Shown here piece after piece: positions 1-64,000 of a stretch of 64,000 bases of DNA. The stretch is taken from IMG/VR virus record IMGVR_UViG_3300040801_004034, positions 62,001 to 126,000 of that record, one strand, 5' to 3'. The notes beneath the pieces were generated by a model. It saw only the letters and a list, made by a program, of their open reading frames with translations, ran no database searches and was not told the DNA's origin. The position numbers and the translations under genes were made by a program. Positions within the stretch are counted from its first letter, which is position 1. The number at the start of each line of letters is the position of its first letter.

Positions 1-7
1 TATTGTT

Positions 8-823
8 ATGTTTATCGGATTCATTTATATAGTATATTATATAGGTAATAATAGTATAATCAAGGACCACAGTTATATAGGTTCAAGATTATACAACAAA
101 GGTTGGGAGACGTACATGGGATCATCTGTATCAAATAACGAGAAGTGTGTTATTTGGCGAAATGAACTTAAAACCAATCCAGAGAATTTTAAACGTGTGA
201 TTTTAAAAAATGTGACTGATAGTGAGAACATTTACACCGAAGAACATTTAATGATGGAAAAATTTGGTGTTGATTTAAAATCCAATAGTAAGTGGATTAA
301 TAGATCTTTCCCGATATTAAATGGATTATCCGACAATTTCTTAGATGATGATCAGTTACAAGCTATAAAAGAAAAACGTAAACAAACATGCATACAAAAA
401 TATGGTGTTGATCACCCTTCTAAAACAATCATAAATAGAAAAAAATGTAAAGCGCGTTTCAACACTGATGATGTCCGTAAAAGACGAGGTAAAAGTATTT
501 CGAAAGCGTGGAAAAACAAAACAAAAATTGAACTAGAACAAATTACACAAAAACGTACAAAAAAATTACAGAAATATCTCAGTAACCAAAAAAATTATTC
601 AAAACACTGTGAAATGAGAAAACGTACAGCATTAAAATGGTGGGTCACAGTTGAATGTATTGAAACTAATAAAACATTTTCATTTTTTAAAAACGATAGT
701 TTATATCATATACAAGTAGGTCCTGGACAAATAATGAAACGTATAAGGAAAGTCACAATGTCACCTTTTAAAAGTAAAGATGGTATGACATACAGGTTGA
801 TATCATGTATTAAAAAACACTAA
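8..823 (+). CDS. Free-standing GIY-YIG (Seg-like) homing endonuclease
   Basis: N-terminal GFIYIV...YIGS...YMGSS motif; basic C-terminal region with a KRKQTCIQKYGV repeat typical of phage endonuclease DNA-binding tails. Confidence 0.7.
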   Translation: MFIGFIYIVYYIGNNSIIKDHSYIGSRLYNKGWETYMGSSVSNNEKCVIWRNELKTNPENFKRVILKNVTDSENIYTEEHLMMEKFGVDLKSNSKWINRSFPILNGLSDNFLDDDQLQAIKEKRKQTCIQKYGVDHPSKTIINRKKCKARFNTDDVRKRRGKSISKAWKNKTKIELEQITQKRTKKLQKYLSNQKNYSKHCEMRKRTALKWWVTVECIETNKTFSFFKNDSLYHIQVGPGQIMKRIRKVTMSPFKSKDGMTYRLISCIKKH

Positions 824-836
824 ACCAAATCCCATT

Positions 837-1322
837 TTACCAATTATTGATTCTACGTTCTATTTCATATTTCCATGTTTCTTTATCTGTAAAAACAGGA
901 ATATTATATCGTTGACATACGATATCTACGTTGCCTTTACGATAGAAATCATCACAATAAACAACTACCTTATCGTCTTTTGCATGGAGACCAAGCTCTA
1001 ACAAAGATATAGGTGATTGACTTCCGTTTGCAAAATACAGTGCAATAATATCACACTGTTCTAAATGATCTAGCTCCCACTGAACTTGTTCATAAAATTG
1101 TTTTTCGTTCAGACCTTGTTTCCACGATGAATCCCAATCGGATCGACGAGGGTTAAACCACACGCATTTTTTCGATTTAAATTCGTTTGCAAGTTCATCC
1201 TGCCAATCTTCAGCTGCGCCCATATCAATCGACCCTGCTAAAAAAATCCAAGGTCGACTTCGATCATAATGTTTACCCGGGTATATCTCAGGTGGTTTTA
1301 CTATTGTATGCTCTTCACCCAT
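837..1322 (-). CDS. Nucleoside 2-deoxyribosyltransferase-like protein
   Basis: IFLAGSIDMG..DWQ, FNPRR.DW, QVQWEL, SPISLLELGL motifs. Confidence 0.8.
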   Translation of the reverse strand: MGEEHTIVKPPEIYPGKHYDRSRPWIFLAGSIDMGAAEDWQDELANEFKSKKCVWFNPRRSDWDSSWKQGLNEKQFYEQVQWELDHLEQCDIIALYFANGSQSPISLLELGLHAKDDKVVVYCDDFYRKGNVDIVCQRYNIPVFTDKETWKYEIERRINNW

Positions 1323-1323
1323 A

Positions 1324-1845
1324 TTATTTTAATAGTTTGACCGAATCTACTCGGAATTCGATATCTGTCGAACCAAATTCGTTATCTACTTTTGTGCTAT
1401 TAATTTGACCTAACCAGTTAGCAAAAAACGCACAACCATCGCTATTGATATCACTGTTTACAAAGTATGTATTACAATGTTTTTCATGATTATGATCAAA
1501 GTACATATTAAGTAGTACTGCTTGTTTGATGAGTTTTTTAGCATATCCGAACCCTCTGTGGTTCTTACTTGTAGCAATATAATATGTTTTCAATACACCT
1601 AATCCTTTTGTATGTGTTGTAAATGCATGTACTGCTACAATATCTCGTTTTGCTCCTGTCACAGGATTAGGTGTATCATATTCATCATACATAATATGAA
1701 TAGGAAATTCTTCCCACCAGTTACGTGATTCCCATAACCACATGAATGTGTTCATAATGAACCCATCTGTATTATTATACAACCACTCACCTATTTGCAG
1801 TTTTTCTTCATTTGTCGGGCTTAATAGTGCATTTGTTTTTATCAT
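1324..1845 (-). CDS. GNAT-family acetyltransferase
   Basis: Acetyl-CoA binding motif A, YIATSKNHRGFGYAKKLI. Confidence 0.65.
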   Translation of the reverse strand: MIKTNALLSPTNEEKLQIGEWLYNNTDGFIMNTFMWLWESRNWWEEFPIHIMYDEYDTPNPVTGAKRDIVAVHAFTTHTKGLGVLKTYYIATSKNHRGFGYAKKLIKQAVLLNMYFDHNHEKHCNTYFVNSDINSDGCAFFANWLGQINSTKVDNEFGSTDIEFRVDSVKLLK

Positions 1846-1863
1846 AAAAATTTGTTATTGTGT

Positions 1864-2129
1864 TTATTTTTTGTCTGCCCAACGAAAAAACGCTGGTTCC
1901 TGTTCGAGTTCTGATCTCAATTTCTGTTCTTCGTCGCCTTCCAAAGTAGCCCATTTTTCTACTTGAAGTTCTAGTTGACCATCTCTCAACTTATTACGTT
2001 CATTTTCTGCATCAACACGACGTTTAAATTCTTCATAAGTGGCTATTTTTTCGTAGGTTCATAGTCAGAAAGTTTATGATACCACTCTATTGAATTATTT
2101 GATTCTCTATAATGATATGTTCTTTTCAT
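1864..2129 (-). pseudogene. Small gene (~88 aa) broken by a 1-nt frameshift in an A6 run
   Basis: ATG at 2129 reads MKRTYHY...YEPTKK* ; the -1 frame continues IATYEEFKRRVD...FRWADKK* to 1864; one extra A at 2046-2051 would join them. Confidence 0.5.
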
Positions 2130-2155
2130 TATAGGAAATATTAATTTAGGTATGC

Positions 2156-2824
2156 TCATATATTTAAAAATGGTGATCTGTTTTTGAAATTAGCAACTGG
2201 TATAACACCTTCTTTTGTGAATTGATAGATTTTCCCATCTTCAGCTGATATCATATCGTTTTGTTGAATGCTACTAAAGCTATCTTCATCATAGAATAAT
2301 GTACTACCTTGTCTTGCAAGATAAACATTCATTGTTCGTGTATTCACAAGCCATAATGCAAATGTACCGTTTAGTAAACTGATAACGTTCCTGAGAATTT
2401 CATGTTCATTGTTTTCATCATCAATTACACCAAATGTTGCAAGTAAAGCTGGAATTATACTTGTATCGACTTTATTTTCATGTTTCGGTAAATATTCTTT
2501 AACAAGTTTGTTGAAGTTAGTTAAAACACCGTTGTGTGCTACAAACCAATCACCGGATCTGAATGGATGTGTTGTATCATATGACCAATCCCTTTCATTA
2601 CTTGTTGGAGCCTGGTTATGACCGAGATAAAACAGTTCGTTTGAGTCATCCTCTTGTAACCTAACCTTATCCCAAACAAATACACCTTCAGCTTTATGTA
2701 CATTATATGTCCCAGATATACCATTATATCTAAACACACCGCAACTGAAATTACCTCTTTCAGCGTTAATCAAGCCAAGGTCTATAAATTTTTTCTTTGA
2801 AAACGAACCGTACACACCACACAT
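2156..2824 (-). CDS. Class II (Ntn) glutamine amidotransferase
   Basis: N-terminal M-C-G nucleophile, ERG, GHNQAPT, THPF, AHNG and VDT motifs. Confidence 0.85.
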   Translation of the reverse strand: MCGVYGSFSKKKFIDLGLINAERGNFSCGVFRYNGISGTYNVHKAEGVFVWDKVRLQEDDSNELFYLGHNQAPTSNERDWSYDTTHPFRSGDWFVAHNGVLTNFNKLVKEYLPKHENKVDTSIIPALLATFGVIDDENNEHEILRNVISLLNGTFALWLVNTRTMNVYLARQGSTLFYDEDSFSSIQQNDMISAEDGKIYQFTKEGVIPVANFKNRSPFLNI

Positions 2825-2881
2825 TTTAATCTTTCTACTTCAATTATAGTATATAGAATAAAGAAAACAATAAATAATTGT

Positions 2882-4123
2882 ATGAACATTGGTTGGAACA
2901 ACAGAGAAATTATTATTCCAAAGAAGCCTCAGCTTCTTGAAGAGAACACACTTATTGAAGAAAGTATTGCAAAGACACTTAAGCCTGTAATGACAAGACT
3001 TAAGAAAATGAACGTCGGTGTACCGTATCGTGATAGTAGATTGTTTTTCTTCCAATTTCTCAAAGACAAACACCCAGATCTTATTCCGCAAGATTGGCCA
3101 CAAACTCGTAAGCCAGCTGCTAAAGACGTTAATGCTATGGTTGGTCAGATTGCGATAGATAATCCTGATAAGTTAGACAAAATCAGCACTGAATTTGAAA
3201 AGTACGCAAAAGAAGATGTTCAAGGAACAGATGGAGATAGAGTTGCTCAATTCCTCAATACTGCAGCATCACTTAGACACGATAAAGGTGTTAGACCAAA
3301 AGCTGGTGAAGGTTTTGTTAAAAAGGATCTTAGCAAACTTAAAGCAAAAGATATTGCAGCAACAACATACGACGCACCTGTAAAACAGAAAAAAGAAACA
3401 GGTAAGGAAGATGATTACAAGGATATCAAAGATGAGAAGCTTATGCTTCGTGCAGCAATTGGTACAGTTCTTCAAAGAATCCGCGGTGATGGTGAAATCA
3501 ACCCAGAAGCAGTTACAAACGTTGAAGATGCAATTAAAAAGATCGACACAGTTGCAGAAATGGAGCGTTTTATTGCATATCTCAAACCAATGGAAGAGTA
3601 TTGGGAAATTGCAAATTATCTTGAAGATGCTCTTGACCCAATTGAAACAAATCTTGGAGATATGGGTACGGAAAATGAAGAAGGTACACCTGCTAACAAC
3701 TTAGCGGATGAAAGAATTGATCCAAGAGAAGGTCTAGATGAACCCGGTGCAGCTACTGATGAAATTCCAGCTCTTGAATACCTTTTAGATAGTCCAGACT
3801 TTCAACAAGTTAAAAACGGTAGAGATCTATTAGAATTTCCGGAATTGTTTGATGCATTGTTCAGTCACTTTCAACATGAAATGCCATATGGTGTTCAAAA
3901 AGCAAGAGATGGTGACCCTGATCAGTGGATTATGAACAAACTTGAAGAAATGGGTGAACTTAACCATAAACCAAGTGAACAAGAATGTGTTCGTCATAAT
4001 GAATCAGTTAAATTATCACCTCAAGCAGTAAATCAACAGCTTCAAGAAGGTTATCGTCAAAGAATGCAAAACAACCGTGTTGTTGACCAACGTTATGCTG
4101 GTACAGGACGTTACATGAGATAA
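2882..4123 (+). CDS. Hypothetical late protein (possible internal head protein)
   Basis: 413-aa ORF preceded by TAAATA-N5-ATG; acidic, with LxE motifs. Confidence 0.6.
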   Translation: MNIGWNNREIIIPKKPQLLEENTLIEESIAKTLKPVMTRLKKMNVGVPYRDSRLFFFQFLKDKHPDLIPQDWPQTRKPAAKDVNAMVGQIAIDNPDKLDKISTEFEKYAKEDVQGTDGDRVAQFLNTAASLRHDKGVRPKAGEGFVKKDLSKLKAKDIAATTYDAPVKQKKETGKEDDYKDIKDEKLMLRAAIGTVLQRIRGDGEINPEAVTNVEDAIKKIDTVAEMERFIAYLKPMEEYWEIANYLEDALDPIETNLGDMGTENEEGTPANNLADERIDPREGLDEPGAATDEIPALEYLLDSPDFQQVKNGRDLLEFPELFDALFSHFQHEMPYGVQKARDGDPDQWIMNKLEEMGELNHKPSEQECVRHNESVKLSPQAVNQQLQEGYRQRMQNNRVVDQRYAGTGRYMR

Positions 4124-4124
4124 T

Positions 4125-4448
4125 ATGATGTTTTCTAAACTTAGTGAGATGGTGGCAGCTGCTGATTTTGATCATTATAAAGATGTTGACGCAGTGGCTG
4201 AACCAGAGCAGGTCAATGACCAACATGAAGAAGACTTATACAAGTCAATTAAAGTTGATCCTGAAAAATTACTCACATACAATAAAACACAAATTGAACT
4301 ATTAAAAAATATTTTTAGTTCGAAAGGTCTCGCACCTCAGGATGTTGAGTTAGCAATGATGAAAGCACTTAGTAGTGCTATAACACAACGAAGAATACGT
4401 TTACATCTTGCTGCTAATAAGCCTGAGTTATTTGATTACGCTGTGTAA
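4125..4448 (+). CDS. Hypothetical protein
   Basis: 107-aa ORF directly downstream of the previous gene. Confidence 0.55.
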   Translation: MMFSKLSEMVAAADFDHYKDVDAVAEPEQVNDQHEEDLYKSIKVDPEKLLTYNKTQIELLKNIFSSKGLAPQDVELAMMKALSSAITQRRIRLHLAANKPELFDYAV

Positions 4449-5107
4449 TCTTGTTTAGATGTTGCTCTCCATATTAATTTCAACCCTTTATATGGATTAT
4501 TTTTCTTAACCCCACCTTTGAGTTTAATATAAGCCGCTGCGTTGCCGAACACTTTCATGCCATCCTCTGTTGTATCAAACCTATATTGTTTACCTTCATA
4601 TTCAAGTATAAATGGACGTAAACGACTTTTGCGTATTTTTAATTTAACATCATCACGCATGAAAGGATTATCTCTTTTCATCCTTTCAGAACGTGCTTTT
4701 GCAACATCTTTTCTATAATTAGGATTAATTGACTTATCTTTCATCCTTTCACTACATTTTTTCCTACGCTCTTCTGACCATATCTCTTCCTTTTGTTCAG
4801 AACTATATGAAAATTTTGCCCCTGTAGTGTCGAAGCCTTCAGTTGCATATGTAAGATTATAAAACATCGGATCTTCTTTAACACGATATTTCTTCTGCCA
4901 ATAGATTTCTTGTTGCTCAAGTTCCGCAGCAGTTTCACAATCTTGTAGTAATACCCGGGTAAAATTAGATGCACCCAATCTATCGATGTCATCCAATAAG
5001 GCCCATGATGATCCTAAATATGTTTCCCAATTTTTTGAATAAGTCTTACGGCCTATGTATTTTTTACCACTTATATTGTTTGTTGTCAAATAAATAAATC
5101 CTATCAT
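4436..5107 (-). CDS. Free-standing GIY-YIG (Seg-like) homing endonuclease
   Basis: GFIYLTTNNISGKKYIGRK...YLGS...FYNL; late promoter TAAATA at 5113-5118. Confidence 0.8.
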   Translation of the reverse strand: MIGFIYLTTNNISGKKYIGRKTYSKNWETYLGSSWALLDDIDRLGASNFTRVLLQDCETAAELEQQEIYWQKKYRVKEDPMFYNLTYATEGFDTTGAKFSYSSEQKEEIWSEERRKKCSERMKDKSINPNYRKDVAKARSERMKRDNPFMRDDVKLKIRKSRLRPFILEYEGKQYRFDTTEDGMKVFGNAAAYIKLKGGVKKNNPYKGLKLIWRATSKQDYTA

Positions 5108-5140
5108 ACAATTATTTATTGGGATAGGTCAGATGAATTT

Positions 5141-5908
5141 CTATTCTACATCAAATTTATAATCTATATATGGAATTTTTATACAACCGTTTTCTTTATA
5201 CATTTTGTTCAAAGCTTCTTGTTGTTTATATTCTATAGGATCAATATATTTTGCATCTATAAAACCTTTTAATCTTAACGAACTACTTGCTGTTTTAGCA
5301 TCACAAGGTGATGCACCACTATAACATGTAAATGTTTTATCAAATGGTACTTCAAGATTTACACCAAGTTCCATGATTTCTTTCTTCGATAAATCTAATA
5401 GCGGTGCTTCGATTGTAATGCGATGATGTCTATTAAGTTTTGTAATTTCATTTATTGTGTTGACAAAAGGGTAATCGGAATCCCAGTATCCTGCCAAGCT
5501 ATCCACCTGAGCTGCTCCATACCACACAACATCTGCACCGACCGATTCAGCATATGAACAACATACAGTAATAAACAATAGATTTCTAAACGGTACATAT
5601 GTCTTCGGTTGTGCTTCACCAATCACCGTGTCTGTTGTTGGTGTTTCAATATCATTATTGGTTAATGAACTTACATTTGCAAGTCTATTCAATAACATCA
5701 TGTCAATAATCTGATTTGTGATAGTAACATTTGGATATTTTCTACATGCATGTTGAATTAATTTAAGAGCACAACTTATTTCAGTATTATGTCTCTGGTT
5801 GTAATCAAACGTTATAGTATGTACTTCTGAATACTCTTCACAAGCTTTATGAAGTAGAACAGCACTATCTGCTCCACCTGATACTGTTAATACAATTTTT
5901 TTATTCAT
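5141..5908 (-). CDS. queC: 7-cyano-7-deazaguanine synthase QueC
   Basis: SGGADS PP-loop, TITFDYNQRH, YVPFRN, GYWD, APLLDLSKKEI, TFTCY; likely start Met at 5908. Confidence 0.9.
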   Translation of the reverse strand: MNKKIVLTVSGGADSAVLLHKACEEYSEVHTITFDYNQRHNTEISCALKLIQHACRKYPNVTITNQIIDMMLLNRLANVSSLTNNDIETPTTDTVIGEAQPKTYVPFRNLLFITVCCSYAESVGADVVWYGAAQVDSLAGYWDSDYPFVNTINEITKLNRHHRITIEAPLLDLSKKEIMELGVNLEVPFDKTFTCYSGASPCDAKTASSSLRLKGFIDAKYIDPIEYKQQEALNKMYKENGCIKIPYIDYKFDVE

Positions 5909-6155
5909 TTTCATTGTTTTTGATTTGTTCATCAATTGATGCTAAAACTGATTTTAATGTTTCATTATCGTGTGGTAATTGATCAAATACAAATTCAGGT
6001 GTTAATCGAACCTCTTTATTATCATCATTTGTATAAACCAGTTTCGGATGAAGATTTTCATCTATGATTCTTTCTAAAAACGTATACCCTCTTTCACTAA
6101 GATAATATGCTATACACTTTTCATTAATTTTATAATCATCAATCTTCTTGTTCAT
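5901..6155 (-). CDS. Hypothetical protein
   Basis: Short ORF overlapping uvsX and queC in the same operon. Confidence 0.5.
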   Translation of the reverse strand: MNKKIDDYKINEKCIAYYLSERGYTFLERIIDENLHPKLVYTNDDNKEVRLTPEFVFDQLPHDNETLKSVLASIDEQIKNNENE

Positions 6156-7230
6156 CTTCGTCTGGTGTTTCATTATGTTCTTTGCTACCGTATTTCCACT
6201 CTACAGCAATACGTTCTTCAATACGTGGTACAATTCGTTCATCCCACAACTTAGTGTTGTTTTTCCAGGTTCCAAAATATCCTAATTTCTCACCATCAAT
6301 TGTATATGTAGCTCCAGATTGTTCAACTACACCTAATCCTTTTGCTAGTGCAAGAAGACCATAATATTTGTCTAAACCACTAGCAAATGACAGATACATT
6401 TCACCTTCAAGATACTGTTGCACAAAACGATTTTTAACAGTAAGTGCTCGTAAGATAACACCCGGGAAGTTCTTTTGACCTGTTGTAAGTTTACCATCTG
6501 TATTATCTTTACCTTCTTTAATCGGTTTACGAGCTAACTGAACTGTAACCGATGGAAGATATACAACTGCTTTACCACCCGGCATCAATTTCTCAAGTGA
6601 TGGAAACATTGCTGATGGGTCTTCATAAACATGGTTTGTTGCAAGAATGGTTGTCTGTGTAAGACCACTCAACTGCACACATGTTCGTAGAAGCGTCTTC
6701 ATTGCTCTAGCACGGCTACCCATATCTGTACTCGTATTGTCTTTCTCCATACGGTTGATCTGGATTTCACTTTCCATATTACCGAGAGAATCAATTGCAA
6801 TAATGAACTTATCAGTCAAACCTTTTTCTTTGGCCACTGTTAAGAACTTATAAATCGCATTTCGACATTCCTCAATCGAAAAGACCGGTACATACTTGAC
6901 TTTTGAAACATCTAAACCAAGAGCTTCAGCACCTTTTCTATCAATTGCATTTTCACTATCAAAAATAACAACTGTATAACCTTCTTTTTGTGCATTAGCA
7001 AGAATACGTTGAACAATGTATGATTTACCAGCCATTGAAGGACCAGCAAATAGTGTCATACGATTTTTGGGTACACCACCAAAAAGAGAACCGGAAATGA
7101 TGCCGTTAAGCACCATTGATCCGGTATCAAACCACCCACCTGTACTACTCAACGTTTCTTCGTCAAGAAACGAAGAGTAGGGGTTAAGTTTGTCTATCTC
7201 ACCTAAAACAGAAGTTATATCTTTATCCAT
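6139..7230 (-). CDS. uvsX: RecA-like recombinase UvsX
   Basis: DTGSMVLNGIISG, Walker A GPSMAGKS, FDSENA, IDSLG, TNHVY, GG and KNRF motifs. Confidence 0.92.
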   Translation of the reverse strand: MDKDITSVLGEIDKLNPYSSFLDEETLSSTGGWFDTGSMVLNGIISGSLFGGVPKNRMTLFAGPSMAGKSYIVQRILANAQKEGYTVVIFDSENAIDRKGAEALGLDVSKVKYVPVFSIEECRNAIYKFLTVAKEKGLTDKFIIAIDSLGNMESEIQINRMEKDNTSTDMGSRARAMKTLLRTCVQLSGLTQTTILATNHVYEDPSAMFPSLEKLMPGGKAVVYLPSVTVQLARKPIKEGKDNTDGKLTTGQKNFPGVILRALTVKNRFVQQYLEGEMYLSFASGLDKYYGLLALAKGLGVVEQSGATYTIDGEKLGYFGTWKNNTKLWDERIVPRIEERIAVEWKYGSKEHNETPDEDEQED

Positions 7231-7237
7231 GTATTAA

Positions 7238-7585
7238 TTATAACACATGATCGGTATCTTTCAATACCTCTACAATCTTTTTAGAAAGATAATTGTTCTT
7301 ATCTTTGTTCTCATCCAAGAACTCACGCCATGTTTGAATAACACTGCGGATCTTTTGGAGCTCTGGATTTGCAACAGGTCCGAGACCTTTATCAGCTCCA
7401 GCAATTGCGTTTTTCAATACATTGATAGCACCTTCAACACCTGCTGCTTGACCACGAGCAAAGGCCGGGTGCTGTCTTGGCGTATCGTCTGTTTCAGGGT
7501 TGTCTAGATATGATCCATGTTTAATATTTGAAAACTTATAGTCATCATTCGGATCAACTTTTGCTTCTTGATATAATTTACTCAT
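7238..7585 (-). CDS. Hypothetical protein
   Basis: 115-aa ORF in the replication operon. Confidence 0.55.
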   Translation of the reverse strand: MSKLYQEAKVDPNDDYKFSNIKHGSYLDNPETDDTPRQHPAFARGQAAGVEGAINVLKNAIAGADKGLGPVANPELQKIRSVIQTWREFLDENKDKNNYLSKKIVEVLKDTDHVL

Positions 7586-7946
7586 CGAACAAATTGATTA
7601 CCTTGTCATCACCTTGTGCGGGTACATTTTCAACAAGCTTGGGACGAACGATACGTTGATATTGCTCACCGATGCGAGCATCGATGTCAAAGCCTTTACT
7701 CATTGTGATTTGATCATTCTTATAAACGAATGTTACATCACGGTTACCATCTGCATCCGGCTCAACAAACTCACCGAAAAATAAAGGAAATAGCTGAACA
7801 GCCATTTGACCTTGTTGCTGCTGTTGAACGTTAATCATAACCGGATTGGTTACAGCTAGCTCACCAGACTGTTGTTCATCCGCCTTTTCGGCGAAAATTG
7901 TGCGACCTGTTTGGTCAAGGAACATTACGTATTTATTTTCTTCCAT
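7578..7946 (-). CDS. Hypothetical protein
   Basis: 122-aa ORF with TTGACT-N16-TAAAAT upstream. Confidence 0.6.
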   Translation of the reverse strand: MEENKYVMFLDQTGRTIFAEKADEQQSGELAVTNPVMINVQQQQQGQMAVQLFPLFFGEFVEPDADGNRDVTFVYKNDQITMSKGFDIDARIGEQYQRIVRPKLVENVPAQGDDKVINLFDE

Positions 7947-7975
7947 ATCTTATTTTATAAACATTAAACTCGAAG

Positions 7976-10570
7976 TCAACCTAGCAACTCAAGTAATGAT
8001 GTTTTAGTTTGGTTATCTGGTTTCTGAATAGGCCAATGAACTGTTTCATAAAAACGTCGTATACACTGAAACAGAACCTTTTCAAACATTATATTATAAT
8101 CGATTTCAATATTATCTTTAAACTCTTTCGGGTAGTCATATTTGAACCCTAAACAATCAATATTGTACCTATTTGGTTTTTGAACATAGAATGTTCTAAC
8201 TTTATCACCTGATTGAATTTTTTCATAATTAGATGCGATATCAAACCTATCAAGTAACAAGTTATGATAGTATGCAGCTTTTGCATGCATCGGCATACCT
8301 TTACATGTCTTAAACCCATCACACTGTTCGATATATTTTTCAAATTGATGAATACCTGAAATCGAAGCAATATCTTTCACATCCATTGCAATCACATCAT
8401 CATATGCTTTCGATAGAACACGATTAGTCTGCTGTATGCTTTGCGTTCTAAGCATTGTTTCAATGATATCCTTTGCATATGGTTTGATTTTAACTGGCAT
8501 TGTTGATCTTACAACTTCAACACCTTTGTATTTGAATTTATCACATGCAATACCTTCATCATCAAGAATACGGAGTACATAACGTTTCTTACCTGTAAAT
8601 ACACCAACACTTGCAATAACTTCACGCTTAAACACAAATGAGCAATTCTTAGAGTTTAGAGCTTTTGCTCCCCATTTTTTAATACCTACATTCAAGTAAT
8701 CTTCAACCTTTTGAATAGCGTCATAACCATCTTGCGTCACATACTGCTTGTTATCTTTTTCATCAATAACTTTAATACCTTGATGGTCAGTTAAAGCTTT
8801 AATCGATGCATATGTACTGTCTGTATCATTATATATTACAGATTTTTCAAGTGCTAATTCATCTACATCAGGTACTTGTTCTTTGATGTAATCTTTTATT
8901 AATTGATTAGCTTGTTTGATAACACCTTGACCTGTTAATGTAATCGACATACCAATATCTCTATCTCCCATTGGTGCATAACTATTTGCAAAGTATCCAT
9001 AGATTGAGTTAATGAAAATCTTAATACACAACTGTTTTGCATCTAGTTGTTCAATTTTATGTTTTACTTTACGTATTTCATCTTTATCAGCACCGGACTT
9101 TTCCATTTCGGCTTTTTTAACACGAAGTTTTTGCATCTCTTTCTTTACAACAACCCGTTTATCGTAATTGTACTGCAAAATCTTTGGCATAAGACCGAGA
9201 TTCTTTTGTGAAAACATAATATTCGCTTTACTGATTCCGACTTCATGTTTTTTAACAAATTTAACGAAATTCTCCGGCGTAAGTTCATGAACTGTCCCGT
9301 TTATGAGTTGTATTTTGATACATTCATCAGTTTTGCTCAATATCTTACCTAGTTTTGTTTCTGGAGACATATTAAGTGAAATCATCACGTTCGGATACAA
9401 ACTATTCGCATCAAAACTGATTACATTTTCATGAAAACCATCTTGAGGTTCACCTACATATGCTCCTGGAATTCTACCTTGTTCATTTCGTTTGAATGTT
9501 GGTATAATTTGACCTTGACGTCTAGCTTGAATTGCAGCACTACCATTAATAACGGAAATTGCACCAAGAGATTGTTCAAATGTGGTTAACCCAGTGTATG
9601 CTAACATTCGAGCCAATCCGAAATAGTTTAATTTCTCTTCTAGGTTGACAAGAAGTCTAACGTCCTGAATGTTGTATTCAACGAACTTTTGCCAGTTAGT
9701 ACGAGCTAACTCACCAATTGAAATATCACCATAATCGATTTTCTTCTGACCTAACTCGAGTTCGCCGATCGTATCAAGTTTGTAGTTTTCTTTTTCTCCA
9801 GGACTGAACTGTTTATAGACTTCAAGGTAGTCAAGTACCGATACACCTCGAATAGTCCATTTTTTAATAGCCATACCCGCATCGGTAATAATATCCCTGC
9901 ATGATATGTCTCTTGATGGAGATAAACGTTCCATCCATTTACGACCTACTATCTTATCCCCTCTAGCAATAAGGTATGGTAAGTCGAAACCATGTAAATT
10001 CCATGCACTTATGATATCAGGGTAGTCCTTCTCAAAATATAATATAAATCGTTGAAATAACTGTTCTTCATTATCACACTGAACATATTTTACATCAGGG
10101 TCGTTATTTTTATATGGTCCAATACCGAATACAGTATGAATGTTTGTAAGTGAATCATGTAGTGTAACAACATTAACAACTTGTTGCGGATCATGTATAT
10201 TTGGGAAACCTGTATCATCTACCTGTGTTTCAATATCGAGAAAAACACATTTGATAGGATGAATTGAGAAATCTTCATCTTCATTATGTTTCCAATATTC
10301 ATCTACTAAAAACTGCTGTACTGGTGGTAAATTCTCAAAGAACCGATTCGTTGATACATCATTTGTATATTTGTACCGTTCATAAGCAGTTCCAAAAGAT
10401 TTTTTGCGTAGTCCAGTTTTAAAAATAGATTGACCTTCACCATCACTATGCTCGATATAAAGATATGGTGAGTAGTGGTGTCTTACAACTGTTCTCTCAC
10501 CATTTTCATCCCATGTATGTACATATACACTTCTTCCTTTGGGATCATAATAAGCATTTCTATAACTCAT
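7976..10570 (-). CDS. gp43: Family B DNA polymerase (gp43-like)
   Basis: ExoI DIET, ExoII WNLHGFDLPY, YNIQD; Pol motifs FDANSLYP, KIFINSIYG, YNDTDS, KKRY. Confidence 0.97.
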   Translation of the reverse strand: MSYRNAYYDPKGRSVYVHTWDENGERTVVRHHYSPYLYIEHSDGEGQSIFKTGLRKKSFGTAYERYKYTNDVSTNRFFENLPPVQQFLVDEYWKHNEDEDFSIHPIKCVFLDIETQVDDTGFPNIHDPQQVVNVVTLHDSLTNIHTVFGIGPYKNNDPDVKYVQCDNEEQLFQRFILYFEKDYPDIISAWNLHGFDLPYLIARGDKIVGRKWMERLSPSRDISCRDIITDAGMAIKKWTIRGVSVLDYLEVYKQFSPGEKENYKLDTIGELELGQKKIDYGDISIGELARTNWQKFVEYNIQDVRLLVNLEEKLNYFGLARMLAYTGLTTFEQSLGAISVINGSAAIQARRQGQIIPTFKRNEQGRIPGAYVGEPQDGFHENVISFDANSLYPNVMISLNMSPETKLGKILSKTDECIKIQLINGTVHELTPENFVKFVKKHEVGISKANIMFSQKNLGLMPKILQYNYDKRVVVKKEMQKLRVKKAEMEKSGADKDEIRKVKHKIEQLDAKQLCIKIFINSIYGYFANSYAPMGDRDIGMSITLTGQGVIKQANQLIKDYIKEQVPDVDELALEKSVIYNDTDSTYASIKALTDHQGIKVIDEKDNKQYVTQDGYDAIQKVEDYLNVGIKKWGAKALNSKNCSFVFKREVIASVGVFTGKKRYVLRILDDEGIACDKFKYKGVEVVRSTMPVKIKPYAKDIIETMLRTQSIQQTNRVLSKAYDDVIAMDVKDIASISGIHQFEKYIEQCDGFKTCKGMPMHAKAAYYHNLLLDRFDIASNYEKIQSGDKVRTFYVQKPNRYNIDCLGFKYDYPKEFKDNIEIDYNIMFEKVLFQCIRRFYETVHWPIQKPDNQTKTSLLELLG

Positions 10571-10600
10571 AGGCTTATTATATATGACAAATACTGTTTA

Positions 10601-11655
10601 TCAATTATACCTAGAAAGATTTTTGCGTAAGTCGCTACCATACCCATATTTGTACATCTCTAAATAACAATCGATATTTCGATCTGTTTCTAACCAACGT
10701 GTTTCAGCATATTGCCGAGCTTTCTTGCTCTGTGATTTATACTGTTTTGTGTTTGATAGCGTTTTTTGTATTTGATCAATCATCTCATCACCGGTCGAAA
10801 ATTTTATAGGTGCATTCTGATATGTACAAAGATCTTGACATGCAATAGGTAAACCAAATGCACTCGATTCAATATATTTCAGATCAGATTTTGATTTGTT
10901 AAATGTGTTATCCATTAATGGTGCAATCATCATATTACAATTCAGATCTTGTATAGTTTGCCCATAATCATAAAACTGAGCCCAAGGGTGAAATTCAATT
11001 TTACCACTTCGAACAAGATCACCTAAAGGTAAAGGATATGCTCCCATAAACACCCACTGATATTTGTCTACTGTCTTACGGATGACATCATTTACATGAT
11101 AAAAATCATCCTTATGCTTTACTCTACTATCAACATCAAAGTGCGCACCACTGCCTGTATATAATATACGAGGTTTTCTTTTGTATTTTTCTAAATTCTG
11201 CATGATCTTACTCTGATCATAGAAATGACCTAACCAGAATTTCGGCATAAAGTTTGGTAGCACTGTGATATTTTTATTACCTGTTTTTTCACTATAATAA
11301 TCTCTCATGAAATCATTTGTTACAGTAATTTCATCACACAGTGCCATAATCTGTTGAGTGGATTCTCTGATCTTCGGATCTGCAAATGCTTCTCTGTATT
11401 TGTTATAACCAGGAATGTCTTCATAGAAACAGATATCATCAATTTCATAAACAATTCTAAAACCGTCTTTATCAGCAACTTGTCTTAAGAACTTAACAAA
11501 TTCAAGCTGTTGCGGTGTTGCTTGTCGTTGTATCCTAACACATTTTGTACTTACATAATAACGCGGGTCAAGATTCATTACAGTGGTAGATTGTACAACA
11601 GCTTTTCTATGACCGTTCATTACCTGCTCTGGCCAAATCATACGCCAGTGACCGC
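10601..11655 (-). CDS. GT-B glycosyltransferase, exon 2
   Basis: After splicing reads ...ADYSG-C-GHWRMIWPE; YEIDD, DEITVT and APL..N.FNKSKSDLKYIE motifs of phage GT4-like enzymes. Confidence 0.85.
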
Positions 11656-11900
11656 CAATATCTTCAATACAGATCGTTACTCTGTACCCGTTTTAAACTG
11701 CTTTACGTTTCCGTAAAGATGAGACTATATCATCACCCTATTTTTGGGTGTTCTGCGCTTCCACTCACTTGAGTGTACTCCTTACGGATAGTCGTTGAAC
11801 CTTCTTCTTTCGAAGCTTGGCTGCTGATTGCCATTTTACAGGTTTCCAGCAATTCACAGAATTTTTCAATATATGTTACCATATAAAGGGTCACTAATTT
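11656..11900 (-). ncRNA. Group I self-splicing intron (ORF-less, IA-like, 245 nt)
   Basis: 5' exon ends in U pairing with G of the guide (GGUU/GACC); terminal omega-G; P/Q/R/S cores AAUUGCUGGAAA, AAUCAGCAG, GUUCAACGACUAU, GAUAUAGUC; P3 UUCUGUG/CGCAGAA; P7.1, P7.2, P8 and P9 hairpins; removal restores the frame. Confidence 0.92.
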
Positions 11901-12051
11901 AACCAGAGTAGTCAGCGAGGTAATTCAAACACCTAGGTAAGTCCATTTCTGGGAGTACAGGTGGTTTATGTTGCTTTGGTGCAGCTTGTTGTGTTGACGA
12001 GATACCTGCTTGCATCGGTATTCTCTGACTGAACTGTTGATTCATTATCAT
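11901..12051 (-). CDS. GT-B glycosyltransferase, exon 1
   Basis: MIMNQQF...PRCLNYLADYSG+T; joined to exon 2 gives a 401-aa protein. Confidence 0.8.
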
Positions 12052-12055
12052 AATA

Positions 12056-12928
12056 TTAAGATTTAATACCAAATATAATAAAATCAATATCGTAACCTTG
12101 TTCAATACAAGCATCGTGTTTACAAATATTTTGTTCAAGATGTTTATTCATTGTGTACGTAGATTTAACTTCAATTATCAAATTATCTTTTGGTATAAAA
12201 ATATCAGGAAAGTACTTTTTGTTTTTCGTTTTAAATGTATAATCTATAACAGGTATCAAATTATTATCTGTAACGATGTCATCAACTGTGTATCCGCATT
12301 CAAGAAGAAGTTTTATAGCTTTATCTTCATATCCTTGATATGCAAATGTCTTTCCGTTTATACTGAGTTGTTTTGTTTTAAACGCTGATTTTTGTTGTTT
12401 TGATAAAACTTGAGGTATATGCATCACATTACACACCCCGTATTTTTTCATAACAGCATCCTGATGTTTTTGTTGTATTATAGACCATCCACCATTTTTA
12501 ATAATTGTCTGTCTAGTCAATTCAACAGTTTTTTGTTTAAATAGTTGCTGCTCTTCCCAATTTCTTATATGATTACCATTCTCTGTTAGTACTCTTTGTA
12601 TAACACAAGGGTCGACACTATGCTGATTAGCTATGTAATTTATACCATACCCTTCTGAATATTGTTTAGTCATTCGACCTATTTCATTTTCTGTGAATGA
12701 TTTTTGAATAGTTTCATTACGCTTTTTGTTATACCTACTAAGATTTCTTGATTCAGCAGGAGATCTCAAGCATAGATCATTTTTCAAAATTATATTCTTT
12801 ATAACACTGACATTTACATTGTATTCTCTCGCCAGTTCTGTAACCGAGTACTCATCACAATATTTTACGATAATTTCCGCACTCTTACCGATCAATTTTT
12901 TACTTTCTCATACATTTTCCACGACCAT
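12056..12928 (-). CDS. Free-standing PD-(D/E)xK homing-type endonuclease (start uncertain, possibly disrupted)
   Basis: N-terminal HTH-like repeats, KKYGV repeat, C-terminal YFPDIFIP...IIEVKS; the promoter-linked ATG at 12928 is followed by an in-frame TGA at codon 7, alternative TTG start at 12895. Confidence 0.7.
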
Positions 12929-12954
12929 AATAATATTTATGGGTATAGACAATG

Positions 12955-14760
12955 TTACTCAGTAAAATCTATACGCTTTGTTATACCGTTAGATTTTTCT
13001 AAGTACACAATTTCACCTGTCGCTTGTTTGATACTTTCTTTACGGTGACTAATAACAAAAACGCACTCGTTATATTTTTCAACACGTTCATTCAATATAT
13101 CCAATACAAGACCAACACCTTTTTCGTCAAGACTACTATCAAACAATTCATCGTAAAAATTCACGTTGTAATATACATCACCTTGTGCTTTACGCATATC
13201 AATAAACGAGAACAAGCATCCAATATCAATAGCTTTACGCTCAGCACCGCTAAAGTTATCATACATACACTGCTTACCTCGTTCGGAAACAATTTCTTCT
13301 TCAAAATACTCATTGAATCTACACACACAATTACTATCTAATTTTTTCAAGTAATAAGCAAGCTTGCTGTTAAAGTGTTGTAGTATTTTTCTTACAATAT
13401 AGCTTTTAACACCCTCTTCACTCACAACGAATTTAACAACATCGAGCATATTGATAGTCATCTTGATATTATCAAGTTCGGTTTTGATATCATCAATTTC
13501 ATTTTGTATTGTCGAAATTGTATCCCCAAATGATTCCTTTTCTTTTTGAATTTTTTGTATATCACCTTTTAGTGTTTTATTATACTCTTCAAGTTCAGTT
13601 ATGCGTTCAGCAATATGAGGTAATGATGTCAGCTGAGCTTGTATATCTTGTACCTTGGTTTCAACTGTCTTAATTGCATTGTTCACCATTTGACGTTCTT
13701 TAACGAGTTGATCATGCTCGTTCTGCTTGGTATCACAATCTTGTTTATGTTGTTTGATTTGTAATCTTATTTCATCTTTACTCTGATCAATGTGTTGTTT
13801 ATCATGATCAGAAATTGAACGTAAACACATCTCACAAACATCATCTTCAGTACCAATCTTTTTATATTTTTCACTAAGACTTTGTAATGCATGTTTGTGT
13901 TCAGCAATTACAGTTTTTATTTCATCAATGCTGCTATTATGTTTTTCTACCAATACATTGAGTTGTTCAGCTTTATCTTTAAACGGTTTAACGTCTTTAT
14001 CTTTTAACTCATCATACTCCTGTTTTTTACTCAGTATTTGCCTGTCATTAGACTCGATTTTTTCCTTAATTGTTTTGATACGCTTATTTTTACGTTCATC
14101 GAAGTCTTTTTGTTGTTCTGTTTGTGAGTTAAGAAACTTATTTTTTTCTTCAAGTCGTGTTATTTCAATTTCAAACGACTGTTTTATTTCACTGTAGTTT
14201 TGACGCAATTCCTGCATCATCTTAGAAAACATTTCAAGATTAAAAATCTGCTCAACGAACTTACGTTTATCACTTTTCTTTTTGCTCATGAACGGTACAT
14301 GATTATTAAGTGTCATAATAACACAATTTTGAAATATTTCAGGTGTTGATGATAATAATGTATGAATATATTCATTAGTATTCGCAATACTATCTCTCGT
14401 TTTATCAACATTATTTTTATATATTCTACACGCTGATGGGTTGAGTGTTCTTTCAATTAAGAACTCATTTTGGCCATGTTTCGGATCATCAACAGTAAAT
14501 GTTAATGTTACTCTACATACACCATTTGTTGTGTAGTTAGGTATGTATTTCTTTGATAAATTACGAAGAGTGTTACCGAATATAGCAAAATAAAATGCAT
14601 CAACGATTGTGCTCTTTCCAATACCGTTTCTACGATCTTCTTTATCTTTGTTGATACCAGTAATGATGTGGAGACCTTTTTTGAAGTCTACAACTACTGG
14701 TTCTTCACCCACTGAAAGAAAATTTTCAATAGACAGCTGTTTAAAGTATACTTTTTTCAT
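12955..14760 (-). CDS. gp46: Recombination endonuclease subunit gp46 (Rad50/SbcC-like)
   Basis: NFLSVG, Walker A NGIGKST, coiled coil with CEMC hook, FSGAE signature, DELFDSSLD, VISH. Confidence 0.95.
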   Translation of the reverse strand: MKKVYFKQLSIENFLSVGEEPVVVDFKKGLHIITGINKDKEDRRNGIGKSTIVDAFYFAIFGNTLRNLSKKYIPNYTTNGVCRVTLTFTVDDPKHGQNEFLIERTLNPSACRIYKNNVDKTRDSIANTNEYIHTLLSSTPEIFQNCVIMTLNNHVPFMSKKKSDKRKFVEQIFNLEMFSKMMQELRQNYSEIKQSFEIEITRLEEKNKFLNSQTEQQKDFDERKNKRIKTIKEKIESNDRQILSKKQEYDELKDKDVKPFKDKAEQLNVLVEKHNSSIDEIKTVIAEHKHALQSLSEKYKKIGTEDDVCEMCLRSISDHDKQHIDQSKDEIRLQIKQHKQDCDTKQNEHDQLVKERQMVNNAIKTVETKVQDIQAQLTSLPHIAERITELEEYNKTLKGDIQKIQKEKESFGDTISTIQNEIDDIKTELDNIKMTINMLDVVKFVVSEEGVKSYIVRKILQHFNSKLAYYLKKLDSNCVCRFNEYFEEEIVSERGKQCMYDNFSGAERKAIDIGCLFSFIDMRKAQGDVYYNVNFYDELFDSSLDEKGVGLVLDILNERVEKYNECVFVISHRKESIKQATGEIVYLEKSNGITKRIDFTE

Positions 14761-15794
14761 TTTACAGATTCATATAATGAGCATGAATATTCAATAACAT
14801 CCTTTTTGTTATTGATGTCAAGCATATTCACAAAATCATTAATAGCTTGTTTAATATCGATACCTGAAAGATCAAAATCATCATCTTGTTCAACACTTAG
14901 TGTATTATAATTAACATCATAATCAACCCGTAGCTCTGATGGCTTGTAACTTAGTATGACTGTTGAAAGATGGTCCAAATGTTCAACAGATATATTTTTA
15001 TCAATTATAAGTTTAATGATATTACCAGGTACAACTTTTTTGAAATATGTTTTAGGAGCGGTGACATTTATCAGTTTTGAAAGAACAACTTTAATATGTT
15101 TAGGTGTTACATCATTCTGTTTAAACTCATATTCAAGTGTATCTAAATCAAGAATATAATATCCTTTCTCTTGTTCGGTATCACTGAAATCCATTTGAAA
15201 CGGGTTACCAACATACAGGATTTTTGAACCGTTAATGATTTTCTCATCCCTCATATGGAAATGACCTGTAATTATTAATTTAGCTTTCTTCGCAACAACT
15301 TCAGGATCATCTCCATGATCACAAATCTTGAATGTGTTCATCTTGAAATTTTCTAGCTCAAAGTGTCCGAAAATGACATCACTAGGTTTAAGATCCACTA
15401 TTTTAGTACCCCAAGGACAAAATGTAAGTGTCTTATCACCAACATCTACAGATGTAACCGATTCATATACAGTAACATTCGTTCTACCTGAAAAAATAGA
15501 TACACTATTGATTTCACTTGTATCTTTATACCAAGCATCATGGTTACCAGGAATCATGTACAACTTAAACTCTGATAGTTGGTCTAATAATCTATTTGCA
15601 AAACTAAGAGTTTTGACACTGACTTCAGCGCGGTAATGAAAAAAATCTCCGCAAAACGCAATATCTGTTATACCTTGTTTTCTTAAGTCTTTAACAAACC
15701 ACTTTACCCAATCATCAGCAATTCTTAACCAAAAATCACTGTTCTGATGAACACCCAAATGAATATCCGAAAATATTGCTATTCTTCTATTCAT
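14757..15794 (-). CDS. gp47: Recombination endonuclease subunit gp47 (Mre11/SbcD-like)
   Basis: SDIHLG, GDFF, GNHD, GHFE and TGHFH phosphoesterase motifs. Confidence 0.95.
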   Translation of the reverse strand: MNRRIAIFSDIHLGVHQNSDFWLRIADDWVKWFVKDLRKQGITDIAFCGDFFHYRAEVSVKTLSFANRLLDQLSEFKLYMIPGNHDAWYKDTSEINSVSIFSGRTNVTVYESVTSVDVGDKTLTFCPWGTKIVDLKPSDVIFGHFELENFKMNTFKICDHGDDPEVVAKKAKLIITGHFHMRDEKIINGSKILYVGNPFQMDFSDTEQEKGYYILDLDTLEYEFKQNDVTPKHIKVVLSKLINVTAPKTYFKKVVPGNIIKLIIDKNISVEHLDHLSTVILSYKPSELRVDYDVNYNTLSVEQDDDFDLSGIDIKQAINDFVNMLDINNKKDVIEYSCSLYESVK

Positions 15795-16275
15795 AATCAT
15801 GCTCATCGGAGTTTGGTTTTATATAAACCATACCATCTGATGACTCAATCATTTGCTGTTCGTATACTCTTTCTTTATATTCATTTAATGTATCGTGATA
15901 TTTTTTCTCTTTCTTGATTCTATTGATAAATGCATGAAATGCAATTGTAGTGAAATATGAAAACGGGTTGAAATCTGAGTCTAAATTAAATTTTTTATTC
16001 TTGACTGCCATGAACATTTTAACCCTGGCATCACCAACCATCTCTTGTTTATACGAGTAGTTAATAAAATTGCTCTTAAAACTCAAGCCTGTGGCAATCT
16101 TATCGATCATCGTAGCAAGCTCTTTCGTAAAATCTTCTGTTTCATAGTATTTGCGAAGTTCTTCCCTAAATTCCACGGAACCGACATAGTACTCTTCCGA
16201 TTTTGGTTTAGGTCCTCGTCTTTTACCTGTTGCTTTTTTAGATACTACCTTTTTCGTTGACTTCTTCACTGCCAT
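15787..16275 (-). CDS. gp55: Late-transcription sigma factor gp55
   Basis: IATGLSFKSNFINYSYKQEMVGDA, NPFSYFTTIAFHAFINRIKKEKK. Confidence 0.9.
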   Translation of the reverse strand: MAVKKSTKKVVSKKATGKRRGPKPKSEEYYVGSVEFREELRKYYETEDFTKELATMIDKIATGLSFKSNFINYSYKQEMVGDARVKMFMAVKNKKFNLDSDFNPFSYFTTIAFHAFINRIKKEKKYHDTLNEYKERVYEQQMIESSDGMVYIKPNSDEHDYE

Positions 16276-16309
16276 ACATAATTATAGACACACGGATACG
16301 TTAATCAAC

Positions 16310-17725
16310 CTATTCATTGATTTTTGTTATACTATAATCTATCTGTTCCTTTTTATATGTAGCACGTCTTTTCATTCCATGTGCAGAACCATATTTGATA
16401 TTATCAACGATATCAATGATGTTGAGTTTATCTTTTAGTTCATGTAATCTCAAACCACGACCAACAGACTGCACGATTCTTATAAAACTTTTACCACCAG
16501 AAGCAAAAATGATGTTATGTAAATTTTTAACATTAACACCTGTTGAAAAAATTGAACTCATCGCTATACATATAATATCATTGTTTGTTTCCATCTCTGC
16601 TCTAATTCGTTCACGTTCATCAACCGGCATTTCACCACTAATAAAATATACACGTTTATCTGAAAGCTGTGAAATCAGTTCTAAAAGAGTTTCACCATGT
16701 CGTAAATGATTAACAAGTACAAGAGTATTATTCTTACATCCATTACATGTTGATTTTATGACATTGTTACGGAAAACATTATCATATATGAAATCGAGTT
16801 CGTTATAGTAGTTGTTTTGACCTTTAACAATTTTCGGTGGATTTTGATATGATATTTCAACTTGAAACACATTAACTGGTGTAAGGTATTTTTCTTTACG
16901 AAGTTCAAAGCTGTCTTTATCAAATAACACCGGACCTATTTTACCTAACACGCTCCATTCATCTATTTTATTTTCCGGTAACGTACCAGTGCAACCGAAT
17001 TTTATATTGGTATTTATTTTACCTACAATTTTACTGATAGAATTATTTTTCTTAATACCATGACATTCATCAATGACTGCCATATCAACAAAATTGATCC
17101 AATGTGAGTCATCATAATTTGTTTGTATAATATTTCTGTTTGCTATAATTACATTCGCATCTAGATCAGGTTCTGCATTACCATGCCACATTGTATATGA
17201 AAATGGTACATTATACTCCTGAAAATCTTTATAGGTCTGCGAAACAAGACTCAATGTTGGTACGATAATTATCACTTTCCATGATTTATCAACCATGTAG
17301 TATGATGATATAAGAGATGCAAGTGTAAGTGTTTTACCACCACCAGTACCTATCTTAAGAATGCCTCGACCTTTTTTAAGAGCTTTCTCATTTGCTGTTA
17401 ATTGATAGTCTCTAAGCGGCAACATTAATCTATCAAACACCTCTGTACCTTCTACTTTTGGATTGATTATCTCATAAACATCTGGGTCAATGACTACTTG
17501 TTCATCCGGATACTGCTCCTTTATAAGTTTCAAGATAGTAAATAACATACCTGGTTCGAATAACCCTGTTGGTGTTATACAGTAAAGTCTATCAGGTACT
17601 CTATAGTTTACTTTCTTTTTGATCATGTGCGCATTTTCATTAGGTATCGATAGATACTCCCTAATATAATCAATGTGCTCCGTATTCATACGGATCATAT
17701 TATGGCTGTGAGAAAACCGGATCAT
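16310..17725 (-). CDS. uvsW: UvsW SF2 helicase
   Basis: LRDYQ, TGGGKT, DECH, TGT, STGVN and QSVGRGLR motifs. Confidence 0.93.
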   Translation of the reverse strand: MIRFSHSHNMIRMNTEHIDYIREYLSIPNENAHMIKKKVNYRVPDRLYCITPTGLFEPGMLFTILKLIKEQYPDEQVVIDPDVYEIINPKVEGTEVFDRLMLPLRDYQLTANEKALKKGRGILKIGTGGGKTLTLASLISSYYMVDKSWKVIIIVPTLSLVSQTYKDFQEYNVPFSYTMWHGNAEPDLDANVIIANRNIIQTNYDDSHWINFVDMAVIDECHGIKKNNSISKIVGKINTNIKFGCTGTLPENKIDEWSVLGKIGPVLFDKDSFELRKEKYLTPVNVFQVEISYQNPPKIVKGQNNYYNELDFIYDNVFRNNVIKSTCNGCKNNTLVLVNHLRHGETLLELISQLSDKRVYFISGEMPVDERERIRAEMETNNDIICIAMSSIFSTGVNVKNLHNIIFASGGKSFIRIVQSVGRGLRLHELKDKLNIIDIVDNIKYGSAHGMKRRATYKKEQIDYSITKINE

Positions 17726-17771
17726 TTTGTTATTTTGTGTTCCATCTGTAATGTTTTTACTAAATATTGTT

Positions 17772-18680
17772 ATGGATTCTTCATTTTACGTATACGCATA
17801 CAAAAAACCTGACAATACAATTATATATGTCGGGAAAGGTAAGTCAATGAGATATAAAGATCATTTACTTGGTAGATCGTCAAACAATATTCTTAAAGGT
17901 AAAATCGAAAAAGGTGAAAAATATGAAGTAGTTTTTCTTGAAGAAAACCTTTCAGAAGAAAGAGCATTTGAATTAGAGAAATATTATATTAAAAAATATG
18001 GTAGACTAGATAAAGGTGAGGGTCTCCTTTATAACTTGACAGATGGTGGAGAAGGTGTGTCTGGTTTTATATATACAGATGCAGAAATATTACGACGGTA
18101 TGATAATTTGAGAACTGTAAGGGTACAGAATATTATAACAGGTGAGATAAAGGAATGGATTAGTTTAGGTGCAGCAGCTAGAGAAACAGGTATCTGTGTA
18201 GGTGGTTGGTGGTCATTACTTGAAGGTAAAACTCAAACATTATATAAAACGTGGTCATTACCTGGATACAAAAACACAAAATATGATGATAGAAGAAAAG
18301 AGGTAGTTATTTATGATAATTTATCCGAAAATTATTTAAAATATAAAAGTCGTGTTGAATGCAGTAAACAACTAGGTATTAATTTAATTCAAGTTTCTGG
18401 ATTAATGACAGGTAAATATACTCATCTAAAACGTAGATATACAATAGAACCCGAACCATATAGTGTGTTACAATCTTTACCAGTCGGTAATCAACACAAA
18501 ACAAGAAAATATTTTAACAAACCTATAAGTTTGATAGATAATCAAAACGGTGAAATTTTACATTTTGAATCAAGAAAAGAGGCTGCTGAACAACTAGATG
18601 TGTATCAAGGTGATCTATCTGGTCTTGTTCGTGGGAGAATCAAAAGTATAAAAAAAGGTCGTTTTACAGTTGCTCCATAG
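17772..18680 (+). CDS. GIY-YIG homing endonuclease with NUMOD1-like repeats
   Basis: FYVYAY...IYVGKG..R, E..AFELE, NLTDGGEG; three repeats of the F.S..EAA..L type; inserted antisense between uvsY and uvsW. Confidence 0.85.
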   Translation: MDSSFYVYAYKKPDNTIIYVGKGKSMRYKDHLLGRSSNNILKGKIEKGEKYEVVFLEENLSEERAFELEKYYIKKYGRLDKGEGLLYNLTDGGEGVSGFIYTDAEILRRYDNLRTVRVQNIITGEIKEWISLGAAARETGICVGGWWSLLEGKTQTLYKTWSLPGYKNTKYDDRRKEVVIYDNLSENYLKYKSRVECSKQLGINLIQVSGLMTGKYTHLKRRYTIEPEPYSVLQSLPVGNQHKTRKYFNKPISLIDNQNGEILHFESRKEAAEQLDVYQGDLSGLVRGRIKSIKKGRFTVAP

Positions 18681-19059
18681 CTATTATCTTGATGATATTG
18701 GTCACGTCGAATCCAAGCTGACTGAAAACCCTCTCAACCTTTTCAAGGTATTCAATAACAATTTTTTCATCATCGATATCTTGCCGTAATTTTTTAACTT
18801 CATCGTGTTTTTCAGATGCTTGTAATGCTGTAGCATATGAAACTGCGACTTGACCATCGGCTTTGATTTGATTTGCAATTTTTTGCTTTTTTACATCAAT
18901 CCCTTTCTCAAGTGCTTTGAGATGTCTTTTATGATCAATCAATCTCGCAACCCAAAAGTGTTTCTTTGACGGTACCTGAAGTGCTGCTTCTTTAAGGTTA
19001 AATTGGTTAATTTCGAGATCAGCTTTTATCATATCTCTGTATTTATCTAGGGTCTCCAC
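18664..19059 (-). CDS. uvsY: Recombination mediator UvsY-like
   Basis: DLEINQFNL..AALQVP..H.W, helical protein ending GFDVTNII; position next to uvsW. Confidence 0.75.
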   Translation of the reverse strand: METLDKYRDMIKADLEINQFNLKEAALQVPSKKHFWVARLIDHKRHLKALEKGIDVKKQKIANQIKADGQVAVSYATALQASEKHDEVKKLRQDIDDEKIVIEYLEKVERVFSQLGFDVTNIIKIIAMEQL

Positions 19060-19080
19060 AATATAATTGTAAATACTTAC

Positions 19081-19491
19081 ATGGGTAAGTCAATAACACT
19101 ATTTGAAAAAGCTTTTATAGGTGAATTAACACCTGTCGATCCTGATGTTGAGAAGAATGTAGATAAAAAAGAACTGCAGATAGGTATTGAGGTTGAGATG
19201 GAGCATACGAAAGATAGGAAAGTAGCAAAACTTATTGCATTACAACATCTTGATGAAGATCCTAGATATTATACTAAGCTTAAGACAATTCATACTGATG
19301 AAGAAGATGAAAACACAGTAGGTGATGGTGTTCTCGGACCAAATTCATTTGCTAAGTCAAGTAGCCTTACAAGTACCGATAGTTATGCAGTAGGAGATGC
19401 AAGGGTACCAAAAAGTTTATTTAGTGGTGTTGTTAAACGTAACGGCTTAAGTAACTCAAAGCGCAAGAAGAAGAAAAAGAAAAAAACATAA
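19081..19491 (+). CDS. DUF5661-like late protein
   Basis: ELQIGIEVEMEHT....AKLIALQHLDEDPRYYTKL; TAAATA promoter. Confidence 0.75.
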   Translation: MGKSITLFEKAFIGELTPVDPDVEKNVDKKELQIGIEVEMEHTKDRKVAKLIALQHLDEDPRYYTKLKTIHTDEEDENTVGDGVLGPNSFAKSSSLTSTDSYAVGDARVPKSLFSGVVKRNGLSNSKRKKKKKKKT

Positions 19492-20219
19492 TGAAAAATT
19501 TTTATTACACAATACCGCAATCAAAATATACATTATTGTGTGATTTCTATGCTTTAGAATTGATTAACCACTATCGTGTTTAACACGATTGTGTATTTCC
19601 AACTAAATTATCGTTCTCTATCGATTGTGCAAGAGATACGATTTGTAATTATCTCATTCCATATCTATGTGATCAAATGTTTGTTGGTATTATCGCTGAA
19701 TTCTGTTTTGAAGGTCTTGACGAAGCTAATATTGTTGAGCAAAGCAAATTTAATTATCTCACACAGTTTTTTGATACGATCAATGAAATGAAGCACTTGC
19801 CTGATTTAGTTATGTTACACAGGATTAACGTTATTTCTAACGATATTAAATTACAAATAGCCTGTCACAATCACACACGTATTGATTTTGTTCGGTTCTT
19901 TAAGTCTTTATTAGATCATGACGATTTTTGGGTAAATATCGCTGATACATACATAGAGTTACACAGTTGTAATGATATAGACAAAAAAATATTATACATA
20001 GATCAATGCATACATATTCAACATTATTCTGGTTCAGTGCTTGATAAATCATTAGATCTACTACCTATTATTGATATGTTTTTACGTATGAAACGAAAAA
20101 TAACCTGTCTTTCTGATTATATCAATATTGGTGTGTCAGTGACTATGCACAAAATACTATTAAATACTATACAGATAGTTACAAGATATGATAAAAGATT
20201 TAGGACACTGGGAATATAA
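19491..20219 (+). pseudogene. Hypothetical gene (242 codons) with an internal TAA at 19581-19583
   Basis: ATG 19491 overlaps the previous stop and is in frame with ORF 19677..20219; only one stop lies between them. Confidence 0.55.
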
Positions 20220-20592
20220 TGGTGAAATACCAGATGATTGTTTTGGTTTCATTTATGAAATCACAAACAACAAAACTAACCGTAAATACATAGGCAAAAA
20301 GCAAATGCAGAAGCGTATTAAACGCAAACCACTTAAAGGTAAGAAGCGAAACCGTATTTGCTGGTTAGAAAGCGACTGGAAAACATATACTGGTAGCTGC
20401 AGGGAACTTAATGAGGAAATAGAACAGTATGGTAAGGAACACTTTACGTTTGAAATACTAAAACTATGTTGTTCTAAATCAGATCTTGCATATAATGAAA
20501 TTAAGTTACAACTAGAAAAAGATGTGTTGTTAAGAGAAGAATATTTCAATGGCATTATCAACTGCCGTCTTGGGAAAGTTAAGCTATCTTGA
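20188..20592 (+). CDS. Short GIY-YIG nuclease conserved in T4-like phages
   Basis: FGFIYEITN....KYIGKK...ESDWKTYTGS; catalytic domain only. Confidence 0.8.
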   Translation: MIKDLGHWEYNGEIPDDCFGFIYEITNNKTNRKYIGKKQMQKRIKRKPLKGKKRNRICWLESDWKTYTGSCRELNEEIEQYGKEHFTFEILKLCCSKSDLAYNEIKLQLEKDVLLREEYFNGIINCRLGKVKLS

Positions 20593-20625
20593 TTTTAACT
20601 TGTTCATAAGCTATAATGCTGTTAT

Positions 20626-21174
20626 ATGGTAGTAGAGCCACATAACTTTGAAATCGTTGATTTTAATAAACTTCTAAAAAGTAGTATTCAGATTAATATC
20701 GTTGATAATCTGTTTGATCTTAGCCTGGATGAAAATAAAAAACTTGGTAATGATATAAGAAATATAATGTTTCACCATATCATACATGGGTTATGTGAGC
20801 ATATTCTCAAAAAACAGAGTAAAGTGGTTGTGATATGTTGTGAAACAGAGTTTGAGTGTAGTGATCTTTACACGTTATATAGTAAAGAATCAGTTGATAA
20901 AGCTATTGTTAGTGCAATACGTAAGATTTCATCTTCATTACCAATATGCGTTTATAGAACACAACGAAATTTCAACACGATCGTTAAAATACTTGAGTCT
21001 AATGATGGTATGAGCGGAACACTTATAAATTCATTCAAATGTGCTATTGAAAAGAAGAATATTTCATCATATAACTTCAGCAAAATTAAAAAGATAGCTC
21101 AAACATACAATTTAACATTTTTAAACAAAGAATATTTTAACAACCTATCAACAAAGTTACTTCTAGTAAGGTAA
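20626..21174 (+). CDS. Hypothetical protein
   Basis: 182-aa ORF with TTGATT/TATAAT promoter. Confidence 0.55.
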   Translation: MVVEPHNFEIVDFNKLLKSSIQINIVDNLFDLSLDENKKLGNDIRNIMFHHIIHGLCEHILKKQSKVVVICCETEFECSDLYTLYSKESVDKAIVSAIRKISSSLPICVYRTQRNFNTIVKILESNDGMSGTLINSFKCAIEKKNISSYNFSKIKKIAQTYNLTFLNKEYFNNLSTKLLLVR

Positions 21175-21220
21175 ATCAAAAACTACTTAGAGTCATAGTT
21201 CGATATACATAAATAATGAT

Positions 21221-21847
21221 ATGGATAAGTTTACACGATTAGCAGAATCAGTTTGTCATACAATTAACGAGAATGCAGAAACACAGCAAGCACAGAGTGC
21301 TGCTATTGCGTTCAGGGATGAATTTTACGAACTGTATAAAAAATACTCAATAGATGATATCAGTCTTCAAGAATACAATGACAAGTATGATATGATCAAA
21401 ACCAAAGCTAAAGCAACACTTGATGCAAAAGCTCCTATCTGGGCGATTGATCCTGAAAAAGCTGGTGAATTCTCTGATGACTATAAGTCTGAAAATGGTG
21501 TTAGACCAAATCTCGATCAATGGGATGAACAAGAAGTGGATGATTGGACTGAAAGAAACAGATCGAGCAGCGAAGATGGTGAATCGCTTGCTTCAACTGT
21601 TCGTCCATTAGATGGTTTCTTTACAGGTGCTGATCAACCTTATATTAGTGATGAAGAAAGTACTGAAGAAGGGTTTCTAACACCAGACCAAACAACAGCA
21701 TTGAATACAGCTAAATCTCTTGCAACAAAACCAAAAGGTGGTATAAATCCATTCAACAAGCCACAGAAACAGATTGATAAAGCTCTTGGTGATATGTATA
21801 GTAAAGTAGCTAATAAAGTAACAAAAGTTTCAAGCCAAATCAAATAA
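21221..21847 (+). CDS. Hypothetical late protein (possible internal head protein)
   Basis: TAAATA-N5-ATG; N-terminus MDKFTRLAES..TINE. Confidence 0.6.
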   Translation: MDKFTRLAESVCHTINENAETQQAQSAAIAFRDEFYELYKKYSIDDISLQEYNDKYDMIKTKAKATLDAKAPIWAIDPEKAGEFSDDYKSENGVRPNLDQWDEQEVDDWTERNRSSSEDGESLASTVRPLDGFFTGADQPYISDEESTEEGFLTPDQTTALNTAKSLATKPKGGINPFNKPQKQIDKALGDMYSKVANKVTKVSSQIK

Positions 21848-21848
21848 T

Positions 21849-22166
21849 ATGAGTAAATTTCTAGAATCATTAAACCGTTATTATGAAAACACAGGTCTTG
21901 ATCAACCAGTTGAAGACCCGAATGCAGAAATGCCTATGCCTGAACCAGAAGGTGAGCCAGAAGCAGCTCCTGAACCGGAAGTTGATCCATTAACATCTGA
22001 AGGTGAAGTTCATTTAACAAGATTACTTCGTAAAGCTCTTCTAATGAATGTTGAAGAAGGTGATGTGGATGACATCGCACTTGAAGATGATATCAACGAA
22101 ACAAATAGTCGCCAGATGGTAGATAAAATCATCGGTGTTATGCGGAAGTATACAGACGATATTTAA
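21849..22166 (+). CDS. Hypothetical acidic protein
   Basis: Pro/Glu-rich 105-aa ORF; N-terminus MSKFLESLNRYYE. Confidence 0.6.
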   Translation: MSKFLESLNRYYENTGLDQPVEDPNAEMPMPEPEGEPEAAPEPEVDPLTSEGEVHLTRLLRKALLMNVEEGDVDDIALEDDINETNSRQMVDKIIGVMRKYTDDI

Positions 22167-22169
22167 TTT

Positions 22170-23150
22170 ATGGTAATACCAGATAATAACGTCCGTATAT
22201 TTGCGAAGATAAACGGACGCGAGATGCTTCATATCGGTGATGTTGTAACAAACTATTATCATGATGTATTGGTTAAACATGTTGAATTAGGTTCTATTGA
22301 AAAGGTCCGAATACGTAAACTCATCAAAGAACGACTTGATAGTTGTGGTGGTAATATCAATCAAAATGTCGATATCTGGCAAGATTATATAAATGAGGGT
22401 AATTTTGACCTCGTTGATGAAAAGTTTTTACGTTGTGAAAACATGTTACTCGATAAAATTCAGAATCATGATGTTTTCAGTCTTAATGAACTCATTTCAG
22501 CTGGTTGGAATGAAGCAAACATTAACAATCAATATTTTGACCAGGCATTTGAAACCGTACCAGAAGCGCCATTGTTTGGTAGACCAGGAGCTAGTGAGTT
22601 ATATTTAGCTTTCTTCTGTAATGGTGAAAAACCGAAAAAAGGTGATTTGAATGTCGGTGGGGTTGATATTGAACTTAAAGGCCCGGGCGGTAGATTATAT
22701 AAGACACCAAAACTTGTTACTGATTTTTCAGTACTCGATCAACAACTCGAAACAACCAGTGAAATTTTAAATGCTGTTGCGGATTTTATCAGTGGTTATG
22801 CTGGTACATTACATTTGAGATCACAAATTGGTGATATGGTTAATTTATTCGCAGCTGAATGTGAAAGGGAATACTTATACTATAAAGACAGAAACAAATT
22901 AAGACCAAAGAACATTCTTGTATATATAGGTGGGTTATCTCAATTATTTTCATATCAGAGTGCACAGGGGTTTGATGTTTTTACATCCTTTTCAAAATCA
23001 GATGATAATATCCAATTTAAAACTATCGACTTCAGACAAATATCCAATTTATTAGAGTTACACGCTGCTATTAAAAAAAATACATGGTTGAAATTTTCAA
23101 GAAATATTGATGGTAACGGTTGGTGCTTAGATAGAACACAAATAAAATAA
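22170..23150 (+). CDS. PD-(D/E)xK restriction-endonuclease-like protein
   Basis: GASELYLAF...KGDLNVGGVDIELKG motif. Confidence 0.55.
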   Translation: MVIPDNNVRIFAKINGREMLHIGDVVTNYYHDVLVKHVELGSIEKVRIRKLIKERLDSCGGNINQNVDIWQDYINEGNFDLVDEKFLRCENMLLDKIQNHDVFSLNELISAGWNEANINNQYFDQAFETVPEAPLFGRPGASELYLAFFCNGEKPKKGDLNVGGVDIELKGPGGRLYKTPKLVTDFSVLDQQLETTSEILNAVADFISGYAGTLHLRSQIGDMVNLFAAECEREYLYYKDRNKLRPKNILVYIGGLSQLFSYQSAQGFDVFTSFSKSDDNIQFKTIDFRQISNLLELHAAIKKNTWLKFSRNIDGNGWCLDRTQIK

Positions 23151-23154
23151 AATT

Positions 23155-23916
23155 ATGGGCGGAAATGCTGTAACAAATGTAGGACCAATTCATATTGACG
23201 AAATTGGTCCCACAATAGAAGCTCTCGAACAGGCACTCGGTATAAAATTGAGAGATAATACTCTTGGTTCAGTTGGTAAAAAAGACATATCAGGTGACAT
23301 CGATATAGCTATTGATATAAAAGTTGAAGACAGGCTTGATTTTATTGAACATCTTAAAACTTGTTGGATTGTACATGAAGTATCATTATCCTCTGTTGCA
23401 AGTACAAAAGTTGAGATAGTTAATTATAATCCAGATGTTAAAGCTGATAATCGAACAGGTTATGTACAGGTTGATTTTATGTTTGGTGATCCTGAATGGC
23501 TCAAACTTTTTTACCATTCACCATCTCAAAGTGAATCTAAATGGAAAGGCGCACATCGAAATGCTATGATATGTGCAATAACACAAGTTCATAAGTATAC
23601 AACTAGAGAAGGTATTACCTGGAGATATTCATGGTCACCGAAACGAGGTTTAATATATGTTAGGCGAGAACCAAAAATAGGTAAAAATGGTCGATTACTT
23701 AAAGCAACTATTGAAACACCAATTCATGGACCATATAGAACCGCTAGCGGAATAATTGATAATCTAGGTTTAAATTTTGTAAATGATTTAACCTCATATG
23801 AATCTCTTAGAGATGCTGTTAAGCTTAATTACTCACCTGTAAAAGCTGCATTAGTTATGGAGAAATTTAGAGAAAGTAGTCACTTAGAAAAAATGGGTGG
23901 AATCCCGCAAGATTAA
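23155..23916 (+). CDS. Pol-beta superfamily nucleotidyltransferase
   Basis: LGSVGKK..SGDIDIAID (GS...DxD) plus a third Asp in VQVDFM. Confidence 0.8.
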   Translation: MGGNAVTNVGPIHIDEIGPTIEALEQALGIKLRDNTLGSVGKKDISGDIDIAIDIKVEDRLDFIEHLKTCWIVHEVSLSSVASTKVEIVNYNPDVKADNRTGYVQVDFMFGDPEWLKLFYHSPSQSESKWKGAHRNAMICAITQVHKYTTREGITWRYSWSPKRGLIYVRREPKIGKNGRLLKATIETPIHGPYRTASGIIDNLGLNFVNDLTSYESLRDAVKLNYSPVKAALVMEKFRESSHLEKMGGIPQD

Positions 23917-23917
23917 C

Positions 23918-24802
23918 ATGAGTTCACGCAAAAGTATACAACATCTTTACTCATTAAATAAGCCTGATGTTTACTCAATGGATTTCTTTACTCTCAAAGA
24001 GTTCGCTGAAGAATTATCTAAGATAAATGGAATCATCGAACCTGGTAATACAACAGTATCTGAAAAAGTGGATGGTTCGGCTATATTCTTCGGTAAAGAA
24101 GACGGTAAGTTTTATATGGAAAGTAGCCATTCAGGTAAGGTATTCAAAGCAGAAGATTTTGAAGATGGTTCTCATGTACGATACCCTCAACACCCTTTAG
24201 CTCGAAAAGCATTTAGGGATAATTTTGATTCAATATTTGCTTTGGTAGGTCATACAATTAGTGATTATAACAACGTTCGAATTCAAGCTGAATGGTTTTA
24301 TACACCAATGGCTAAAAGATGTGTTAATCGTCATGGTTACGTGTTATTCATCGAGACTGATTACATTAAAGCTAAGCTTGGAAGATTGAGTACGTTTGTT
24401 GTGATTGATGCACCGAAAGAAGTTCAAAACAGATTGCTTGCTATTAATACTGTTGATGTCAAATTCTTATCACCTAAAATATCATCATTTCTTATTGTTG
24501 ATCTTAGTAAAGAACTGCAACAGCTCCAAGAAGCATTAAATATAGTTGAAGAGGAAACTGATATAGAAGCATTAAACCAACCAGCACGAAAGAAAGAAGA
24601 TAGACAAAGAAGAAACACAGTATTGGAATCAATTGAAAGACACTTATTACCACTTCAGGAATCTATTTATCATAAAATATATAATAAACTAACTAATGGT
24701 ACTGGTATACTTGGTGATATTGAAGGTTTTGTAGTAACATTAGGTCATATAACATTTAAAGTAAACAATCCACAATTCATGAAACGTAAATTCAACTTAT
24801 GA
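23918..24802 (+). CDS. ATP-dependent ligase-like covalent nucleotidyltransferase (RNA-ligase-like)
   Basis: Motif I EKVDG, motif III QAE, motif IV EGFVV, motif V FKV. Confidence 0.7.
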   Translation: MSSRKSIQHLYSLNKPDVYSMDFFTLKEFAEELSKINGIIEPGNTTVSEKVDGSAIFFGKEDGKFYMESSHSGKVFKAEDFEDGSHVRYPQHPLARKAFRDNFDSIFALVGHTISDYNNVRIQAEWFYTPMAKRCVNRHGYVLFIETDYIKAKLGRLSTFVVIDAPKEVQNRLLAINTVDVKFLSPKISSFLIVDLSKELQQLQEALNIVEEETDIEALNQPARKKEDRQRRNTVLESIERHLLPLQESIYHKIYNKLTNGTGILGDIEGFVVTLGHITFKVNNPQFMKRKFNL

Positions 24803-25500
24803 AACGAAAATTTAAAATACCGACACCAAAAACAAAAACCATTAACTTTGAATCAGCATACGATAAATTCAGTGATATTTCATCGCTACTGAATGAGTTT
24901 GATGAACAGAAGCATAAAAACGTGTTCGTTTTTTATCCTGGTAGGTTTCATCCATTCCATACCGGTCATACATCTATTTATCATGCATTGCAACAGCAAT
25001 TCCCTGACAGTCATGTTATTATAACAACATCTGATAAAGTTGATCCGCCAAATTCTCCATTCACGTTTGATGAAAAATACAAAATGATGGTTGTAGCTGG
25101 TGTTGATCCAGATTCAATTGCTGAAACACAATCACCATACCGAGCTACTGAAGTAGTGGAAGTACTTCCTGAAAATGCAATTACCATTTTTGCAATATCA
25201 GAAAAAGATATGAAAGGATCCAAAGCTAGAATCAACTTCAATCCTAAGAAAGATGGTTCACCAAGCTATCTTCAACCATTTGAATCAATTGAGGAATGTA
25301 AAGGTAGAATGGAGCACGGTTATGTAACAACATTACCTACATTGGATTTTGATTTAATGGGTAGCAATATCAATTCTGCAAGTGAATTAAGAAAAATATA
25401 TGCAGATGCAGATGAAATTAAGCGCCAGCAAATTATACAATATTTGTATGGTCGATTAGATGAAGAAATCTATAAGATCTTCAACCTTAAGATCGATTAA
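24799..25500 (+). CDS. HxGH (cytidylyltransferase/NMNAT-like) nucleotidyltransferase
   Basis: YPGRFHPFHTGH, PFTFDEK and SASELR motifs. Confidence 0.85.
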   Translation: MKRKFKIPTPKTKTINFESAYDKFSDISSLLNEFDEQKHKNVFVFYPGRFHPFHTGHTSIYHALQQQFPDSHVIITTSDKVDPPNSPFTFDEKYKMMVVAGVDPDSIAETQSPYRATEVVEVLPENAITIFAISEKDMKGSKARINFNPKKDGSPSYLQPFESIEECKGRMEHGYVTTLPTLDFDLMGSNINSASELRKIYADADEIKRQQIIQYLYGRLDEEIYKIFNLKID

Positions 25501-25880
25501 GATAACTCATTCATCGCTTTTATAATAAGCGCTTTAGCTAATTTCGGTGATTGGTTTATTTCATTTTCGATTTCACCTAAAAGTCTTACCACATCTTCAA
25601 CGAAAACGAGATCTCCATCAGCTTTCGGTTTGGTTATTGATTCTGAATCTTCAAAATCCCACCCTCCTGAATAATTATAACTTATACCATCATAACGTTG
25701 TATAAAACTACTCGTCTCTTCATCAGATGGAAATTCGATAGAAGTCTTTCCATCTAAAGGTACTGCATTTCCGAGATCTGTTACTCGTCTTGGTGCATTA
25801 GCTGGGTTACCACCAGCATTTGGTCCTAAACCAACATTTTCGGTGTATATTTCATATATAAGATTAAGTTCATGCTCCAT
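25497..25880 (-). CDS. Hypothetical late protein
   Basis: TAAATA-N5-ATG; N-terminus MEHELNLIYEIYTE. Confidence 0.6.
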   Translation of the reverse strand: MEHELNLIYEIYTENVGLGPNAGGNPANAPRRVTDLGNAVPLDGKTSIEFPSDEETSSFIQRYDGISYNYSGGWDFEDSESITKPKADGDLVFVEDVVRLLGEIENEINQSPKLAKALIIKAMNELS

Positions 25881-25884
25881 GTAA

Positions 25885-26787
25885 TTATTTAAGCTTATGC
25901 ATAATAGCTAAACCTTCATCTAATTTGATAGATGGCACCCACCCTATATGTTCCCGTATCTTCGAGCAATCGACTCTACAACCATTGTAATCATTTGCTC
26001 TTGCTGGCTTGTTAACAACTCTTGAAATACTATCTGTTAGATTGATAATCTTTTCAGCAAGTTCCTTCATAGTAACTATTTCATCACCATCAATATTGTA
26101 TGTCTGGTTTGCGCATATCGGGTTTAATACTGCTACATTAGCACTAGCATGGTCATTAACATTAAGAAATGAACGTGTTGGTCCATTATCATCACCTTGT
26201 ACAACAATATTCCAATGTTTGTTAGCACTTTCAAAAAATCTCATAACAACACTGCTCGGATGACCATTAGGACCATATGCTGTACCATATCTCAAAATTG
26301 TATAATCAATACCATATACTGCACTATACATCTTCACGATTTGTTCACCAATGAGTTTACTTTGTGAGTATATATTACGTTGTGTTTCATCAGGTAAACG
26401 AGTTGTTTCATTCGCTGAATCTAATCCTGAATATACATGCACACTACTAGGAAAAATAAACCGTTTTATGTTATGCTTTCTGCATAATTCAAGTGCGTTG
26501 GTCAGTCCTTTAATATTAAGTTCGTTACCCTTCTCAGGATTTTGTTTATATTCATTTACAATTGTAACAGCTGGAAAGAAAAACATGCAATCAAATTCCT
26601 TGTTATCTAACAATTTATCAACCGTATCCAGGTAACATATGTTACCGTATGTTTCATAGAATGATTCAGTAAACCGATTATGTGTATGTGAAATATCAAT
26701 ACTAACAACTTCATGATTATCATCAAGTAATTTTTGACATGTTTTTTGGCCTATAAATCCTGATCCACCTAATACTACAATTTTCAT
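25885..26787 (-). CDS. NAD-dependent nucleotide-sugar epimerase/dehydratase
   Basis: GGSGFIG, SS..VY, YSQSK and LRYGTAYGP motifs. Confidence 0.9.
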   Translation of the reverse strand: MKIVVLGGSGFIGQKTCQKLLDDNHEVVSIDISHTHNRFTESFYETYGNICYLDTVDKLLDNKEFDCMFFFPAVTIVNEYKQNPEKGNELNIKGLTNALELCRKHNIKRFIFPSSVHVYSGLDSANETTRLPDETQRNIYSQSKLIGEQIVKMYSAVYGIDYTILRYGTAYGPNGHPSSVVMRFFESANKHWNIVVQGDDNGPTRSFLNVNDHASANVAVLNPICANQTYNIDGDEIVTMKELAEKIINLTDSISRVVNKPARANDYNGCRVDCSKIREHIGWVPSIKLDEGLAIMHKLK

Positions 26788-26845
26788 ATGATATTATTAT
26801 ACATTGTCATTCTTTGATGTCAATCATATCTGCATAAATAATATT

Positions 26846-27604
26846 ATGTCAACAATTTCAAATACGGGTCCGATTAGTGCAAGTCAAATCGAGAACGTGA
26901 GTTTCAATTCTATCGCAAGTAATTCACTCGATAGAGATGCTATCAGTGTTAACCAACACTTTACTTTCCTTCAGACAAATGGTGCTACCCCTAGTAAAGA
27001 TGGGGACCCGGATAAGAAATTCAGCGATTTTAGAAATAGTTCTATACCAACAATTTTAATTGAAATTACTGGTGAAACAGCTACACGATATCAAAATGTG
27101 AATGATGGATTACTAGATATTTATATTGATACAAACACATTCGTGAGAGATAGTAGTGGTACAATTTCCGTTTTTTATTCATTGAATAAAATTCAACCAG
27201 CAACTAGATACGTCGCTGAAAGTGAAGTGGGGGTTGTTCCATGGACTGAATTTACCACATCATCTACAGACGAAAGTCTTGTAATTGATAATGGTGATGG
27301 TACTATAAACAATTTAGATGCAGGTACACAATATATTTTATATGTATATGATGGTAATTCTAATGATATAGCAGTAGATTTAACACTATTAAAAAAATTC
27401 ATTACTGTAGGTTACAGTACAACAACATCTGATGTTATAGGTGTACCAGATGTATCATTATGGACAAAACGAGATCGATTAATAAGATCTGGAAATAATA
27501 CAATATATAATAATGGTACATATTGGAATGAAACAACCGAATACATTAACGCAGTTAATACAGCTAGAGTAGCGGAGATACAAAAACACAACGACGATTT
27601 ATAA
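26846..27604 (+). CDS. Hypothetical Ser/Thr-rich protein, possibly virion-associated
   Basis: Late promoter at 26835-26840; TGPISASQI N-terminus resembling fibre-like proteins. Confidence 0.5.
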   Translation: MSTISNTGPISASQIENVSFNSIASNSLDRDAISVNQHFTFLQTNGATPSKDGDPDKKFSDFRNSSIPTILIEITGETATRYQNVNDGLLDIYIDTNTFVRDSSGTISVFYSLNKIQPATRYVAESEVGVVPWTEFTTSSTDESLVIDNGDGTINNLDAGTQYILYVYDGNSNDIAVDLTLLKKFITVGYSTTTSDVIGVPDVSLWTKRDRLIRSGNNTIYNNGTYWNETTEYINAVNTARVAEIQKHNDDL

Positions 27605-27605
27605 T

Positions 27606-28409
27606 ATGACAATAAAAGAAAGACGATTAGATTTACTTAAGAAATACATCATAAAAATAGAGGGTGAATTTTTTACACTATGCAATGATTTTTTTGCACC
27701 GTTTGAAGGAGCTGGTCAGTTTATTGATGATCATACATTGAAAGTTTTTAATATCACAACAAACCAGCCTTGTACAATCGATATTAGAAGTAGTTTCGTA
27801 TTTACCTTTTCTGACCCTGCAAATGAGCACCCAAGCTTATTATTATTAAAGACTGAAGATGAACAATTTGAATATAATATGTTTGTTATATCAAATTTTG
27901 TTGAACGCGCTAAACTATTTGAATTAATCGTAAACCGTGCATCTTTATTCAATAAAAAAATATATAAAACAGTAAAGGAATCATGTGAAAAATTATTTAC
28001 AACACATAAAATCGATGATCATTCTACAATGTTTTGTCTAATGTTTAATATTAACCCTATAACCGGTAGCGTTAGATTACCACAGTTTAGAAAAACATGG
28101 AAAATGGTAGTTGCGGTGTATAGTGAGAAGGCAAAAACGAAACTACGTTCTGAGATTGAAAAGAATGCAGAAAATGCGGATGATCTTGAAACTCTTATTG
28201 ATGTAGTCGACCAGTCTGTGTCACACTGTTATGATGAAATAGATGAAATTACTGATATTGAAGATGCAATGTTAACATGGCCGAGAGTTTTGTTACCCGC
28301 ACCGGAGTTTATTGTAAATAGTAACACCGGTCGGTTTATTTACATGGATTTACCGAGTTCAGTGAGTAAAATAAAGGATGACGACTCAGACGAAAACGAA
28401 GCCGGTTAG
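27606..28409 (+). CDS. Hypothetical protein
   Basis: 267-aa ORF; C-terminal helical region ending TWP..LLPAP. Confidence 0.5.
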   Translation: MTIKERRLDLLKKYIIKIEGEFFTLCNDFFAPFEGAGQFIDDHTLKVFNITTNQPCTIDIRSSFVFTFSDPANEHPSLLLLKTEDEQFEYNMFVISNFVERAKLFELIVNRASLFNKKIYKTVKESCEKLFTTHKIDDHSTMFCLMFNINPITGSVRLPQFRKTWKMVVAVYSEKAKTKLRSEIEKNAENADDLETLIDVVDQSVSHCYDEIDEITDIEDAMLTWPRVLLPAPEFIVNSNTGRFIYMDLPSSVSKIKDDDSDENEAG

Positions 28410-29031
28410 AAACGTACTCGTAATAGCTCCACACGCTGACGACGAAATATTAGGTTGTGGCGGTACACTTTTGAAGCTTGTTGAACAAGGGTACACAACA
28501 TATTGCGTTATCTGCTGTAAGCGAAAAGATGAGAAACAGATACAAGCAGTAAGAGGCAATAAAAAGATACATACAAAAAACCTCTTTTTTTTAAATTACC
28601 CGGATGAGCGTCTTTATACCAAGAAAGATGAATGTCTTAAGAAAATAGAAGCTGTATATAACAGTCTACAACCTGAAATAGTATTCATCCCATCATATAA
28701 TGACATCAATTTAGATCATAAAGTGGTAAACGAGTTAAGTTTGATTGTTTGTCGACGTTTTCAGGAACATACACCTTCAGTTGTGTATGAATATGAAGTA
28801 CCATCAACATCTACCCAGTCTCCTGGAACATTTCAACCTAATGTTTATTTTACTCTTACTACTGATCATGTCGATACGAAAGTTCTAGCATTTTATCATT
28901 ATATTGATGAAATAAGAGAGTTTCCTAACCCACGATCTATTATAGGTTTACAAACATACTGTAAGTTTAGAGGTATGGAATGTAATAGTGAATATGCTGA
29001 AGGTTTTAAGGTTGTTTTTCAGAAATTATAA
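28378..29031 (+). CDS. PIG-L/LmbE family N-acetyl-sugar deacetylase
   Basis: VIAPHADDEILGCGG, D.N.DH, YEYE and AEGF motifs. Confidence 0.9.
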   Translation: MTTQTKTKPVRNVLVIAPHADDEILGCGGTLLKLVEQGYTTYCVICCKRKDEKQIQAVRGNKKIHTKNLFFLNYPDERLYTKKDECLKKIEAVYNSLQPEIVFIPSYNDINLDHKVVNELSLIVCRRFQEHTPSVVYEYEVPSTSTQSPGTFQPNVYFTLTTDHVDTKVLAFYHYIDEIREFPNPRSIIGLQTYCKFRGMECNSEYAEGFKVVFQKL

Positions 29032-29045
29032 GATATAATTGATGA

Positions 29046-29687
29046 ATGAAAACAACATGGGAAAATGTAGAACTGTTTGAAGAGCTTGTAGCATGTTTTG
29101 CAGGAGCAACATATGGTGTAGCTGTTGATAGTTGTACTAATGCAATATTTCTCTCATTGAAATATTATCATGATATGATTGCTAATGATGTTCTTGATAA
29201 TACACTTGTTGTCCCGTCAAGAACATATATTTCTGTTCCTATGCAGTGTAAACATGCTGGATTTGATGTTGTGTTTGAAGATATCAAATGGGAAGGTTCC
29301 TATAACTTCAGAGGACTACCAGTTATTGATAGTGCACAACGTTTTGAAAGGAACATGCACATACCAGGTAGTGTTAGATGCTTATCATTCAACTTCAAAA
29401 AGATTTTAAGCTGTGGTAAAGGCGGTATGATATTGACTGATAGTCAGATAATGAGGGATTGGCTTGTTCGTATGAGATATGATGGACGTTCGACAGAGAA
29501 ATATGGTGATATTAACAACGTGACCGTTCCAGAAATAGGTTATCATATGTATATGACACCAGAAACAGCAGTAAGAGGTATTGAAGCTTTTTATAGGCTC
29601 CTTGAACATGAAAATAAGATGTGTGGTGTAAGTGGTAGAAGTTCAGACTACGGTATCGATCTTTCAACTTTAGATTGTTTTAAATGA
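29046..29687 (+). CDS. DegT/DnrJ/EryC1/StrS PLP aminotransferase (C-terminally short)
   Basis: AVDSCTNAIFLSL, IDSAQ, CLSFNFKKIL..GKGGMILTD, GYHMYM. Confidence 0.9.
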   Translation: MKTTWENVELFEELVACFAGATYGVAVDSCTNAIFLSLKYYHDMIANDVLDNTLVVPSRTYISVPMQCKHAGFDVVFEDIKWEGSYNFRGLPVIDSAQRFERNMHIPGSVRCLSFNFKKILSCGKGGMILTDSQIMRDWLVRMRYDGRSTEKYGDINNVTVPEIGYHMYMTPETAVRGIEAFYRLLEHENKMCGVSGRSSDYGIDLSTLDCFK

Positions 29688-30517
29688 AAAAAATTATTAT
29701 TGTTGGAAGTAACGGTATGCTTGGTCGATATATGACAACATACCTCAAACAGTATTATACTGTTGTTGGTTTAACAAGATATGATTACGATATTGCAGCT
29801 CAAACCAATAAGAGTGTTAAATTTTTCACTGATACAACATCACCAGGTGATGTTGTCATTAACTGTGCTGGTATATTGAAACCGTATTATAAAACACTCA
29901 GTTTTGATGAAACATATCTGGTAAATGCATTTTTTCCGTCATCGCTGAGTCATGAATGTATTGTAAATAACCGACACTTCATTCATTTTAGTTCAGATTG
30001 CGTATTTGGTGATAAAGGTGATTACGTTGAAACAGACGAAAAGGATGGGTATGGTGAATATGCAAGACAAAAAGGTAAAGAGCCGTTATTTGGTGTGACT
30101 TTTAGAACATCATTCATAGGTGAACAACCAAATCATACCGATCCTAGTACTGCAGGTCTTTTACAGTGGTTGAGACTGAATAATAACACTCAACTCAATG
30201 GATATACTAACTGTTTATGGAATGGTCTTACTTGCTACCAAGTCTGTAAGATTGTAAAAGATACAATTGATGAGCGCTATTTTGGTAACAGAACCCAACA
30301 CCTTTTTACTCCAGAGAAGATATCTAAACATGATTTATGTAAATTGATAATCGATGAATATGATCTAAATATTGATCTAGTACCAACTGAAGCTGGAAGT
30401 ATTATGGGTACACCTATTCATGGTGTTTTAGATAGAACACTTTCAACAATTCATGAACCTATAAAAGTACCTGATATAAAAACACAAATCAATGAACAAC
30501 ATAGTTTCAAGTTATAA
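29684..30517 (+). CDS. RmlD-like sugar-nucleotide reductase
   Basis: GSNGMLG, INCAG, HFSSDCVF, YARQK and RTSFIG motifs. Confidence 0.88.
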   Translation: MKKIIIVGSNGMLGRYMTTYLKQYYTVVGLTRYDYDIAAQTNKSVKFFTDTTSPGDVVINCAGILKPYYKTLSFDETYLVNAFFPSSLSHECIVNNRHFIHFSSDCVFGDKGDYVETDEKDGYGEYARQKGKEPLFGVTFRTSFIGEQPNHTDPSTAGLLQWLRLNNNTQLNGYTNCLWNGLTCYQVCKIVKDTIDERYFGNRTQHLFTPEKISKHDLCKLIIDEYDLNIDLVPTEAGSIMGTPIHGVLDRTLSTIHEPIKVPDIKTQINEQHSFKL

Positions 30518-31589
30518 TGAGTGGGACCCACTCGAAGAGGTCATAGTAGGAGCAGGTTTACCTGATACAATACCTGGTATCGATATTTCGTTTAGGTTAT
30601 TCTTTTATGAAAACATCGGAAATGCTCAATTTGATGTATATGATTACATTACAAAACAGCATATCGAAGAACATGGTGAAGACCTTGATAAATTCGCTGA
30701 TTTACTCAAATCCTTAGGTGTAGTTGTAAGGAGACCTGTTGTACCACCTAAGATTAATAAGGTTCAAACACCATGGTGGGAATCAGGTTTACACCCTGCT
30801 CTTAATGTTAGAGATCAGTGTATGGTCGTTGGTGATACCATTATAGAATCGCCGCCAACACTTAGATATAGATATTTTGAAAATGATTTGTTAAAGCCTT
30901 TGTTTCTTGAATATTTCAAACAAGGGTGTGGATGGATTCAAGCTCCCAAATCGACGATGGTTGATAATAGTTTCGATAAATCATGGGTAAATGATGATGG
31001 TATTTTGTTAAAGGATCAATGTGATATATTTTCATCAAAGGAAACATATATTGACCATGGATTAGAAATGATGTTTGATTGTGCTAACTGTATGAGACTC
31101 GGAAAGCATATATTGATGAATGTGAGTAATAAGAACCAAGCTCTTGGTTTACAATGGTTACGTAAAGTTCTTCCGGATTATACAATTTGGGATTGTCCTG
31201 TTGCTGATTCACATATAGATTCATCATTCTTACCACTTAAACCTGGTTTAGCTATTATTACGAAACCTGAAATTGTTTCAAAATTACCCGAACCATTACA
31301 AAATTGGGATCTAATTCATATACCAATGATACAACGCACATCTGATGAATATTCACATCAAAACATCAAGCTTGCATCACCGAGAATTGAACTTAATGTA
31401 TTTTCAGTATCACCCGAATTAATTATTTGTCATCCCCAGTATGAGAAAGAGCTTAATAAAGTTCTCAAGCCATATAAAATAGAAGCAATTGGATCACCAT
31501 TCAGACATTGTGAAATATTTTCTGGAGCTCATCACTGTACAACATTAGATATAAGAAGAAATGGAAAATTACAAAATTACTTTGAGTAG
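30492..31589 (+). CDS. Amidinotransferase (glycine / inosamine-phosphate amidinotransferase family)
   Basis: VSSYNEWDPLEEVIVG, RD, HID and GAHHCTTLD catalytic motifs. Confidence 0.92.
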   Translation: MNNIVSSYNEWDPLEEVIVGAGLPDTIPGIDISFRLFFYENIGNAQFDVYDYITKQHIEEHGEDLDKFADLLKSLGVVVRRPVVPPKINKVQTPWWESGLHPALNVRDQCMVVGDTIIESPPTLRYRYFENDLLKPLFLEYFKQGCGWIQAPKSTMVDNSFDKSWVNDDGILLKDQCDIFSSKETYIDHGLEMMFDCANCMRLGKHILMNVSNKNQALGLQWLRKVLPDYTIWDCPVADSHIDSSFLPLKPGLAIITKPEIVSKLPEPLQNWDLIHIPMIQRTSDEYSHQNIKLASPRIELNVFSVSPELIICHPQYEKELNKVLKPYKIEAIGSPFRHCEIFSGAHHCTTLDIRRNGKLQNYFE

Positions 31590-32358
31590 TGTAAGCGTAC
31601 CTAGAAAGTACACTAATGCTATTTGTTTTAACAGCGACTTTAAGTATTTAAAGTTTGCAGTGCCGTTATACAATTCACTTGTTGCTAATAATATCAAAGC
31701 GGATCTCGTTTGTAGATGTATAGATTTTACAGATGACGAAAAACAACAAGTACGCCAAATGTTACCTGGTTGTAATCTGATTTTTGATAACCCAAACATT
31801 TCACCAGCTAAAAATATGCTTAAAGAAACAGGGTTGAATTTTCACCAGGTTTTTAAATCATCACCATACACAACCGATGGTATTCAGAATATGATAGCTG
31901 GTGGTTTATATAGTAAACGAGCTGCTTATTCATGCCATGTAAGGTTCAACACTATTCTTGATCTACTTAACTCGGATTATGAAAAAGTATTATGTCTTGA
32001 TTGTGATACTATTTGTATACGAGATTTCAGTCATATATTCGAATTAGAACATGGTGATATTTTTACTGTTTTCGATAACGGTGAGTATTTTATGAATGAG
32101 GGTTTGTTGATGTTTTCAAATAATGAACTGACATATCAATTTGTTCAAAATGTAAGGGATCAAATATTCACTGATGATAATTGGTTACGATGGGATGCAG
32201 ATTCTGAAGCACTTGTTGATAACTTCATAGATGATCTCAAAATCATTGATTTAGGGTATGAATATAAAGATAGATCACATAGTGATGATGCATTTATGTG
32301 GTCTGGGGATGCTCTTAGTAAATTCAAACAAAAATTTAAAACAAAACTTGGTGAATAA
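31561..32358 (+). CDS. GT-A glycosyltransferase (GT8-like)
   Basis: RF...LL....VLCLDCD DxD motif, NEG, W..D. Confidence 0.7.
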   Translation: MENYKITLSSVSVPRKYTNAICFNSDFKYLKFAVPLYNSLVANNIKADLVCRCIDFTDDEKQQVRQMLPGCNLIFDNPNISPAKNMLKETGLNFHQVFKSSPYTTDGIQNMIAGGLYSKRAAYSCHVRFNTILDLLNSDYEKVLCLDCDTICIRDFSHIFELEHGDIFTVFDNGEYFMNEGLLMFSNNELTYQFVQNVRDQIFTDDNWLRWDADSEALVDNFIDDLKIIDLGYEYKDRSHSDDAFMWSGDALSKFKQKFKTKLGE

Positions 32359-32983
32359 AGTAGTACATATTTTATGGTGGGACATTACTGAAAAACCAGA
32401 CTTCTTCGATGAAAATATCAGTTCATGGACTGAACATAACCCTGAATGGACTGTTAAAGTATGGGGTAGACAGGAATGCTATTCATTGTTAAAAGTATTC
32501 TACCCTAGATACTTCTGTATGTTCGAAGAATATGAACATGATATTCAAAGAATTGATGCAATAAGATATTTTATACTTCATTTAGATGGTGGGTTATATG
32601 CTGATATCGATATCAAGTGTAATAAATGTATTGATAATATTATCGATAATGAGGATGTTTTATTTAAAGAAGGAAAGAATCAAACAAAGTTATTCCCGAA
32701 TCTTACAAACATTACAAATAGTATAATGTATAGTACAGGTAAGAGTGTTTTTTTCAATTACATAATTAAAATGCTGTTTTTAACTAAACAGAAAGATGAA
32801 CAGAATGATGTGTTAAATGTATTATACTCAACTGGACCTGGTTTAGTAACTGCCGCTCATGATTTATTCAATACAAGACATGTTACAGTTCACCCAAGTA
32901 CATTTTTCGATGAACCACCTTGTATATATGGACAGCATTTGTATATGAATTCATGGTTTAATAAAGAGAATGTTATTATATGA
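32351..32983 (+). CDS. GT32 (OCH1-like) glycosyltransferase
   Basis: SW...NPEW, QRIDAIRYFILHLDGGLYADIDI, TGPG, H....SW; GTG start at 32351. Confidence 0.88.
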   Translation: MNKVVHILWWDITEKPDFFDENISSWTEHNPEWTVKVWGRQECYSLLKVFYPRYFCMFEEYEHDIQRIDAIRYFILHLDGGLYADIDIKCNKCIDNIIDNEDVLFKEGKNQTKLFPNLTNITNSIMYSTGKSVFFNYIIKMLFLTKQKDEQNDVLNVLYSTGPGLVTAAHDLFNTRHVTVHPSTFFDEPPCIYGQHLYMNSWFNKENVII

Positions 32984-33972
32984 TTTTAACTAAAAGACAA
33001 ATAGATGCAATGGTAAATACTATACCAAATACATTTGATAATATTCTTCATGAATCTAGTATACTGGTCGATAAGAGTAAGTTTGATATCAGCACTATTG
33101 ATGATCATGGTGATATAATAACTATTGATACGATCAGTAAATGTAACTTACACTGTTCATTTTGTAGAGGTAGTATATCTAATATAGGTGAACTTTCAAA
33201 ATTACAAACAATGACTCAAACTGCATTTGAAATATTTGTAAAAAGAGCAACTGATTATGGTATTAAGCATATTGAAATGACACCTGCTATAGGAGAGCCG
33301 TTTATTGATAAGGGTATTATCGATAAGCTTAAACATCTTGAAGAGAATGATAAAATAGAGAGTTACATCATAACAACAAACCTCACTATGTGGAAGGATG
33401 TACATTTTGAATTCATAAAAACATGTAACAAGATTGTATTTAATATTTCACTTTATGGATATGATGAAGAATCATACAGCAAATCAACAAACCGTAAAAA
33501 CAAGTTTCAAACGTTCTATGCAAATTTTACACGTTTAGCAGATATCGTTCATGAGTATGACAATGTATATATGATTATTTTCATGAGATGCGGATTACCA
33601 TTTAATCACAGGTTTCCGAGAACTCCTATTTTTTACGATGTATTCAATTTAGCAAACCTTAAAAACTGTTGGTTAAATAACGGTGATATTGAAAATATCA
33701 ATCGTGCTGCAAATCTTGAAGGGTTTGAAAAGAAGTCACGTCAACGTTCTGGTATATGTCCGAATGGCCCTGGAATCGGCGGTGGTGTAATAGCGAATGG
33801 TGATTTTCTCTTCTGTCCATTCAATGATATCAACAGAGTTGGTGTTGTCGGTAATTTATATACCCAGTCGTTAGAAGAAATATACAGTGGTGATAAATGG
33901 CAAGAAATTTTAAATAATCATATGAATAATACATATATCGGTATTTGTAAAAACTGTGATGAGACGTGGTAG
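32980..33972 (+). CDS. Radical SAM / SPASM-twitch protein
   Basis: CNLHCSFC, GEP, TTN; C-terminal C..NGDFLFC..VGNL..C..C. Confidence 0.9.
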   Translation: MILTKRQIDAMVNTIPNTFDNILHESSILVDKSKFDISTIDDHGDIITIDTISKCNLHCSFCRGSISNIGELSKLQTMTQTAFEIFVKRATDYGIKHIEMTPAIGEPFIDKGIIDKLKHLEENDKIESYIITTNLTMWKDVHFEFIKTCNKIVFNISLYGYDEESYSKSTNRKNKFQTFYANFTRLADIVHEYDNVYMIIFMRCGLPFNHRFPRTPIFYDVFNLANLKNCWLNNGDIENINRAANLEGFEKKSRQRSGICPNGPGIGGGVIANGDFLFCPFNDINRVGVVGNLYTQSLEEIYSGDKWQEILNNHMNNTYIGICKNCDETW

Positions 33973-33987
33973 AGCATAAATAAATGT

Positions 33988-34281
33988 ATGATGTTTGATT
34001 TTGCAACTTTTTTTGAAGCTTCACAATGTGATAAGGATGATCTTGATAAGATGATCAACAACCCTGACCCTAAACGTATTAAAGAATATGGTGATGATAA
34101 ATATATCAAAATGCTGAAAAAGAAGAGAGCAGATCTCGATTCTGAAGACCAAGAAGATGCAATGACAGCAAATGATATCAAACATTACAAGAAGGTTAGA
34201 AAACCTACTATACCAACGAAAAAAATTCTTTCTAAAAAGGAAAAACTTCGTAATAAGCGTAATAAAAAGGTTGAATATTAA
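33988..34281 (+). CDS. Hypothetical late protein
   Basis: TAAATA-N5-ATG; N-terminus MMFDFATFFEA; basic tail. Confidence 0.55.
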   Translation: MMFDFATFFEASQCDKDDLDKMINNPDPKRIKEYGDDKYIKMLKKKRADLDSEDQEDAMTANDIKHYKKVRKPTIPTKKILSKKEKLRNKRNKKVEY

Positions 34282-34304
34282 GTTGTAGCTCAATAAGTTA
34301 TTGT

Positions 34305-34487
34305 ATGGAAAATGATAACATATCAACACTAAACGAACAAGTATCAAACTTCAGCGATGATATCGCAAAGTTTAAAGAAAATGGTAATAATGCTGCTGGT
34401 ACTAGAGCACGTAAAGCTCTTCTTGAAATCTCAAAACTCTGTAAAGAGATTCGTAAAGAGATTCAAGAAGCAAAGAATGCTAAGTAA
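34305..34487 (+). CDS. Histone H1-like Hc1-family DNA-binding protein
   Basis: KF..NGNNAAGTRARKALLEI.K..KEIRKEI. Confidence 0.75.
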   Translation: MENDNISTLNEQVSNFSDDIAKFKENGNNAAGTRARKALLEISKLCKEIRKEIQEAKNAK

Positions 34488-34518
34488 CATATAGTAATGG
34501 TAGATATTAAATAATAGT

Positions 34519-34932
34519 ATGCTATCATTTAAAATGTTCTGGGAGGCTAAAGCACTTGGTCTCATTGAAAACCTCACAATCGACGGAATCGGTACTATAC
34601 CATCTAAGATTGATTCAGGTAATGGTGCATATAACGTCCTACATGGGGTGGATATCAACATAAGCGGAGATACTGTTCAATTTACATCTGTTGATAACCA
34701 CCCTATTGAGGCACAAATGGTAGACACAATCGAAATTAATATCGGAAGTGGTGTTATCGAAAAACGACCTGTTATACATCTCAATGTCACAATAGGTGAT
34801 CATAAATTTGAGAATGTAAGATTTTCTATCGGTGATAGAACAGAAAATGAGTATAAGATCCTTGTCGGGAAGGATTTCATAGAAGAACTCGGAGGGCTTA
34901 TTGACGTCACCACCGAGTTCAATTATAAGTAG
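34519..34932 (+). CDS. Retropepsin-like (RimK-associated type) aspartic protease
   Basis: KIDSGN, RPVI, FSIGDR and ILVGKDF motifs. Confidence 0.8.
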   Translation: MLSFKMFWEAKALGLIENLTIDGIGTIPSKIDSGNGAYNVLHGVDINISGDTVQFTSVDNHPIEAQMVDTIEINIGSGVIEKRPVIHLNVTIGDHKFENVRFSIGDRTENEYKILVGKDFIEELGGLIDVTTEFNYK

Positions 34933-34940
34933 TGTACAGC

Positions 34941-35969
34941 TTATTTAAGCATTGATTCGTATACCTCTTTTGGCACACCTGCTGTAAAGCCACCTGGTAC
35001 ATTCTTAACGATTACCGAGATAGCATCATGACTATGTAAACTCTCCCAATGTCCAGCAACAATCTTAAAGTCAAGAATCCGTTCATCATCATCAAGCTGT
35101 TCATACATTAATCTTACAGCATCTTCAACAAACTTAAGATTAGCACCGTTCAATTCTGCAAATGCTTGTTCATCTTCACGCTTAACGATAACTTGCGTTT
35201 CCGTCTGTAACGCTTCAAGTAACATTTCTTGGAGATCCTCAATCCATACATCTTCATCAAACACGATTGATACTCTCGCTGTAGAACGTTGTGAATGCGG
35301 TACTGTTGCTCTGTTTCTATATTTTTCAGCATGTTCTGCTAGCTCAAAACTACATGGGCATGCTGATGAGTATACAAAGTCAAAGTGTATAAGTTTTTTC
35401 ACACTTCCGTCTTTAGCAATATCACATTCAAAACACACATCATAATATTGATAACCCTCATTATCTGATCTTAGACTCTTTTGTAAGATAGGGTATGAAA
35501 ACTTAAGCATGATTCTTGCATCGAACACTTCAAGATTTTTCTTATAATCATTCAATATATTCACAATATTTTCGAAATCAAACACTTTATCTTTATGAGC
35601 ATAGAACGATCTCATAATACGTGACATGTTGATTCCCTTTTTATGTGCTTCAAGCGAGACAGAACCAGTAATTGATGTTTCTAACGTAATTGTTGAACCA
35701 TCTCTTTTAAGAACTTTAAGTGGTAACCTAAAATTATGAATACCTACTTGCTGAATTGCAACAGGGGCTCCTTGAATCAAACTTGATGGACCATTTTGTA
35801 AATCAGGTAAAGATTTAATGTATTTTTTATTAGCTACGACAGTATCATCGTATTCCCTAATAGGCGGTTTATATGATGATGCATATTCATCACCCATAAT
35901 ATCATGAGCAATTTTATCTTTATCGCCACTCATCTCGTCATCACCTAACCAAATATATTTCTTATTCAT
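34941..35969 (-). CDS. folE2: GTP cyclohydrolase IB FolE2
   Basis: LPDLQN, IQQVGI, KGINMSRI, YSSACPCS, HSQRS, KREDEQAF, FVEDAVR, ESLHSHDA. Confidence 0.95.
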   Translation of the reverse strand: MNKKYIWLGDDEMSGDKDKIAHDIMGDEYASSYKPPIREYDDTVVANKKYIKSLPDLQNGPSSLIQGAPVAIQQVGIHNFRLPLKVLKRDGSTITLETSITGSVSLEAHKKGINMSRIMRSFYAHKDKVFDFENIVNILNDYKKNLEVFDARIMLKFSYPILQKSLRSDNEGYQYYDVCFECDIAKDGSVKKLIHFDFVYSSACPCSFELAEHAEKYRNRATVPHSQRSTARVSIVFDEDVWIEDLQEMLLEALQTETQVIVKREDEQAFAELNGANLKFVEDAVRLMYEQLDDDERILDFKIVAGHWESLHSHDAISVIVKNVPGGFTAGVPKEVYESMLK

Positions 35970-36023
35970 ATGTCTATTATATAATGCTGCAATCTGTAAT
36001 CAACTGATATATTAAATAATAAT

Positions 36024-36551
36024 ATGAATAAACTTAATCTCAATAAAGAAATTTTGAAGGAAAAATTTGATGAAACAAAATTCAATCAATATAGTAATAG
36101 TATATTAAATGAAATTGCAACACCTAATGATAGTGGTTCATTAGCAAGTAAAACAGCGTCAGCAGTTTCAAGCTTCATCCCAGGTTCAATAGCTAATCTA
36201 CAAAAACGCGTACAAAAAAAGAGATTAAATGATGAGCTTAGTGGAAAAACAGATAAATTTAATCGACGTATCGATCAAACTAAACCTACGCAACAACCAC
36301 AAAAAACAGGTAAATCAAAATTTTATGCTTGCTTAAATCAATTCCTTGTTAAAAATAAACTAAATGCACAACAGTTAAATATTAATGTTGTATATAATTT
36401 CGTTAAATCACTCGGTGTGAAAGATGTAAAAAGAACATTGAAGAGCGCAGGAATGAATTTTGATACATATCATGAAAAACGTATAATTAACAACAATGAA
36501 TTATCATCATTAAAAGCGTTACTACAAAAACGTGGTTTTGTTTCTGAATAA
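36024..36551 (+). CDS. Hypothetical late protein
   Basis: TAAATA-N5-ATG; KFNQYSNSILNE motif. Confidence 0.55.
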   Translation: MNKLNLNKEILKEKFDETKFNQYSNSILNEIATPNDSGSLASKTASAVSSFIPGSIANLQKRVQKKRLNDELSGKTDKFNRRIDQTKPTQQPQKTGKSKFYACLNQFLVKNKLNAQQLNINVVYNFVKSLGVKDVKRTLKSAGMNFDTYHEKRIINNNELSSLKALLQKRGFVSE

Positions 36552-36619
36552 AATAATAAAATACTGGTTGATTACTGGATTTCGGCCGGTATAATTGATG
36601 TAGAGAAGAAGAGAAAACA

Positions 36620-36877
36620 ATGAACTTACAAATAACACGTCAACAATTAAATACCCTAAAAGTTAATCTTACTGAAATACATGAAATCATATCTAGTTTA
36701 ACACCAGTACCTGAACAATCAATACAATCAGAAGAATCACCTAAACAAATAGATAAACCAGTGAAGAAGTCAGAACCAGCTAAACAAGGTCCAAACGGTG
36801 TACCAAGAACAAAAGTTACATCAGGTTTTGGTGACCCATTTGCAGGTACTAGTTGGGGAAATTCAAAAATAAAATAA
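36620..36877 (+). CDS. Hypothetical protein
   Basis: 85-aa ORF with TTGATT-N16-TATAAT upstream. Confidence 0.5.
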   Translation: MNLQITRQQLNTLKVNLTEIHEIISSLTPVPEQSIQSEESPKQIDKPVKKSEPAKQGPNGVPRTKVTSGFGDPFAGTSWGNSKIK

Positions 36878-36878
36878 T

Positions 36879-37154
36879 ATGAATCTAGGAGATATTTATT
36901 CACAACAAGTTAATGGTAGAAGAGTACCACAACAAACGATTACGTCAGGTAATTTTGAAGGTATTCAAAGAAGATCAGATGGTAAGATTGAAAAATTAGA
37001 AGCTGATACACTTTCAAAACTTAGCCAAGCTCAACAACAGTTATCACCGACACCCAAGATTGATGATCAAAAAAGAGTTACACCGCAAGATAGTTTACAA
37101 CCTGTATCTCTAGAAGATGCAATGAAAGAGTTACTTGAACTTGAAAATTCTTAA
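36879..37154 (+). CDS. Hypothetical protein
   Basis: 91-aa ORF coupled to the previous gene. Confidence 0.5.
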   Translation: MNLGDIYSQQVNGRRVPQQTITSGNFEGIQRRSDGKIEKLEADTLSKLSQAQQQLSPTPKIDDQKRVTPQDSLQPVSLEDAMKELLELENS

Positions 37155-37326
37155 ACAATTTTTCTGTAGACATCATTGGAAGAGAATTGAACGTCAATTC
37201 CTAAGACCAGGTATAGAAAGGTCTGGACCGTTTATTGATAAAATATACTATTTTGAAATTACTGATGAATGTACATTATGTAAAAAAATCAGAAAACAAG
37301 AAAAATATACATATGTTAATTTTTAA
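37135..37326 (+). CDS. Small putative zinc-ribbon protein
   Basis: C.H.W ... CxxC pattern. Confidence 0.45.
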   Translation: MNLKILKQFFCRHHWKRIERQFLRPGIERSGPFIDKIYYFEITDECTLCKKIRKQEKYTYVNF

Positions 37327-38099
37327 TCATTGTTTATAGATTCAAGACGTTCAACAATAAATCTCAATATTTCACTTCTTACGATATCATCACCATTGAA
37401 CTTGAAAGTATCAATACCTTCATCAGAACAACTAGGGTGATCGAATGCTTTAAAGATGTCTTTAAATCCTGTTTTGGATCCAATATCAGCTTGATATGTA
37501 TCACCAACAACAAGATATTTACTATCAACACCAAATCTTGTTAAAATAGTGATAAGCTCGGATCTAGTCATATTTTGTGCTTCGTCAATTATTACACAAC
37601 TATTTTTAAATGTTAAACCTCTTGTAAAATTAACTGGTATACATTTTATATAATTTTTTGACATCAAATTTTTACTTACATTACCATCCAAAATCTCATC
37701 AAGCTTATCAATCAACGGCATAGACCAAGGAGCAAACTTCTCTTCTAATTCCCCAGGGAGAGCACCCATACTACGGGATGCACTTTCTACGATTGATCTG
37801 ATATAAATGATGTTGTCTATTCGATGTTCATTTAAAAGTTTAAGAGCTGCTAGAACGGCAATATATGTTTTAGCTGTTCCAGCCGGGCCATCAACAATAC
37901 ACATATGATTTGATGGATTAATTGCTGATGAAAGAAAAACTTTTTGTCGTTCAGTTAGTTCATAATCTTGGTTGATTTTGAAATCTAAATCCCATGTTTC
38001 ATCTTGTGCTGGTATGACAAGTTCAATTTCAGTGCGAGGAGCTGTTACTTTTTTTCGAACAACTTTTTTACTCTTACGAGTAGACTTTTTTGTTGGCAT
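37323..38099 (-). CDS. phoH: PhoH-family ATPase
   Basis: GPAGTAKT, MGALPG..EEK, RGLTF, IIDEAQN, TRFG and GD..Q motifs. Confidence 0.95.
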   Translation of the reverse strand: MPTKKSTRKSKKVVRKKVTAPRTEIELVIPAQDETWDLDFKINQDYELTERQKVFLSSAINPSNHMCIVDGPAGTAKTYIAVLAALKLLNEHRIDNIIYIRSIVESASRSMGALPGELEEKFAPWSMPLIDKLDEILDGNVSKNLMSKNYIKCIPVNFTRGLTFKNSCVIIDEAQNMTRSELITILTRFGVDSKYLVVGDTYQADIGSKTGFKDIFKAFDHPSCSDEGIDTFKFNGDDIVRSEILRFIVERLESINND

Positions 38100-38188
38100 A
38101 TACTTGTATTTATTGATTTTTAACATATCAAAACAATGGTCTCCAAATCAGTTGTTTTTCATAAATAATATACTACAATGTAGACAAT

Positions 38189-38947
38189 ATGATCGATACA
38201 GCTAAAGAAACATTGTTTATGAGTGATGACAAGGTATTTTACACTTGTGAAGGGGAAGGTGAATATGTCGGTAAGCCATCAGTATTCTTTAGAGTATCGA
38301 TGTGTAATTTAACTTGCAAAAATTTCGCATCAGAAGATTCACCACATGGGTGTGATTCATACATTTCATGGAGTGTTAAAAATAAAATGACATTTGATGA
38401 AATCTTTGAATATATGGAAGAAAGACGCTATATTGAATTTCTTAGAAACGGAGCATTACTTAAATTAACAGGCGGTGAGCCATTAGTAAGTCAAAAGAAA
38501 TTACTCAAGTTCATCGAAGCATTTATAGAGAGATATGAGTTTTATCCTAGAATCGATTTTGAAACGAATGCTACCATTATGCCAGACAAAAGATGGGTAG
38601 AAGAATTTGGTGCAACATTTACAACATCACCTAAGCTTTCTACGAATGGTGATCCGGAGAGTAAAACATACAAACCTGATGTGCTTAAATGGCACGTTGA
38701 AAATAATAGTGGTTTCAAATTCGTTATTACTTGTTCAGAAGATATTGAAGAAATTTGGAGAAAGTATGTCGATGAGCGTAATGATATTAATGTTCCGCTA
38801 GATCGTGTATGGTTCATGCCTTGTTGTGGTTCACGCAGTGAGCATATAGAGAACGCACCTGCTGTAGCAGAATATGCTAAAGCGTGTGGTGTTAATTTCA
38901 GTCCTAGAATGCATTTATTAATCTGGGACTTAGCTTTACGAGTTTAA
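38189..38947 (+). CDS. queE: 7-carboxy-7-deazaguanine synthase QueE
   Basis: FYT.EGEG...G.PSVF.R..CNL.C...CDS, TGGEP, ETN, SPK, SPR.H. Confidence 0.92.
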   Translation: MIDTAKETLFMSDDKVFYTCEGEGEYVGKPSVFFRVSMCNLTCKNFASEDSPHGCDSYISWSVKNKMTFDEIFEYMEERRYIEFLRNGALLKLTGGEPLVSQKKLLKFIEAFIERYEFYPRIDFETNATIMPDKRWVEEFGATFTTSPKLSTNGDPESKTYKPDVLKWHVENNSGFKFVITCSEDIEEIWRKYVDERNDINVPLDRVWFMPCCGSRSEHIENAPAVAEYAKACGVNFSPRMHLLIWDLALRV

Positions 38948-38970
38948 GGAACAAATATAACATTCATGCT

Positions 38971-39366
38971 ATGATAAAATACGAAACAAAAAGAATTATT
39001 AGCGTACAAGATTGGGACGAACTTGTATCTGAAACATATGGTAAACCATATTCATTACAACAACAAGATGGTTGTAAAGAACGACAAGTTGAGAATATTA
39101 CCGTACCAGACTTAGAAGCCTGGGATTTTGAGAATGATACTATTCCGGAAGAAGTTAATGGAGATGAAATGGGGGTAAGCTTTAAATCATGGCTTGCAAG
39201 AGATCCAAAACAACCACTTAATACAGGTGATGACTGGGATAGAAAGCATGGGGTACGATTATTCTGGGAACGTAATTTTTATCCTGCTCTAGGTATAATT
39301 ATTAACGACTTACATAAAAAGGGTTTAATTGAAGCTGGTGAATACGGCATTGATATAGACTGGTAA
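38971..39366 (+). CDS. Hypothetical protein
   Basis: 131-aa ORF with its own GGAAC-type promoter. Confidence 0.6.
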   Translation: MIKYETKRIISVQDWDELVSETYGKPYSLQQQDGCKERQVENITVPDLEAWDFENDTIPEEVNGDEMGVSFKSWLARDPKQPLNTGDDWDRKHGVRLFWERNFYPALGIIINDLHKKGLIEAGEYGIDIDW

Positions 39367-39407
39367 AAAAAATTTAAGCAGAAATCAATTACAGGTGCTT
39401 AACGAAC

Positions 39408-39444
39408 AAAAAAAGAGCAGCTTCATTTACGAGGCTGCTCTTTT
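39408..39444. terminator. Bidirectional intrinsic terminator
   Basis: AAAAGAGCAGCTTC-loop-GAGGCTGCTCTTTT between convergent genes, with A/T tracts on both sides. Confidence 0.85.
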
Positions 39445-39462
39445 AATGTTAAATGTTAATGC

Positions 39463-39834
39463 TTAAACGTAACCGAGATGATGAAGTCTTGCTAAGTTAG
39501 CTGAAACTGAATCATAACCAGGTCCTGCTGATACTGTTTGTAGTGTTGTACCAGATGCAACTGTAAACTGTGTTGAAAGACGACCGCTATCAATAATAGC
39601 AATTGTTGAACTATCATAACCAGCATACATTAAGAATACAAACTCATCACCATTATGTATGGTGCTTAAAGTAACAACTGTCGTGTCGGTTCCTTTATCA
39701 GCTGCATTATAAAGTAGCTTTGCTGTACTATCTGCACTCAATGACTGTGCTGTTACATCGTTAAGTGCTGAAACACCATCTGTTACACTTCCTGTGCCGA
39801 AAATTAGTTCATCTGTAAATTGAATATTGCTCAT
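39463..39834 (-). CDS. Late Ser/Thr-rich protein, probably virion structural
   Basis: Full TATAAATA promoter at 39840-39847; amino-acid composition. Confidence 0.55.
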   Translation of the reverse strand: MSNIQFTDELIFGTGSVTDGVSALNDVTAQSLSADSTAKLLYNAADKGTDTTVVTLSTIHNGDEFVFLMYAGYDSSTIAIIDSGRLSTQFTVASGTTLQTVSAGPGYDSVSANLARLHHLGYV

Positions 39835-39876
39835 ATTATTATTTATAGGTTATCATAACCGGATTACAAAAATATC

Positions 39877-40362
39877 TTATTTTAATCTCCCACCTGGGGT
39901 AAAGTAGAAACCTATTACAGCTGCTAATGTTATAATCGAAACAAGTGTTATATGACCAGTTGTAATTACAACAGTAGAATCAAGATTAAGTGGTATAGTA
40001 ATCATACCCCAGAGAAAATCTAAACTCTCTTTGTTAACTGGTGGAAAAAACGTTATCAATTCCACGCTTGGGAATAATGTACATAATACTGAAATAACAA
40101 AAAAGTTTATCATACCTATTACAGCAAGAATACGTCTTGTTTGTCTTGCAAACATCGATGTTTCTGGTGATGAGTCACCAAACACCATTTTCTGAACTTC
40201 AACATCAAGTTTTGATCGTTCTAGATCACGGATCATTTCACGTTTTTCATGAGCTTCTTTAGCTCCGGCAATTCTATCAATAATGCCAGCACCTACTTTA
40301 AGTAAAGACCCCATTCCGGTAGCCCCTAAAGTAGAGAAAATCATTGTAAGTAACCCGATCAT
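39877..40362 (-). CDS. Membrane protein (holin-like candidate)
   Basis: N-terminal amphipathic helix plus two hydrophobic segments, ending IGFYF. Confidence 0.5.
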   Translation of the reverse strand: MIGLLTMIFSTLGATGMGSLLKVGAGIIDRIAGAKEAHEKREMIRDLERSKLDVEVQKMVFGDSSPETSMFARQTRRILAVIGMINFFVISVLCTLFPSVELITFFPPVNKESLDFLWGMITIPLNLDSTVVITTGHITLVSIITLAAVIGFYFTPGGRLK

Positions 40363-40366
40363 AACA

Positions 40367-40477
40367 CTATGCGTTTGACTTACCTGGTTTTACACCGAAT
40401 GTAAGTACTGGTTCTGTCTTAGCTTTAGCATTAGTTGTTTTAGCTTTTGGTTGTTTTGTTTCTTTTTTCTTAAACAT
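40367..40477 (-). CDS. Small basic late peptide
   Basis: TAAATA-N5-ATG at 40477; MFKKKETKQPK. Confidence 0.45.
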   Translation of the reverse strand: MFKKKETKQPKAKTTNAKAKTEPVLTFGVKPGKSNA

Positions 40478-40493
40478 ATAATTATTTATTAAA

Positions 40494-40697
40494 TTACCAG
40501 CTCTGCCATAAAGGTGGTGATTTATAAATAGTTGTTCTAGGTTGTTGCTCTTGTCGCTCACCTTGTTGTTCTATAAAGGGTCTTGTATTTAATTCACGTA
40601 CTGGTTGAGGTCGATATTCTGGTAAACTACTGGGTGATTTACAACCGATAAAAAAACCTGAAACAATGATACAACTAACTAAAACAAACATCTTCAT
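40494..40697 (-). CDS. Small lipoprotein
   Basis: Signal peptide with lipobox-like FIG-C; TAAGTA-N5-ATG. Confidence 0.55.
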   Translation of the reverse strand: MKMFVLVSCIIVSGFFIGCKSPSSLPEYRPQPVRELNTRPFIEQQGERQEQQPRTTIYKSPPLWQSW

Positions 40698-40705
40698 AAC
40701 AATAC

Positions 40706-41407
40706 TTATTTAAGAATATCATATTTTTGTGAATTCATATGTACTGCTAATAATGTCCGTATCTCAGTTTTCATGTAATTGAGATTGATATATTTCCACT
40801 GACCATCTACAAGATAATATATAACAAGATGCTTACATTTTTTACCTGTCATTTCTTCATATAAATGAGCATACATAGAAAGCTGTAAACAGTAACTATT
40901 GAATTCACAAACAGAAAGATGCTGCAGCGGGTATTTATGGTAGTCATTATATGTACTAAAAAATCTAAATCGTCTATTTGTTTTAAAATCCCCTATAAAG
41001 AAACTATCCCCGTCTACAAATATTAAGTCAGCTAAGCCTGCAATGTTATATTCTGTATTATAAACCAAGAACTCACTTTCAATGTTTTTAAACTTCGGGA
41101 TATGAGGCTTACTTTCTTCAAATGTACTATACAACTGTGCAAACTGAGGTTCTTGTTTATTATCAACAATATAGTCTTCCATAACTTTGTGAATCTTAGT
41201 ACCTTTTTCGCATGCAACATCGCATTTATTTTGCCACTGATCTAAAACCATCTGCTTTGGTACACCTTCACGTTTTGCAACTCGTGCAGCATGAAGATGT
41301 TTATCGAATTTAGGTTTATATTGACCAAGCAGTGTTGTCACCGATGTCATTTTTTTACCATTTTCGGTATTTGTATATGTATGTGTTGGCTCGTCGAATA
41401 CAATCAT
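40706..41407 (-). CDS. PD-(D/E)xK (Cas4-like) exonuclease
   Basis: FDEPTHTY, SVTTLL, GT.IH, E, AGLAD, DFKT and Y.LQLS.Y motifs. Confidence 0.85.
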   Translation of the reverse strand: MIVFDEPTHTYTNTENGKKMTSVTTLLGQYKPKFDKHLHAARVAKREGVPKQMVLDQWQNKCDVACEKGTKIHKVMEDYIVDNKQEPQFAQLYSTFEESKPHIPKFKNIESEFLVYNTEYNIAGLADLIFVDGDSFFIGDFKTNRRFRFFSTYNDYHKYPLQHLSVCEFNSYCLQLSMYAHLYEEMTGKKCKHLVIYYLVDGQWKYINLNYMKTEIRTLLAVHMNSQKYDILK

Positions 41408-41465
41408 TTGAATTTATTATAACATAAATGTTTGAAAAACCAAATCCGGTTGTTATAATAAGAAT

Positions 41466-42284
41466 ATGAGATTAAGTATCAGCGGAACAGCAAGCATCGG
41501 AAAGTCAACATTAATAGGTGATATGCTTGCTACATGGCCAGCATTCGAACACACAAAAGTGTCATATAGAGATATTCTTACGAATCAAAATTTACCACAT
41601 AGTAAAGAGTCAACAAAAGAGACACAATGGGCTATTTTGAATCATATGGTTGATCAGATGCAAGGGTACACACCACAAGATAAAGTAATCTTTGATAGAT
41701 GCCCTCTTGATAATTTAGTTTATAGCATGTGGTTATTTGATAAAGGTCTTGGTGGTGTCGACGAGAAGTTTATTGATAAGTGTCTTCCTATTGTATCTGA
41801 AAGTATGAAATCACTTGATATCATATTTTTCATTCCTATGACAAAATTCAATAAAATGAATATTGTAGATAACGGTACAAGAGAAACAGATCCGGTTTAC
41901 ATTTCTGAAATTGATCAAATATTCAAAGGTCTCCAAGCTCAGTACCAACAGCACCCGCAAGAAAATCCTTTCTTTCCGCGAGATGATTCACCAGCTCTTA
42001 TAGAGATTTTCGGATCAAGAAAAGAACGTATTCAAATGATAAAACTTTATCTTGATGATGATGGTGATGTTATTGGTGGGGAAAATGGAGCTAATGAAGT
42101 TTTCTCTCCGGAAAATATCAGTTTAGTTGAAGATCTTTTAAAGGAGCAACAAAAACTAAATGATAGTGAAAAAGCTTATACCGCTGAAATGGACAAAATT
42201 AAGGACTTTGTTAGACATAACAAAGGTGTAGATGTCGGTGTTGATATCAGAAAGCTTTCAAAAGATAAATATGATCTTTATTAA
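41466..42284 (+). CDS. P-loop nucleotide/nucleoside kinase-like protein
   Basis: ISGTASIGKST and IFDRCPLDNLVY motifs. Confidence 0.75.
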   Translation: MRLSISGTASIGKSTLIGDMLATWPAFEHTKVSYRDILTNQNLPHSKESTKETQWAILNHMVDQMQGYTPQDKVIFDRCPLDNLVYSMWLFDKGLGGVDEKFIDKCLPIVSESMKSLDIIFFIPMTKFNKMNIVDNGTRETDPVYISEIDQIFKGLQAQYQQHPQENPFFPRDDSPALIEIFGSRKERIQMIKLYLDDDGDVIGGENGANEVFSPENISLVEDLLKEQQKLNDSEKAYTAEMDKIKDFVRHNKGVDVGVDIRKLSKDKYDLY

Positions 42285-42592
42285 GCGTTTGCTATGGTGG
42301 TTACAGTACCACTTGAACCTTTATATTTAAAAGCACCGTTCTGTACATAAAATGTACCACCATTTACTGGTGTATCAGGTTCGGATGTATTTTTAACTGT
42401 AATAGCAGTATCAAATGTACCAGAACCTATATCAGCTATAGCTGATCCAAAAGTGGTGTTATCCAAATCAATGACAAAATTACTGAATGGTATTTTAAAT
42501 GTACCGCCTTGTGTTTCTACAATCAGATAATCACTAGGATTTATTTCGGATGCTTCTGGTAATGTTTTAATTGATTTTGAATTGCCTGCCAT
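42281..42592 (-). CDS. Late protein, possibly virion structural
   Basis: TAAATA-N5-ATG; IKTLPEA...DYLIVET and fibre-like C-terminus GAFKYKGSSGTVTTIA. Confidence 0.55.
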   Translation of the reverse strand: MAGNSKSIKTLPEASEINPSDYLIVETQGGTFKIPFSNFVIDLDNTTFGSAIADIGSGTFDTAITVKNTSEPDTPVNGGTFYVQNGAFKYKGSSGTVTTIANA

Positions 42593-42638
42593 ACAATTAT
42601 TTATTGGATTCTCAGAATTAACAACATATAATCATGTT

Positions 42639-43238
42639 ATGTGGAAAATAGCTAAACAATTCGATTTCTGTTACGGTCATCGCGTATGGAATCAAACTCT
42701 CAATACTGACTTTTCGATTGACGGTCGTTGTGTATGTCGTCACCTTCATGGTCACCAAGGAACAGTTAAAGTGTTTCTTGAAGGTGATGAATTAACAGCT
42801 GGTATGGTAACAGATTTTAAGCACCTTAACTGGTTAAAGAAATTTCTTGATGATGTTTTAGATCATAAGTTCATTATTGATAAGAATGATCCGATGATTG
42901 ATGCTATTATACCATTCAATTGTATTGATGGTGTTGAAAAACGAGAGAACGGTTGGGTATTTGATGGACAACTTAATATAACTACATTATGTTTTACAAA
43001 ACATTTTATACACAACACAGGTTATTCGACGATTAATACAAATCTAATTGCAAAACAAACACCTGATATGCAAGATATTCTTGAAGGGTTCGTTATCGTG
43101 GATTTTATACCAACATCAGAAAATCTCTCTAAATGGATTTGTGATATTGCTAATGCAAAGATGAATAAGATTGGTGTGAAAGTAAGTAGGGTTCAATTCT
43201 TTGAAACTCCTAAATCACAAGCAAACTATTATGTGTAA
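42639..43238 (+). CDS. queD: 6-carboxytetrahydropterin synthase QueD
   Basis: F.FCYGHR, C.HLHGH, GMVTDF, LDHKF, PTSEN and ETP motifs. Confidence 0.92.
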   Translation: MWKIAKQFDFCYGHRVWNQTLNTDFSIDGRCVCRHLHGHQGTVKVFLEGDELTAGMVTDFKHLNWLKKFLDDVLDHKFIIDKNDPMIDAIIPFNCIDGVEKRENGWVFDGQLNITTLCFTKHFIHNTGYSTINTNLIAKQTPDMQDILEGFVIVDFIPTSENLSKWICDIANAKMNKIGVKVSRVQFFETPKSQANYYV

Positions 43239-43536
43239 TAAATTAGGAGCTAAAAAACGACGAGAAATATGTCATCAGCGTTTAACAAGTGATGCAAATG
43301 ATTCTTGGGCAAGAGTTGAACTTTATAGATGGCAACATGGTCATTTACCATCAGGTGATGAACAAAAACCGTTAGATATTTCAGAAGGGTTGATGAAAAT
43401 GTCGGAAGCTCTTATAGCAGGAAACAGTAATGCTGAAATACCTACACCATTTAATGTTTCATCTGTCTTAGCATATATTTCTAAAGAAATAAATAACCTT
43501 AAGGTCTCTCAAGAAACACCTCAAAATGGTCTTTAG
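43231..43536 (+). CDS. Hypothetical protein
   Basis: ORF coupled to queD. Confidence 0.5.
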   Translation: MCNKLGAKKRREICHQRLTSDANDSWARVELYRWQHGHLPSGDEQKPLDISEGLMKMSEALIAGNSNAEIPTPFNVSSVLAYISKEINNLKVSQETPQNGL

Positions 43537-44023
43537 ATGTATTCCAGCCAGTGTTGTGTTTGAATGATTTTGTTTTATGTATCTCCTTTTCAAGAGCTTG
43601 AACGTATGAACCGAAATCGGAAAGAAACCAATCACCTTTAGATTTTTTGATACTTCTACATTCTAAATGATGCCAAACATCTCCTCGATAATTAAATTTT
43701 TTAGGTCTTAATGCTTTTCGCTTTTTTATATAGGTTTTACCGTTTTGTTCGTGCTCATAGTTGTAATCCGACTGTTTTAGCATTTTCTCAAATACATCAG
43801 GATTATCTTCTTTTGTTATCGGTCGTCCTTTTGAGTCTTTTAACTTAAAATCTGTTTTTGACGTAGTGCATTCTGCACCAAGAAGGAATGGTTCAATATG
43901 TGGCCAAGGAAACGCGTAAATACCTTTTCTAGCAGGTGGTGTATGGTAACCAATATCACCTTGCTTGTGTAATTTAAACCCTCTTTGTCTAACTGGTGCA
44001 AGACCGCCCCATCTAATGAACAT
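43499..44023 (-). CDS. Hypothetical protein
   Basis: FIRWGGL..HTPPARKGIYAFPWP...EVFLE. Confidence 0.6.
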   Translation of the reverse strand: MFIRWGGLAPVRQRGFKLHKQGDIGYHTPPARKGIYAFPWPHIEPFLLGAECTTSKTDFKLKDSKGRPITKEDNPDVFEKMLKQSDYNYEHEQNGKTYIKKRKALRPKKFNYRGDVWHHLECRSIKKSKGDWFLSDFGSYVQALEKEIHKTKSFKHNTGWNTSKDHFEVFLERP

Positions 44024-44108
44024 GAGTTTATTATTTATGATTCTAATTGTGTTTCTACCTACAAACATTGTATCTTGATTATAATGTTACTTATGCTATA
44101 ATCAACAT

Positions 44109-44948
44109 ATGGGTAAAATAGGAATTGCAATAATAACTTGTGATCGACCAAAATTTCTTGAAAAATGTTTGGAATCGATACCGTTTAATTATAATAGATC
44201 ACCAAAAGTTGTAGTTAATGATGGTAATCACAAATACAATCTTGAACAGATTGAAAACATGTATAGTAAGAAACTTGTATCTACCGACATGAAACTCATC
44301 CAGGAACACGGCAAGGAATACCAGGGTGTTTGTAAGTCAAAGAATAAAGCTTTCAAATACCTTCTCGAACAAGATTGTGATTACATTTTTATCATAGAAG
44401 ATGACATGGTCTTTACAGGTGATGTATTCGAGGAATATATCAGAGCTTATAAATCAACAGGTATTCATCACTTCAGCTTTGCTTACCATGGTCCTGCTAA
44501 TAGAGGTAATGTATCCCATGGTACACCACAGCCACGTAAGGTGGTTAACTATGGTGATGTACAAATTTCTCTAAATGCTAACTGTGTCGGGGCTGTATGC
44601 TTTTACACACGTCAATGTCTTGAAGATGTAGGTTTGTTTGATGAAAACTTTGATAAAAATAACTTTGAACATGTTGATCATACATATAGATTAGCTAAAG
44701 CAGGTTATACCACACCTTATTGGTGGTTTGCTGATATTGCAAACAGCTATGATTATATAGATGAACAAGCATGTAGTGAAGAAAATTCGTCTATCCGTAG
44801 AGGTGATAATTGGCAACAAAAAATATGGGAAAGTGCTCAGTTGTTTAAAGATAAACACGGATATATGCCAGCATGGCAAGGGTGTGTACCAGATACACCA
44901 CTTGATAGTGTTTTAATCAATCTCAAAAAGCTCTGTATAACAAGATGA
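44109..44948 (+). CDS. GT2-family glycosyltransferase
   Basis: IITCDRP, VVVNDG, IEDD, VGLFDENF and EH.D motifs. Confidence 0.9.
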   Translation: MGKIGIAIITCDRPKFLEKCLESIPFNYNRSPKVVVNDGNHKYNLEQIENMYSKKLVSTDMKLIQEHGKEYQGVCKSKNKAFKYLLEQDCDYIFIIEDDMVFTGDVFEEYIRAYKSTGIHHFSFAYHGPANRGNVSHGTPQPRKVVNYGDVQISLNANCVGAVCFYTRQCLEDVGLFDENFDKNNFEHVDHTYRLAKAGYTTPYWWFADIANSYDYIDEQACSEENSSIRRGDNWQQKIWESAQLFKDKHGYMPAWQGCVPDTPLDSVLINLKKLCITR

Positions 44949-46537
44949 ACAATCCAATATCATTGATTGTTGCATACAAGCCTGATACTATAGAACGTAT
45001 CAAAAACCTTGTTCATTTCAAACTGTACTACTCTAATCTATTACCATTTGGCGAGATTATCGTCGTAGAAAGTGAAAACGATGTGTTTGAAAAATGTAAA
45101 TTGTATAACGAAGGTTTTTCACGTGCAAAATATGATACAGTATGCTTTATCGATAGTGATATATTTGTTTCCGAATCAGCATTACAGACAGCATATGATT
45201 ATGCTCAGAATCCAGATAACGTTGTATTAGGATATAGTGGTAATGCTATATACATGACATACAAGTTCAAAAATGAGTTAAAAACAGCATTTACATATGA
45301 TGATCTTATCAAACCTATCAGACCATATGATCAATTAGTATTAAATGAAAAAACAGATGATTATCTTGTCGGTAATCTTAATGCAGTAGGTGGTTGCCTT
45401 ATGATGCATAGAAAAGCTTTTGAAGATATCAATGGTTTCAATCCTAACTTTAAAAACTGGGGGTATGAAGATGATGAAATTGTTAAACGTGCTCATATTC
45501 TTAAGAAAAATGTTATTAAGCTGAAAAGATCGCAGCAAAACATGCTGATTCATCTTCCGCATCTAATAGCTAACCCAGATCGTTCAAAACATGAATTTTA
45601 TGAACATAATCACAAGGTAGCAAGTGCACTCGGTAGAATGAACTTCGAACAAGCATCAGAATACATTAAAACATGGGAAATTGATGCTCCTCGAAAGGAG
45701 TTAATCGATGTTGATATAGATGATACTAATTTTGTTGGTTATGATCCGAGCTGCTGTAGGTTTCAACGACCAACTCATTTTAATTGGGATGGATCACGCA
45801 ACTCTAACAGTAAAAGCTTGTTCTTTACAGATAACACACTTAGAAACGCTAAAATACAGACAGAACAATTAAAAGTAGCATGGATACTTGAACCGAGAGC
45901 TGTTGCACCGCATGTTTATAGTTATATTGAACAGAATTACAAGGATTTCAACTATGTATTGACTTATGACAAGCAGCTCCTTAGTTTAGACAAGAGATTC
46001 TTGATATATCCATATGGTACCAGTTGGGTACATAACTTCACTGATGAAAAACAGTTAACTAAGGAGAAACATATCTCAATCATTGCATCTACTAAGAATA
46101 CAACAGTTGGGCATAGGTTAAGACATGAAGTAATACAAAAATTTGATATGCTTAACCATCCTTATATTGATGTATTCGGATCTGGTTATAATAAGATCGT
46201 TAATAAGAAGGATGCATTGGAAAAATATGAATTTTCAATTGTTATTGAGAACTCTATACAAGATACATACTTTACTGAAAAGCTCATTGATTGTTTTGCA
46301 ACTAAAACAGTGCCAATTTACTATGGTACTCCAGATGTTAACCATTACTTTAACAAAAACGGTATTTTGTTTTTTAGCACAGTAGATGAGCTTGAAACCA
46401 TACTTCAAACACTTACAAATCATAGTTATGATGGAATGAAATACGCAATTGAAGATAATTACAAGAGATACCAGGATTTTATAATTCCTGAAGATTATAT
46501 CTACGAAAACTACAAATTTTTATTTGATGATGAATAA
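44945..46537 (+). CDS. Fused glycosyltransferase (GT2/GT7-like N-terminus, GT10-like C-terminus)
   Basis: FIDSD, GG, NGFNPNFKNWGYEDDE; C-terminal YEFSIVIENS..YFTEKLIDCF..TVPIYYG. Confidence 0.85.
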   Translation: MNNPISLIVAYKPDTIERIKNLVHFKLYYSNLLPFGEIIVVESENDVFEKCKLYNEGFSRAKYDTVCFIDSDIFVSESALQTAYDYAQNPDNVVLGYSGNAIYMTYKFKNELKTAFTYDDLIKPIRPYDQLVLNEKTDDYLVGNLNAVGGCLMMHRKAFEDINGFNPNFKNWGYEDDEIVKRAHILKKNVIKLKRSQQNMLIHLPHLIANPDRSKHEFYEHNHKVASALGRMNFEQASEYIKTWEIDAPRKELIDVDIDDTNFVGYDPSCCRFQRPTHFNWDGSRNSNSKSLFFTDNTLRNAKIQTEQLKVAWILEPRAVAPHVYSYIEQNYKDFNYVLTYDKQLLSLDKRFLIYPYGTSWVHNFTDEKQLTKEKHISIIASTKNTTVGHRLRHEVIQKFDMLNHPYIDVFGSGYNKIVNKKDALEKYEFSIVIENSIQDTYFTEKLIDCFATKTVPIYYGTPDVNHYFNKNGILFFSTVDELETILQTLTNHSYDGMKYAIEDNYKRYQDFIIPEDYIYENYKFLFDDE

Positions 46538-47291
46538 ACTATACTGGAGCGGAGGAGCTAACTTCGGAGATGCATTATCTCCGGTTTTATACAAGTTAAT
46601 AACTGGTTTTGAACCTATTAGTGTTAACGAGCACCAATCACCCAAGCATGTAGCAATAGGATCTATATTAAACCATGCAAAACCAGGGGATACAGTGTGG
46701 GGATCCGGGTTGGCATGGCGATATGATAAGGTTTCACAGGGTATTAACATAAAAGCAGTAAGAGGACCGTTATCCCGTGATATTTGCTTAAGAAATGGTG
46801 TTGATTGTCCTGAAATCTACGGTGACCCAGCTATGTTACTACCTCGTTTCTTTGAAAAATCGGAAACACAGTATAAACTAGGTATAATACCACATATTGT
46901 TGATTTTAAGCTTGTAAACATACCAGCTCAGTATAAAAATGATGTTTTGAAGATAGATTTAACACAATCGATTGATGAATGTATCAAAAACATAACAAGC
47001 TGTGATAAAATAGTGTCAAGTTCATTACATGGACTCATTGCAGCTGATGCATATAACATACCTAACACATGGTGTCGGTTTAGTAATGGTGTTTTAGGTG
47101 ATGGTACGAAATTTGCTGATCATTTCCTTGCTATAGGTAAACGAGATATGAAATGTATTGATTTATCACGGAACAACACAAAGAAATACTCATTTGATGA
47201 TATTATTAACCATATAAACGATTGTGATGTGTCTAAATATACAGATATACAGGGAGATGAATTGCTCAATGCATGTCCATTTGAATATTAA
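46524..47291 (+). CDS. Polysaccharide pyruvyl transferase family protein
   Basis: NFGDAL, IGSIL, WGSG, AVRGPLS, GDPA, SSSLHGLIAADAY. Confidence 0.88.
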   Translation: MMMNKLYWSGGANFGDALSPVLYKLITGFEPISVNEHQSPKHVAIGSILNHAKPGDTVWGSGLAWRYDKVSQGINIKAVRGPLSRDICLRNGVDCPEIYGDPAMLLPRFFEKSETQYKLGIIPHIVDFKLVNIPAQYKNDVLKIDLTQSIDECIKNITSCDKIVSSSLHGLIAADAYNIPNTWCRFSNGVLGDGTKFADHFLAIGKRDMKCIDLSRNNTKKYSFDDIINHINDCDVSKYTDIQGDELLNACPFEY

Positions 47292-47314
47292 CAATACCAC
47301 ACTTAAATACTACT

Positions 47315-47833
47315 ATGCCTTGTAACTTCAATCCTAAAGATCTTTGTGATCATAATATTTTCATTGAAACCGGTACGTATACAGGTGTAACAGTTGATAA
47401 ATTTAAACATTTATACAAAACATACCATACAATTGAAATAGTTGAACGGTTCTATAATGAAACTAAACATAGATTTGATAGCAATCCTGATATAGGTCAT
47501 AATATCCAATTCCATCTTGGTCATTCACCTGTAATGATACAAAAAATACTAGATGAAATAGACGAACCGGTTACTTTTTGGCTTGATGCACACTATCAAG
47601 GTGGTCAACAGCCGGGTGATACAAGAGCTCCTATTAAAGATGAACTCAAAATTATCAAAAACCATCATATTAAGACACATATGATTATGATTGATGATGT
47701 GAGATTGTTTCAATCTTATGGTACATCAGTAAATGAAGTGACAAAGCTCATGCTTGATATAAATCCTGATTATACCATAGAACGAAAACTAGGGATTAAA
47801 GAAGGTGATGTAATTGTTGCATATATTAAGTAA
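47315..47833 (+). CDS. Class I SAM methyltransferase-like protein
   Basis: FIETGTY.G, TIE, G.S, FWLDAH and IDD motifs. Confidence 0.75.
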   Translation: MPCNFNPKDLCDHNIFIETGTYTGVTVDKFKHLYKTYHTIEIVERFYNETKHRFDSNPDIGHNIQFHLGHSPVMIQKILDEIDEPVTFWLDAHYQGGQQPGDTRAPIKDELKIIKNHHIKTHMIMIDDVRLFQSYGTSVNEVTKLMLDINPDYTIERKLGIKEGDVIVAYIK

Positions 47834-47872
47834 TAAGGTTGAAAACTACTATCTATACAGTATAATTGTTAT

Positions 47873-48463
47873 ATGATTATAAAAAATATTGCTTGTTATG
47901 ATGGTGAATTAATTCATGGACGGTTTGCTTACGATTTCTTTCGTAAAAAGACACTACCTATCGGTAATATTGTTGCATTCCGTGCTCCTATGAACGTAGA
48001 AACGTCAGGAATGATTGACAAAGAGGATCTGATTTCTTCCGATTTCATTTACAGTGATGATGCATTGAGTTTCTGTTGGGAAATTCCCAATTTGTGCCCG
48101 ACTGGTGCAGTAGCATTTCAAAGATTGTTTAATACTTTGATGGCAAACATTCTCAGTAGTAAATACCTCCAAAAACCTATTGAAGTTGATGGGGATGACC
48201 TTTTAGTTCATGATGAATTCGAAGGTAGTGATGGATCACTTCAAAAGGTTGGTAAATGTTCGGTGAGTATTACATATTCGAAGAATAATGTTGCAATTGG
48301 TCATACTGGTATCAATGTTAATGCTGGTTCTAAAGCTCCTAACTTTGCATACGGTACAAAAATGACAGATGAACAGTGTAATCAGTTTATGCAAGATGTG
48401 ATCGATATGTTTTACAATCTAGCTGATGATTTGTTTTTATCTTCAACCAAGATAACACTATAA
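47873..48463 (+). CDS. DUF366-like protein (BPL/LplA fold)
   Basis: YDG..I, M.D.ED..DFIYSD, AFQRL, GDDL, GK.SVSI and H.GIN motifs. Confidence 0.7.
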   Translation: MIIKNIACYDGELIHGRFAYDFFRKKTLPIGNIVAFRAPMNVETSGMIDKEDLISSDFIYSDDALSFCWEIPNLCPTGAVAFQRLFNTLMANILSSKYLQKPIEVDGDDLLVHDEFEGSDGSLQKVGKCSVSITYSKNNVAIGHTGINVNAGSKAPNFAYGTKMTDEQCNQFMQDVIDMFYNLADDLFLSSTKITL

Positions 48464-48465
48464 TC

Positions 48466-48747
48466 ATGAAAGAATCAAAAATATTCATATTTCAGCACGG
48501 TGAATCTGTTGATGATAGTCTTAGAAATATAGGATTGGAAGAATTGAGCCATTTACCATTTAAAACGCAAGTTGCGGACAATAAATGGCATGATATAGGT
48601 TCAGGTAAGTTAACAATGATTTTTTACTGCATTAAAACACCAGCAGAAACTGTCGAACATGATGAATTTACACTTGTAAATATTTCAATTGAAGCAGCAT
48701 ATGTAGTTGTCCGGTACCCGAAAAAAGAAAATGAATCAGAAAACTGA
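48466..48747 (+). CDS. Hypothetical protein
   Basis: 93-aa ORF in operon. Confidence 0.45.
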   Translation: MKESKIFIFQHGESVDDSLRNIGLEELSHLPFKTQVADNKWHDIGSGKLTMIFYCIKTPAETVEHDEFTLVNISIEAAYVVVRYPKKENESEN

Positions 48748-48898
48748 ACATGAACTTGATATTGCTATCACCACTGCTGAAAATCAGTGGAAAAAATATA
48801 GAAGAGAATCGCAAGATGCAAATCTCAAAGCTGGAATGGCTGAACAATTCTATTTTGAGTTGAAAAATCTCAAAGATAAATTAGAATCGACTATATGA
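48731..48898 (+). CDS. Hypothetical coiled-coil protein
   Basis: Short ORF with overlapping start/stop. Confidence 0.45.
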   Translation: MNQKTEHELDIAITTAENQWKKYRRESQDANLKAGMAEQFYFELKNLKDKLESTI

Positions 48899-49260
48899 CA
48901 ATATTTTCATACTTAAATTCACTACTTTATTCGAAGAAACGTATTGATATGAACTGCGAAGACGAATCGCAGTTCAATCTTTATATGATTAACAGGTGGA
49001 CAAGTATGTATTCACCAGAATTGGCAAATTATGTCAATAACACTACAAATTACTACTGGAGTTTATTTGATGATAAGCGTAGTCAGTATGACTACTGTTA
49101 TAATGTGCTTCCGAAGATTAGATTCAAGAGAATGCAGTACATTAAAAAGAATAAAGGCGAGAAAAAGGTAAAATCAGATGAACAACCAAGAATACCTGAT
49201 TTTACCAGTCAAAGAGAGTATAAAAACAATGTTGAACTACTTGAGCAGTTATGTAAATAA
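48895..49260 (+). CDS. Clamp loader small subunit (gp62-like)
   Basis: F.YLNS....K, F..YMINRW.SM, QYDY, LPK..F. Confidence 0.65.
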   Translation: MTIFSYLNSLLYSKKRIDMNCEDESQFNLYMINRWTSMYSPELANYVNNTTNYYWSLFDDKRSQYDYCYNVLPKIRFKRMQYIKKNKGEKKVKSDEQPRIPDFTSQREYKNNVELLEQLCK

Positions 49261-49266
49261 CTGTAT

Positions 49267-49722
49267 ATGGCACAAGCAAGTATCGATTCCCTCGCTCCGA
49301 AAAGAAGTTTAATCAATCTAGATGATGAACGGTTAGATGATTTCGGAAATATAGTAACAGATGATTATATTCTGTCATTCATCTTTGATGATATCCTTCT
49401 CGTTAAATTCACTGATGAAGGTGATGATGAAGGTCAAGGAGATGTTGTTGAAAGAGGTGGTATTTTTATACCTGTTAACGCAATGCAACGTGCATGGCGG
49501 AAAGGTGTGGTATTAATGGCTGGACCTGAAGTGAAATACGTTAAAACAGGTCAGATTGTTATTTTTCCAAGCAACTATGGTGTTGGGCTTGGTAATGTCG
49601 AGATTAAAGACTATGGATTCCTTAAGAAAGGTATTTTCTTGAACGAAAGCCGTATATTTGGTATCTGTGATAAGAAGAATGAAGGTAAATCTACAAAGTC
49701 TAAGACAAAAGCTGCAAAATAA
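49267..49722 (+). CDS. GroES-like co-chaperonin (gp31-like)
   Basis: D.LLV, GGIFIP, G.V...GP.V..VK.G..V, LNE..IFG. Confidence 0.8.
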   Translation: MAQASIDSLAPKRSLINLDDERLDDFGNIVTDDYILSFIFDDILLVKFTDEGDDEGQGDVVERGGIFIPVNAMQRAWRKGVVLMAGPEVKYVKTGQIVIFPSNYGVGLGNVEIKDYGFLKKGIFLNESRIFGICDKKNEGKSTKSKTKAAK

Positions 49723-50050
49723 CGTTTGTGAAATTCATTTTCTTCGTCGTCGACCTATAAAAGGTCATAGTCCTATAAGAAGAATGATATGTACACTCGA
49801 TATGGGTTTGTTGACCAGTAATGATGGTAAGATATCCCTTAATTTTAAGGCCGGATCTGGTCCATTACCGTATAATTCGATGGCGAAAAACTTACTTTGT
49901 GTGTGGGATATCTTTATGCAAGACTGGAGAATGATCAATATGGATGATTGTTATATTGATAATGAAATTCCTAACACACAATTTTGGGATTACTTTAATG
50001 AGAAGCTTCGACCAATGTCAGCTGATGAAAAAGCACAATATATGAAATAA
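49679..50050 (+). CDS. SH3/WYL-like beta-barrel protein
   Basis: V.EI.F.R....R.M.CTL...VWD....WR. Confidence 0.6.
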   Translation: MKVNLQSLRQKLQNNVCEIHFLRRRPIKGHSPIRRMICTLDMGLLTSNDGKISLNFKAGSGPLPYNSMAKNLLCVWDIFMQDWRMINMDDCYIDNEIPNTQFWDYFNEKLRPMSADEKAQYMK

Positions 50051-50052
50051 TT

Positions 50053-50391
50053 ATGATGAGTGAAAAGACAGTCGACATGCTCACAAAGTTTTTACTTAGA
50101 GATATTGTCATATTTAACGAAAAAAAGCAATTTAAACAAGGTAAACTGAAATTGTTTCATACTAAAGAGTTTTATTACATTTTAACTCTAGAAATGCCTG
50201 ATGGGGGTATGAAAGATTATGAAATTCCATACCCATTTGATATTGTTGATTATGGGGATCATTTAAAATTAGACTACACACTTGAACAATTTGCTCAGGA
50301 AAAAGATGACGTGTTTTTCAAATCGAAAATCATAAACACGAAGCGTAGAAGCAAGCTTTTCAACACAGTTGTTGTTTTATCAGCATACTAG
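50053..50391 (+). CDS. Hypothetical protein
   Basis: 112-aa ORF. Confidence 0.55.
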   Translation: MMSEKTVDMLTKFLLRDIVIFNEKKQFKQGKLKLFHTKEFYYILTLEMPDGGMKDYEIPYPFDIVDYGDHLKLDYTLEQFAQEKDDVFFKSKIINTKRRSKLFNTVVVLSAY

Positions 50392-50406
50392 ATTATAATC
50401 TAGTCA

Positions 50407-52038
50407 ATGATAAACAAATTACTTAGCTCCTTCCCTGAAGGTTACGAGCCGAACACAGCTCAAACACAGATATTAACACAAATGCATAAAGCATTTGAGG
50501 ATGGTTATAAGTTTGTTATTGTTTCTGCTCCAACTGGCTCAGGAAAAAGCTTCATATCAAAGACATTAGCAAATGCTAGCGATCGCTGCACTGACACATG
50601 GGACAAATTGATTACCAGCTATGATGCTTTCCAGGTTAACCAAATGGGGGAATATACGAACGAAGAAGCCTGCTTAGATGAGCCGCCGCATGGTGCTTTT
50701 GCTTTAACAATTACAAAATCACTTCAGGAGCAATACAAACAACTGTTCGATAGTGCTACATTACTTAAAGGTAAGAGTAATTACCCGTGCGAATTGGATA
50801 ATGAGTTCGATGTAGAAACAGCACCATGTGTTTTTACTACAGGTCTTAAACAAACATGCTGGATGCAGAACAAATGTCTATATTACAATGCAAGAAACAC
50901 TGCTTTAAAAAGTGATTTCACTGCTTTGAACTATAAAATGTTTCTAAGCACACCAAACCATGTTAAACACAGAAATTATATTGTATGTGATGAAGCATCT
51001 GAACTAGAAGGTGAACTTGTAAGCCAATTTTCATGTAATATAACAAGAAGTAAATGGAAAAAAGCTGGGATCAACATACCAAAACTGCTTAGTAAGAAGC
51101 CATCTCAGATCAGACAATGGGTTATGGATATTATCGATGATGTTGAAACAGAACTGAGGAAATTGAAAGATAAGCTTGCGAAAAATCCAAAGCTTATGAC
51201 GCAATCTGAAAAATACAAGTTTCTTGCATTGAGAACATTCAATATGAAGTTGTCGTTAATATACAAAACATGGCCAGACTGTGAATATGTAGCTCAAAAT
51301 GATGATGATGAAATCAAATTAATGCCGCTTAAGATTGATACACTTACAGATACAATTTTTAAGTATGGTGATAAGATTGTTTTAATGTCTGCTACCATTA
51401 TTGATCATAAAAACTTTGCTAAAACACTGGGTATAGACAAATACAAGTATATCGAAGTAGGTAGTGCATTTGATCCTGAAAAATCACCTATTCATATCAA
51501 TACAAAGATAAGGCTCAACTACAAAAACATGCAAACAAGTTTACCTACTGTGATTAAGCAAGTAAAACAACTCTGTGATCATCATAAAGGTGTAAAGGGC
51601 ATCATTCATACACATACATCCTATATTGCTAACCAGATACAACGAGCTGTCGGTAATGACCCGAGGTTTTTGTTTAGAAATGATGAACAAAACAATGAAC
51701 ATATTCTTGAAATGCATGAAAATAGTAGTGAGCCTACTATACTCGTATCACCAAGCTTAGGATATGGTGTTGATCTCAAAGATGATCTTGCAAGATTTCA
51801 AATTATTGTAAAAGCTCCGTATTTACCATTAGGTGATGAACGAATCAAAAAGCTCTTTGAACTAGATAAAAACTGGTACTCAAATGCAATGTTGTGTAAT
51901 GTAGTTCAGCAATGCGGACGAGGAGTTCGTAATAAAAACGATTTCTGTGATACATATATCATGGACGGGTGCATTTATGACGCGATTGTCCGTAATAAAG
52001 ACAAGCTTCCAAAGCATTTTATTGATAGATTTGTTTAA
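50407..52038 (+). CDS. DinG/Rad3-like SF2 helicase
   Basis: APTGSGKS, four Cys (Fe-S), DEAS, MSAT, GVD and QQCGRGVR motifs. Confidence 0.9.
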   Translation: MINKLLSSFPEGYEPNTAQTQILTQMHKAFEDGYKFVIVSAPTGSGKSFISKTLANASDRCTDTWDKLITSYDAFQVNQMGEYTNEEACLDEPPHGAFALTITKSLQEQYKQLFDSATLLKGKSNYPCELDNEFDVETAPCVFTTGLKQTCWMQNKCLYYNARNTALKSDFTALNYKMFLSTPNHVKHRNYIVCDEASELEGELVSQFSCNITRSKWKKAGINIPKLLSKKPSQIRQWVMDIIDDVETELRKLKDKLAKNPKLMTQSEKYKFLALRTFNMKLSLIYKTWPDCEYVAQNDDDEIKLMPLKIDTLTDTIFKYGDKIVLMSATIIDHKNFAKTLGIDKYKYIEVGSAFDPEKSPIHINTKIRLNYKNMQTSLPTVIKQVKQLCDHHKGVKGIIHTHTSYIANQIQRAVGNDPRFLFRNDEQNNEHILEMHENSSEPTILVSPSLGYGVDLKDDLARFQIIVKAPYLPLGDERIKKLFELDKNWYSNAMLCNVVQQCGRGVRNKNDFCDTYIMDGCIYDAIVRNKDKLPKHFIDRFV

Positions 52039-52046
52039 ATATTTAA

Positions 52047-52544
52047 ATGTCACTCTTCAACGAGCAATATAATCAAATAATATCAGAAATTTTTGGTCCA
52101 AATGAAGCATTCCCACTAAATTGGACTGAAAAATCTGATGACTTTTGGGAATGTAATTTTGAAACAAAAAAATCAGGACGATTTGAAGTAACTATTATCA
52201 TGGAACTTCCCGGTAAATGGGAAATTATATTTGCTGCGATGAAATTTCATGGTGAAAATGAATATGGTGAAAATGAATATATACCACAGCTTGATCCAAC
52301 TAATGCAAAGACCGGTGAAGAATTATTGATTTATGGTTCTGTTATAAATGCAGCTAGAGAGTTCATGACACAAATGCAACCACCAATGATATTTTTTACC
52401 AATGATAAAACTACATCACCTAAAAGAACAAAACTCTATCATGCACTTGCAAAAAAAATATCGACAGAATTCCCTAATTATAAACAGCAAGCTACGGGTC
52501 TTAGAAATGGTAAAGATGTGATTGCATTTGTGAAGGTTAATTAA
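52047..52544 (+). CDS. Hypothetical late protein
   Basis: TAAATA-N5-ATG; N-terminus MSLFNEQYNQIISE. Confidence 0.6.
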   Translation: MSLFNEQYNQIISEIFGPNEAFPLNWTEKSDDFWECNFETKKSGRFEVTIIMELPGKWEIIFAAMKFHGENEYGENEYIPQLDPTNAKTGEELLIYGSVINAAREFMTQMQPPMIFFTNDKTTSPKRTKLYHALAKKISTEFPNYKQQATGLRNGKDVIAFVKVN

Positions 52545-52554
52545 GTATTAACAA

Positions 52555-53130
52555 ATGAATTTCGAAAGTTACCACTACATCGACGAAGGTATTAAGGATC
52601 AACTTAAATCCGGTGCTATAACTCTTGCTACAGCTACTGCATTAAATGCAGCTAACTTAGACCCTATTGAATTGTATAATCAGATCGCTGATCATGAAGG
52701 TGTTGTACAACAAGCTTACGTTGATTCAACAGGTCATAAAACGATTGGTATAGGGTTTAACTTGGATGATGCTTCAAATATTAAAAAGCTTGAAAAAATC
52801 GGAGTTTCAGTTGAGGATTTACTTTCTGGTAAACAATTATCTGATAGCGAAATAAAAACATTGTATAATATTTCAATATCTCAAGCATACCGAGATGCAA
52901 AAACATTTTTACCGGATTTAGAGTCTCATCCTTCAGATGTTCAGAAAGCTGTCGTAGATATGTCGTTCAATCTAGGGTTGACTCGATTATTGAAGTTCAA
53001 ACAAGTAAGACAAGCACTTTTTCAACGCAACTATCGTAAAGCTGCAGATGAAATGTTAAATTCATTGTGGGCAAAGCAAACAGGCCGAAGAGCACAAAAG
53101 CTAGCTAATATGGTACGTAATGCTACTTAA
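52555..53130 (+). CDS. T4-type lysozyme (GH24)
   Basis: HEG....YVDSTGHKTIGIG catalytic E-D-T; DMSFNLG, AADEM..S.WA.Q..RA. Confidence 0.92.
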   Translation: MNFESYHYIDEGIKDQLKSGAITLATATALNAANLDPIELYNQIADHEGVVQQAYVDSTGHKTIGIGFNLDDASNIKKLEKIGVSVEDLLSGKQLSDSEIKTLYNISISQAYRDAKTFLPDLESHPSDVQKAVVDMSFNLGLTRLLKFKQVRQALFQRNYRKAADEMLNSLWAKQTGRRAQKLANMVRNAT

Positions 53131-53489
53131 GTAGCTTGATAAAAGGAATGTATATCTTTATCTTCATCGTATAGAACAAAGATATCGTGGTATTTGAAGT
53201 TGTCACCATTCATTTCTACCTGTCTACCAAACTCTGACATACTTCCGAAGATGGTATTAACAAGGTCCTCATCAATGCAGGTACCTATTAGCTCCATTTC
53301 TTCATCACTCGGCAACATAAAATGAGCTGCTTTTGGGTTAGGTGTAAGATTACCAAAGCTTCCTGCTCGTGCAGGTGTTTTAATCATCGTATTGTTTGGT
53401 GAATCATCTTTTGCATTTACTCTACGCTGGATAGCAATAGGTGCATTAAAATCCTCAAGTAGGTCTGTTACTAAAGAGTTGAATTTCAT
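53127..53489 (-). CDS. Hypothetical late protein
   Basis: TAAGTA-N5-ATG; N-terminus MKFNSLVTDLLE. Confidence 0.55.
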   Translation of the reverse strand: MKFNSLVTDLLEDFNAPIAIQRRVNAKDDSPNNTMIKTPARAGSFGNLTPNPKAAHFMLPSDEEMELIGTCIDEDLVNTIFGSMSEFGRQVEMNGDNFKYHDIFVLYDEDKDIHSFYQAT

Positions 53490-53507
53490 ATAAATACTTA
53501 TACAATT

Positions 53508-53870
53508 ATGTTAATGAAAAAAACTCAAAAGCTTCAATGTGTTGTAACAGGTAAAGATAGTATATTCTCAGGAGACTACTTACTTAAAAAAATAAAAGAA
53601 CACGGGAGCTTAGAAAAACTTGAAAAAAATTATATTTGTAAAGATGTAAAATCGTTAATCAAACGAGGCTACAACATTGAACAAATAAGAAACGCTCTTA
53701 ATGTATCTGAAAATGTCGATTACCCTTCTGATGATGTGATCAAAACGATAGAAGAAATGCATAAAACAAATTCGTTTAAGCTCCCTACAATTAACAATAA
53801 TTTGACAGGATTTACACATAATAAATCAGACCCTGAGGTTGATTCTTTCATGAGTTTACTATATAATTAA
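53508..53870 (+). CDS. Hypothetical protein
   Basis: C..TG...YICK pattern. Confidence 0.6.
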   Translation: MLMKKTQKLQCVVTGKDSIFSGDYLLKKIKEHGSLEKLEKNYICKDVKSLIKRGYNIEQIRNALNVSENVDYPSDDVIKTIEEMHKTNSFKLPTINNNLTGFTHNKSDPEVDSFMSLLYN

Positions 53871-53873
53871 AAC

Positions 53874-54104
53874 ATGAACGGACAAATATTAGTACCAAGA
53901 ATAGTAGGTGATAAACTTAACTTTTATAACGCAACAGCTGGTGGCATGGTAAGATCAGTTAGCTTACCAGCTGGAGGTACATATGATGGACCTATTGTTT
54001 CAGGAGATGTAGTTGCAGTTACGGTTACAAGACCATCAACACGTCCTACAATTTATACATACAAGCTATCAACTGGTACATTAATCGGAGCTAACTCTAT
54101 CTAA
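53874..54104 (+). CDS. Hypothetical protein
   Basis: 76-aa beta-rich ORF. Confidence 0.5.
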   Translation: MNGQILVPRIVGDKLNFYNATAGGMVRSVSLPAGGTYDGPIVSGDVVAVTVTRPSTRPTIYTYKLSTGTLIGANSI

Positions 54105-54619
54105 TGATTGATATCGGACTAGTAGATGAGCAGGTAAATTTAAACGATTTCCTTGATAAAGATGAACTAAATTATAACGTACCATGTATATTTTTCGGGT
54201 TTGTAATTAAGAATGAATATGATAACAAACGGTTATGCATACAGCCAAAATACGCACCGAAAAAAATCATCCATAAGTATAAAGATGCGGATGGTGTAGT
54301 GCACATGTTACCACTTTATGGTTGTATATTGCCTGTATCGGGTCAGTACAAACAACTGAGTACAATACTAATACAACAACAAGCTGATATTACAATTTCA
54401 ACCTACAAAAATATACTTGAACAATTTGATTTATCGTGTGATGATTGTTATTTACACTATGCTGTTGGGACATATCCAGTAGACCTTGCTCATTTTAAAC
54501 GGTTGACTAACAATGAAATATCAAAGGATAAGAAGATATTTCAGCACATTCTTGGCATGGAGGATGATGAATTTGACTTCCAAAAAATGGGGTCTCTCGA
54601 GTTGTTCATACTTACGTAA
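54104..54619 (+). CDS. Hypothetical protein
   Basis: 171-aa ORF. Confidence 0.55.
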   Translation: MIDIGLVDEQVNLNDFLDKDELNYNVPCIFFGFVIKNEYDNKRLCIQPKYAPKKIIHKYKDADGVVHMLPLYGCILPVSGQYKQLSTILIQQQADITISTYKNILEQFDLSCDDCYLHYAVGTYPVDLAHFKRLTNNEISKDKKIFQHILGMEDDEFDFQKMGSLELFILT

Positions 54620-54693
54620 ACTGTTAACTCTTAATAGTTTATAAAAAGTTTACGCAAAAACGTAGGAAATAAAAATCCAACTTAAATAATATT

Positions 54694-57600
54694 ATGTCAA
54701 TTAAAGCCTTATCAGATTATACAGTATACGCGAAGTATGCAAAATATATTCCAGAACAAAAACGCCGTGAAACATGGAAAGAGCAAGTCGACCGTGTTTT
54801 TGAAATGCATGAGCATAAATACCAGCTACAGTTAGCATCAAATTCAGAGTTCAAAGAGTTATTTTATCAAGCAAAACAAGCTGTGATGAAAAAACAGGTG
54901 CTCGGATCTCAACGAGCATTGCAATTTGGTGGACCGAGTATTGAACGCCATAATGACAAGATGTACAACTGTTTTTCAGGAGATACTAAACTGATAACAT
55001 CAACAGGAGTAATGCAATTTGATGATTACACCCCTGGTGATCAAATTTCAGTTCTAACACATAATGGTCGATGGAAATCAGCTGTTGTAAATCAATATGG
55101 TAAACAGCAACTTTATAAATTAACCTTTAAAAACGGTCAAAATATACATACAGTCAAATGTACACGTGATCATAAATGGATTTTAAAAAATGGTAATGAA
55201 ACTACGAATATCAATATAGGTGATAAAATATTAACATCTAAGACGACATTTACGTTCGATTACGATAATGCAACACCGATTGAAAGGTTATACTGGTGTT
55301 ATGGTTATGTGTTTGGTGATGGAACAACTGTTAAAACAGATAGCGGAACATATTCATCTGCAAGATTATGCGGCGATGATGCAAAATATGAATATAGATT
55401 TACAGAACAAGGATTTAAATCATCATCTTCAGCGTCATTAAATGGTGATGTAATAGTATATACAGGTAAATATGATAAGACAGCACCAGATCCGAAAAGA
55501 GATTCTATCGAATTAATACAAGCATTTACAAGAGGTTATCTTGACGCTGATGGATCAAAAAGTAGTAACGTTAGGAAGGGGGATATGACAAAACCTAACC
55601 CGTTTAATATGATTTCTGCTGAAGATTTCGAACATCAACAGTTTATCGAAACATGTTTTCCTATTGCTGGTGTGTTTATCAAAAAAGTATATGATAAAAC
55701 AGGTACAAAAACAAACTTAGGTACTATCAAAAACGGTAAAACATATTCTATACAAACAACTTTTGACAGAGAAAACAAACATGCAAAGTCATTTAAATTG
55801 ATTGATATAGAAAAATTACACATTGATAATGTGTGGTGTGTAAGTGTTGAAGATGATAAATCATTTACTATGCCAAATGGTATGGTTACCGGTAATTGCG
55901 CAACAACATACATCGATAGACATACCGTCTTCGGTGAGATTATGTATATGTTACTATGCGGTTGTGGTGTCGGGTTCAGTGTTCAGTATAAGCATATTAA
56001 CCAACTACCTAAGATACAAAAACGTAATGGTAATACCGAAAAATTTATTATTGATGACTCAATTGAAGGTTGGGCTGATAGTATCAGTGCATTAGTGAAC
56101 TCATATTTTGTATCAAAAGGTAAATTTAGTGCGTTCAATGGTAAGAAAATCGAATTTGATTACTCGCTTATCAGACCAGAAGGTGCGTTTATATCTGGCG
56201 GCTTTAAAGCACCTGGACCAAACGGTCTTAGAAAAGCTCATGAAAAGATTGCTGCTATTATTGAAAAAAGACTTTCAGAAAACAGTAATAAACTCAAACC
56301 AATTAATGCTTATGATATAATCATGCATACTGCAGATGCTGTCCTTAGTGGTGGTGTTAGAAGAAGTGCAACAGCTTGTGTATTTTCTTATGATGATAAA
56401 GAAATGATCACAGCTAAGACAGGTAATTGGTTCTACGATAACCCTCAACGTGGCCGTAGTAACAACAGTGCTCTTCTCATAAGAAATAAGACAACGTTTG
56501 AACAATTCCAAGAAATAATGATCTCTGTTAAGGAATGTGGTGAGCCAGGCTTTGTTTTTGCTGATAATGAAGATATTGTTTTTAATCCATGCTTTGAAAT
56601 CGGTATGAGACCAAAACTTAACGACGGCAGAAGTGGGGTACAGTACTGTAATCTTACAGAAACAAACGGAAAGAAATGTACTACTAAGGAAGAGTTCTTT
56701 CATGCATCAGAAATGGCAGCTATCCTTGGTACCTTACAAGCAGGCTATACAGATTTCAAGTATCTCGGTGAAGTTACTGAAAAAATTGTAAGACATGAAG
56801 CATTACTCGGTTGTTCTATCACAGGCATGATGGATAACCCTGATATATTGTTCAGTCCTGCAAACCAACGTAAAGCTGCTGAAATTATCAAGGATACTAA
56901 CAGAAAAGTTGCAAAAATGATTGGTATCAACCCTGCAGCAAGAACAACATGCTGTAAACCAGCTGGTACTACGAGTTGTGTACTTGGGACAGCTAGTGGT
57001 ATTCACCCTCACCATGCAAAACGTTATATCCGTCGTGTTCAAGCCAATCGCCTTGAATTTCCACTGAGAAAATTCACAGAAGTTAATCCACTAGCAGTAA
57101 ATGAGTCTGTTTGGAGCGAAAACAAGACAGATATGGTAATTAGCTTCCTTTGCGAGGTGCCAGCCGGTGCTGTAACAAAGAATATGATGTCTGCTTTGGA
57201 TCTTCTTGATAAAGTTAAGACAACACAGCAAAATTGGGTAGAATATGGTACAAATAAAGAGTTATGCATTGATAATACACTAAGGCACAATGTATCAAAC
57301 ACAATAACCGTACAACCAGATGAATGGGACCAAGTAACAAAGTATATTTACAGAAATCGCCAGTGGTTTGCAGCTATTTCATTGCTTCCAGCTAGTGGGG
57401 ATAAAGATTATCCACAAGCACCGTTCACAACAGTGCACACACCTATTGAAATGGCAAAAGAATATGGTGATGCATCTGTTCTTGCATCAGGTGTAATTGT
57501 AGATGGGCTAAAGGCGTTCGATGACTTATGGCCGGCATGTGATGCAGCACTTGGAAAAGGAGCACCACTACCAGAATTGCCAAAAGAGCCGAAATATCCA

Positions 57601-57900
57601 ACAAAACGCGATAATAAAGACCTTGCTCAGTATTTCAATGATAAGGAAGCATATGAAACTATTCTTCTCAAGCATGATTGGGTACGTAGAGCAAGACAAT
57701 TTGCTGATCGATACCTTGATGGCGATGTTCAGAAGATGACTTACTGTTTGAAGGATGTTAATAACTGGAAGACATGGTGTGATCTACGTAGAGAATATAA
57801 GGAAGTTGATTGGTCAACAGTTGTTGAAGATGAACCGTTCTACATTGATATCAATACCACTGCTGCGCAAGCTTGTCAGGGTGGTAAATGTGAATTATAA
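54694..57900 (+). CDS. nrdJ: Class II (AdoCbl-dependent, monomeric RTPR-type) ribonucleotide reductase with intein
   Basis: RRETW, GCGVGF, SGGVRRSA, GEPG, NPCFE thiyl Cys, CNLTE, KPAGT and C-terminal CQGGKC. Confidence 0.93.
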   Translation: MSIKALSDYTVYAKYAKYIPEQKRRETWKEQVDRVFEMHEHKYQLQLASNSEFKELFYQAKQAVMKKQVLGSQRALQFGGPSIERHNDKMYNCFSGDTKLITSTGVMQFDDYTPGDQISVLTHNGRWKSAVVNQYGKQQLYKLTFKNGQNIHTVKCTRDHKWILKNGNETTNINIGDKILTSKTTFTFDYDNATPIERLYWCYGYVFGDGTTVKTDSGTYSSARLCGDDAKYEYRFTEQGFKSSSSASLNGDVIVYTGKYDKTAPDPKRDSIELIQAFTRGYLDADGSKSSNVRKGDMTKPNPFNMISAEDFEHQQFIETCFPIAGVFIKKVYDKTGTKTNLGTIKNGKTYSIQTTFDRENKHAKSFKLIDIEKLHIDNVWCVSVEDDKSFTMPNGMVTGNCATTYIDRHTVFGEIMYMLLCGCGVGFSVQYKHINQLPKIQKRNGNTEKFIIDDSIEGWADSISALVNSYFVSKGKFSAFNGKKIEFDYSLIRPEGAFISGGFKAPGPNGLRKAHEKIAAIIEKRLSENSNKLKPINAYDIIMHTADAVLSGGVRRSATACVFSYDDKEMITAKTGNWFYDNPQRGRSNNSALLIRNKTTFEQFQEIMISVKECGEPGFVFADNEDIVFNPCFEIGMRPKLNDGRSGVQYCNLTETNGKKCTTKEEFFHASEMAAILGTLQAGYTDFKYLGEVTEKIVRHEALLGCSITGMMDNPDILFSPANQRKAAEIIKDTNRKVAKMIGINPAARTTCCKPAGTTSCVLGTASGIHPHHAKRYIRRVQANRLEFPLRKFTEVNPLAVNESVWSENKTDMVISFLCEVPAGAVTKNMMSALDLLDKVKTTQQNWVEYGTNKELCIDNTLRHNVSNTITVQPDEWDQVTKYIYRNRQWFAAISLLPASGDKDYPQAPFTTVHTPIEMAKEYGDASVLASGVIVDGLKAFDDLWPACDAALGKGAPLPELPKEPKYPTKRDNKDLAQYFNDKEAYETILLKHDWVRRARQFADRYLDGDVQKMTYCLKDVNNWKTWCDLRREYKEVDWSTVVEDEPFYIDINTTAAQACQGGKCEL
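54970..55896 (+). mobile_element. Intein with LAGLIDADG endonuclease (309 aa)
   Basis: YN|CFSGDT start, T.DHKW block B, GYVFGDG and RGYLDADG motifs, ends VTGN|C. Confidence 0.93.
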
Positions 57901-57923
57901 ACGGAACATCTATAATATTCAGT

Positions 57924-58484
57924 ATGAAATATGCTAATTTATACACCGCTAAAGGTGATACTGGTATGACCGACCTTTGGTCTGGTGGAAGAGTATTGAA
58001 AAATCATTTCCGTATTAAAGCGGTTGGTAAAATTGATACATTCCATGCAACTCTTGGTCTTTGTCATCAATATGAGCCTTCTTCGGATCATTATACAATA
58101 CTCAAAGAGTTTTTACATAAAGTACAGACAGATCTTACCAAAATTATGGGTGTAATTGCTAGTGAAACTATCAAAGATGGTTTTGTTGTTGAGTTTGATG
58201 TGATGAATCAGTTTTTATATAAACACATTGTTAAATATGCTGAATGGCTTGATGATCAATCAATAAAACAACAGGGTTGGAAGATGTATGGTGAAGGAGG
58301 AGCAGCCGCTGCTCAGTATGATTACACAACCACTATTTGCCGTGAAGTTGAGATCATGATTTATGATCTGGAAAATGTTTACGGAATGACTATCAGTGAT
58401 GGAATGAAACAGTATTTCAATATGTTGAGTAAAGTCCTATATCTCATTGCACGCATATATGAACATCAGGATGATATTAAATAA
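57924..58484 (+). CDS. pduO: PduO-type cob(I)alamin adenosyltransferase
   Basis: YTAKGDTGMT.L..G.RV.K...RI.A.G.ID; CREVE; YFN.LS..LY..AR. Confidence 0.88.
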   Translation: MKYANLYTAKGDTGMTDLWSGGRVLKNHFRIKAVGKIDTFHATLGLCHQYEPSSDHYTILKEFLHKVQTDLTKIMGVIASETIKDGFVVEFDVMNQFLYKHIVKYAEWLDDQSIKQQGWKMYGEGGAAAAQYDYTTTICREVEIMIYDLENVYGMTISDGMKQYFNMLSKVLYLIARIYEHQDDIK

Positions 58485-58488
58485 TATT

Positions 58489-58758
58489 ATGGGTAATGAT
58501 GATTGTTTAATTTTTGAAGCGTATAAAGGTTCTGATTTGATTACAGAGCAGTATAATGAATGGTGGGATGCAAAGATGCAAATTGATGAACTCAAACCCG
58601 GGTATTATATTGGGTATCAATCAGGTAGTGTTATCAAAATAAATGAAAAAGAATATAAAGCAGGTGATACCGTCCGTGGAATGAATTTTCCATTCGTTTT
58701 GAGAGTTCAACGAAATGGAAAAGTATTTAAGCATTATATCCCGAATGAACGTGGTTGA
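58489..58758 (+). CDS. Hypothetical late protein
   Basis: TAAATA-N5-ATG; N-terminus MGNDDCLIFEAY. Confidence 0.5.
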   Translation: MGNDDCLIFEAYKGSDLITEQYNEWWDAKMQIDELKPGYYIGYQSGSVIKINEKEYKAGDTVRGMNFPFVLRVQRNGKVFKHYIPNERG

Positions 58759-58788
58759 ATTATTATTTTCGTATGATATAATCATCGA

Positions 58789-59337
58789 ATGATCAAATAT
58801 AAAAGTGATATTTTCGGTGCAACGGTTTATCCAGATGAAAAAATAATTGCGTTTTGGGGAGGAATCTTAAGTCAATGGGCACCATGTATGTTTACATGTG
58901 AAAAATATCTGCCTGGTATTGAATTAAATTCTGCTGAACAAGGTATGATGCTTTTAAAAGCAAAAGAGTTCAATGACACTGAAATATTTGATGCAATATT
59001 GAAATCGAACGATCCAAGAGAACAAAAAGCTCTTGGTCGTAAAGTATCTGGGTTTGTACCAGAACAGTGGGATAAGGTTTGTGTAGATTATGTAACAGCT
59101 ATTAACATTGATAAGTTTGAACAAAACTATGCATGGAAAGAAGCTTTGAAACTTGTGCCAGATTTTACATTCGTTGAAGCATCGCCTTATGATCGCGTTT
59201 GGGGCGTTGGTTTAGGTGAAGATAATCCCGATGTAGTTGATCCATCTAAATGGGATGGTAAAAATTATCTTGGTATTGCTATCATGAGAGCTCGTGATGC
59301 TATCATTGAAAGATCTGCAATTAATAATCATGAATAG
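58789..59337 (+). CDS. NADAR (YbiA-like) family protein
   Basis: LSQW, SAEQ.MM.KA..F.D, KALGRKV, VEASPYDRVWGVG, G.N.LG. Confidence 0.92.
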   Translation: MIKYKSDIFGATVYPDEKIIAFWGGILSQWAPCMFTCEKYLPGIELNSAEQGMMLLKAKEFNDTEIFDAILKSNDPREQKALGRKVSGFVPEQWDKVCVDYVTAINIDKFEQNYAWKEALKLVPDFTFVEASPYDRVWGVGLGEDNPDVVDPSKWDGKNYLGIAIMRARDAIIERSAINNHE

Positions 59338-59530
59338 ACGCACATTTTTCAAAAATCTGATTGTCAGTTCTATAGCAGTTGCAGCAGCTCCAGCAATTGT
59401 TGCTAAAACACTAACACCTGTATATGAACCGTATAATGTTGAACAGAGATTAGCAGATATACTATCAAAAGAAATCCAAGATGAAATAGATAAAGAAATG
59501 ATTAATCGTATGGCTGGGTTGATAAATTAA
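59330..59530 (+). CDS. Small protein with twin-arginine signal and a gp23-like helix
   Basis: MNRRTFFK plus hydrophobic stretch; C-terminus VEQRLADILSKEIQDEIDKEMI. Confidence 0.55.
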   Translation: MNRRTFFKNLIVSSIAVAAAPAIVAKTLTPVYEPYNVEQRLADILSKEIQDEIDKEMINRMAGLIN

Positions 59531-59595
59531 GTTCATTGTATAAATATTTTTAGAAATCGCCAGTAGTGGCGCTCGTCCGAAAGGAAGTAAATAAT

Positions 59596-60411
59596 ATGAA
59601 TAAACAAAAATACGCTGTTACCGTCCAAGTTAACGGCAAAAAAGTGAAGGAATACACGAAAGACGGTCGTGTATATATCGAAGGAAGAGATGGTACACCT
59701 TACACAATTAAGGTTGGTAACAGTTCTGGTAAACGGGTCAAAGCAGTTATAACTGTAGATGGTTTCTCTATCATAAATGACGATAAAAAAGATTATCACA
59801 CTGGTTATATCATAAATCCATATAGTAGCATCACCGTTAATGGTTTCAGAACCAGTAATGAGACAGAAGCACAATTTGTGTTCTCGACAAAAGGTGATAG
59901 CCGTGCTCAAAAAGTACAAGGCTATGCAAAGGATTGTGGTGTCATAGGTGTTCGTATTTATCCTGAGAAGGTTAAACCAGAACAGTATATTAGGGAGTTT
60001 CTCGAATCAGCACCTAGAAAATCATTCCCAGGTCCTCTATACAGCAAATCAATCGATTACGAAAATACAAGCTGGAGCAATCCAAATGATTCATTCCCTG
60101 TAACAATGGATTTCATGGAAAATGAAACATTAAATAGCTTACCCTCACCAGGTGTTAGTATTAAGGAAACCGATTATTCATTGTACTCAGCAAGTGTTGC
60201 TGCACCATCGTTTGATCTTGGTAGTGAAATGGGTAAAGATGTTCAATCACCAGTTAAAATTGTTGAATTTGAATCTGATACGCTCGATACACAAATTGAT
60301 ATCTATTATGCATCACGCAACTCGCTTAAAACAGCAGGTATTGATTTTAAGCCAGCGAAACAGTTGCATATCCCGCAATCATTCGGAGGTTATTGTAAGA
60401 GACCGAAATAG
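59596..60411 (+). CDS. Hypothetical protein
   Basis: YIEG..G..Y.I...N....VDG...GVIGV; preceded by TATAAATA, a GC hairpin and AAGGAAG. Confidence 0.65.
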   Translation: MNKQKYAVTVQVNGKKVKEYTKDGRVYIEGRDGTPYTIKVGNSSGKRVKAVITVDGFSIINDDKKDYHTGYIINPYSSITVNGFRTSNETEAQFVFSTKGDSRAQKVQGYAKDCGVIGVRIYPEKVKPEQYIREFLESAPRKSFPGPLYSKSIDYENTSWSNPNDSFPVTMDFMENETLNSLPSPGVSIKETDYSLYSASVAAPSFDLGSEMGKDVQSPVKIVEFESDTLDTQIDIYYASRNSLKTAGIDFKPAKQLHIPQSFGGYCKRPK

Positions 60412-60435
60412 GAACAAATAGAAAATAAACATTTC

Positions 60436-60469
60436 AAATACCTATTCGTAATTGGATAGGTATTTTTTT
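60436..60469 (+). terminator. Intrinsic terminator
   Basis: AAATACCTATTC-loop-GGATAGGTATTTTTTT. Confidence 0.8.
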
Positions 60470-60502
60470 GGAGACGGAACAACACTATACTAGACATACA
60501 TT

Positions 60503-61108
60503 ATGAAAAAGACACGATACTACTGCAAGCCAAGCGATGACGTTTGCTTGTTACTTACTCAAGCATGGACACCACTTGGCGTGACATCTGCTAGAGAAGC
60601 GTTTCATAAATTGATCAGACAAGCACATAAAGCTAACCCATCTGTTAAAGCAATTGATGCAAATGGTAACATGCTAATGTATGATGAATGGATCAAACAA
60701 GGAGAATACTTTGATAATCATCCATTCATGCGTGGTGTCAACCAAGATTACCCAGTTCCAACAGTTCTTGTAACATCCGATTCGTTTTTCTATCGCACAA
60801 GTAATCCAAAGGTTACTCTTCGTATGCTTTACAAGCACTACAATGGTAAGTGCCGTATTTGTGGTAAGAAGAAGCCAATGAGTGAAATGAGTAAAGAACA
60901 CATCAAACCAAGAAGTAAAGGTGGTGGTAACGGTCCTGATAATTTAACACTAACATGTCGTGATTGTAACTCTAAGAAAGGTGATTTATTTCCATATCTT
61001 GTAGATGGCAAGCCATTGGAGCCAGTTGCTGTAGTTCAGGAAAAGATTCGTATGCGTCGTCCAGAATGGCGCGATATTGTCAAGAAAGAACAACAATCTG
61101 AAGATTAA
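60503..61108 (+). CDS. HNH endonuclease
   Basis: CRICG...EHIKPRSKGG....NLTLTCRDCNSKKG. Confidence 0.9.
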   Translation: MKKTRYYCKPSDDVCLLLTQAWTPLGVTSAREAFHKLIRQAHKANPSVKAIDANGNMLMYDEWIKQGEYFDNHPFMRGVNQDYPVPTVLVTSDSFFYRTSNPKVTLRMLYKHYNGKCRICGKKKPMSEMSKEHIKPRSKGGGNGPDNLTLTCRDCNSKKGDLFPYLVDGKPLEPVAVVQEKIRMRRPEWRDIVKKEQQSED

Positions 61109-61127
61109 TAGATATTGGTCAACAGAT

Positions 61128-61386
61128 ATGTTTTTCAAAGCCTGCTCCTCTTGAAAAGGACTCAAGAGGAGCAGTTATTGCTATCGGTAAAAACGTCGCA
61201 TACAACTATCAAGGTAGTGTAACGGTCGGAACGATCAAAGAAATCAAACGTAATAAGTGGAAAAAATGTAGACCTGGTTTCGAAGGACAACATTGGTATC
61301 AATTAAAATTTGTGATGACAGTTGATCATGAATCAGGTGAATTCACATCAACAATTAAAAATCCGAATAGTTTCATTATCATTTGA
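61128..61386 (+). pseudogene. Probable small gene with a 1-nt frameshift in the T5 run right after its ATG
   Basis: 85-codon open frame 61129-61386 without an upstream ATG; deleting one T at 61131-61135 gives MFSKPAPLEKDSRG...NPNSFIII. Confidence 0.45.
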
Positions 61387-61403
61387 TAACTAATTTAAAT
61401 TTT

Positions 61404-61637
61404 ATGCAAGAATTAAAACAATTTGTAGAAGAAGGTGGTAATGTTGTAGAGTGTGAGCCTAGAACATATTATTATGATACTGGTTATTCATACTCATTTT
61501 CAAAACCTGGTGATGATGGGTGTATCGTAATGGTTAACTCTATAGGCGACGCTATTAAAAAATACAATTTAAAATACATTAAGTCATATACAATTAAACA
61601 GCCTCAACCTAGTGATGGTGAATTAACGGAACAATGA
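61404..61637 (+). CDS. Hypothetical protein
   Basis: 77-aa ORF. Confidence 0.45.
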   Translation: MQELKQFVEEGGNVVECEPRTYYYDTGYSYSFSKPGDDGCIVMVNSIGDAIKKYNLKYIKSYTIKQPQPSDGELTEQ

Positions 61638-61649
61638 TATCATATTAGT

Positions 61650-62162
61650 ATGAAAAAGGTTATTTATTACCAAGGTATTCGAAGAGAAGGTGCATGGGAC
61701 AGCACTGAGCACTTTAACTCTAAAGTTGACGGGCTTGAAAAGGCCGGTTATGTTGTAGAGCGTGTACCATCTTGCAGAGATTATGATCTATCTCTTAGAA
61801 AGTTTCTAGACATTACACCAACTACAGATGTCGAAATGATTGTTGGTTGTTCTCTTGGTGGTTTTTGGGCAAATAAACTTGCATGCAAATATAACATTCC
61901 TGTTTTGCTGATTAACCCGCAATTGCTACCGCTTTATTATACCATGGATGAGCGCGCAATTGATACAAAACAAATCGAACGTACATTCTTTCTTGCAAAA
62001 GATGATGATATTCTAGATTATAGACTCACACAACATTTTATTGAAACCAACAGTATCAATGGTGATGTGCGTGTTTTTGATTATGGTCAACACCATTTTG
62101 GTTCTGAGAAATGTGTTAATGAAATTGTTGAGTACATAAATAACTATGTACCATGCGATTAA
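61650..62162 (+). CDS. YqiA/YcfP-like alpha/beta hydrolase
   Basis: GCSLGGFWA nucleophile elbow, LINP, DD.LD, HHF. Confidence 0.85.
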   Translation: MKKVIYYQGIRREGAWDSTEHFNSKVDGLEKAGYVVERVPSCRDYDLSLRKFLDITPTTDVEMIVGCSLGGFWANKLACKYNIPVLLINPQLLPLYYTMDERAIDTKQIERTFFLAKDDDILDYRLTQHFIETNSINGDVRVFDYGQHHFGSEKCVNEIVEYINNYVPCD

Positions 62163-62752
62163 ATTTTCAAGAGTTCTTTTGTGAATCATTTTCAAACCTT
62201 TTCATTAACAAAGATGATGAAAAGCGTAGACAGTTAGCAGATCAAATCCATAGTATGGTGGGTGCATCATATCAGAAAGCTACTGGTCAGCAAAACTTAG
62301 CTTTTGGTATGCAGTCTCCAGAAGCTATGCTTGAAACCATACCATTTTGGAAAATCGCAAAACGTGATGGACGTATAAGAGCAGTCATTCTTTATAAAGA
62401 TAAGAATGGAAGAAAATCGATGGCAATTGCAACCGATAGTACTAAAGAAGGAAAAAATCTTCTCAAACAAATGCTGCATGATGACATGATACGAAATCGA
62501 GCATACAGTGAAATTTCCGATCCATCACTTTCATTCAGAAAGAAAATTCTCCCAGCAAATTTATCAATTCAAGACATAGCTATACCATTTGAAGAAGTTC
62601 AGAAGATGATGCCTAATATAACTAGACCACCACAAGATGATCCGCATGTTATAAAACATCCTGAACTTGAGCCATATTTCTATCAGAGAGAGTTCGGTGG
62701 AGATCTAAAGACAAAAATAATGGTCGGTCAAATTGGTAATGAAATATCATAA
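62153..62752 (+). CDS. Hypothetical protein (possible internal head protein)
   Basis: N-terminus MRLNFQEFFCES; FWK...LYK.K.GRK, YSE.S, Y.R..GG....K.M.G. Confidence 0.6.
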   Translation: MRLNFQEFFCESFSNLFINKDDEKRRQLADQIHSMVGASYQKATGQQNLAFGMQSPEAMLETIPFWKIAKRDGRIRAVILYKDKNGRKSMAIATDSTKEGKNLLKQMLHDDMIRNRAYSEISDPSLSFRKKILPANLSIQDIAIPFEEVQKMMPNITRPPQDDPHVIKHPELEPYFYQREFGGDLKTKIMVGQIGNEIS

Positions 62753-62876
62753 AGGGAACTATCATATAATAGAGACAGAAATACGTTCTTTATCAGAAAA
62801 ATCAAAAATAGTTCAAAAAAAAATAGTTTAAAAAGAAGGAACTATGATATACTTGGCATAAGTAATAACAACGACA

Positions 62877-62978
62877 ATGAATTTACATACACAATATAGC
62901 TTTAACAAATGTGAGTCTGATATTAGACAATCACGCCCGATAGCGAATGTGCTGAATACAGGAGGTAGCGGGGATTGA
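62877..62978 (+). other. Candidate leader peptide (33 aa) upstream of a terminator
   Basis: MNLHTQYSFNKCESDIRQSRPIANVLNTGGSGD* downstream of the 62838 promoter. Confidence 0.35.
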
Positions 62979-63023
62979 CCACGAGATAATTTTAAGTTCT
63001 GAAAAAGAACAATAATAGAATTG

Positions 63024-63056
63024 AACTCGGGTCAGAAAAAGGACACCGGGTTTTTT
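63024..63056 (+). terminator. Intrinsic terminator / attenuator hairpin
   Basis: AACTCGG-GTC...GAC-A-CCGGGTT followed by a T tract. Confidence 0.6.
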
Positions 63057-63231
63057 AATGATTTTAAAGATAGACAAAAATAGGAACACAGATATAATTT
63101 AAACATAATTTAGTAAATGGCGCCTTGAGCCAAATAAAGAATCAAGGTTAGTACGTCCACTGTAAAAGCATCATGGGCACCTAAACCAATTATATAATTG
63201 AGAGAGGTGAAAGTAAGATTTATAAAATGGT

Positions 63232-63275
63232 GGCTGCACCAGTGAAGTTGAGATTTTTCTCCTTCTGGTGCAGCC
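63232..63275 (+). ncRNA. GC-rich hairpin element in the RNA array
   Basis: GGCTGCACCAG...CTGGTGCAGCC perfect 11-bp stem. Confidence 0.5.
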
Positions 63276-63380
63276 TTAACTTTCAGGAATATGGCAGCTG
63301 TTCGATTCAGTAACTCTTCGGAGATGTGGTGTTGTCAGATACGTTCAAAGTTAGACTCCTTGTATTCCTCAATTTTCAAA

Positions 63381-63451
63381 TCCTAGTCGTCTAGAAGCAG
63401 AGGACACCAGCCAGTTCGTGCTGGAAACGATAAGTTGCGATTATCCTAGGA
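63381..63451 (+). tRNA. Degenerate tRNA-like element (Glu-like)
   Basis: TCCTAG/CTAGGA acceptor, GTCTAG..AGGAC D-arm, CCAGC/GCTGG stem with 8-nt loop containing TTC, aberrant T-loop, no CCA. Confidence 0.45.
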
Positions 63452-63549
63452 CGTTTTAATCCATATAATCTAGGCAAGAGCTTGCAGGCTTATCATTTAG
63501 GTTATATGGCGCCAGATATATAGTAACTGCAATTACAAATATACCTGCG

Positions 63550-63617
63550 TTGTATCGGTCGGCTGGCGGAGACGCCCTCGTGAAGAGGGAGGTGATTGGT
63601 TCGATTCCAATATACAA
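63550..63617 (+). tRNA. Degenerate tRNA-like element (identity unclear)
   Basis: Canonical T-arm ATTGG-TTCGATT-CCAAT, CCCTC/GAGGG stem with GTGAA loop, short TTGTAT/ATACAA acceptor. Confidence 0.45.
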
Positions 63618-63710
63618 ATTCGATATTTATACCTATGCAAGTCATGTGTGAGTCATGGGGACGAAACATATAATAAACCACATGTCATGTATATGTTTCA
63701 AATTTTATAA

Positions 63711-63797
63711 GCCTAGGTGGCTCAGTTGGTCGACAGCGCCTGCTTTGTAAGCAGGATCCTACAGGACTCGTGGGTTCGAATCCCACCCTAGGCTCCA
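63711..63797 (+). tRNA. trnT: tRNA-Thr(UGU) with extended variable arm
   Basis: GCCTAGG/CCTAGGC acceptor, CCTGC-TTTGTAA-GCAGG anticodon arm, GTGGG-TTCGAAT-CCCAC T-arm, encoded CCA. Confidence 0.9.
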
Positions 63798-63839
63798 TTT
63801 TGATTGTAGTTTTCGAGTTACGTTTGATTAAGTATTTAT

Positions 63840-64000
63840 ATGATAACATGTATGCAATGCAATAAATTGATTCCTAATCAGGAATCGATAGCTCATAAAT
63901 ATCAAAAACGTTTTTGTGATAGTTCTTGTAGTGCAAAATACAATAACACAAAACGTAAATATAAAAAACAACCAAAAAGCAAGTGTTTGAATTGCGATAA
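63840..64000 (+). CDS. Partial ORF: zinc-ribbon N-terminus of a probable homing endonuclease
   Basis: MITCMQC...FCDSSCSAKYNN...CLNC; TAAGTA-N5-ATG; runs off the window. Confidence 0.6.
   Translation, partial: MITCMQCNKLIPNQESIAHKYQKRFCDSSCSAKYNNTKRKYKKQPKSKCLNCD

Follow-up and report, generated by a model that had tools for sequence, protein, structure and literature searches.

A five-base motif, GGAAC, placed at a rigid distance from a sigma70-type -10 hexamer, marks what is most likely a new class of promoter without a -35 box in an uncultured group of T4-like phages of roughly 210 kb. These putative promoters lie so close to the genes that transcripts are predicted to begin at the first base of the start codon, so most of the phage appears to be expressed without ribosome-binding sites. 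The analysis started from a stretch of 64,000 nucleotides (the window; positions 62,001 to 126,000 of the IMG/VR record IMGVR_UViG_3300040801_004034) and was extended to the whole 221,292-bp phage genome and to other phages and bacteria. The phage is a very distant T4-like myovirus.

Occurrence and position of the GGAAC motif

In the initial annotation of the window, seven intergenic copies of GGAAC-N5-TAnnnT had been listed, and all seven were found at those positions with those hexamers; hence, the observation itself was confirmed. The pattern had 9 matches in the window, whereas shuffled sequences gave a mean of 2.03 and none of 100 shuffles reached 9. In the whole genome, 80 matches were detected, 21 on the + strand and 59 on the - strand, against 3 for a reversed-pattern control. 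Of 470 TATAAT hexamers, 55 carried GGAAC exactly 5 nt upstream, while every other spacing from 0 to 12 gave 2 or fewer, the next most common 5-mer at that position occurred 6 times, and one-mismatch variants of GGAAC were at background. Furthermore, about 75 of the 80 sites were located directly upstream of, and in the same direction as, an ORF start or a non-coding RNA region, although about 90% of the genome is coding; the motif is therefore not equally frequent inside ORFs, an outcome that would have argued against the initial proposal. The sites lie in the short gaps between genes, and several follow hairpins with T-runs.

The matches in the window, here called class B promoters where they fit the regulon, together with the features used for comparison, were the following:

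38948..38963 (+), class B promoter (GGAAC-N5-TAACAT); the ATG of a 131-aa gene (38971-39366, PHROG 27943, function unknown) lies 7 nt after the hexamer.
57903..57918 (+), class B promoter (GGAAC-N5-TAATAT, or read as N3-TATAAT), directly after the stop codon of the ribonucleotide reductase gene; the ATG of a 186-aa gene of unknown function (57924-58484) lies 5 nt after the hexamer.
60476..60491 (+), class B promoter (TATACT), preceded by an A/T-rich hairpin and a T-run; the ATG of an HNH homing-endonuclease gene (60503-61108) lies 11 nt after the hexamer, which implies a leader of about 4 nt.
61628..61643 (+), class B promoter (TGATATCAT); the ATG of a 170-aa gene (61650-62162) lies 6 nt after the hexamer, and a 199-aa gene follows at 62153-62752.
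62755..62770 (+), class B promoter (TATAAT) with no ORF downstream, heading a non-coding stretch, 62771-63082 (fold z = -2.7).
62838..62853 (+), class B promoter (TGATATACT) in tandem with the previous one; no ORF of 45 codons or more follows.
63083..63098 (+), class B promoter (TATAAT), heading a 450-nt structured non-coding stretch (63099-63548, fold z = -3.7, no Rfam match) and then the tRNA array.
63549..63797 (+), the first two tRNA genes (Phe, Thr) of an array of about 40 tRNAs that continues beyond the window and also holds a tmRNA and a GOLLD RNA, with further class B promoters interspersed through it.
21016..21031 (+), a match inside an ORF (hexamer TAAATT, no start codon downstream), absent from the initial list; probably a chance copy and not part of the regulon.
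38781..38796 (-), a match antisense inside the QueE-like gene (38189-38947), with no ORF downstream and also absent from the initial list; either a chance copy or an antisense promoter.
15787..16275 (-), a gp55-type late sigma factor gene, the only sigma-like gene found, with a class A promoter (TTGATT-N16-TATAAT at 16281-16308) and the ATG 5 nt after the hexamer.
10577..10604 (-), an example of a class A promoter (TTGATA-N16-TATAAT, then 6 nt, then ATG) before the DNA polymerase gene 7976-10570, in the same leaderless register but with a canonical -35.
2871..2876 (+), an example of a class C, T4-late-type promoter (TAAATA, then 5 nt, then ATG) before the 413-aa gene 2882-4123; there are about 20 such promoters in the window.

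Architecture of the putative promoters and the predicted leaderless register

The composite element was A-GGAAC-nn-T-G-A-TATAAT-A-nnnn-T-ATG. GGAAC was invariant and its spacing rigid, and no base was conserved upstream of it, which confirmed the absence of a -35 box; nevertheless, the copy at 63083 also has TAGACA 16 nt upstream of its TATAAT, which resembles a -35. The -10 was a canonical TATAAT, extended by TG (TGnTATAAT) in about half of the copies in this genome. The ATG was found exactly 6 nt after the hexamer in 46 of the 80 sites, and these ATGs open ORFs of 55-370 codons; it was found 5-7 nt after the hexamer in 56 of 80. The predicted start site is hence the A of the ATG, and T at -1 and A at +1 fit the usual start-site preference. 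These start sites are inferred from sequence alone, since the only runs holding this DNA are DNA runs from one microbial-mat sample.

Two further promoter classes shared this register, namely TTGAnn-N17-TATAAT before replication genes (class A) and TAAATA-N5-ATG before late genes (class C), the presence of gp55 giving TAAATA its meaning as the late promoter. Only 17 of the 243 larger ORFs showed even a loose Shine-Dalgarno-like match. A -10 motif a few bp before an ORF has been shown by experiment to drive leaderless mRNAs in Deinococcus-Thermus (PMC12340547; PMC3160421).

The interpretation given in the initial annotation was only partly supported. It was right that this is a distinct third promoter-like class beside a TTGA/-35 class and a T4-late class, that it lacks a -35 box, that GGAAC lies at -22 to -18 if transcription starts 7 nt after the hexamer, and that it precedes accessory genes and the tRNA region and clusters at the right end of the window. 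However, the positions -22 to -18, described there as not used by standard elements, are exactly where the beta'-zipper "Z-element" lies (T7A1 AACCT, T7A2 AACAT; PMC3173786). An unusual host sigma factor had been proposed as one possible reader, whereas the canonical -10 points to the host primary sigma for that hexamer. The position of the ATG, which is the main feature, had been missed, and the six copies clustered in the window are the edge of a regulon of about 75 promoters, the motif being shared by a whole uncultured phage clade. The early timing and the host or phage factor proposed there remain hypotheses.

An alternative reading, that the block is not a promoter but an RNA-level signal inside polycistronic transcripts, either a translation-initiation enhancer or an endonuclease processing site, was also considered. 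The genes lack Shine-Dalgarno sequences throughout, A/U-rich upstream sequence can aid initiation, and the motif is always on the sense strand, immediately before the ATG. Nevertheless, about nine copies have no ORF downstream and instead precede tRNA, GOLLD or other non-coding stretches, part of the block is an exact -10 consensus, and some copies directly follow terminator-like hairpins. Moreover, functionally distinct gene sets carry three different blocks, one of them the T4 late promoter, whose sigma factor the phage encodes, and at 22 nt from the ATG, GGAAC is too far away to act as a Shine-Dalgarno sequence. This reading was considered very unlikely.

Conservation, regulon and the candidate readers of GGAAC

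The same promoter was dense in many IMG/VR contigs of one uncultured clade of about 210 kb. A relative with only 45% DNA polymerase identity had 41 sites against 8 for the control, and 16 further IMG/VR contigs each had 1-21 copies of the 25-nt pattern against 0 for the control, 14 of them on a single strand. A conserved 99-aa gene keeps a class B promoter in three genomes. Additionally, the helicase gene has a class A promoter here and a class B promoter in two relatives, which argues that GGAAC and the -35 box are functionally interchangeable. By contrast, the motif was not enriched in the nine isolated phages examined (phiYS40, PAU, PTm1, HTVC008M, Melnitz, C48C1, Syn9, S-CRM01 and S-PM2), nor in about 490 bacterial genomes (5 + 401 + 81) from three phyla.

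The GGAAC promoters precede clusters of fast-evolving small ORFans, tRNA-maturation genes, ligase, homing endonucleases, the tRNA/tmRNA/GOLLD region and unnamed non-coding stretches. In our interpretation this regulon would be the pre-replicative accessory set of a distant T4-like jumbo phage, while replication genes would use the canonical -35/-10 promoters of class A and structural genes the gp55-type promoters of class C.

The composite element, the invariance and fixed 5-bp spacing of GGAAC, the absence of a -35 element and the distance of 6 nt (range 5-7) to the start codon of a real ORF are shown by the sequence. What we infer is that the host core RNA polymerase with its primary sigma reads TATAAT, plus the TG extension where present, that it starts at the A of the ATG to give leaderless mRNAs translated without a Shine-Dalgarno sequence, and that GGAAC replaces the -35 box as the upstream anchor. 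We are highly confident that this is a real promoter class without a -35 box, confident that the mRNAs are leaderless, and reasonably confident of the promoter, leaderless and host sigma-A parts taken together.

As the reader of GGAAC we slightly favor, on present evidence, a protein specific to this phage clade that docks on the holoenzyme in a fixed geometry, a functional analogue of sigma appropriation by T4 MotA/AsiA that would act at -20 rather than -30 and would be either delivered by the virion or made very early. The full statement including this adaptor is tentative, and even if class B is a promoter, the adaptor falls short of an even chance. It is suggested by the invariance of all five bases, since the known Z-element has a "loose" consensus with less than 2-fold effects (PMC3173786), and by the confinement of the motif to this clade among the genomes examined. 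However, no candidate adaptor was identified, since the conserved small proteins of unknown function gave no DNA-binding lead, and if class B promoters are the earliest, the adaptor would have to be injected with the DNA, which is an extra assumption. Many class B promoters are good extended -10 promoters that could work with sigma-A polymerase alone, so GGAAC might modulate rather than specify. A contig from another T4-like lineage carries seven class B promoters in a gene cassette without the rest of the architecture, which fits reading by the host at least as well.

The main rival is that the host polymerase reads GGAAC by itself, as a strong, host-lineage-specific version of the Z-element contacted by the beta' zipper and zinc-binding region or by a lineage-specific part of the primary sigma. 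Together with a consensus, extended -10, it would replace the -35 box, no phage protein would be needed, and these promoters could fire as soon as the DNA enters the cell. GGAAC shares an AAC core with T7A1 and T7A2, and its register relative to the -10 hexamer agrees with theirs to within 1 bp. The Z-element can substitute for the -35 box when the -10 is strong, as shown with T. aquaticus polymerase, and with E. coli and B. subtilis polymerases it also contributed to promoter activity (PMC3173786). The near-perfect TATAAT, often with TG, the position before what look like the earliest genes, the exchange of classes A and B at the helicase gene, the cassette in the unrelated T4-like contig and the failure to find a phage factor are all in agreement with this reading. 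Against it, all five bases and the spacing are invariant across hundreds of sites, whereas single substitutions in the known Z-element have less than 2-fold effects, and the beta' zipper is conserved among bacteria, yet neither the nine phages, which come from diverse hosts, nor the bacterial genomes were enriched for the motif. Reading five base identities also implies major-groove contacts, which current structures are not known to show for the polymerase at -20. Direct reading is possible, but was judged somewhat less probable than the adaptor and, overall, rather unlikely.

A phage-encoded or virion-packaged RNA polymerase, or a second phage sigma, recognizing the whole conserved element of about 27 nt from -24 to +3 in the manner of T7-like, N4-like or phiKZ-like enzymes that read long invariant promoters, was considered very unlikely. 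In some relatives the element is conserved almost base for base from -24 to +3, which resembles promoters of phage polymerases, and several large virion-module ORFs (1220, 793 and 624 aa) matched no family, divergent virion polymerases being hard to detect. However, no polymerase family matched any large ORF, and the searches for specificity factors detected no MotA, no AsiA, no sigma70 region 2 or 4 and no ECF region 4, gp55 being the only phage sigma found. Furthermore, the core of the element is a textbook sigma70 -10, including the TG extension, at the textbook distance from the start, classes A and B are interchangeable at one gene, and the phage has the T4 late system (gp55 and a gp45-like clamp), which uses the host core polymerase.

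Comparison with known promoter systems

The closest element is the Z-element of beta'-zipper promoters (Yuzenkova et al., 2011; PMC3173786), which also lies at -22 to -18 in the spacer, acts together with a strong -10, can replace the -35 box and has an AAC core. Here, the 5-mer is GGAAC, invariant and at one fixed spacing, the register differs by 1 bp, and a contact with the beta' zipper would be assumed by analogy only. Extended -10 promoters (TGnTATAAT), including the middle/late promoters of Thermus phage P23-45 type, also have no -35 box and a consensus -10, with TG at -15/-14 as in many copies here, but they lack the additional invariant element found 2 bp further upstream.

In T4 middle promoters, read through MotA/AsiA sigma appropriation, a phage-specific upstream box also replaces the -35 box in front of a sigma70-type -10, and these promoters serve pre-replicative genes and tRNA genes in a T4-type phage. 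Nevertheless, the box sequence (GGAAC, not TGCTTtA) and its position (-20, not -30) differ, no MotA or AsiA homologue was found, and the replication genes use canonical -35 promoters here. The leaderless "-10 adjacent to ORF" genes of Deinococcus-Thermus and Actinobacteria likewise have TAnnnT about 6 nt before the start codon and no Shine-Dalgarno sequence, and the middle/late mRNAs of Thermus phage phiYS40, also a low-GC myovirus, are reportedly leaderless (Sevostyanova et al., 2007). Those promoters have no GGAAC element, phiYS40 having 8 matches against 7 for the control, and here the register holds for three promoter classes in a T4-like phage.

The -35 element of ECF (group IV) sigma factors is the same 5-mer, but its spacing to the -10 is about 16-17 bp and that -10 is CGTC-like, whereas here the spacing is 5 bp to TATAAT, and no ECF sigma or region 4 domain was present in five clade genomes. 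Finally, although the promoter architecture is different, the T4-type early promoter cassettes in hyperplastic regions (PeSL) also consist of dense arrays of near-identical promoters, each before a small fast-evolving ORF, in which, as here, the gene content turns over while the promoters persist.

Anatomy of the GGAAC element

The pattern GGAAC-N5-TAnnnT was found 9 times in the window, whereas shuffled sequences gave a mean of 2.03 matches and none of 100 shuffles reached 9. All seven copies listed in the initial annotation were recovered at their positions, so the observation itself held. The two additional copies, at 21016 (+) and 38781 (-), lie inside ORFs. The window is bases 62,001-126,000 of a 221,292-bp IMG/VR virus record with 35.5% GC, rated complete by CheckV, and this whole record contains 80 copies of the pattern against 3 for the reversed pattern.

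To further delve into the structure of the element, the 80 sites were aligned. No position upstream of GGAAC carried more than 0.3 bit of information, so there is no -35 box at 17 +/- 1 bp upstream of the -10. A generic -35/-10 scan likewise showed no enrichment (32 found against 30.4 expected). An A was preferred just before GGAAC. Since T1, A2 and T6 of the hexamer are fixed by the pattern, only the remaining positions are informative, and these were T3 in 67, A4 in 68 and A5 in 72 of the 80 sites; 55 of the 80 are exact TATAAT. The hexamer is followed by an A, and T-A-T-G follows five bases later (T at hexamer +6). At the positions of an extended -10, T was found at -15 in 46 of 80 sites and G at -14 in 34 of 80 in this genome, while TG was near-universal in the dense cluster at 193-203 kb and in the relatives G008, G009 and G011.

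The ATG lies exactly 6 nt after the hexamer in 46 of 80 sites and 5-7 nt after it in 56 of 80, and these ATGs open ORFs of 55-370 codons. With the hexamer at -12 to -7, the A of the ATG is the predicted +1 and GGAAC lies at -22 to -18. Of the 470 TATAAT hexamers in the genome, 55 have GGAAC exactly 5 nt upstream, no other spacing from 0 to 12 gives more than 2, no other 5-mer at that position occurs more than 6 times, and one-mismatch variants of GGAAC are at background. The element is therefore invariant and rigidly spaced.

Gene context and register of three promoter-like classes

The phage is a very distant T4-like myovirus, with a gp43 family-B DNA polymerase, gp46, gp20 portal, gp18 sheath, gp6, gp23, gp45- and gp62-like proteins, gp32, UvsX and a gp55-type late sigma factor. 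Its polymerase is only about 29% identical to that of any isolated phage. When the sequences upstream of the 243 larger ORFs were examined, a Shine-Dalgarno-like match was found, by a loose test, in only 17 cases. Nevertheless, these sequences showed three promoter-like classes in the same register, placed so that the predicted start site is the A of the ATG (examples in the window at 2871-2876 (+), 10577-10604 (-) and 16281-16308 (-)). Class A, TTGAnn-N16-18-TATAAT-N6-ATG, precedes the DNA polymerase, UvsX, gp32, gp55, a clamp-loader-like ATPase, dUTPase, dTMP kinase, FolE2 and a glycosyltransferase. Class B is the GGAAC class. Class C, TAAATA-N5-ATG, is the T4 late box, precedes structural genes and numbers about 40-60 copies.

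Class B precedes dense clusters of small ORFs, especially at genome 193-203 kb on the minus strand, and also DNA ligase, a CCA-adding enzyme, a Thg1-like enzyme, a phosphoesterase, a GatB/YqeY-like protein and an HNH endonuclease. With no ATG downstream, it precedes the array of about 40 tRNAs, a tmRNA and a GOLLD RNA, plus several structured non-coding stretches. In the window, the copies at 62755, 62838 and 63083 head the non-coding lead-in to the tRNA array. The features concerned, together with others observed in the genome, are as follows (L010, L013 and L016 denote sequence segments used in the analysis).

L013:49-17667 (genome about 125.5-143.2 kb): about 40 tRNA genes, with a one-piece tmRNA (tag GENQLMAA) at L013:15170-15518 and a tRNA(CUA) with an amber-suppressor anticodon at L013:12650-12726; TAG is still used as a stop codon (45 of 234 genes) and no sign of recoding was seen
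L013:17525-17972 (genome 143025-143472): a GOLLD RNA (Rfam RF02032, 179 bits), downstream of three tandem GGAAC promoters (genome 142401, 142455, 142597) and next to tRNA genes
window 63099-63548 (+) and genome 203149-203605 (+): structured non-coding stretches preceded by GGAAC promoters without an ORF, with fold z-scores of -3.7 and -2.1; the second has 51% GC against 35.5% for the genome and the window stretch has no Rfam match; candidate new non-coding RNAs
genome 203100-203260 (L016:17600-17760): GGAAC promoters diverging back to back, at 203117 (-) and 203133 (+), marking a switch point between two transcription directions in the accessory region
window 11701-11910 (-): a group I intron (Rfam RF00028, 112 bits) between the ORFs at 10601-11641 and 12056-12895, which probably splits a gene
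window 54694-57900 (+) and L010:2975-3625 (-): a 1068-aa ribonucleotide reductase with an intein-like insert (weak Pfam Intein_splicing match), as has a clamp-loader-like AAA ATPase; the reductase gene has a late-type TAAATA promoter
window 34941-35969 (-), 38189-38947 (+), 47873-48463 (+) and 44109-46537 (+): FolE2 GTP cyclohydrolase, a QueE-like radical SAM enzyme, DUF366 and two glycosyltransferases, together suggesting 7-deazaguanine and/or sugar modification of the phage DNA

Several lines of evidence support reading these elements as promoters for leaderless mRNAs. The core of class B is a textbook -10, with the TG extension where present, at the textbook distance from a purine start that follows a T. 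The three classes partition by gene function much as the T4 temporal classes do, and the phage encodes the sigma factor for class C. About nine class B copies precede RNA genes rather than ORFs, and some copies follow terminator-like hairpins. An RNA-level signal was also considered and rejected, and is kept only as a minor rival. Experiments in Deinococcus-Thermus show that a -10 motif a few bp before an ORF drives leaderless mRNAs (PMC12340547), and comparative work reads TA-like signals about 10 bp before starts in the same way (PMC3160421). A search of sequencing runs for this sequence found only four DNA runs from a single microbial-mat sample. The sequence, spacing and position of the element and the lack of a -35 box were established directly from the genome, whereas the start sites and the leaderless 5' ends are predicted, and a protein that contacts GGAAC, or any dependence on the beta' zipper, is hypothetical. 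The timing of class B, whether early or middle, is likewise inferred only from gene content and from analogy with the T4 hyperplastic regions.

The register is not a general property of marine T4-like phages. It was shared by the relatives G001, G008 and G009, but in cyanophage Syn9 the TAAATA boxes mostly lie 15-26 nt upstream, with leaders and some Shine-Dalgarno sequences. A T4-like genome in which early, replication and late genes all sit in a leaderless register, with so few Shine-Dalgarno-like matches, is unusual. It bears on how leaderless translation is used in bacteria and is a strong clue to the host.

Conservation in related phages and distribution elsewhere

Two IMG/VR relatives share 45% polymerase identity with this phage. 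The complete one, G001 (209 kb), has 41 sites against 8 for the control, 37 of them on one strand; N5 is again the only enriched spacing, and its class C promoters have the same register. Additionally, a scan of IMG/VR for GGAAC-NN-TGATATAAT-N6-ATG returned at least 117 stretches. Many of the contigs have dense arrays of the motif, for example 27 sites in 12 kb, and GC of 30-43%. Sixteen large contigs each carry 1-21 copies of the 25-nt pattern against 0 for the control, 14 of them on a single strand. CheckV completeness values imply genomes of about 210 kb for most of them. Six of the sixteen fragments contain a T4 portal gene, and one of these portals is 57% identical to the portal of this phage but at most 33% identical to that of any isolate. 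In practice, the 25-nt pattern recovers members of this clade from metagenomes and gives exact, albeit predicted, gene starts.

The analysis of orthologues showed that class A and class C genes are core genes and often keep their promoter class (C to C in 15 pairs; A to A or -10-only in 7), while class B genes are mostly non-core ORFans. Roughly 100 core ORFs are shared by this phage and G001. One conserved 99-aa gene keeps a class B promoter in three genomes. The helicase gene (window 50407-52038) has a -35-type, class A promoter in this phage (window 50372-50401 (+)) and a class B promoter in the two relatives G008 and G009. The same gene has thus switched promoter class, which suggests that GGAAC and the -35 box are interchangeable.

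The motif was not enriched in the phages phiYS40, PAU, PTm1, HTVC008M, Melnitz, C48C1, Syn9, S-CRM01 or S-PM2, nor in five named bacterial genomes, 401 Pseudomonadota or 81 Campylobacterota, a set that did not extend to collections of Bacteroidota, Cyanobacteriota, Deinococcota, Actinomycetota or Aquificota. There was one exception outside the clade. G018 (IMGVR_UViG_3300021959_000031) is a contig whose portal is of the Kyanoviridae type, 52-54% identical to Melnitz and cyanophage portals and 30% to that of this phage. It carries seven tandem paralogous genes at 39.8-42.9 kb (segment L254), each with a GGAAC promoter in the leaderless register, but the rest of the contig lacks this architecture. 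The cassette may have been transferred from the GGAAC clade, or the two phages may share a host.

The host could not be inferred from sequence similarity. The DNA polymerase and the portal protein of the relative G008 were at most about 33% identical to those of any isolated phage, and no near DNA match was found. A search of bacterial genome contigs with PhoH returned hits of 33-37%, mostly in Arcobacteraceae and other low-GC taxa, which was not informative. A Deinococcus-Thermus or phiYS40-like association was considered because of the predicted leaderless mRNAs and low GC, but phiYS40 lacks the motif, and the apparent marine origin of many clade contigs, as guessed from their IMG sample numbers, argues against it. 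A Bacteroidota host was considered because of the missing Shine-Dalgarno sequences and the tmRNA tag GENQLMAA. Nevertheless, this conflicts with the canonical TTGA/TATAAT promoters, and the jumbo phages PAU and PTm1 lack the motif.

Candidate readers of GGAAC and comparison with known promoter systems

Profile searches were carried out to identify a trans-acting factor. No MotA, AsiA, sigma70 region 2 or 4, or ECF region 4 was found: PF09158 and PF09010, searched for MotA and AsiA, gave no match at E <= 1 in the whole genome, although very divergent analogues cannot be excluded, and there was no Sigma70_r2, r4 or r4_2 match other than the weak one to gp55. A weak Sigma70_r4 hit lies in a non-core ORF that looks like an HTH homing endonuclease. 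Conserved small class A proteins gave no DNA-binding lead, one being Sm-like/DUF6561 and one having no match, and no RNA polymerase was found among the large ORFs. A phage polymerase or second sigma is regarded as a minor rival.

The initial annotation had proposed a third promoter class without -35 boxes, likely an early regulon read by an unusual host sigma factor or a phage factor, and this interpretation as a whole was partly supported. Given that class B is a promoter, a clade-specific adaptor docked on the host sigma-A holoenzyme is slightly favored here, although tentatively, over direct reading by a host-lineage-specific feature of the polymerase, which also remains possible. A broader reading, which is doubtful on present evidence, is that an abundant, uncultured clade of roughly 210-kb T4-like phages expresses nearly its whole genome as leaderless mRNAs from three promoter classes, the largest of which would be controlled by an unidentified clade-specific protein redirecting the host sigma-A polymerase to an invariant GGAAC box at -20. 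This would be a new mode of sigma appropriation, unrelated to MotA/AsiA, and in this view the lack of Shine-Dalgarno sequences could let the phage separate its own translation from that of the host.

The element was then compared with known promoter types. With respect to canonical sigma70 promoters, class B has the -10 hexamer about 7 nt upstream of the predicted start but not the TTGACA -35 hexamer. With respect to T4 middle promoters, there is no conservation around -30, where the MotA box (TGCTTtA) would be centered. Class B also does not carry the TATAAATA-type box of T4 late promoters read by gp55, since it has TATAAT and not TAAATA, which belongs to the separate class C. ECF sigma promoters have GGAAC at -35 with a spacer of about 16-17 bp to a CGTC-type -10, and this identity was rejected because the spacing here is 5 bp to TATAAT and no ECF sigma gene was found. 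Sigma54 promoters (TGGCAC-N5-TTGCW, with GG at -24 and GC at -12) share the N5 spacing. However, the downstream box is TATAAT, GGCAC variants are at background (2 copies) and the implied start would fall after the ATG, and this identity was also rejected. Class B conforms to promoters of leaderless mRNAs, in which the -10 is adjacent to the ORF, in the position of the ATG and the scarcity of Shine-Dalgarno-like matches.

Full-text literature searches for GGAAC as a phage promoter element found no precedent. Phage promoter classes have repeatedly revealed new ways of controlling bacterial RNA polymerase, for example MotA/AsiA, gp55/gp33/clamp and gp39. Here, an invariant box defines hundreds of promoters across a widespread uncultured phage clade. 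Under the inferred start site, its position at -22 to -18, which the initial annotation had taken to be unused by standard sigma70 elements or the T4 MotA box, is exactly where the Z-element lies, and only this weak, loosely defined element is known at that position. The Z-element is contacted through the beta' zipper and can replace the -35 box when the -10 is strong (T7A1 AACCT, T7A2 AACAT; PMC3173786), and the occurrence of a class A and a class B promoter before the same orthologous gene in different genomes agrees with such a substitution. Nevertheless, only the AAC core is shared, and the Z-element is described as loose, with modest effects, whereas GGAAC is invariant across hundreds of sites and restricted to one phage clade, apart from the cassette in G018. 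If the polymerase reads GGAAC directly, this would be the first natural, strong promoter family of the Z-element type; if a phage protein reads it, this would be a new appropriation mechanism.
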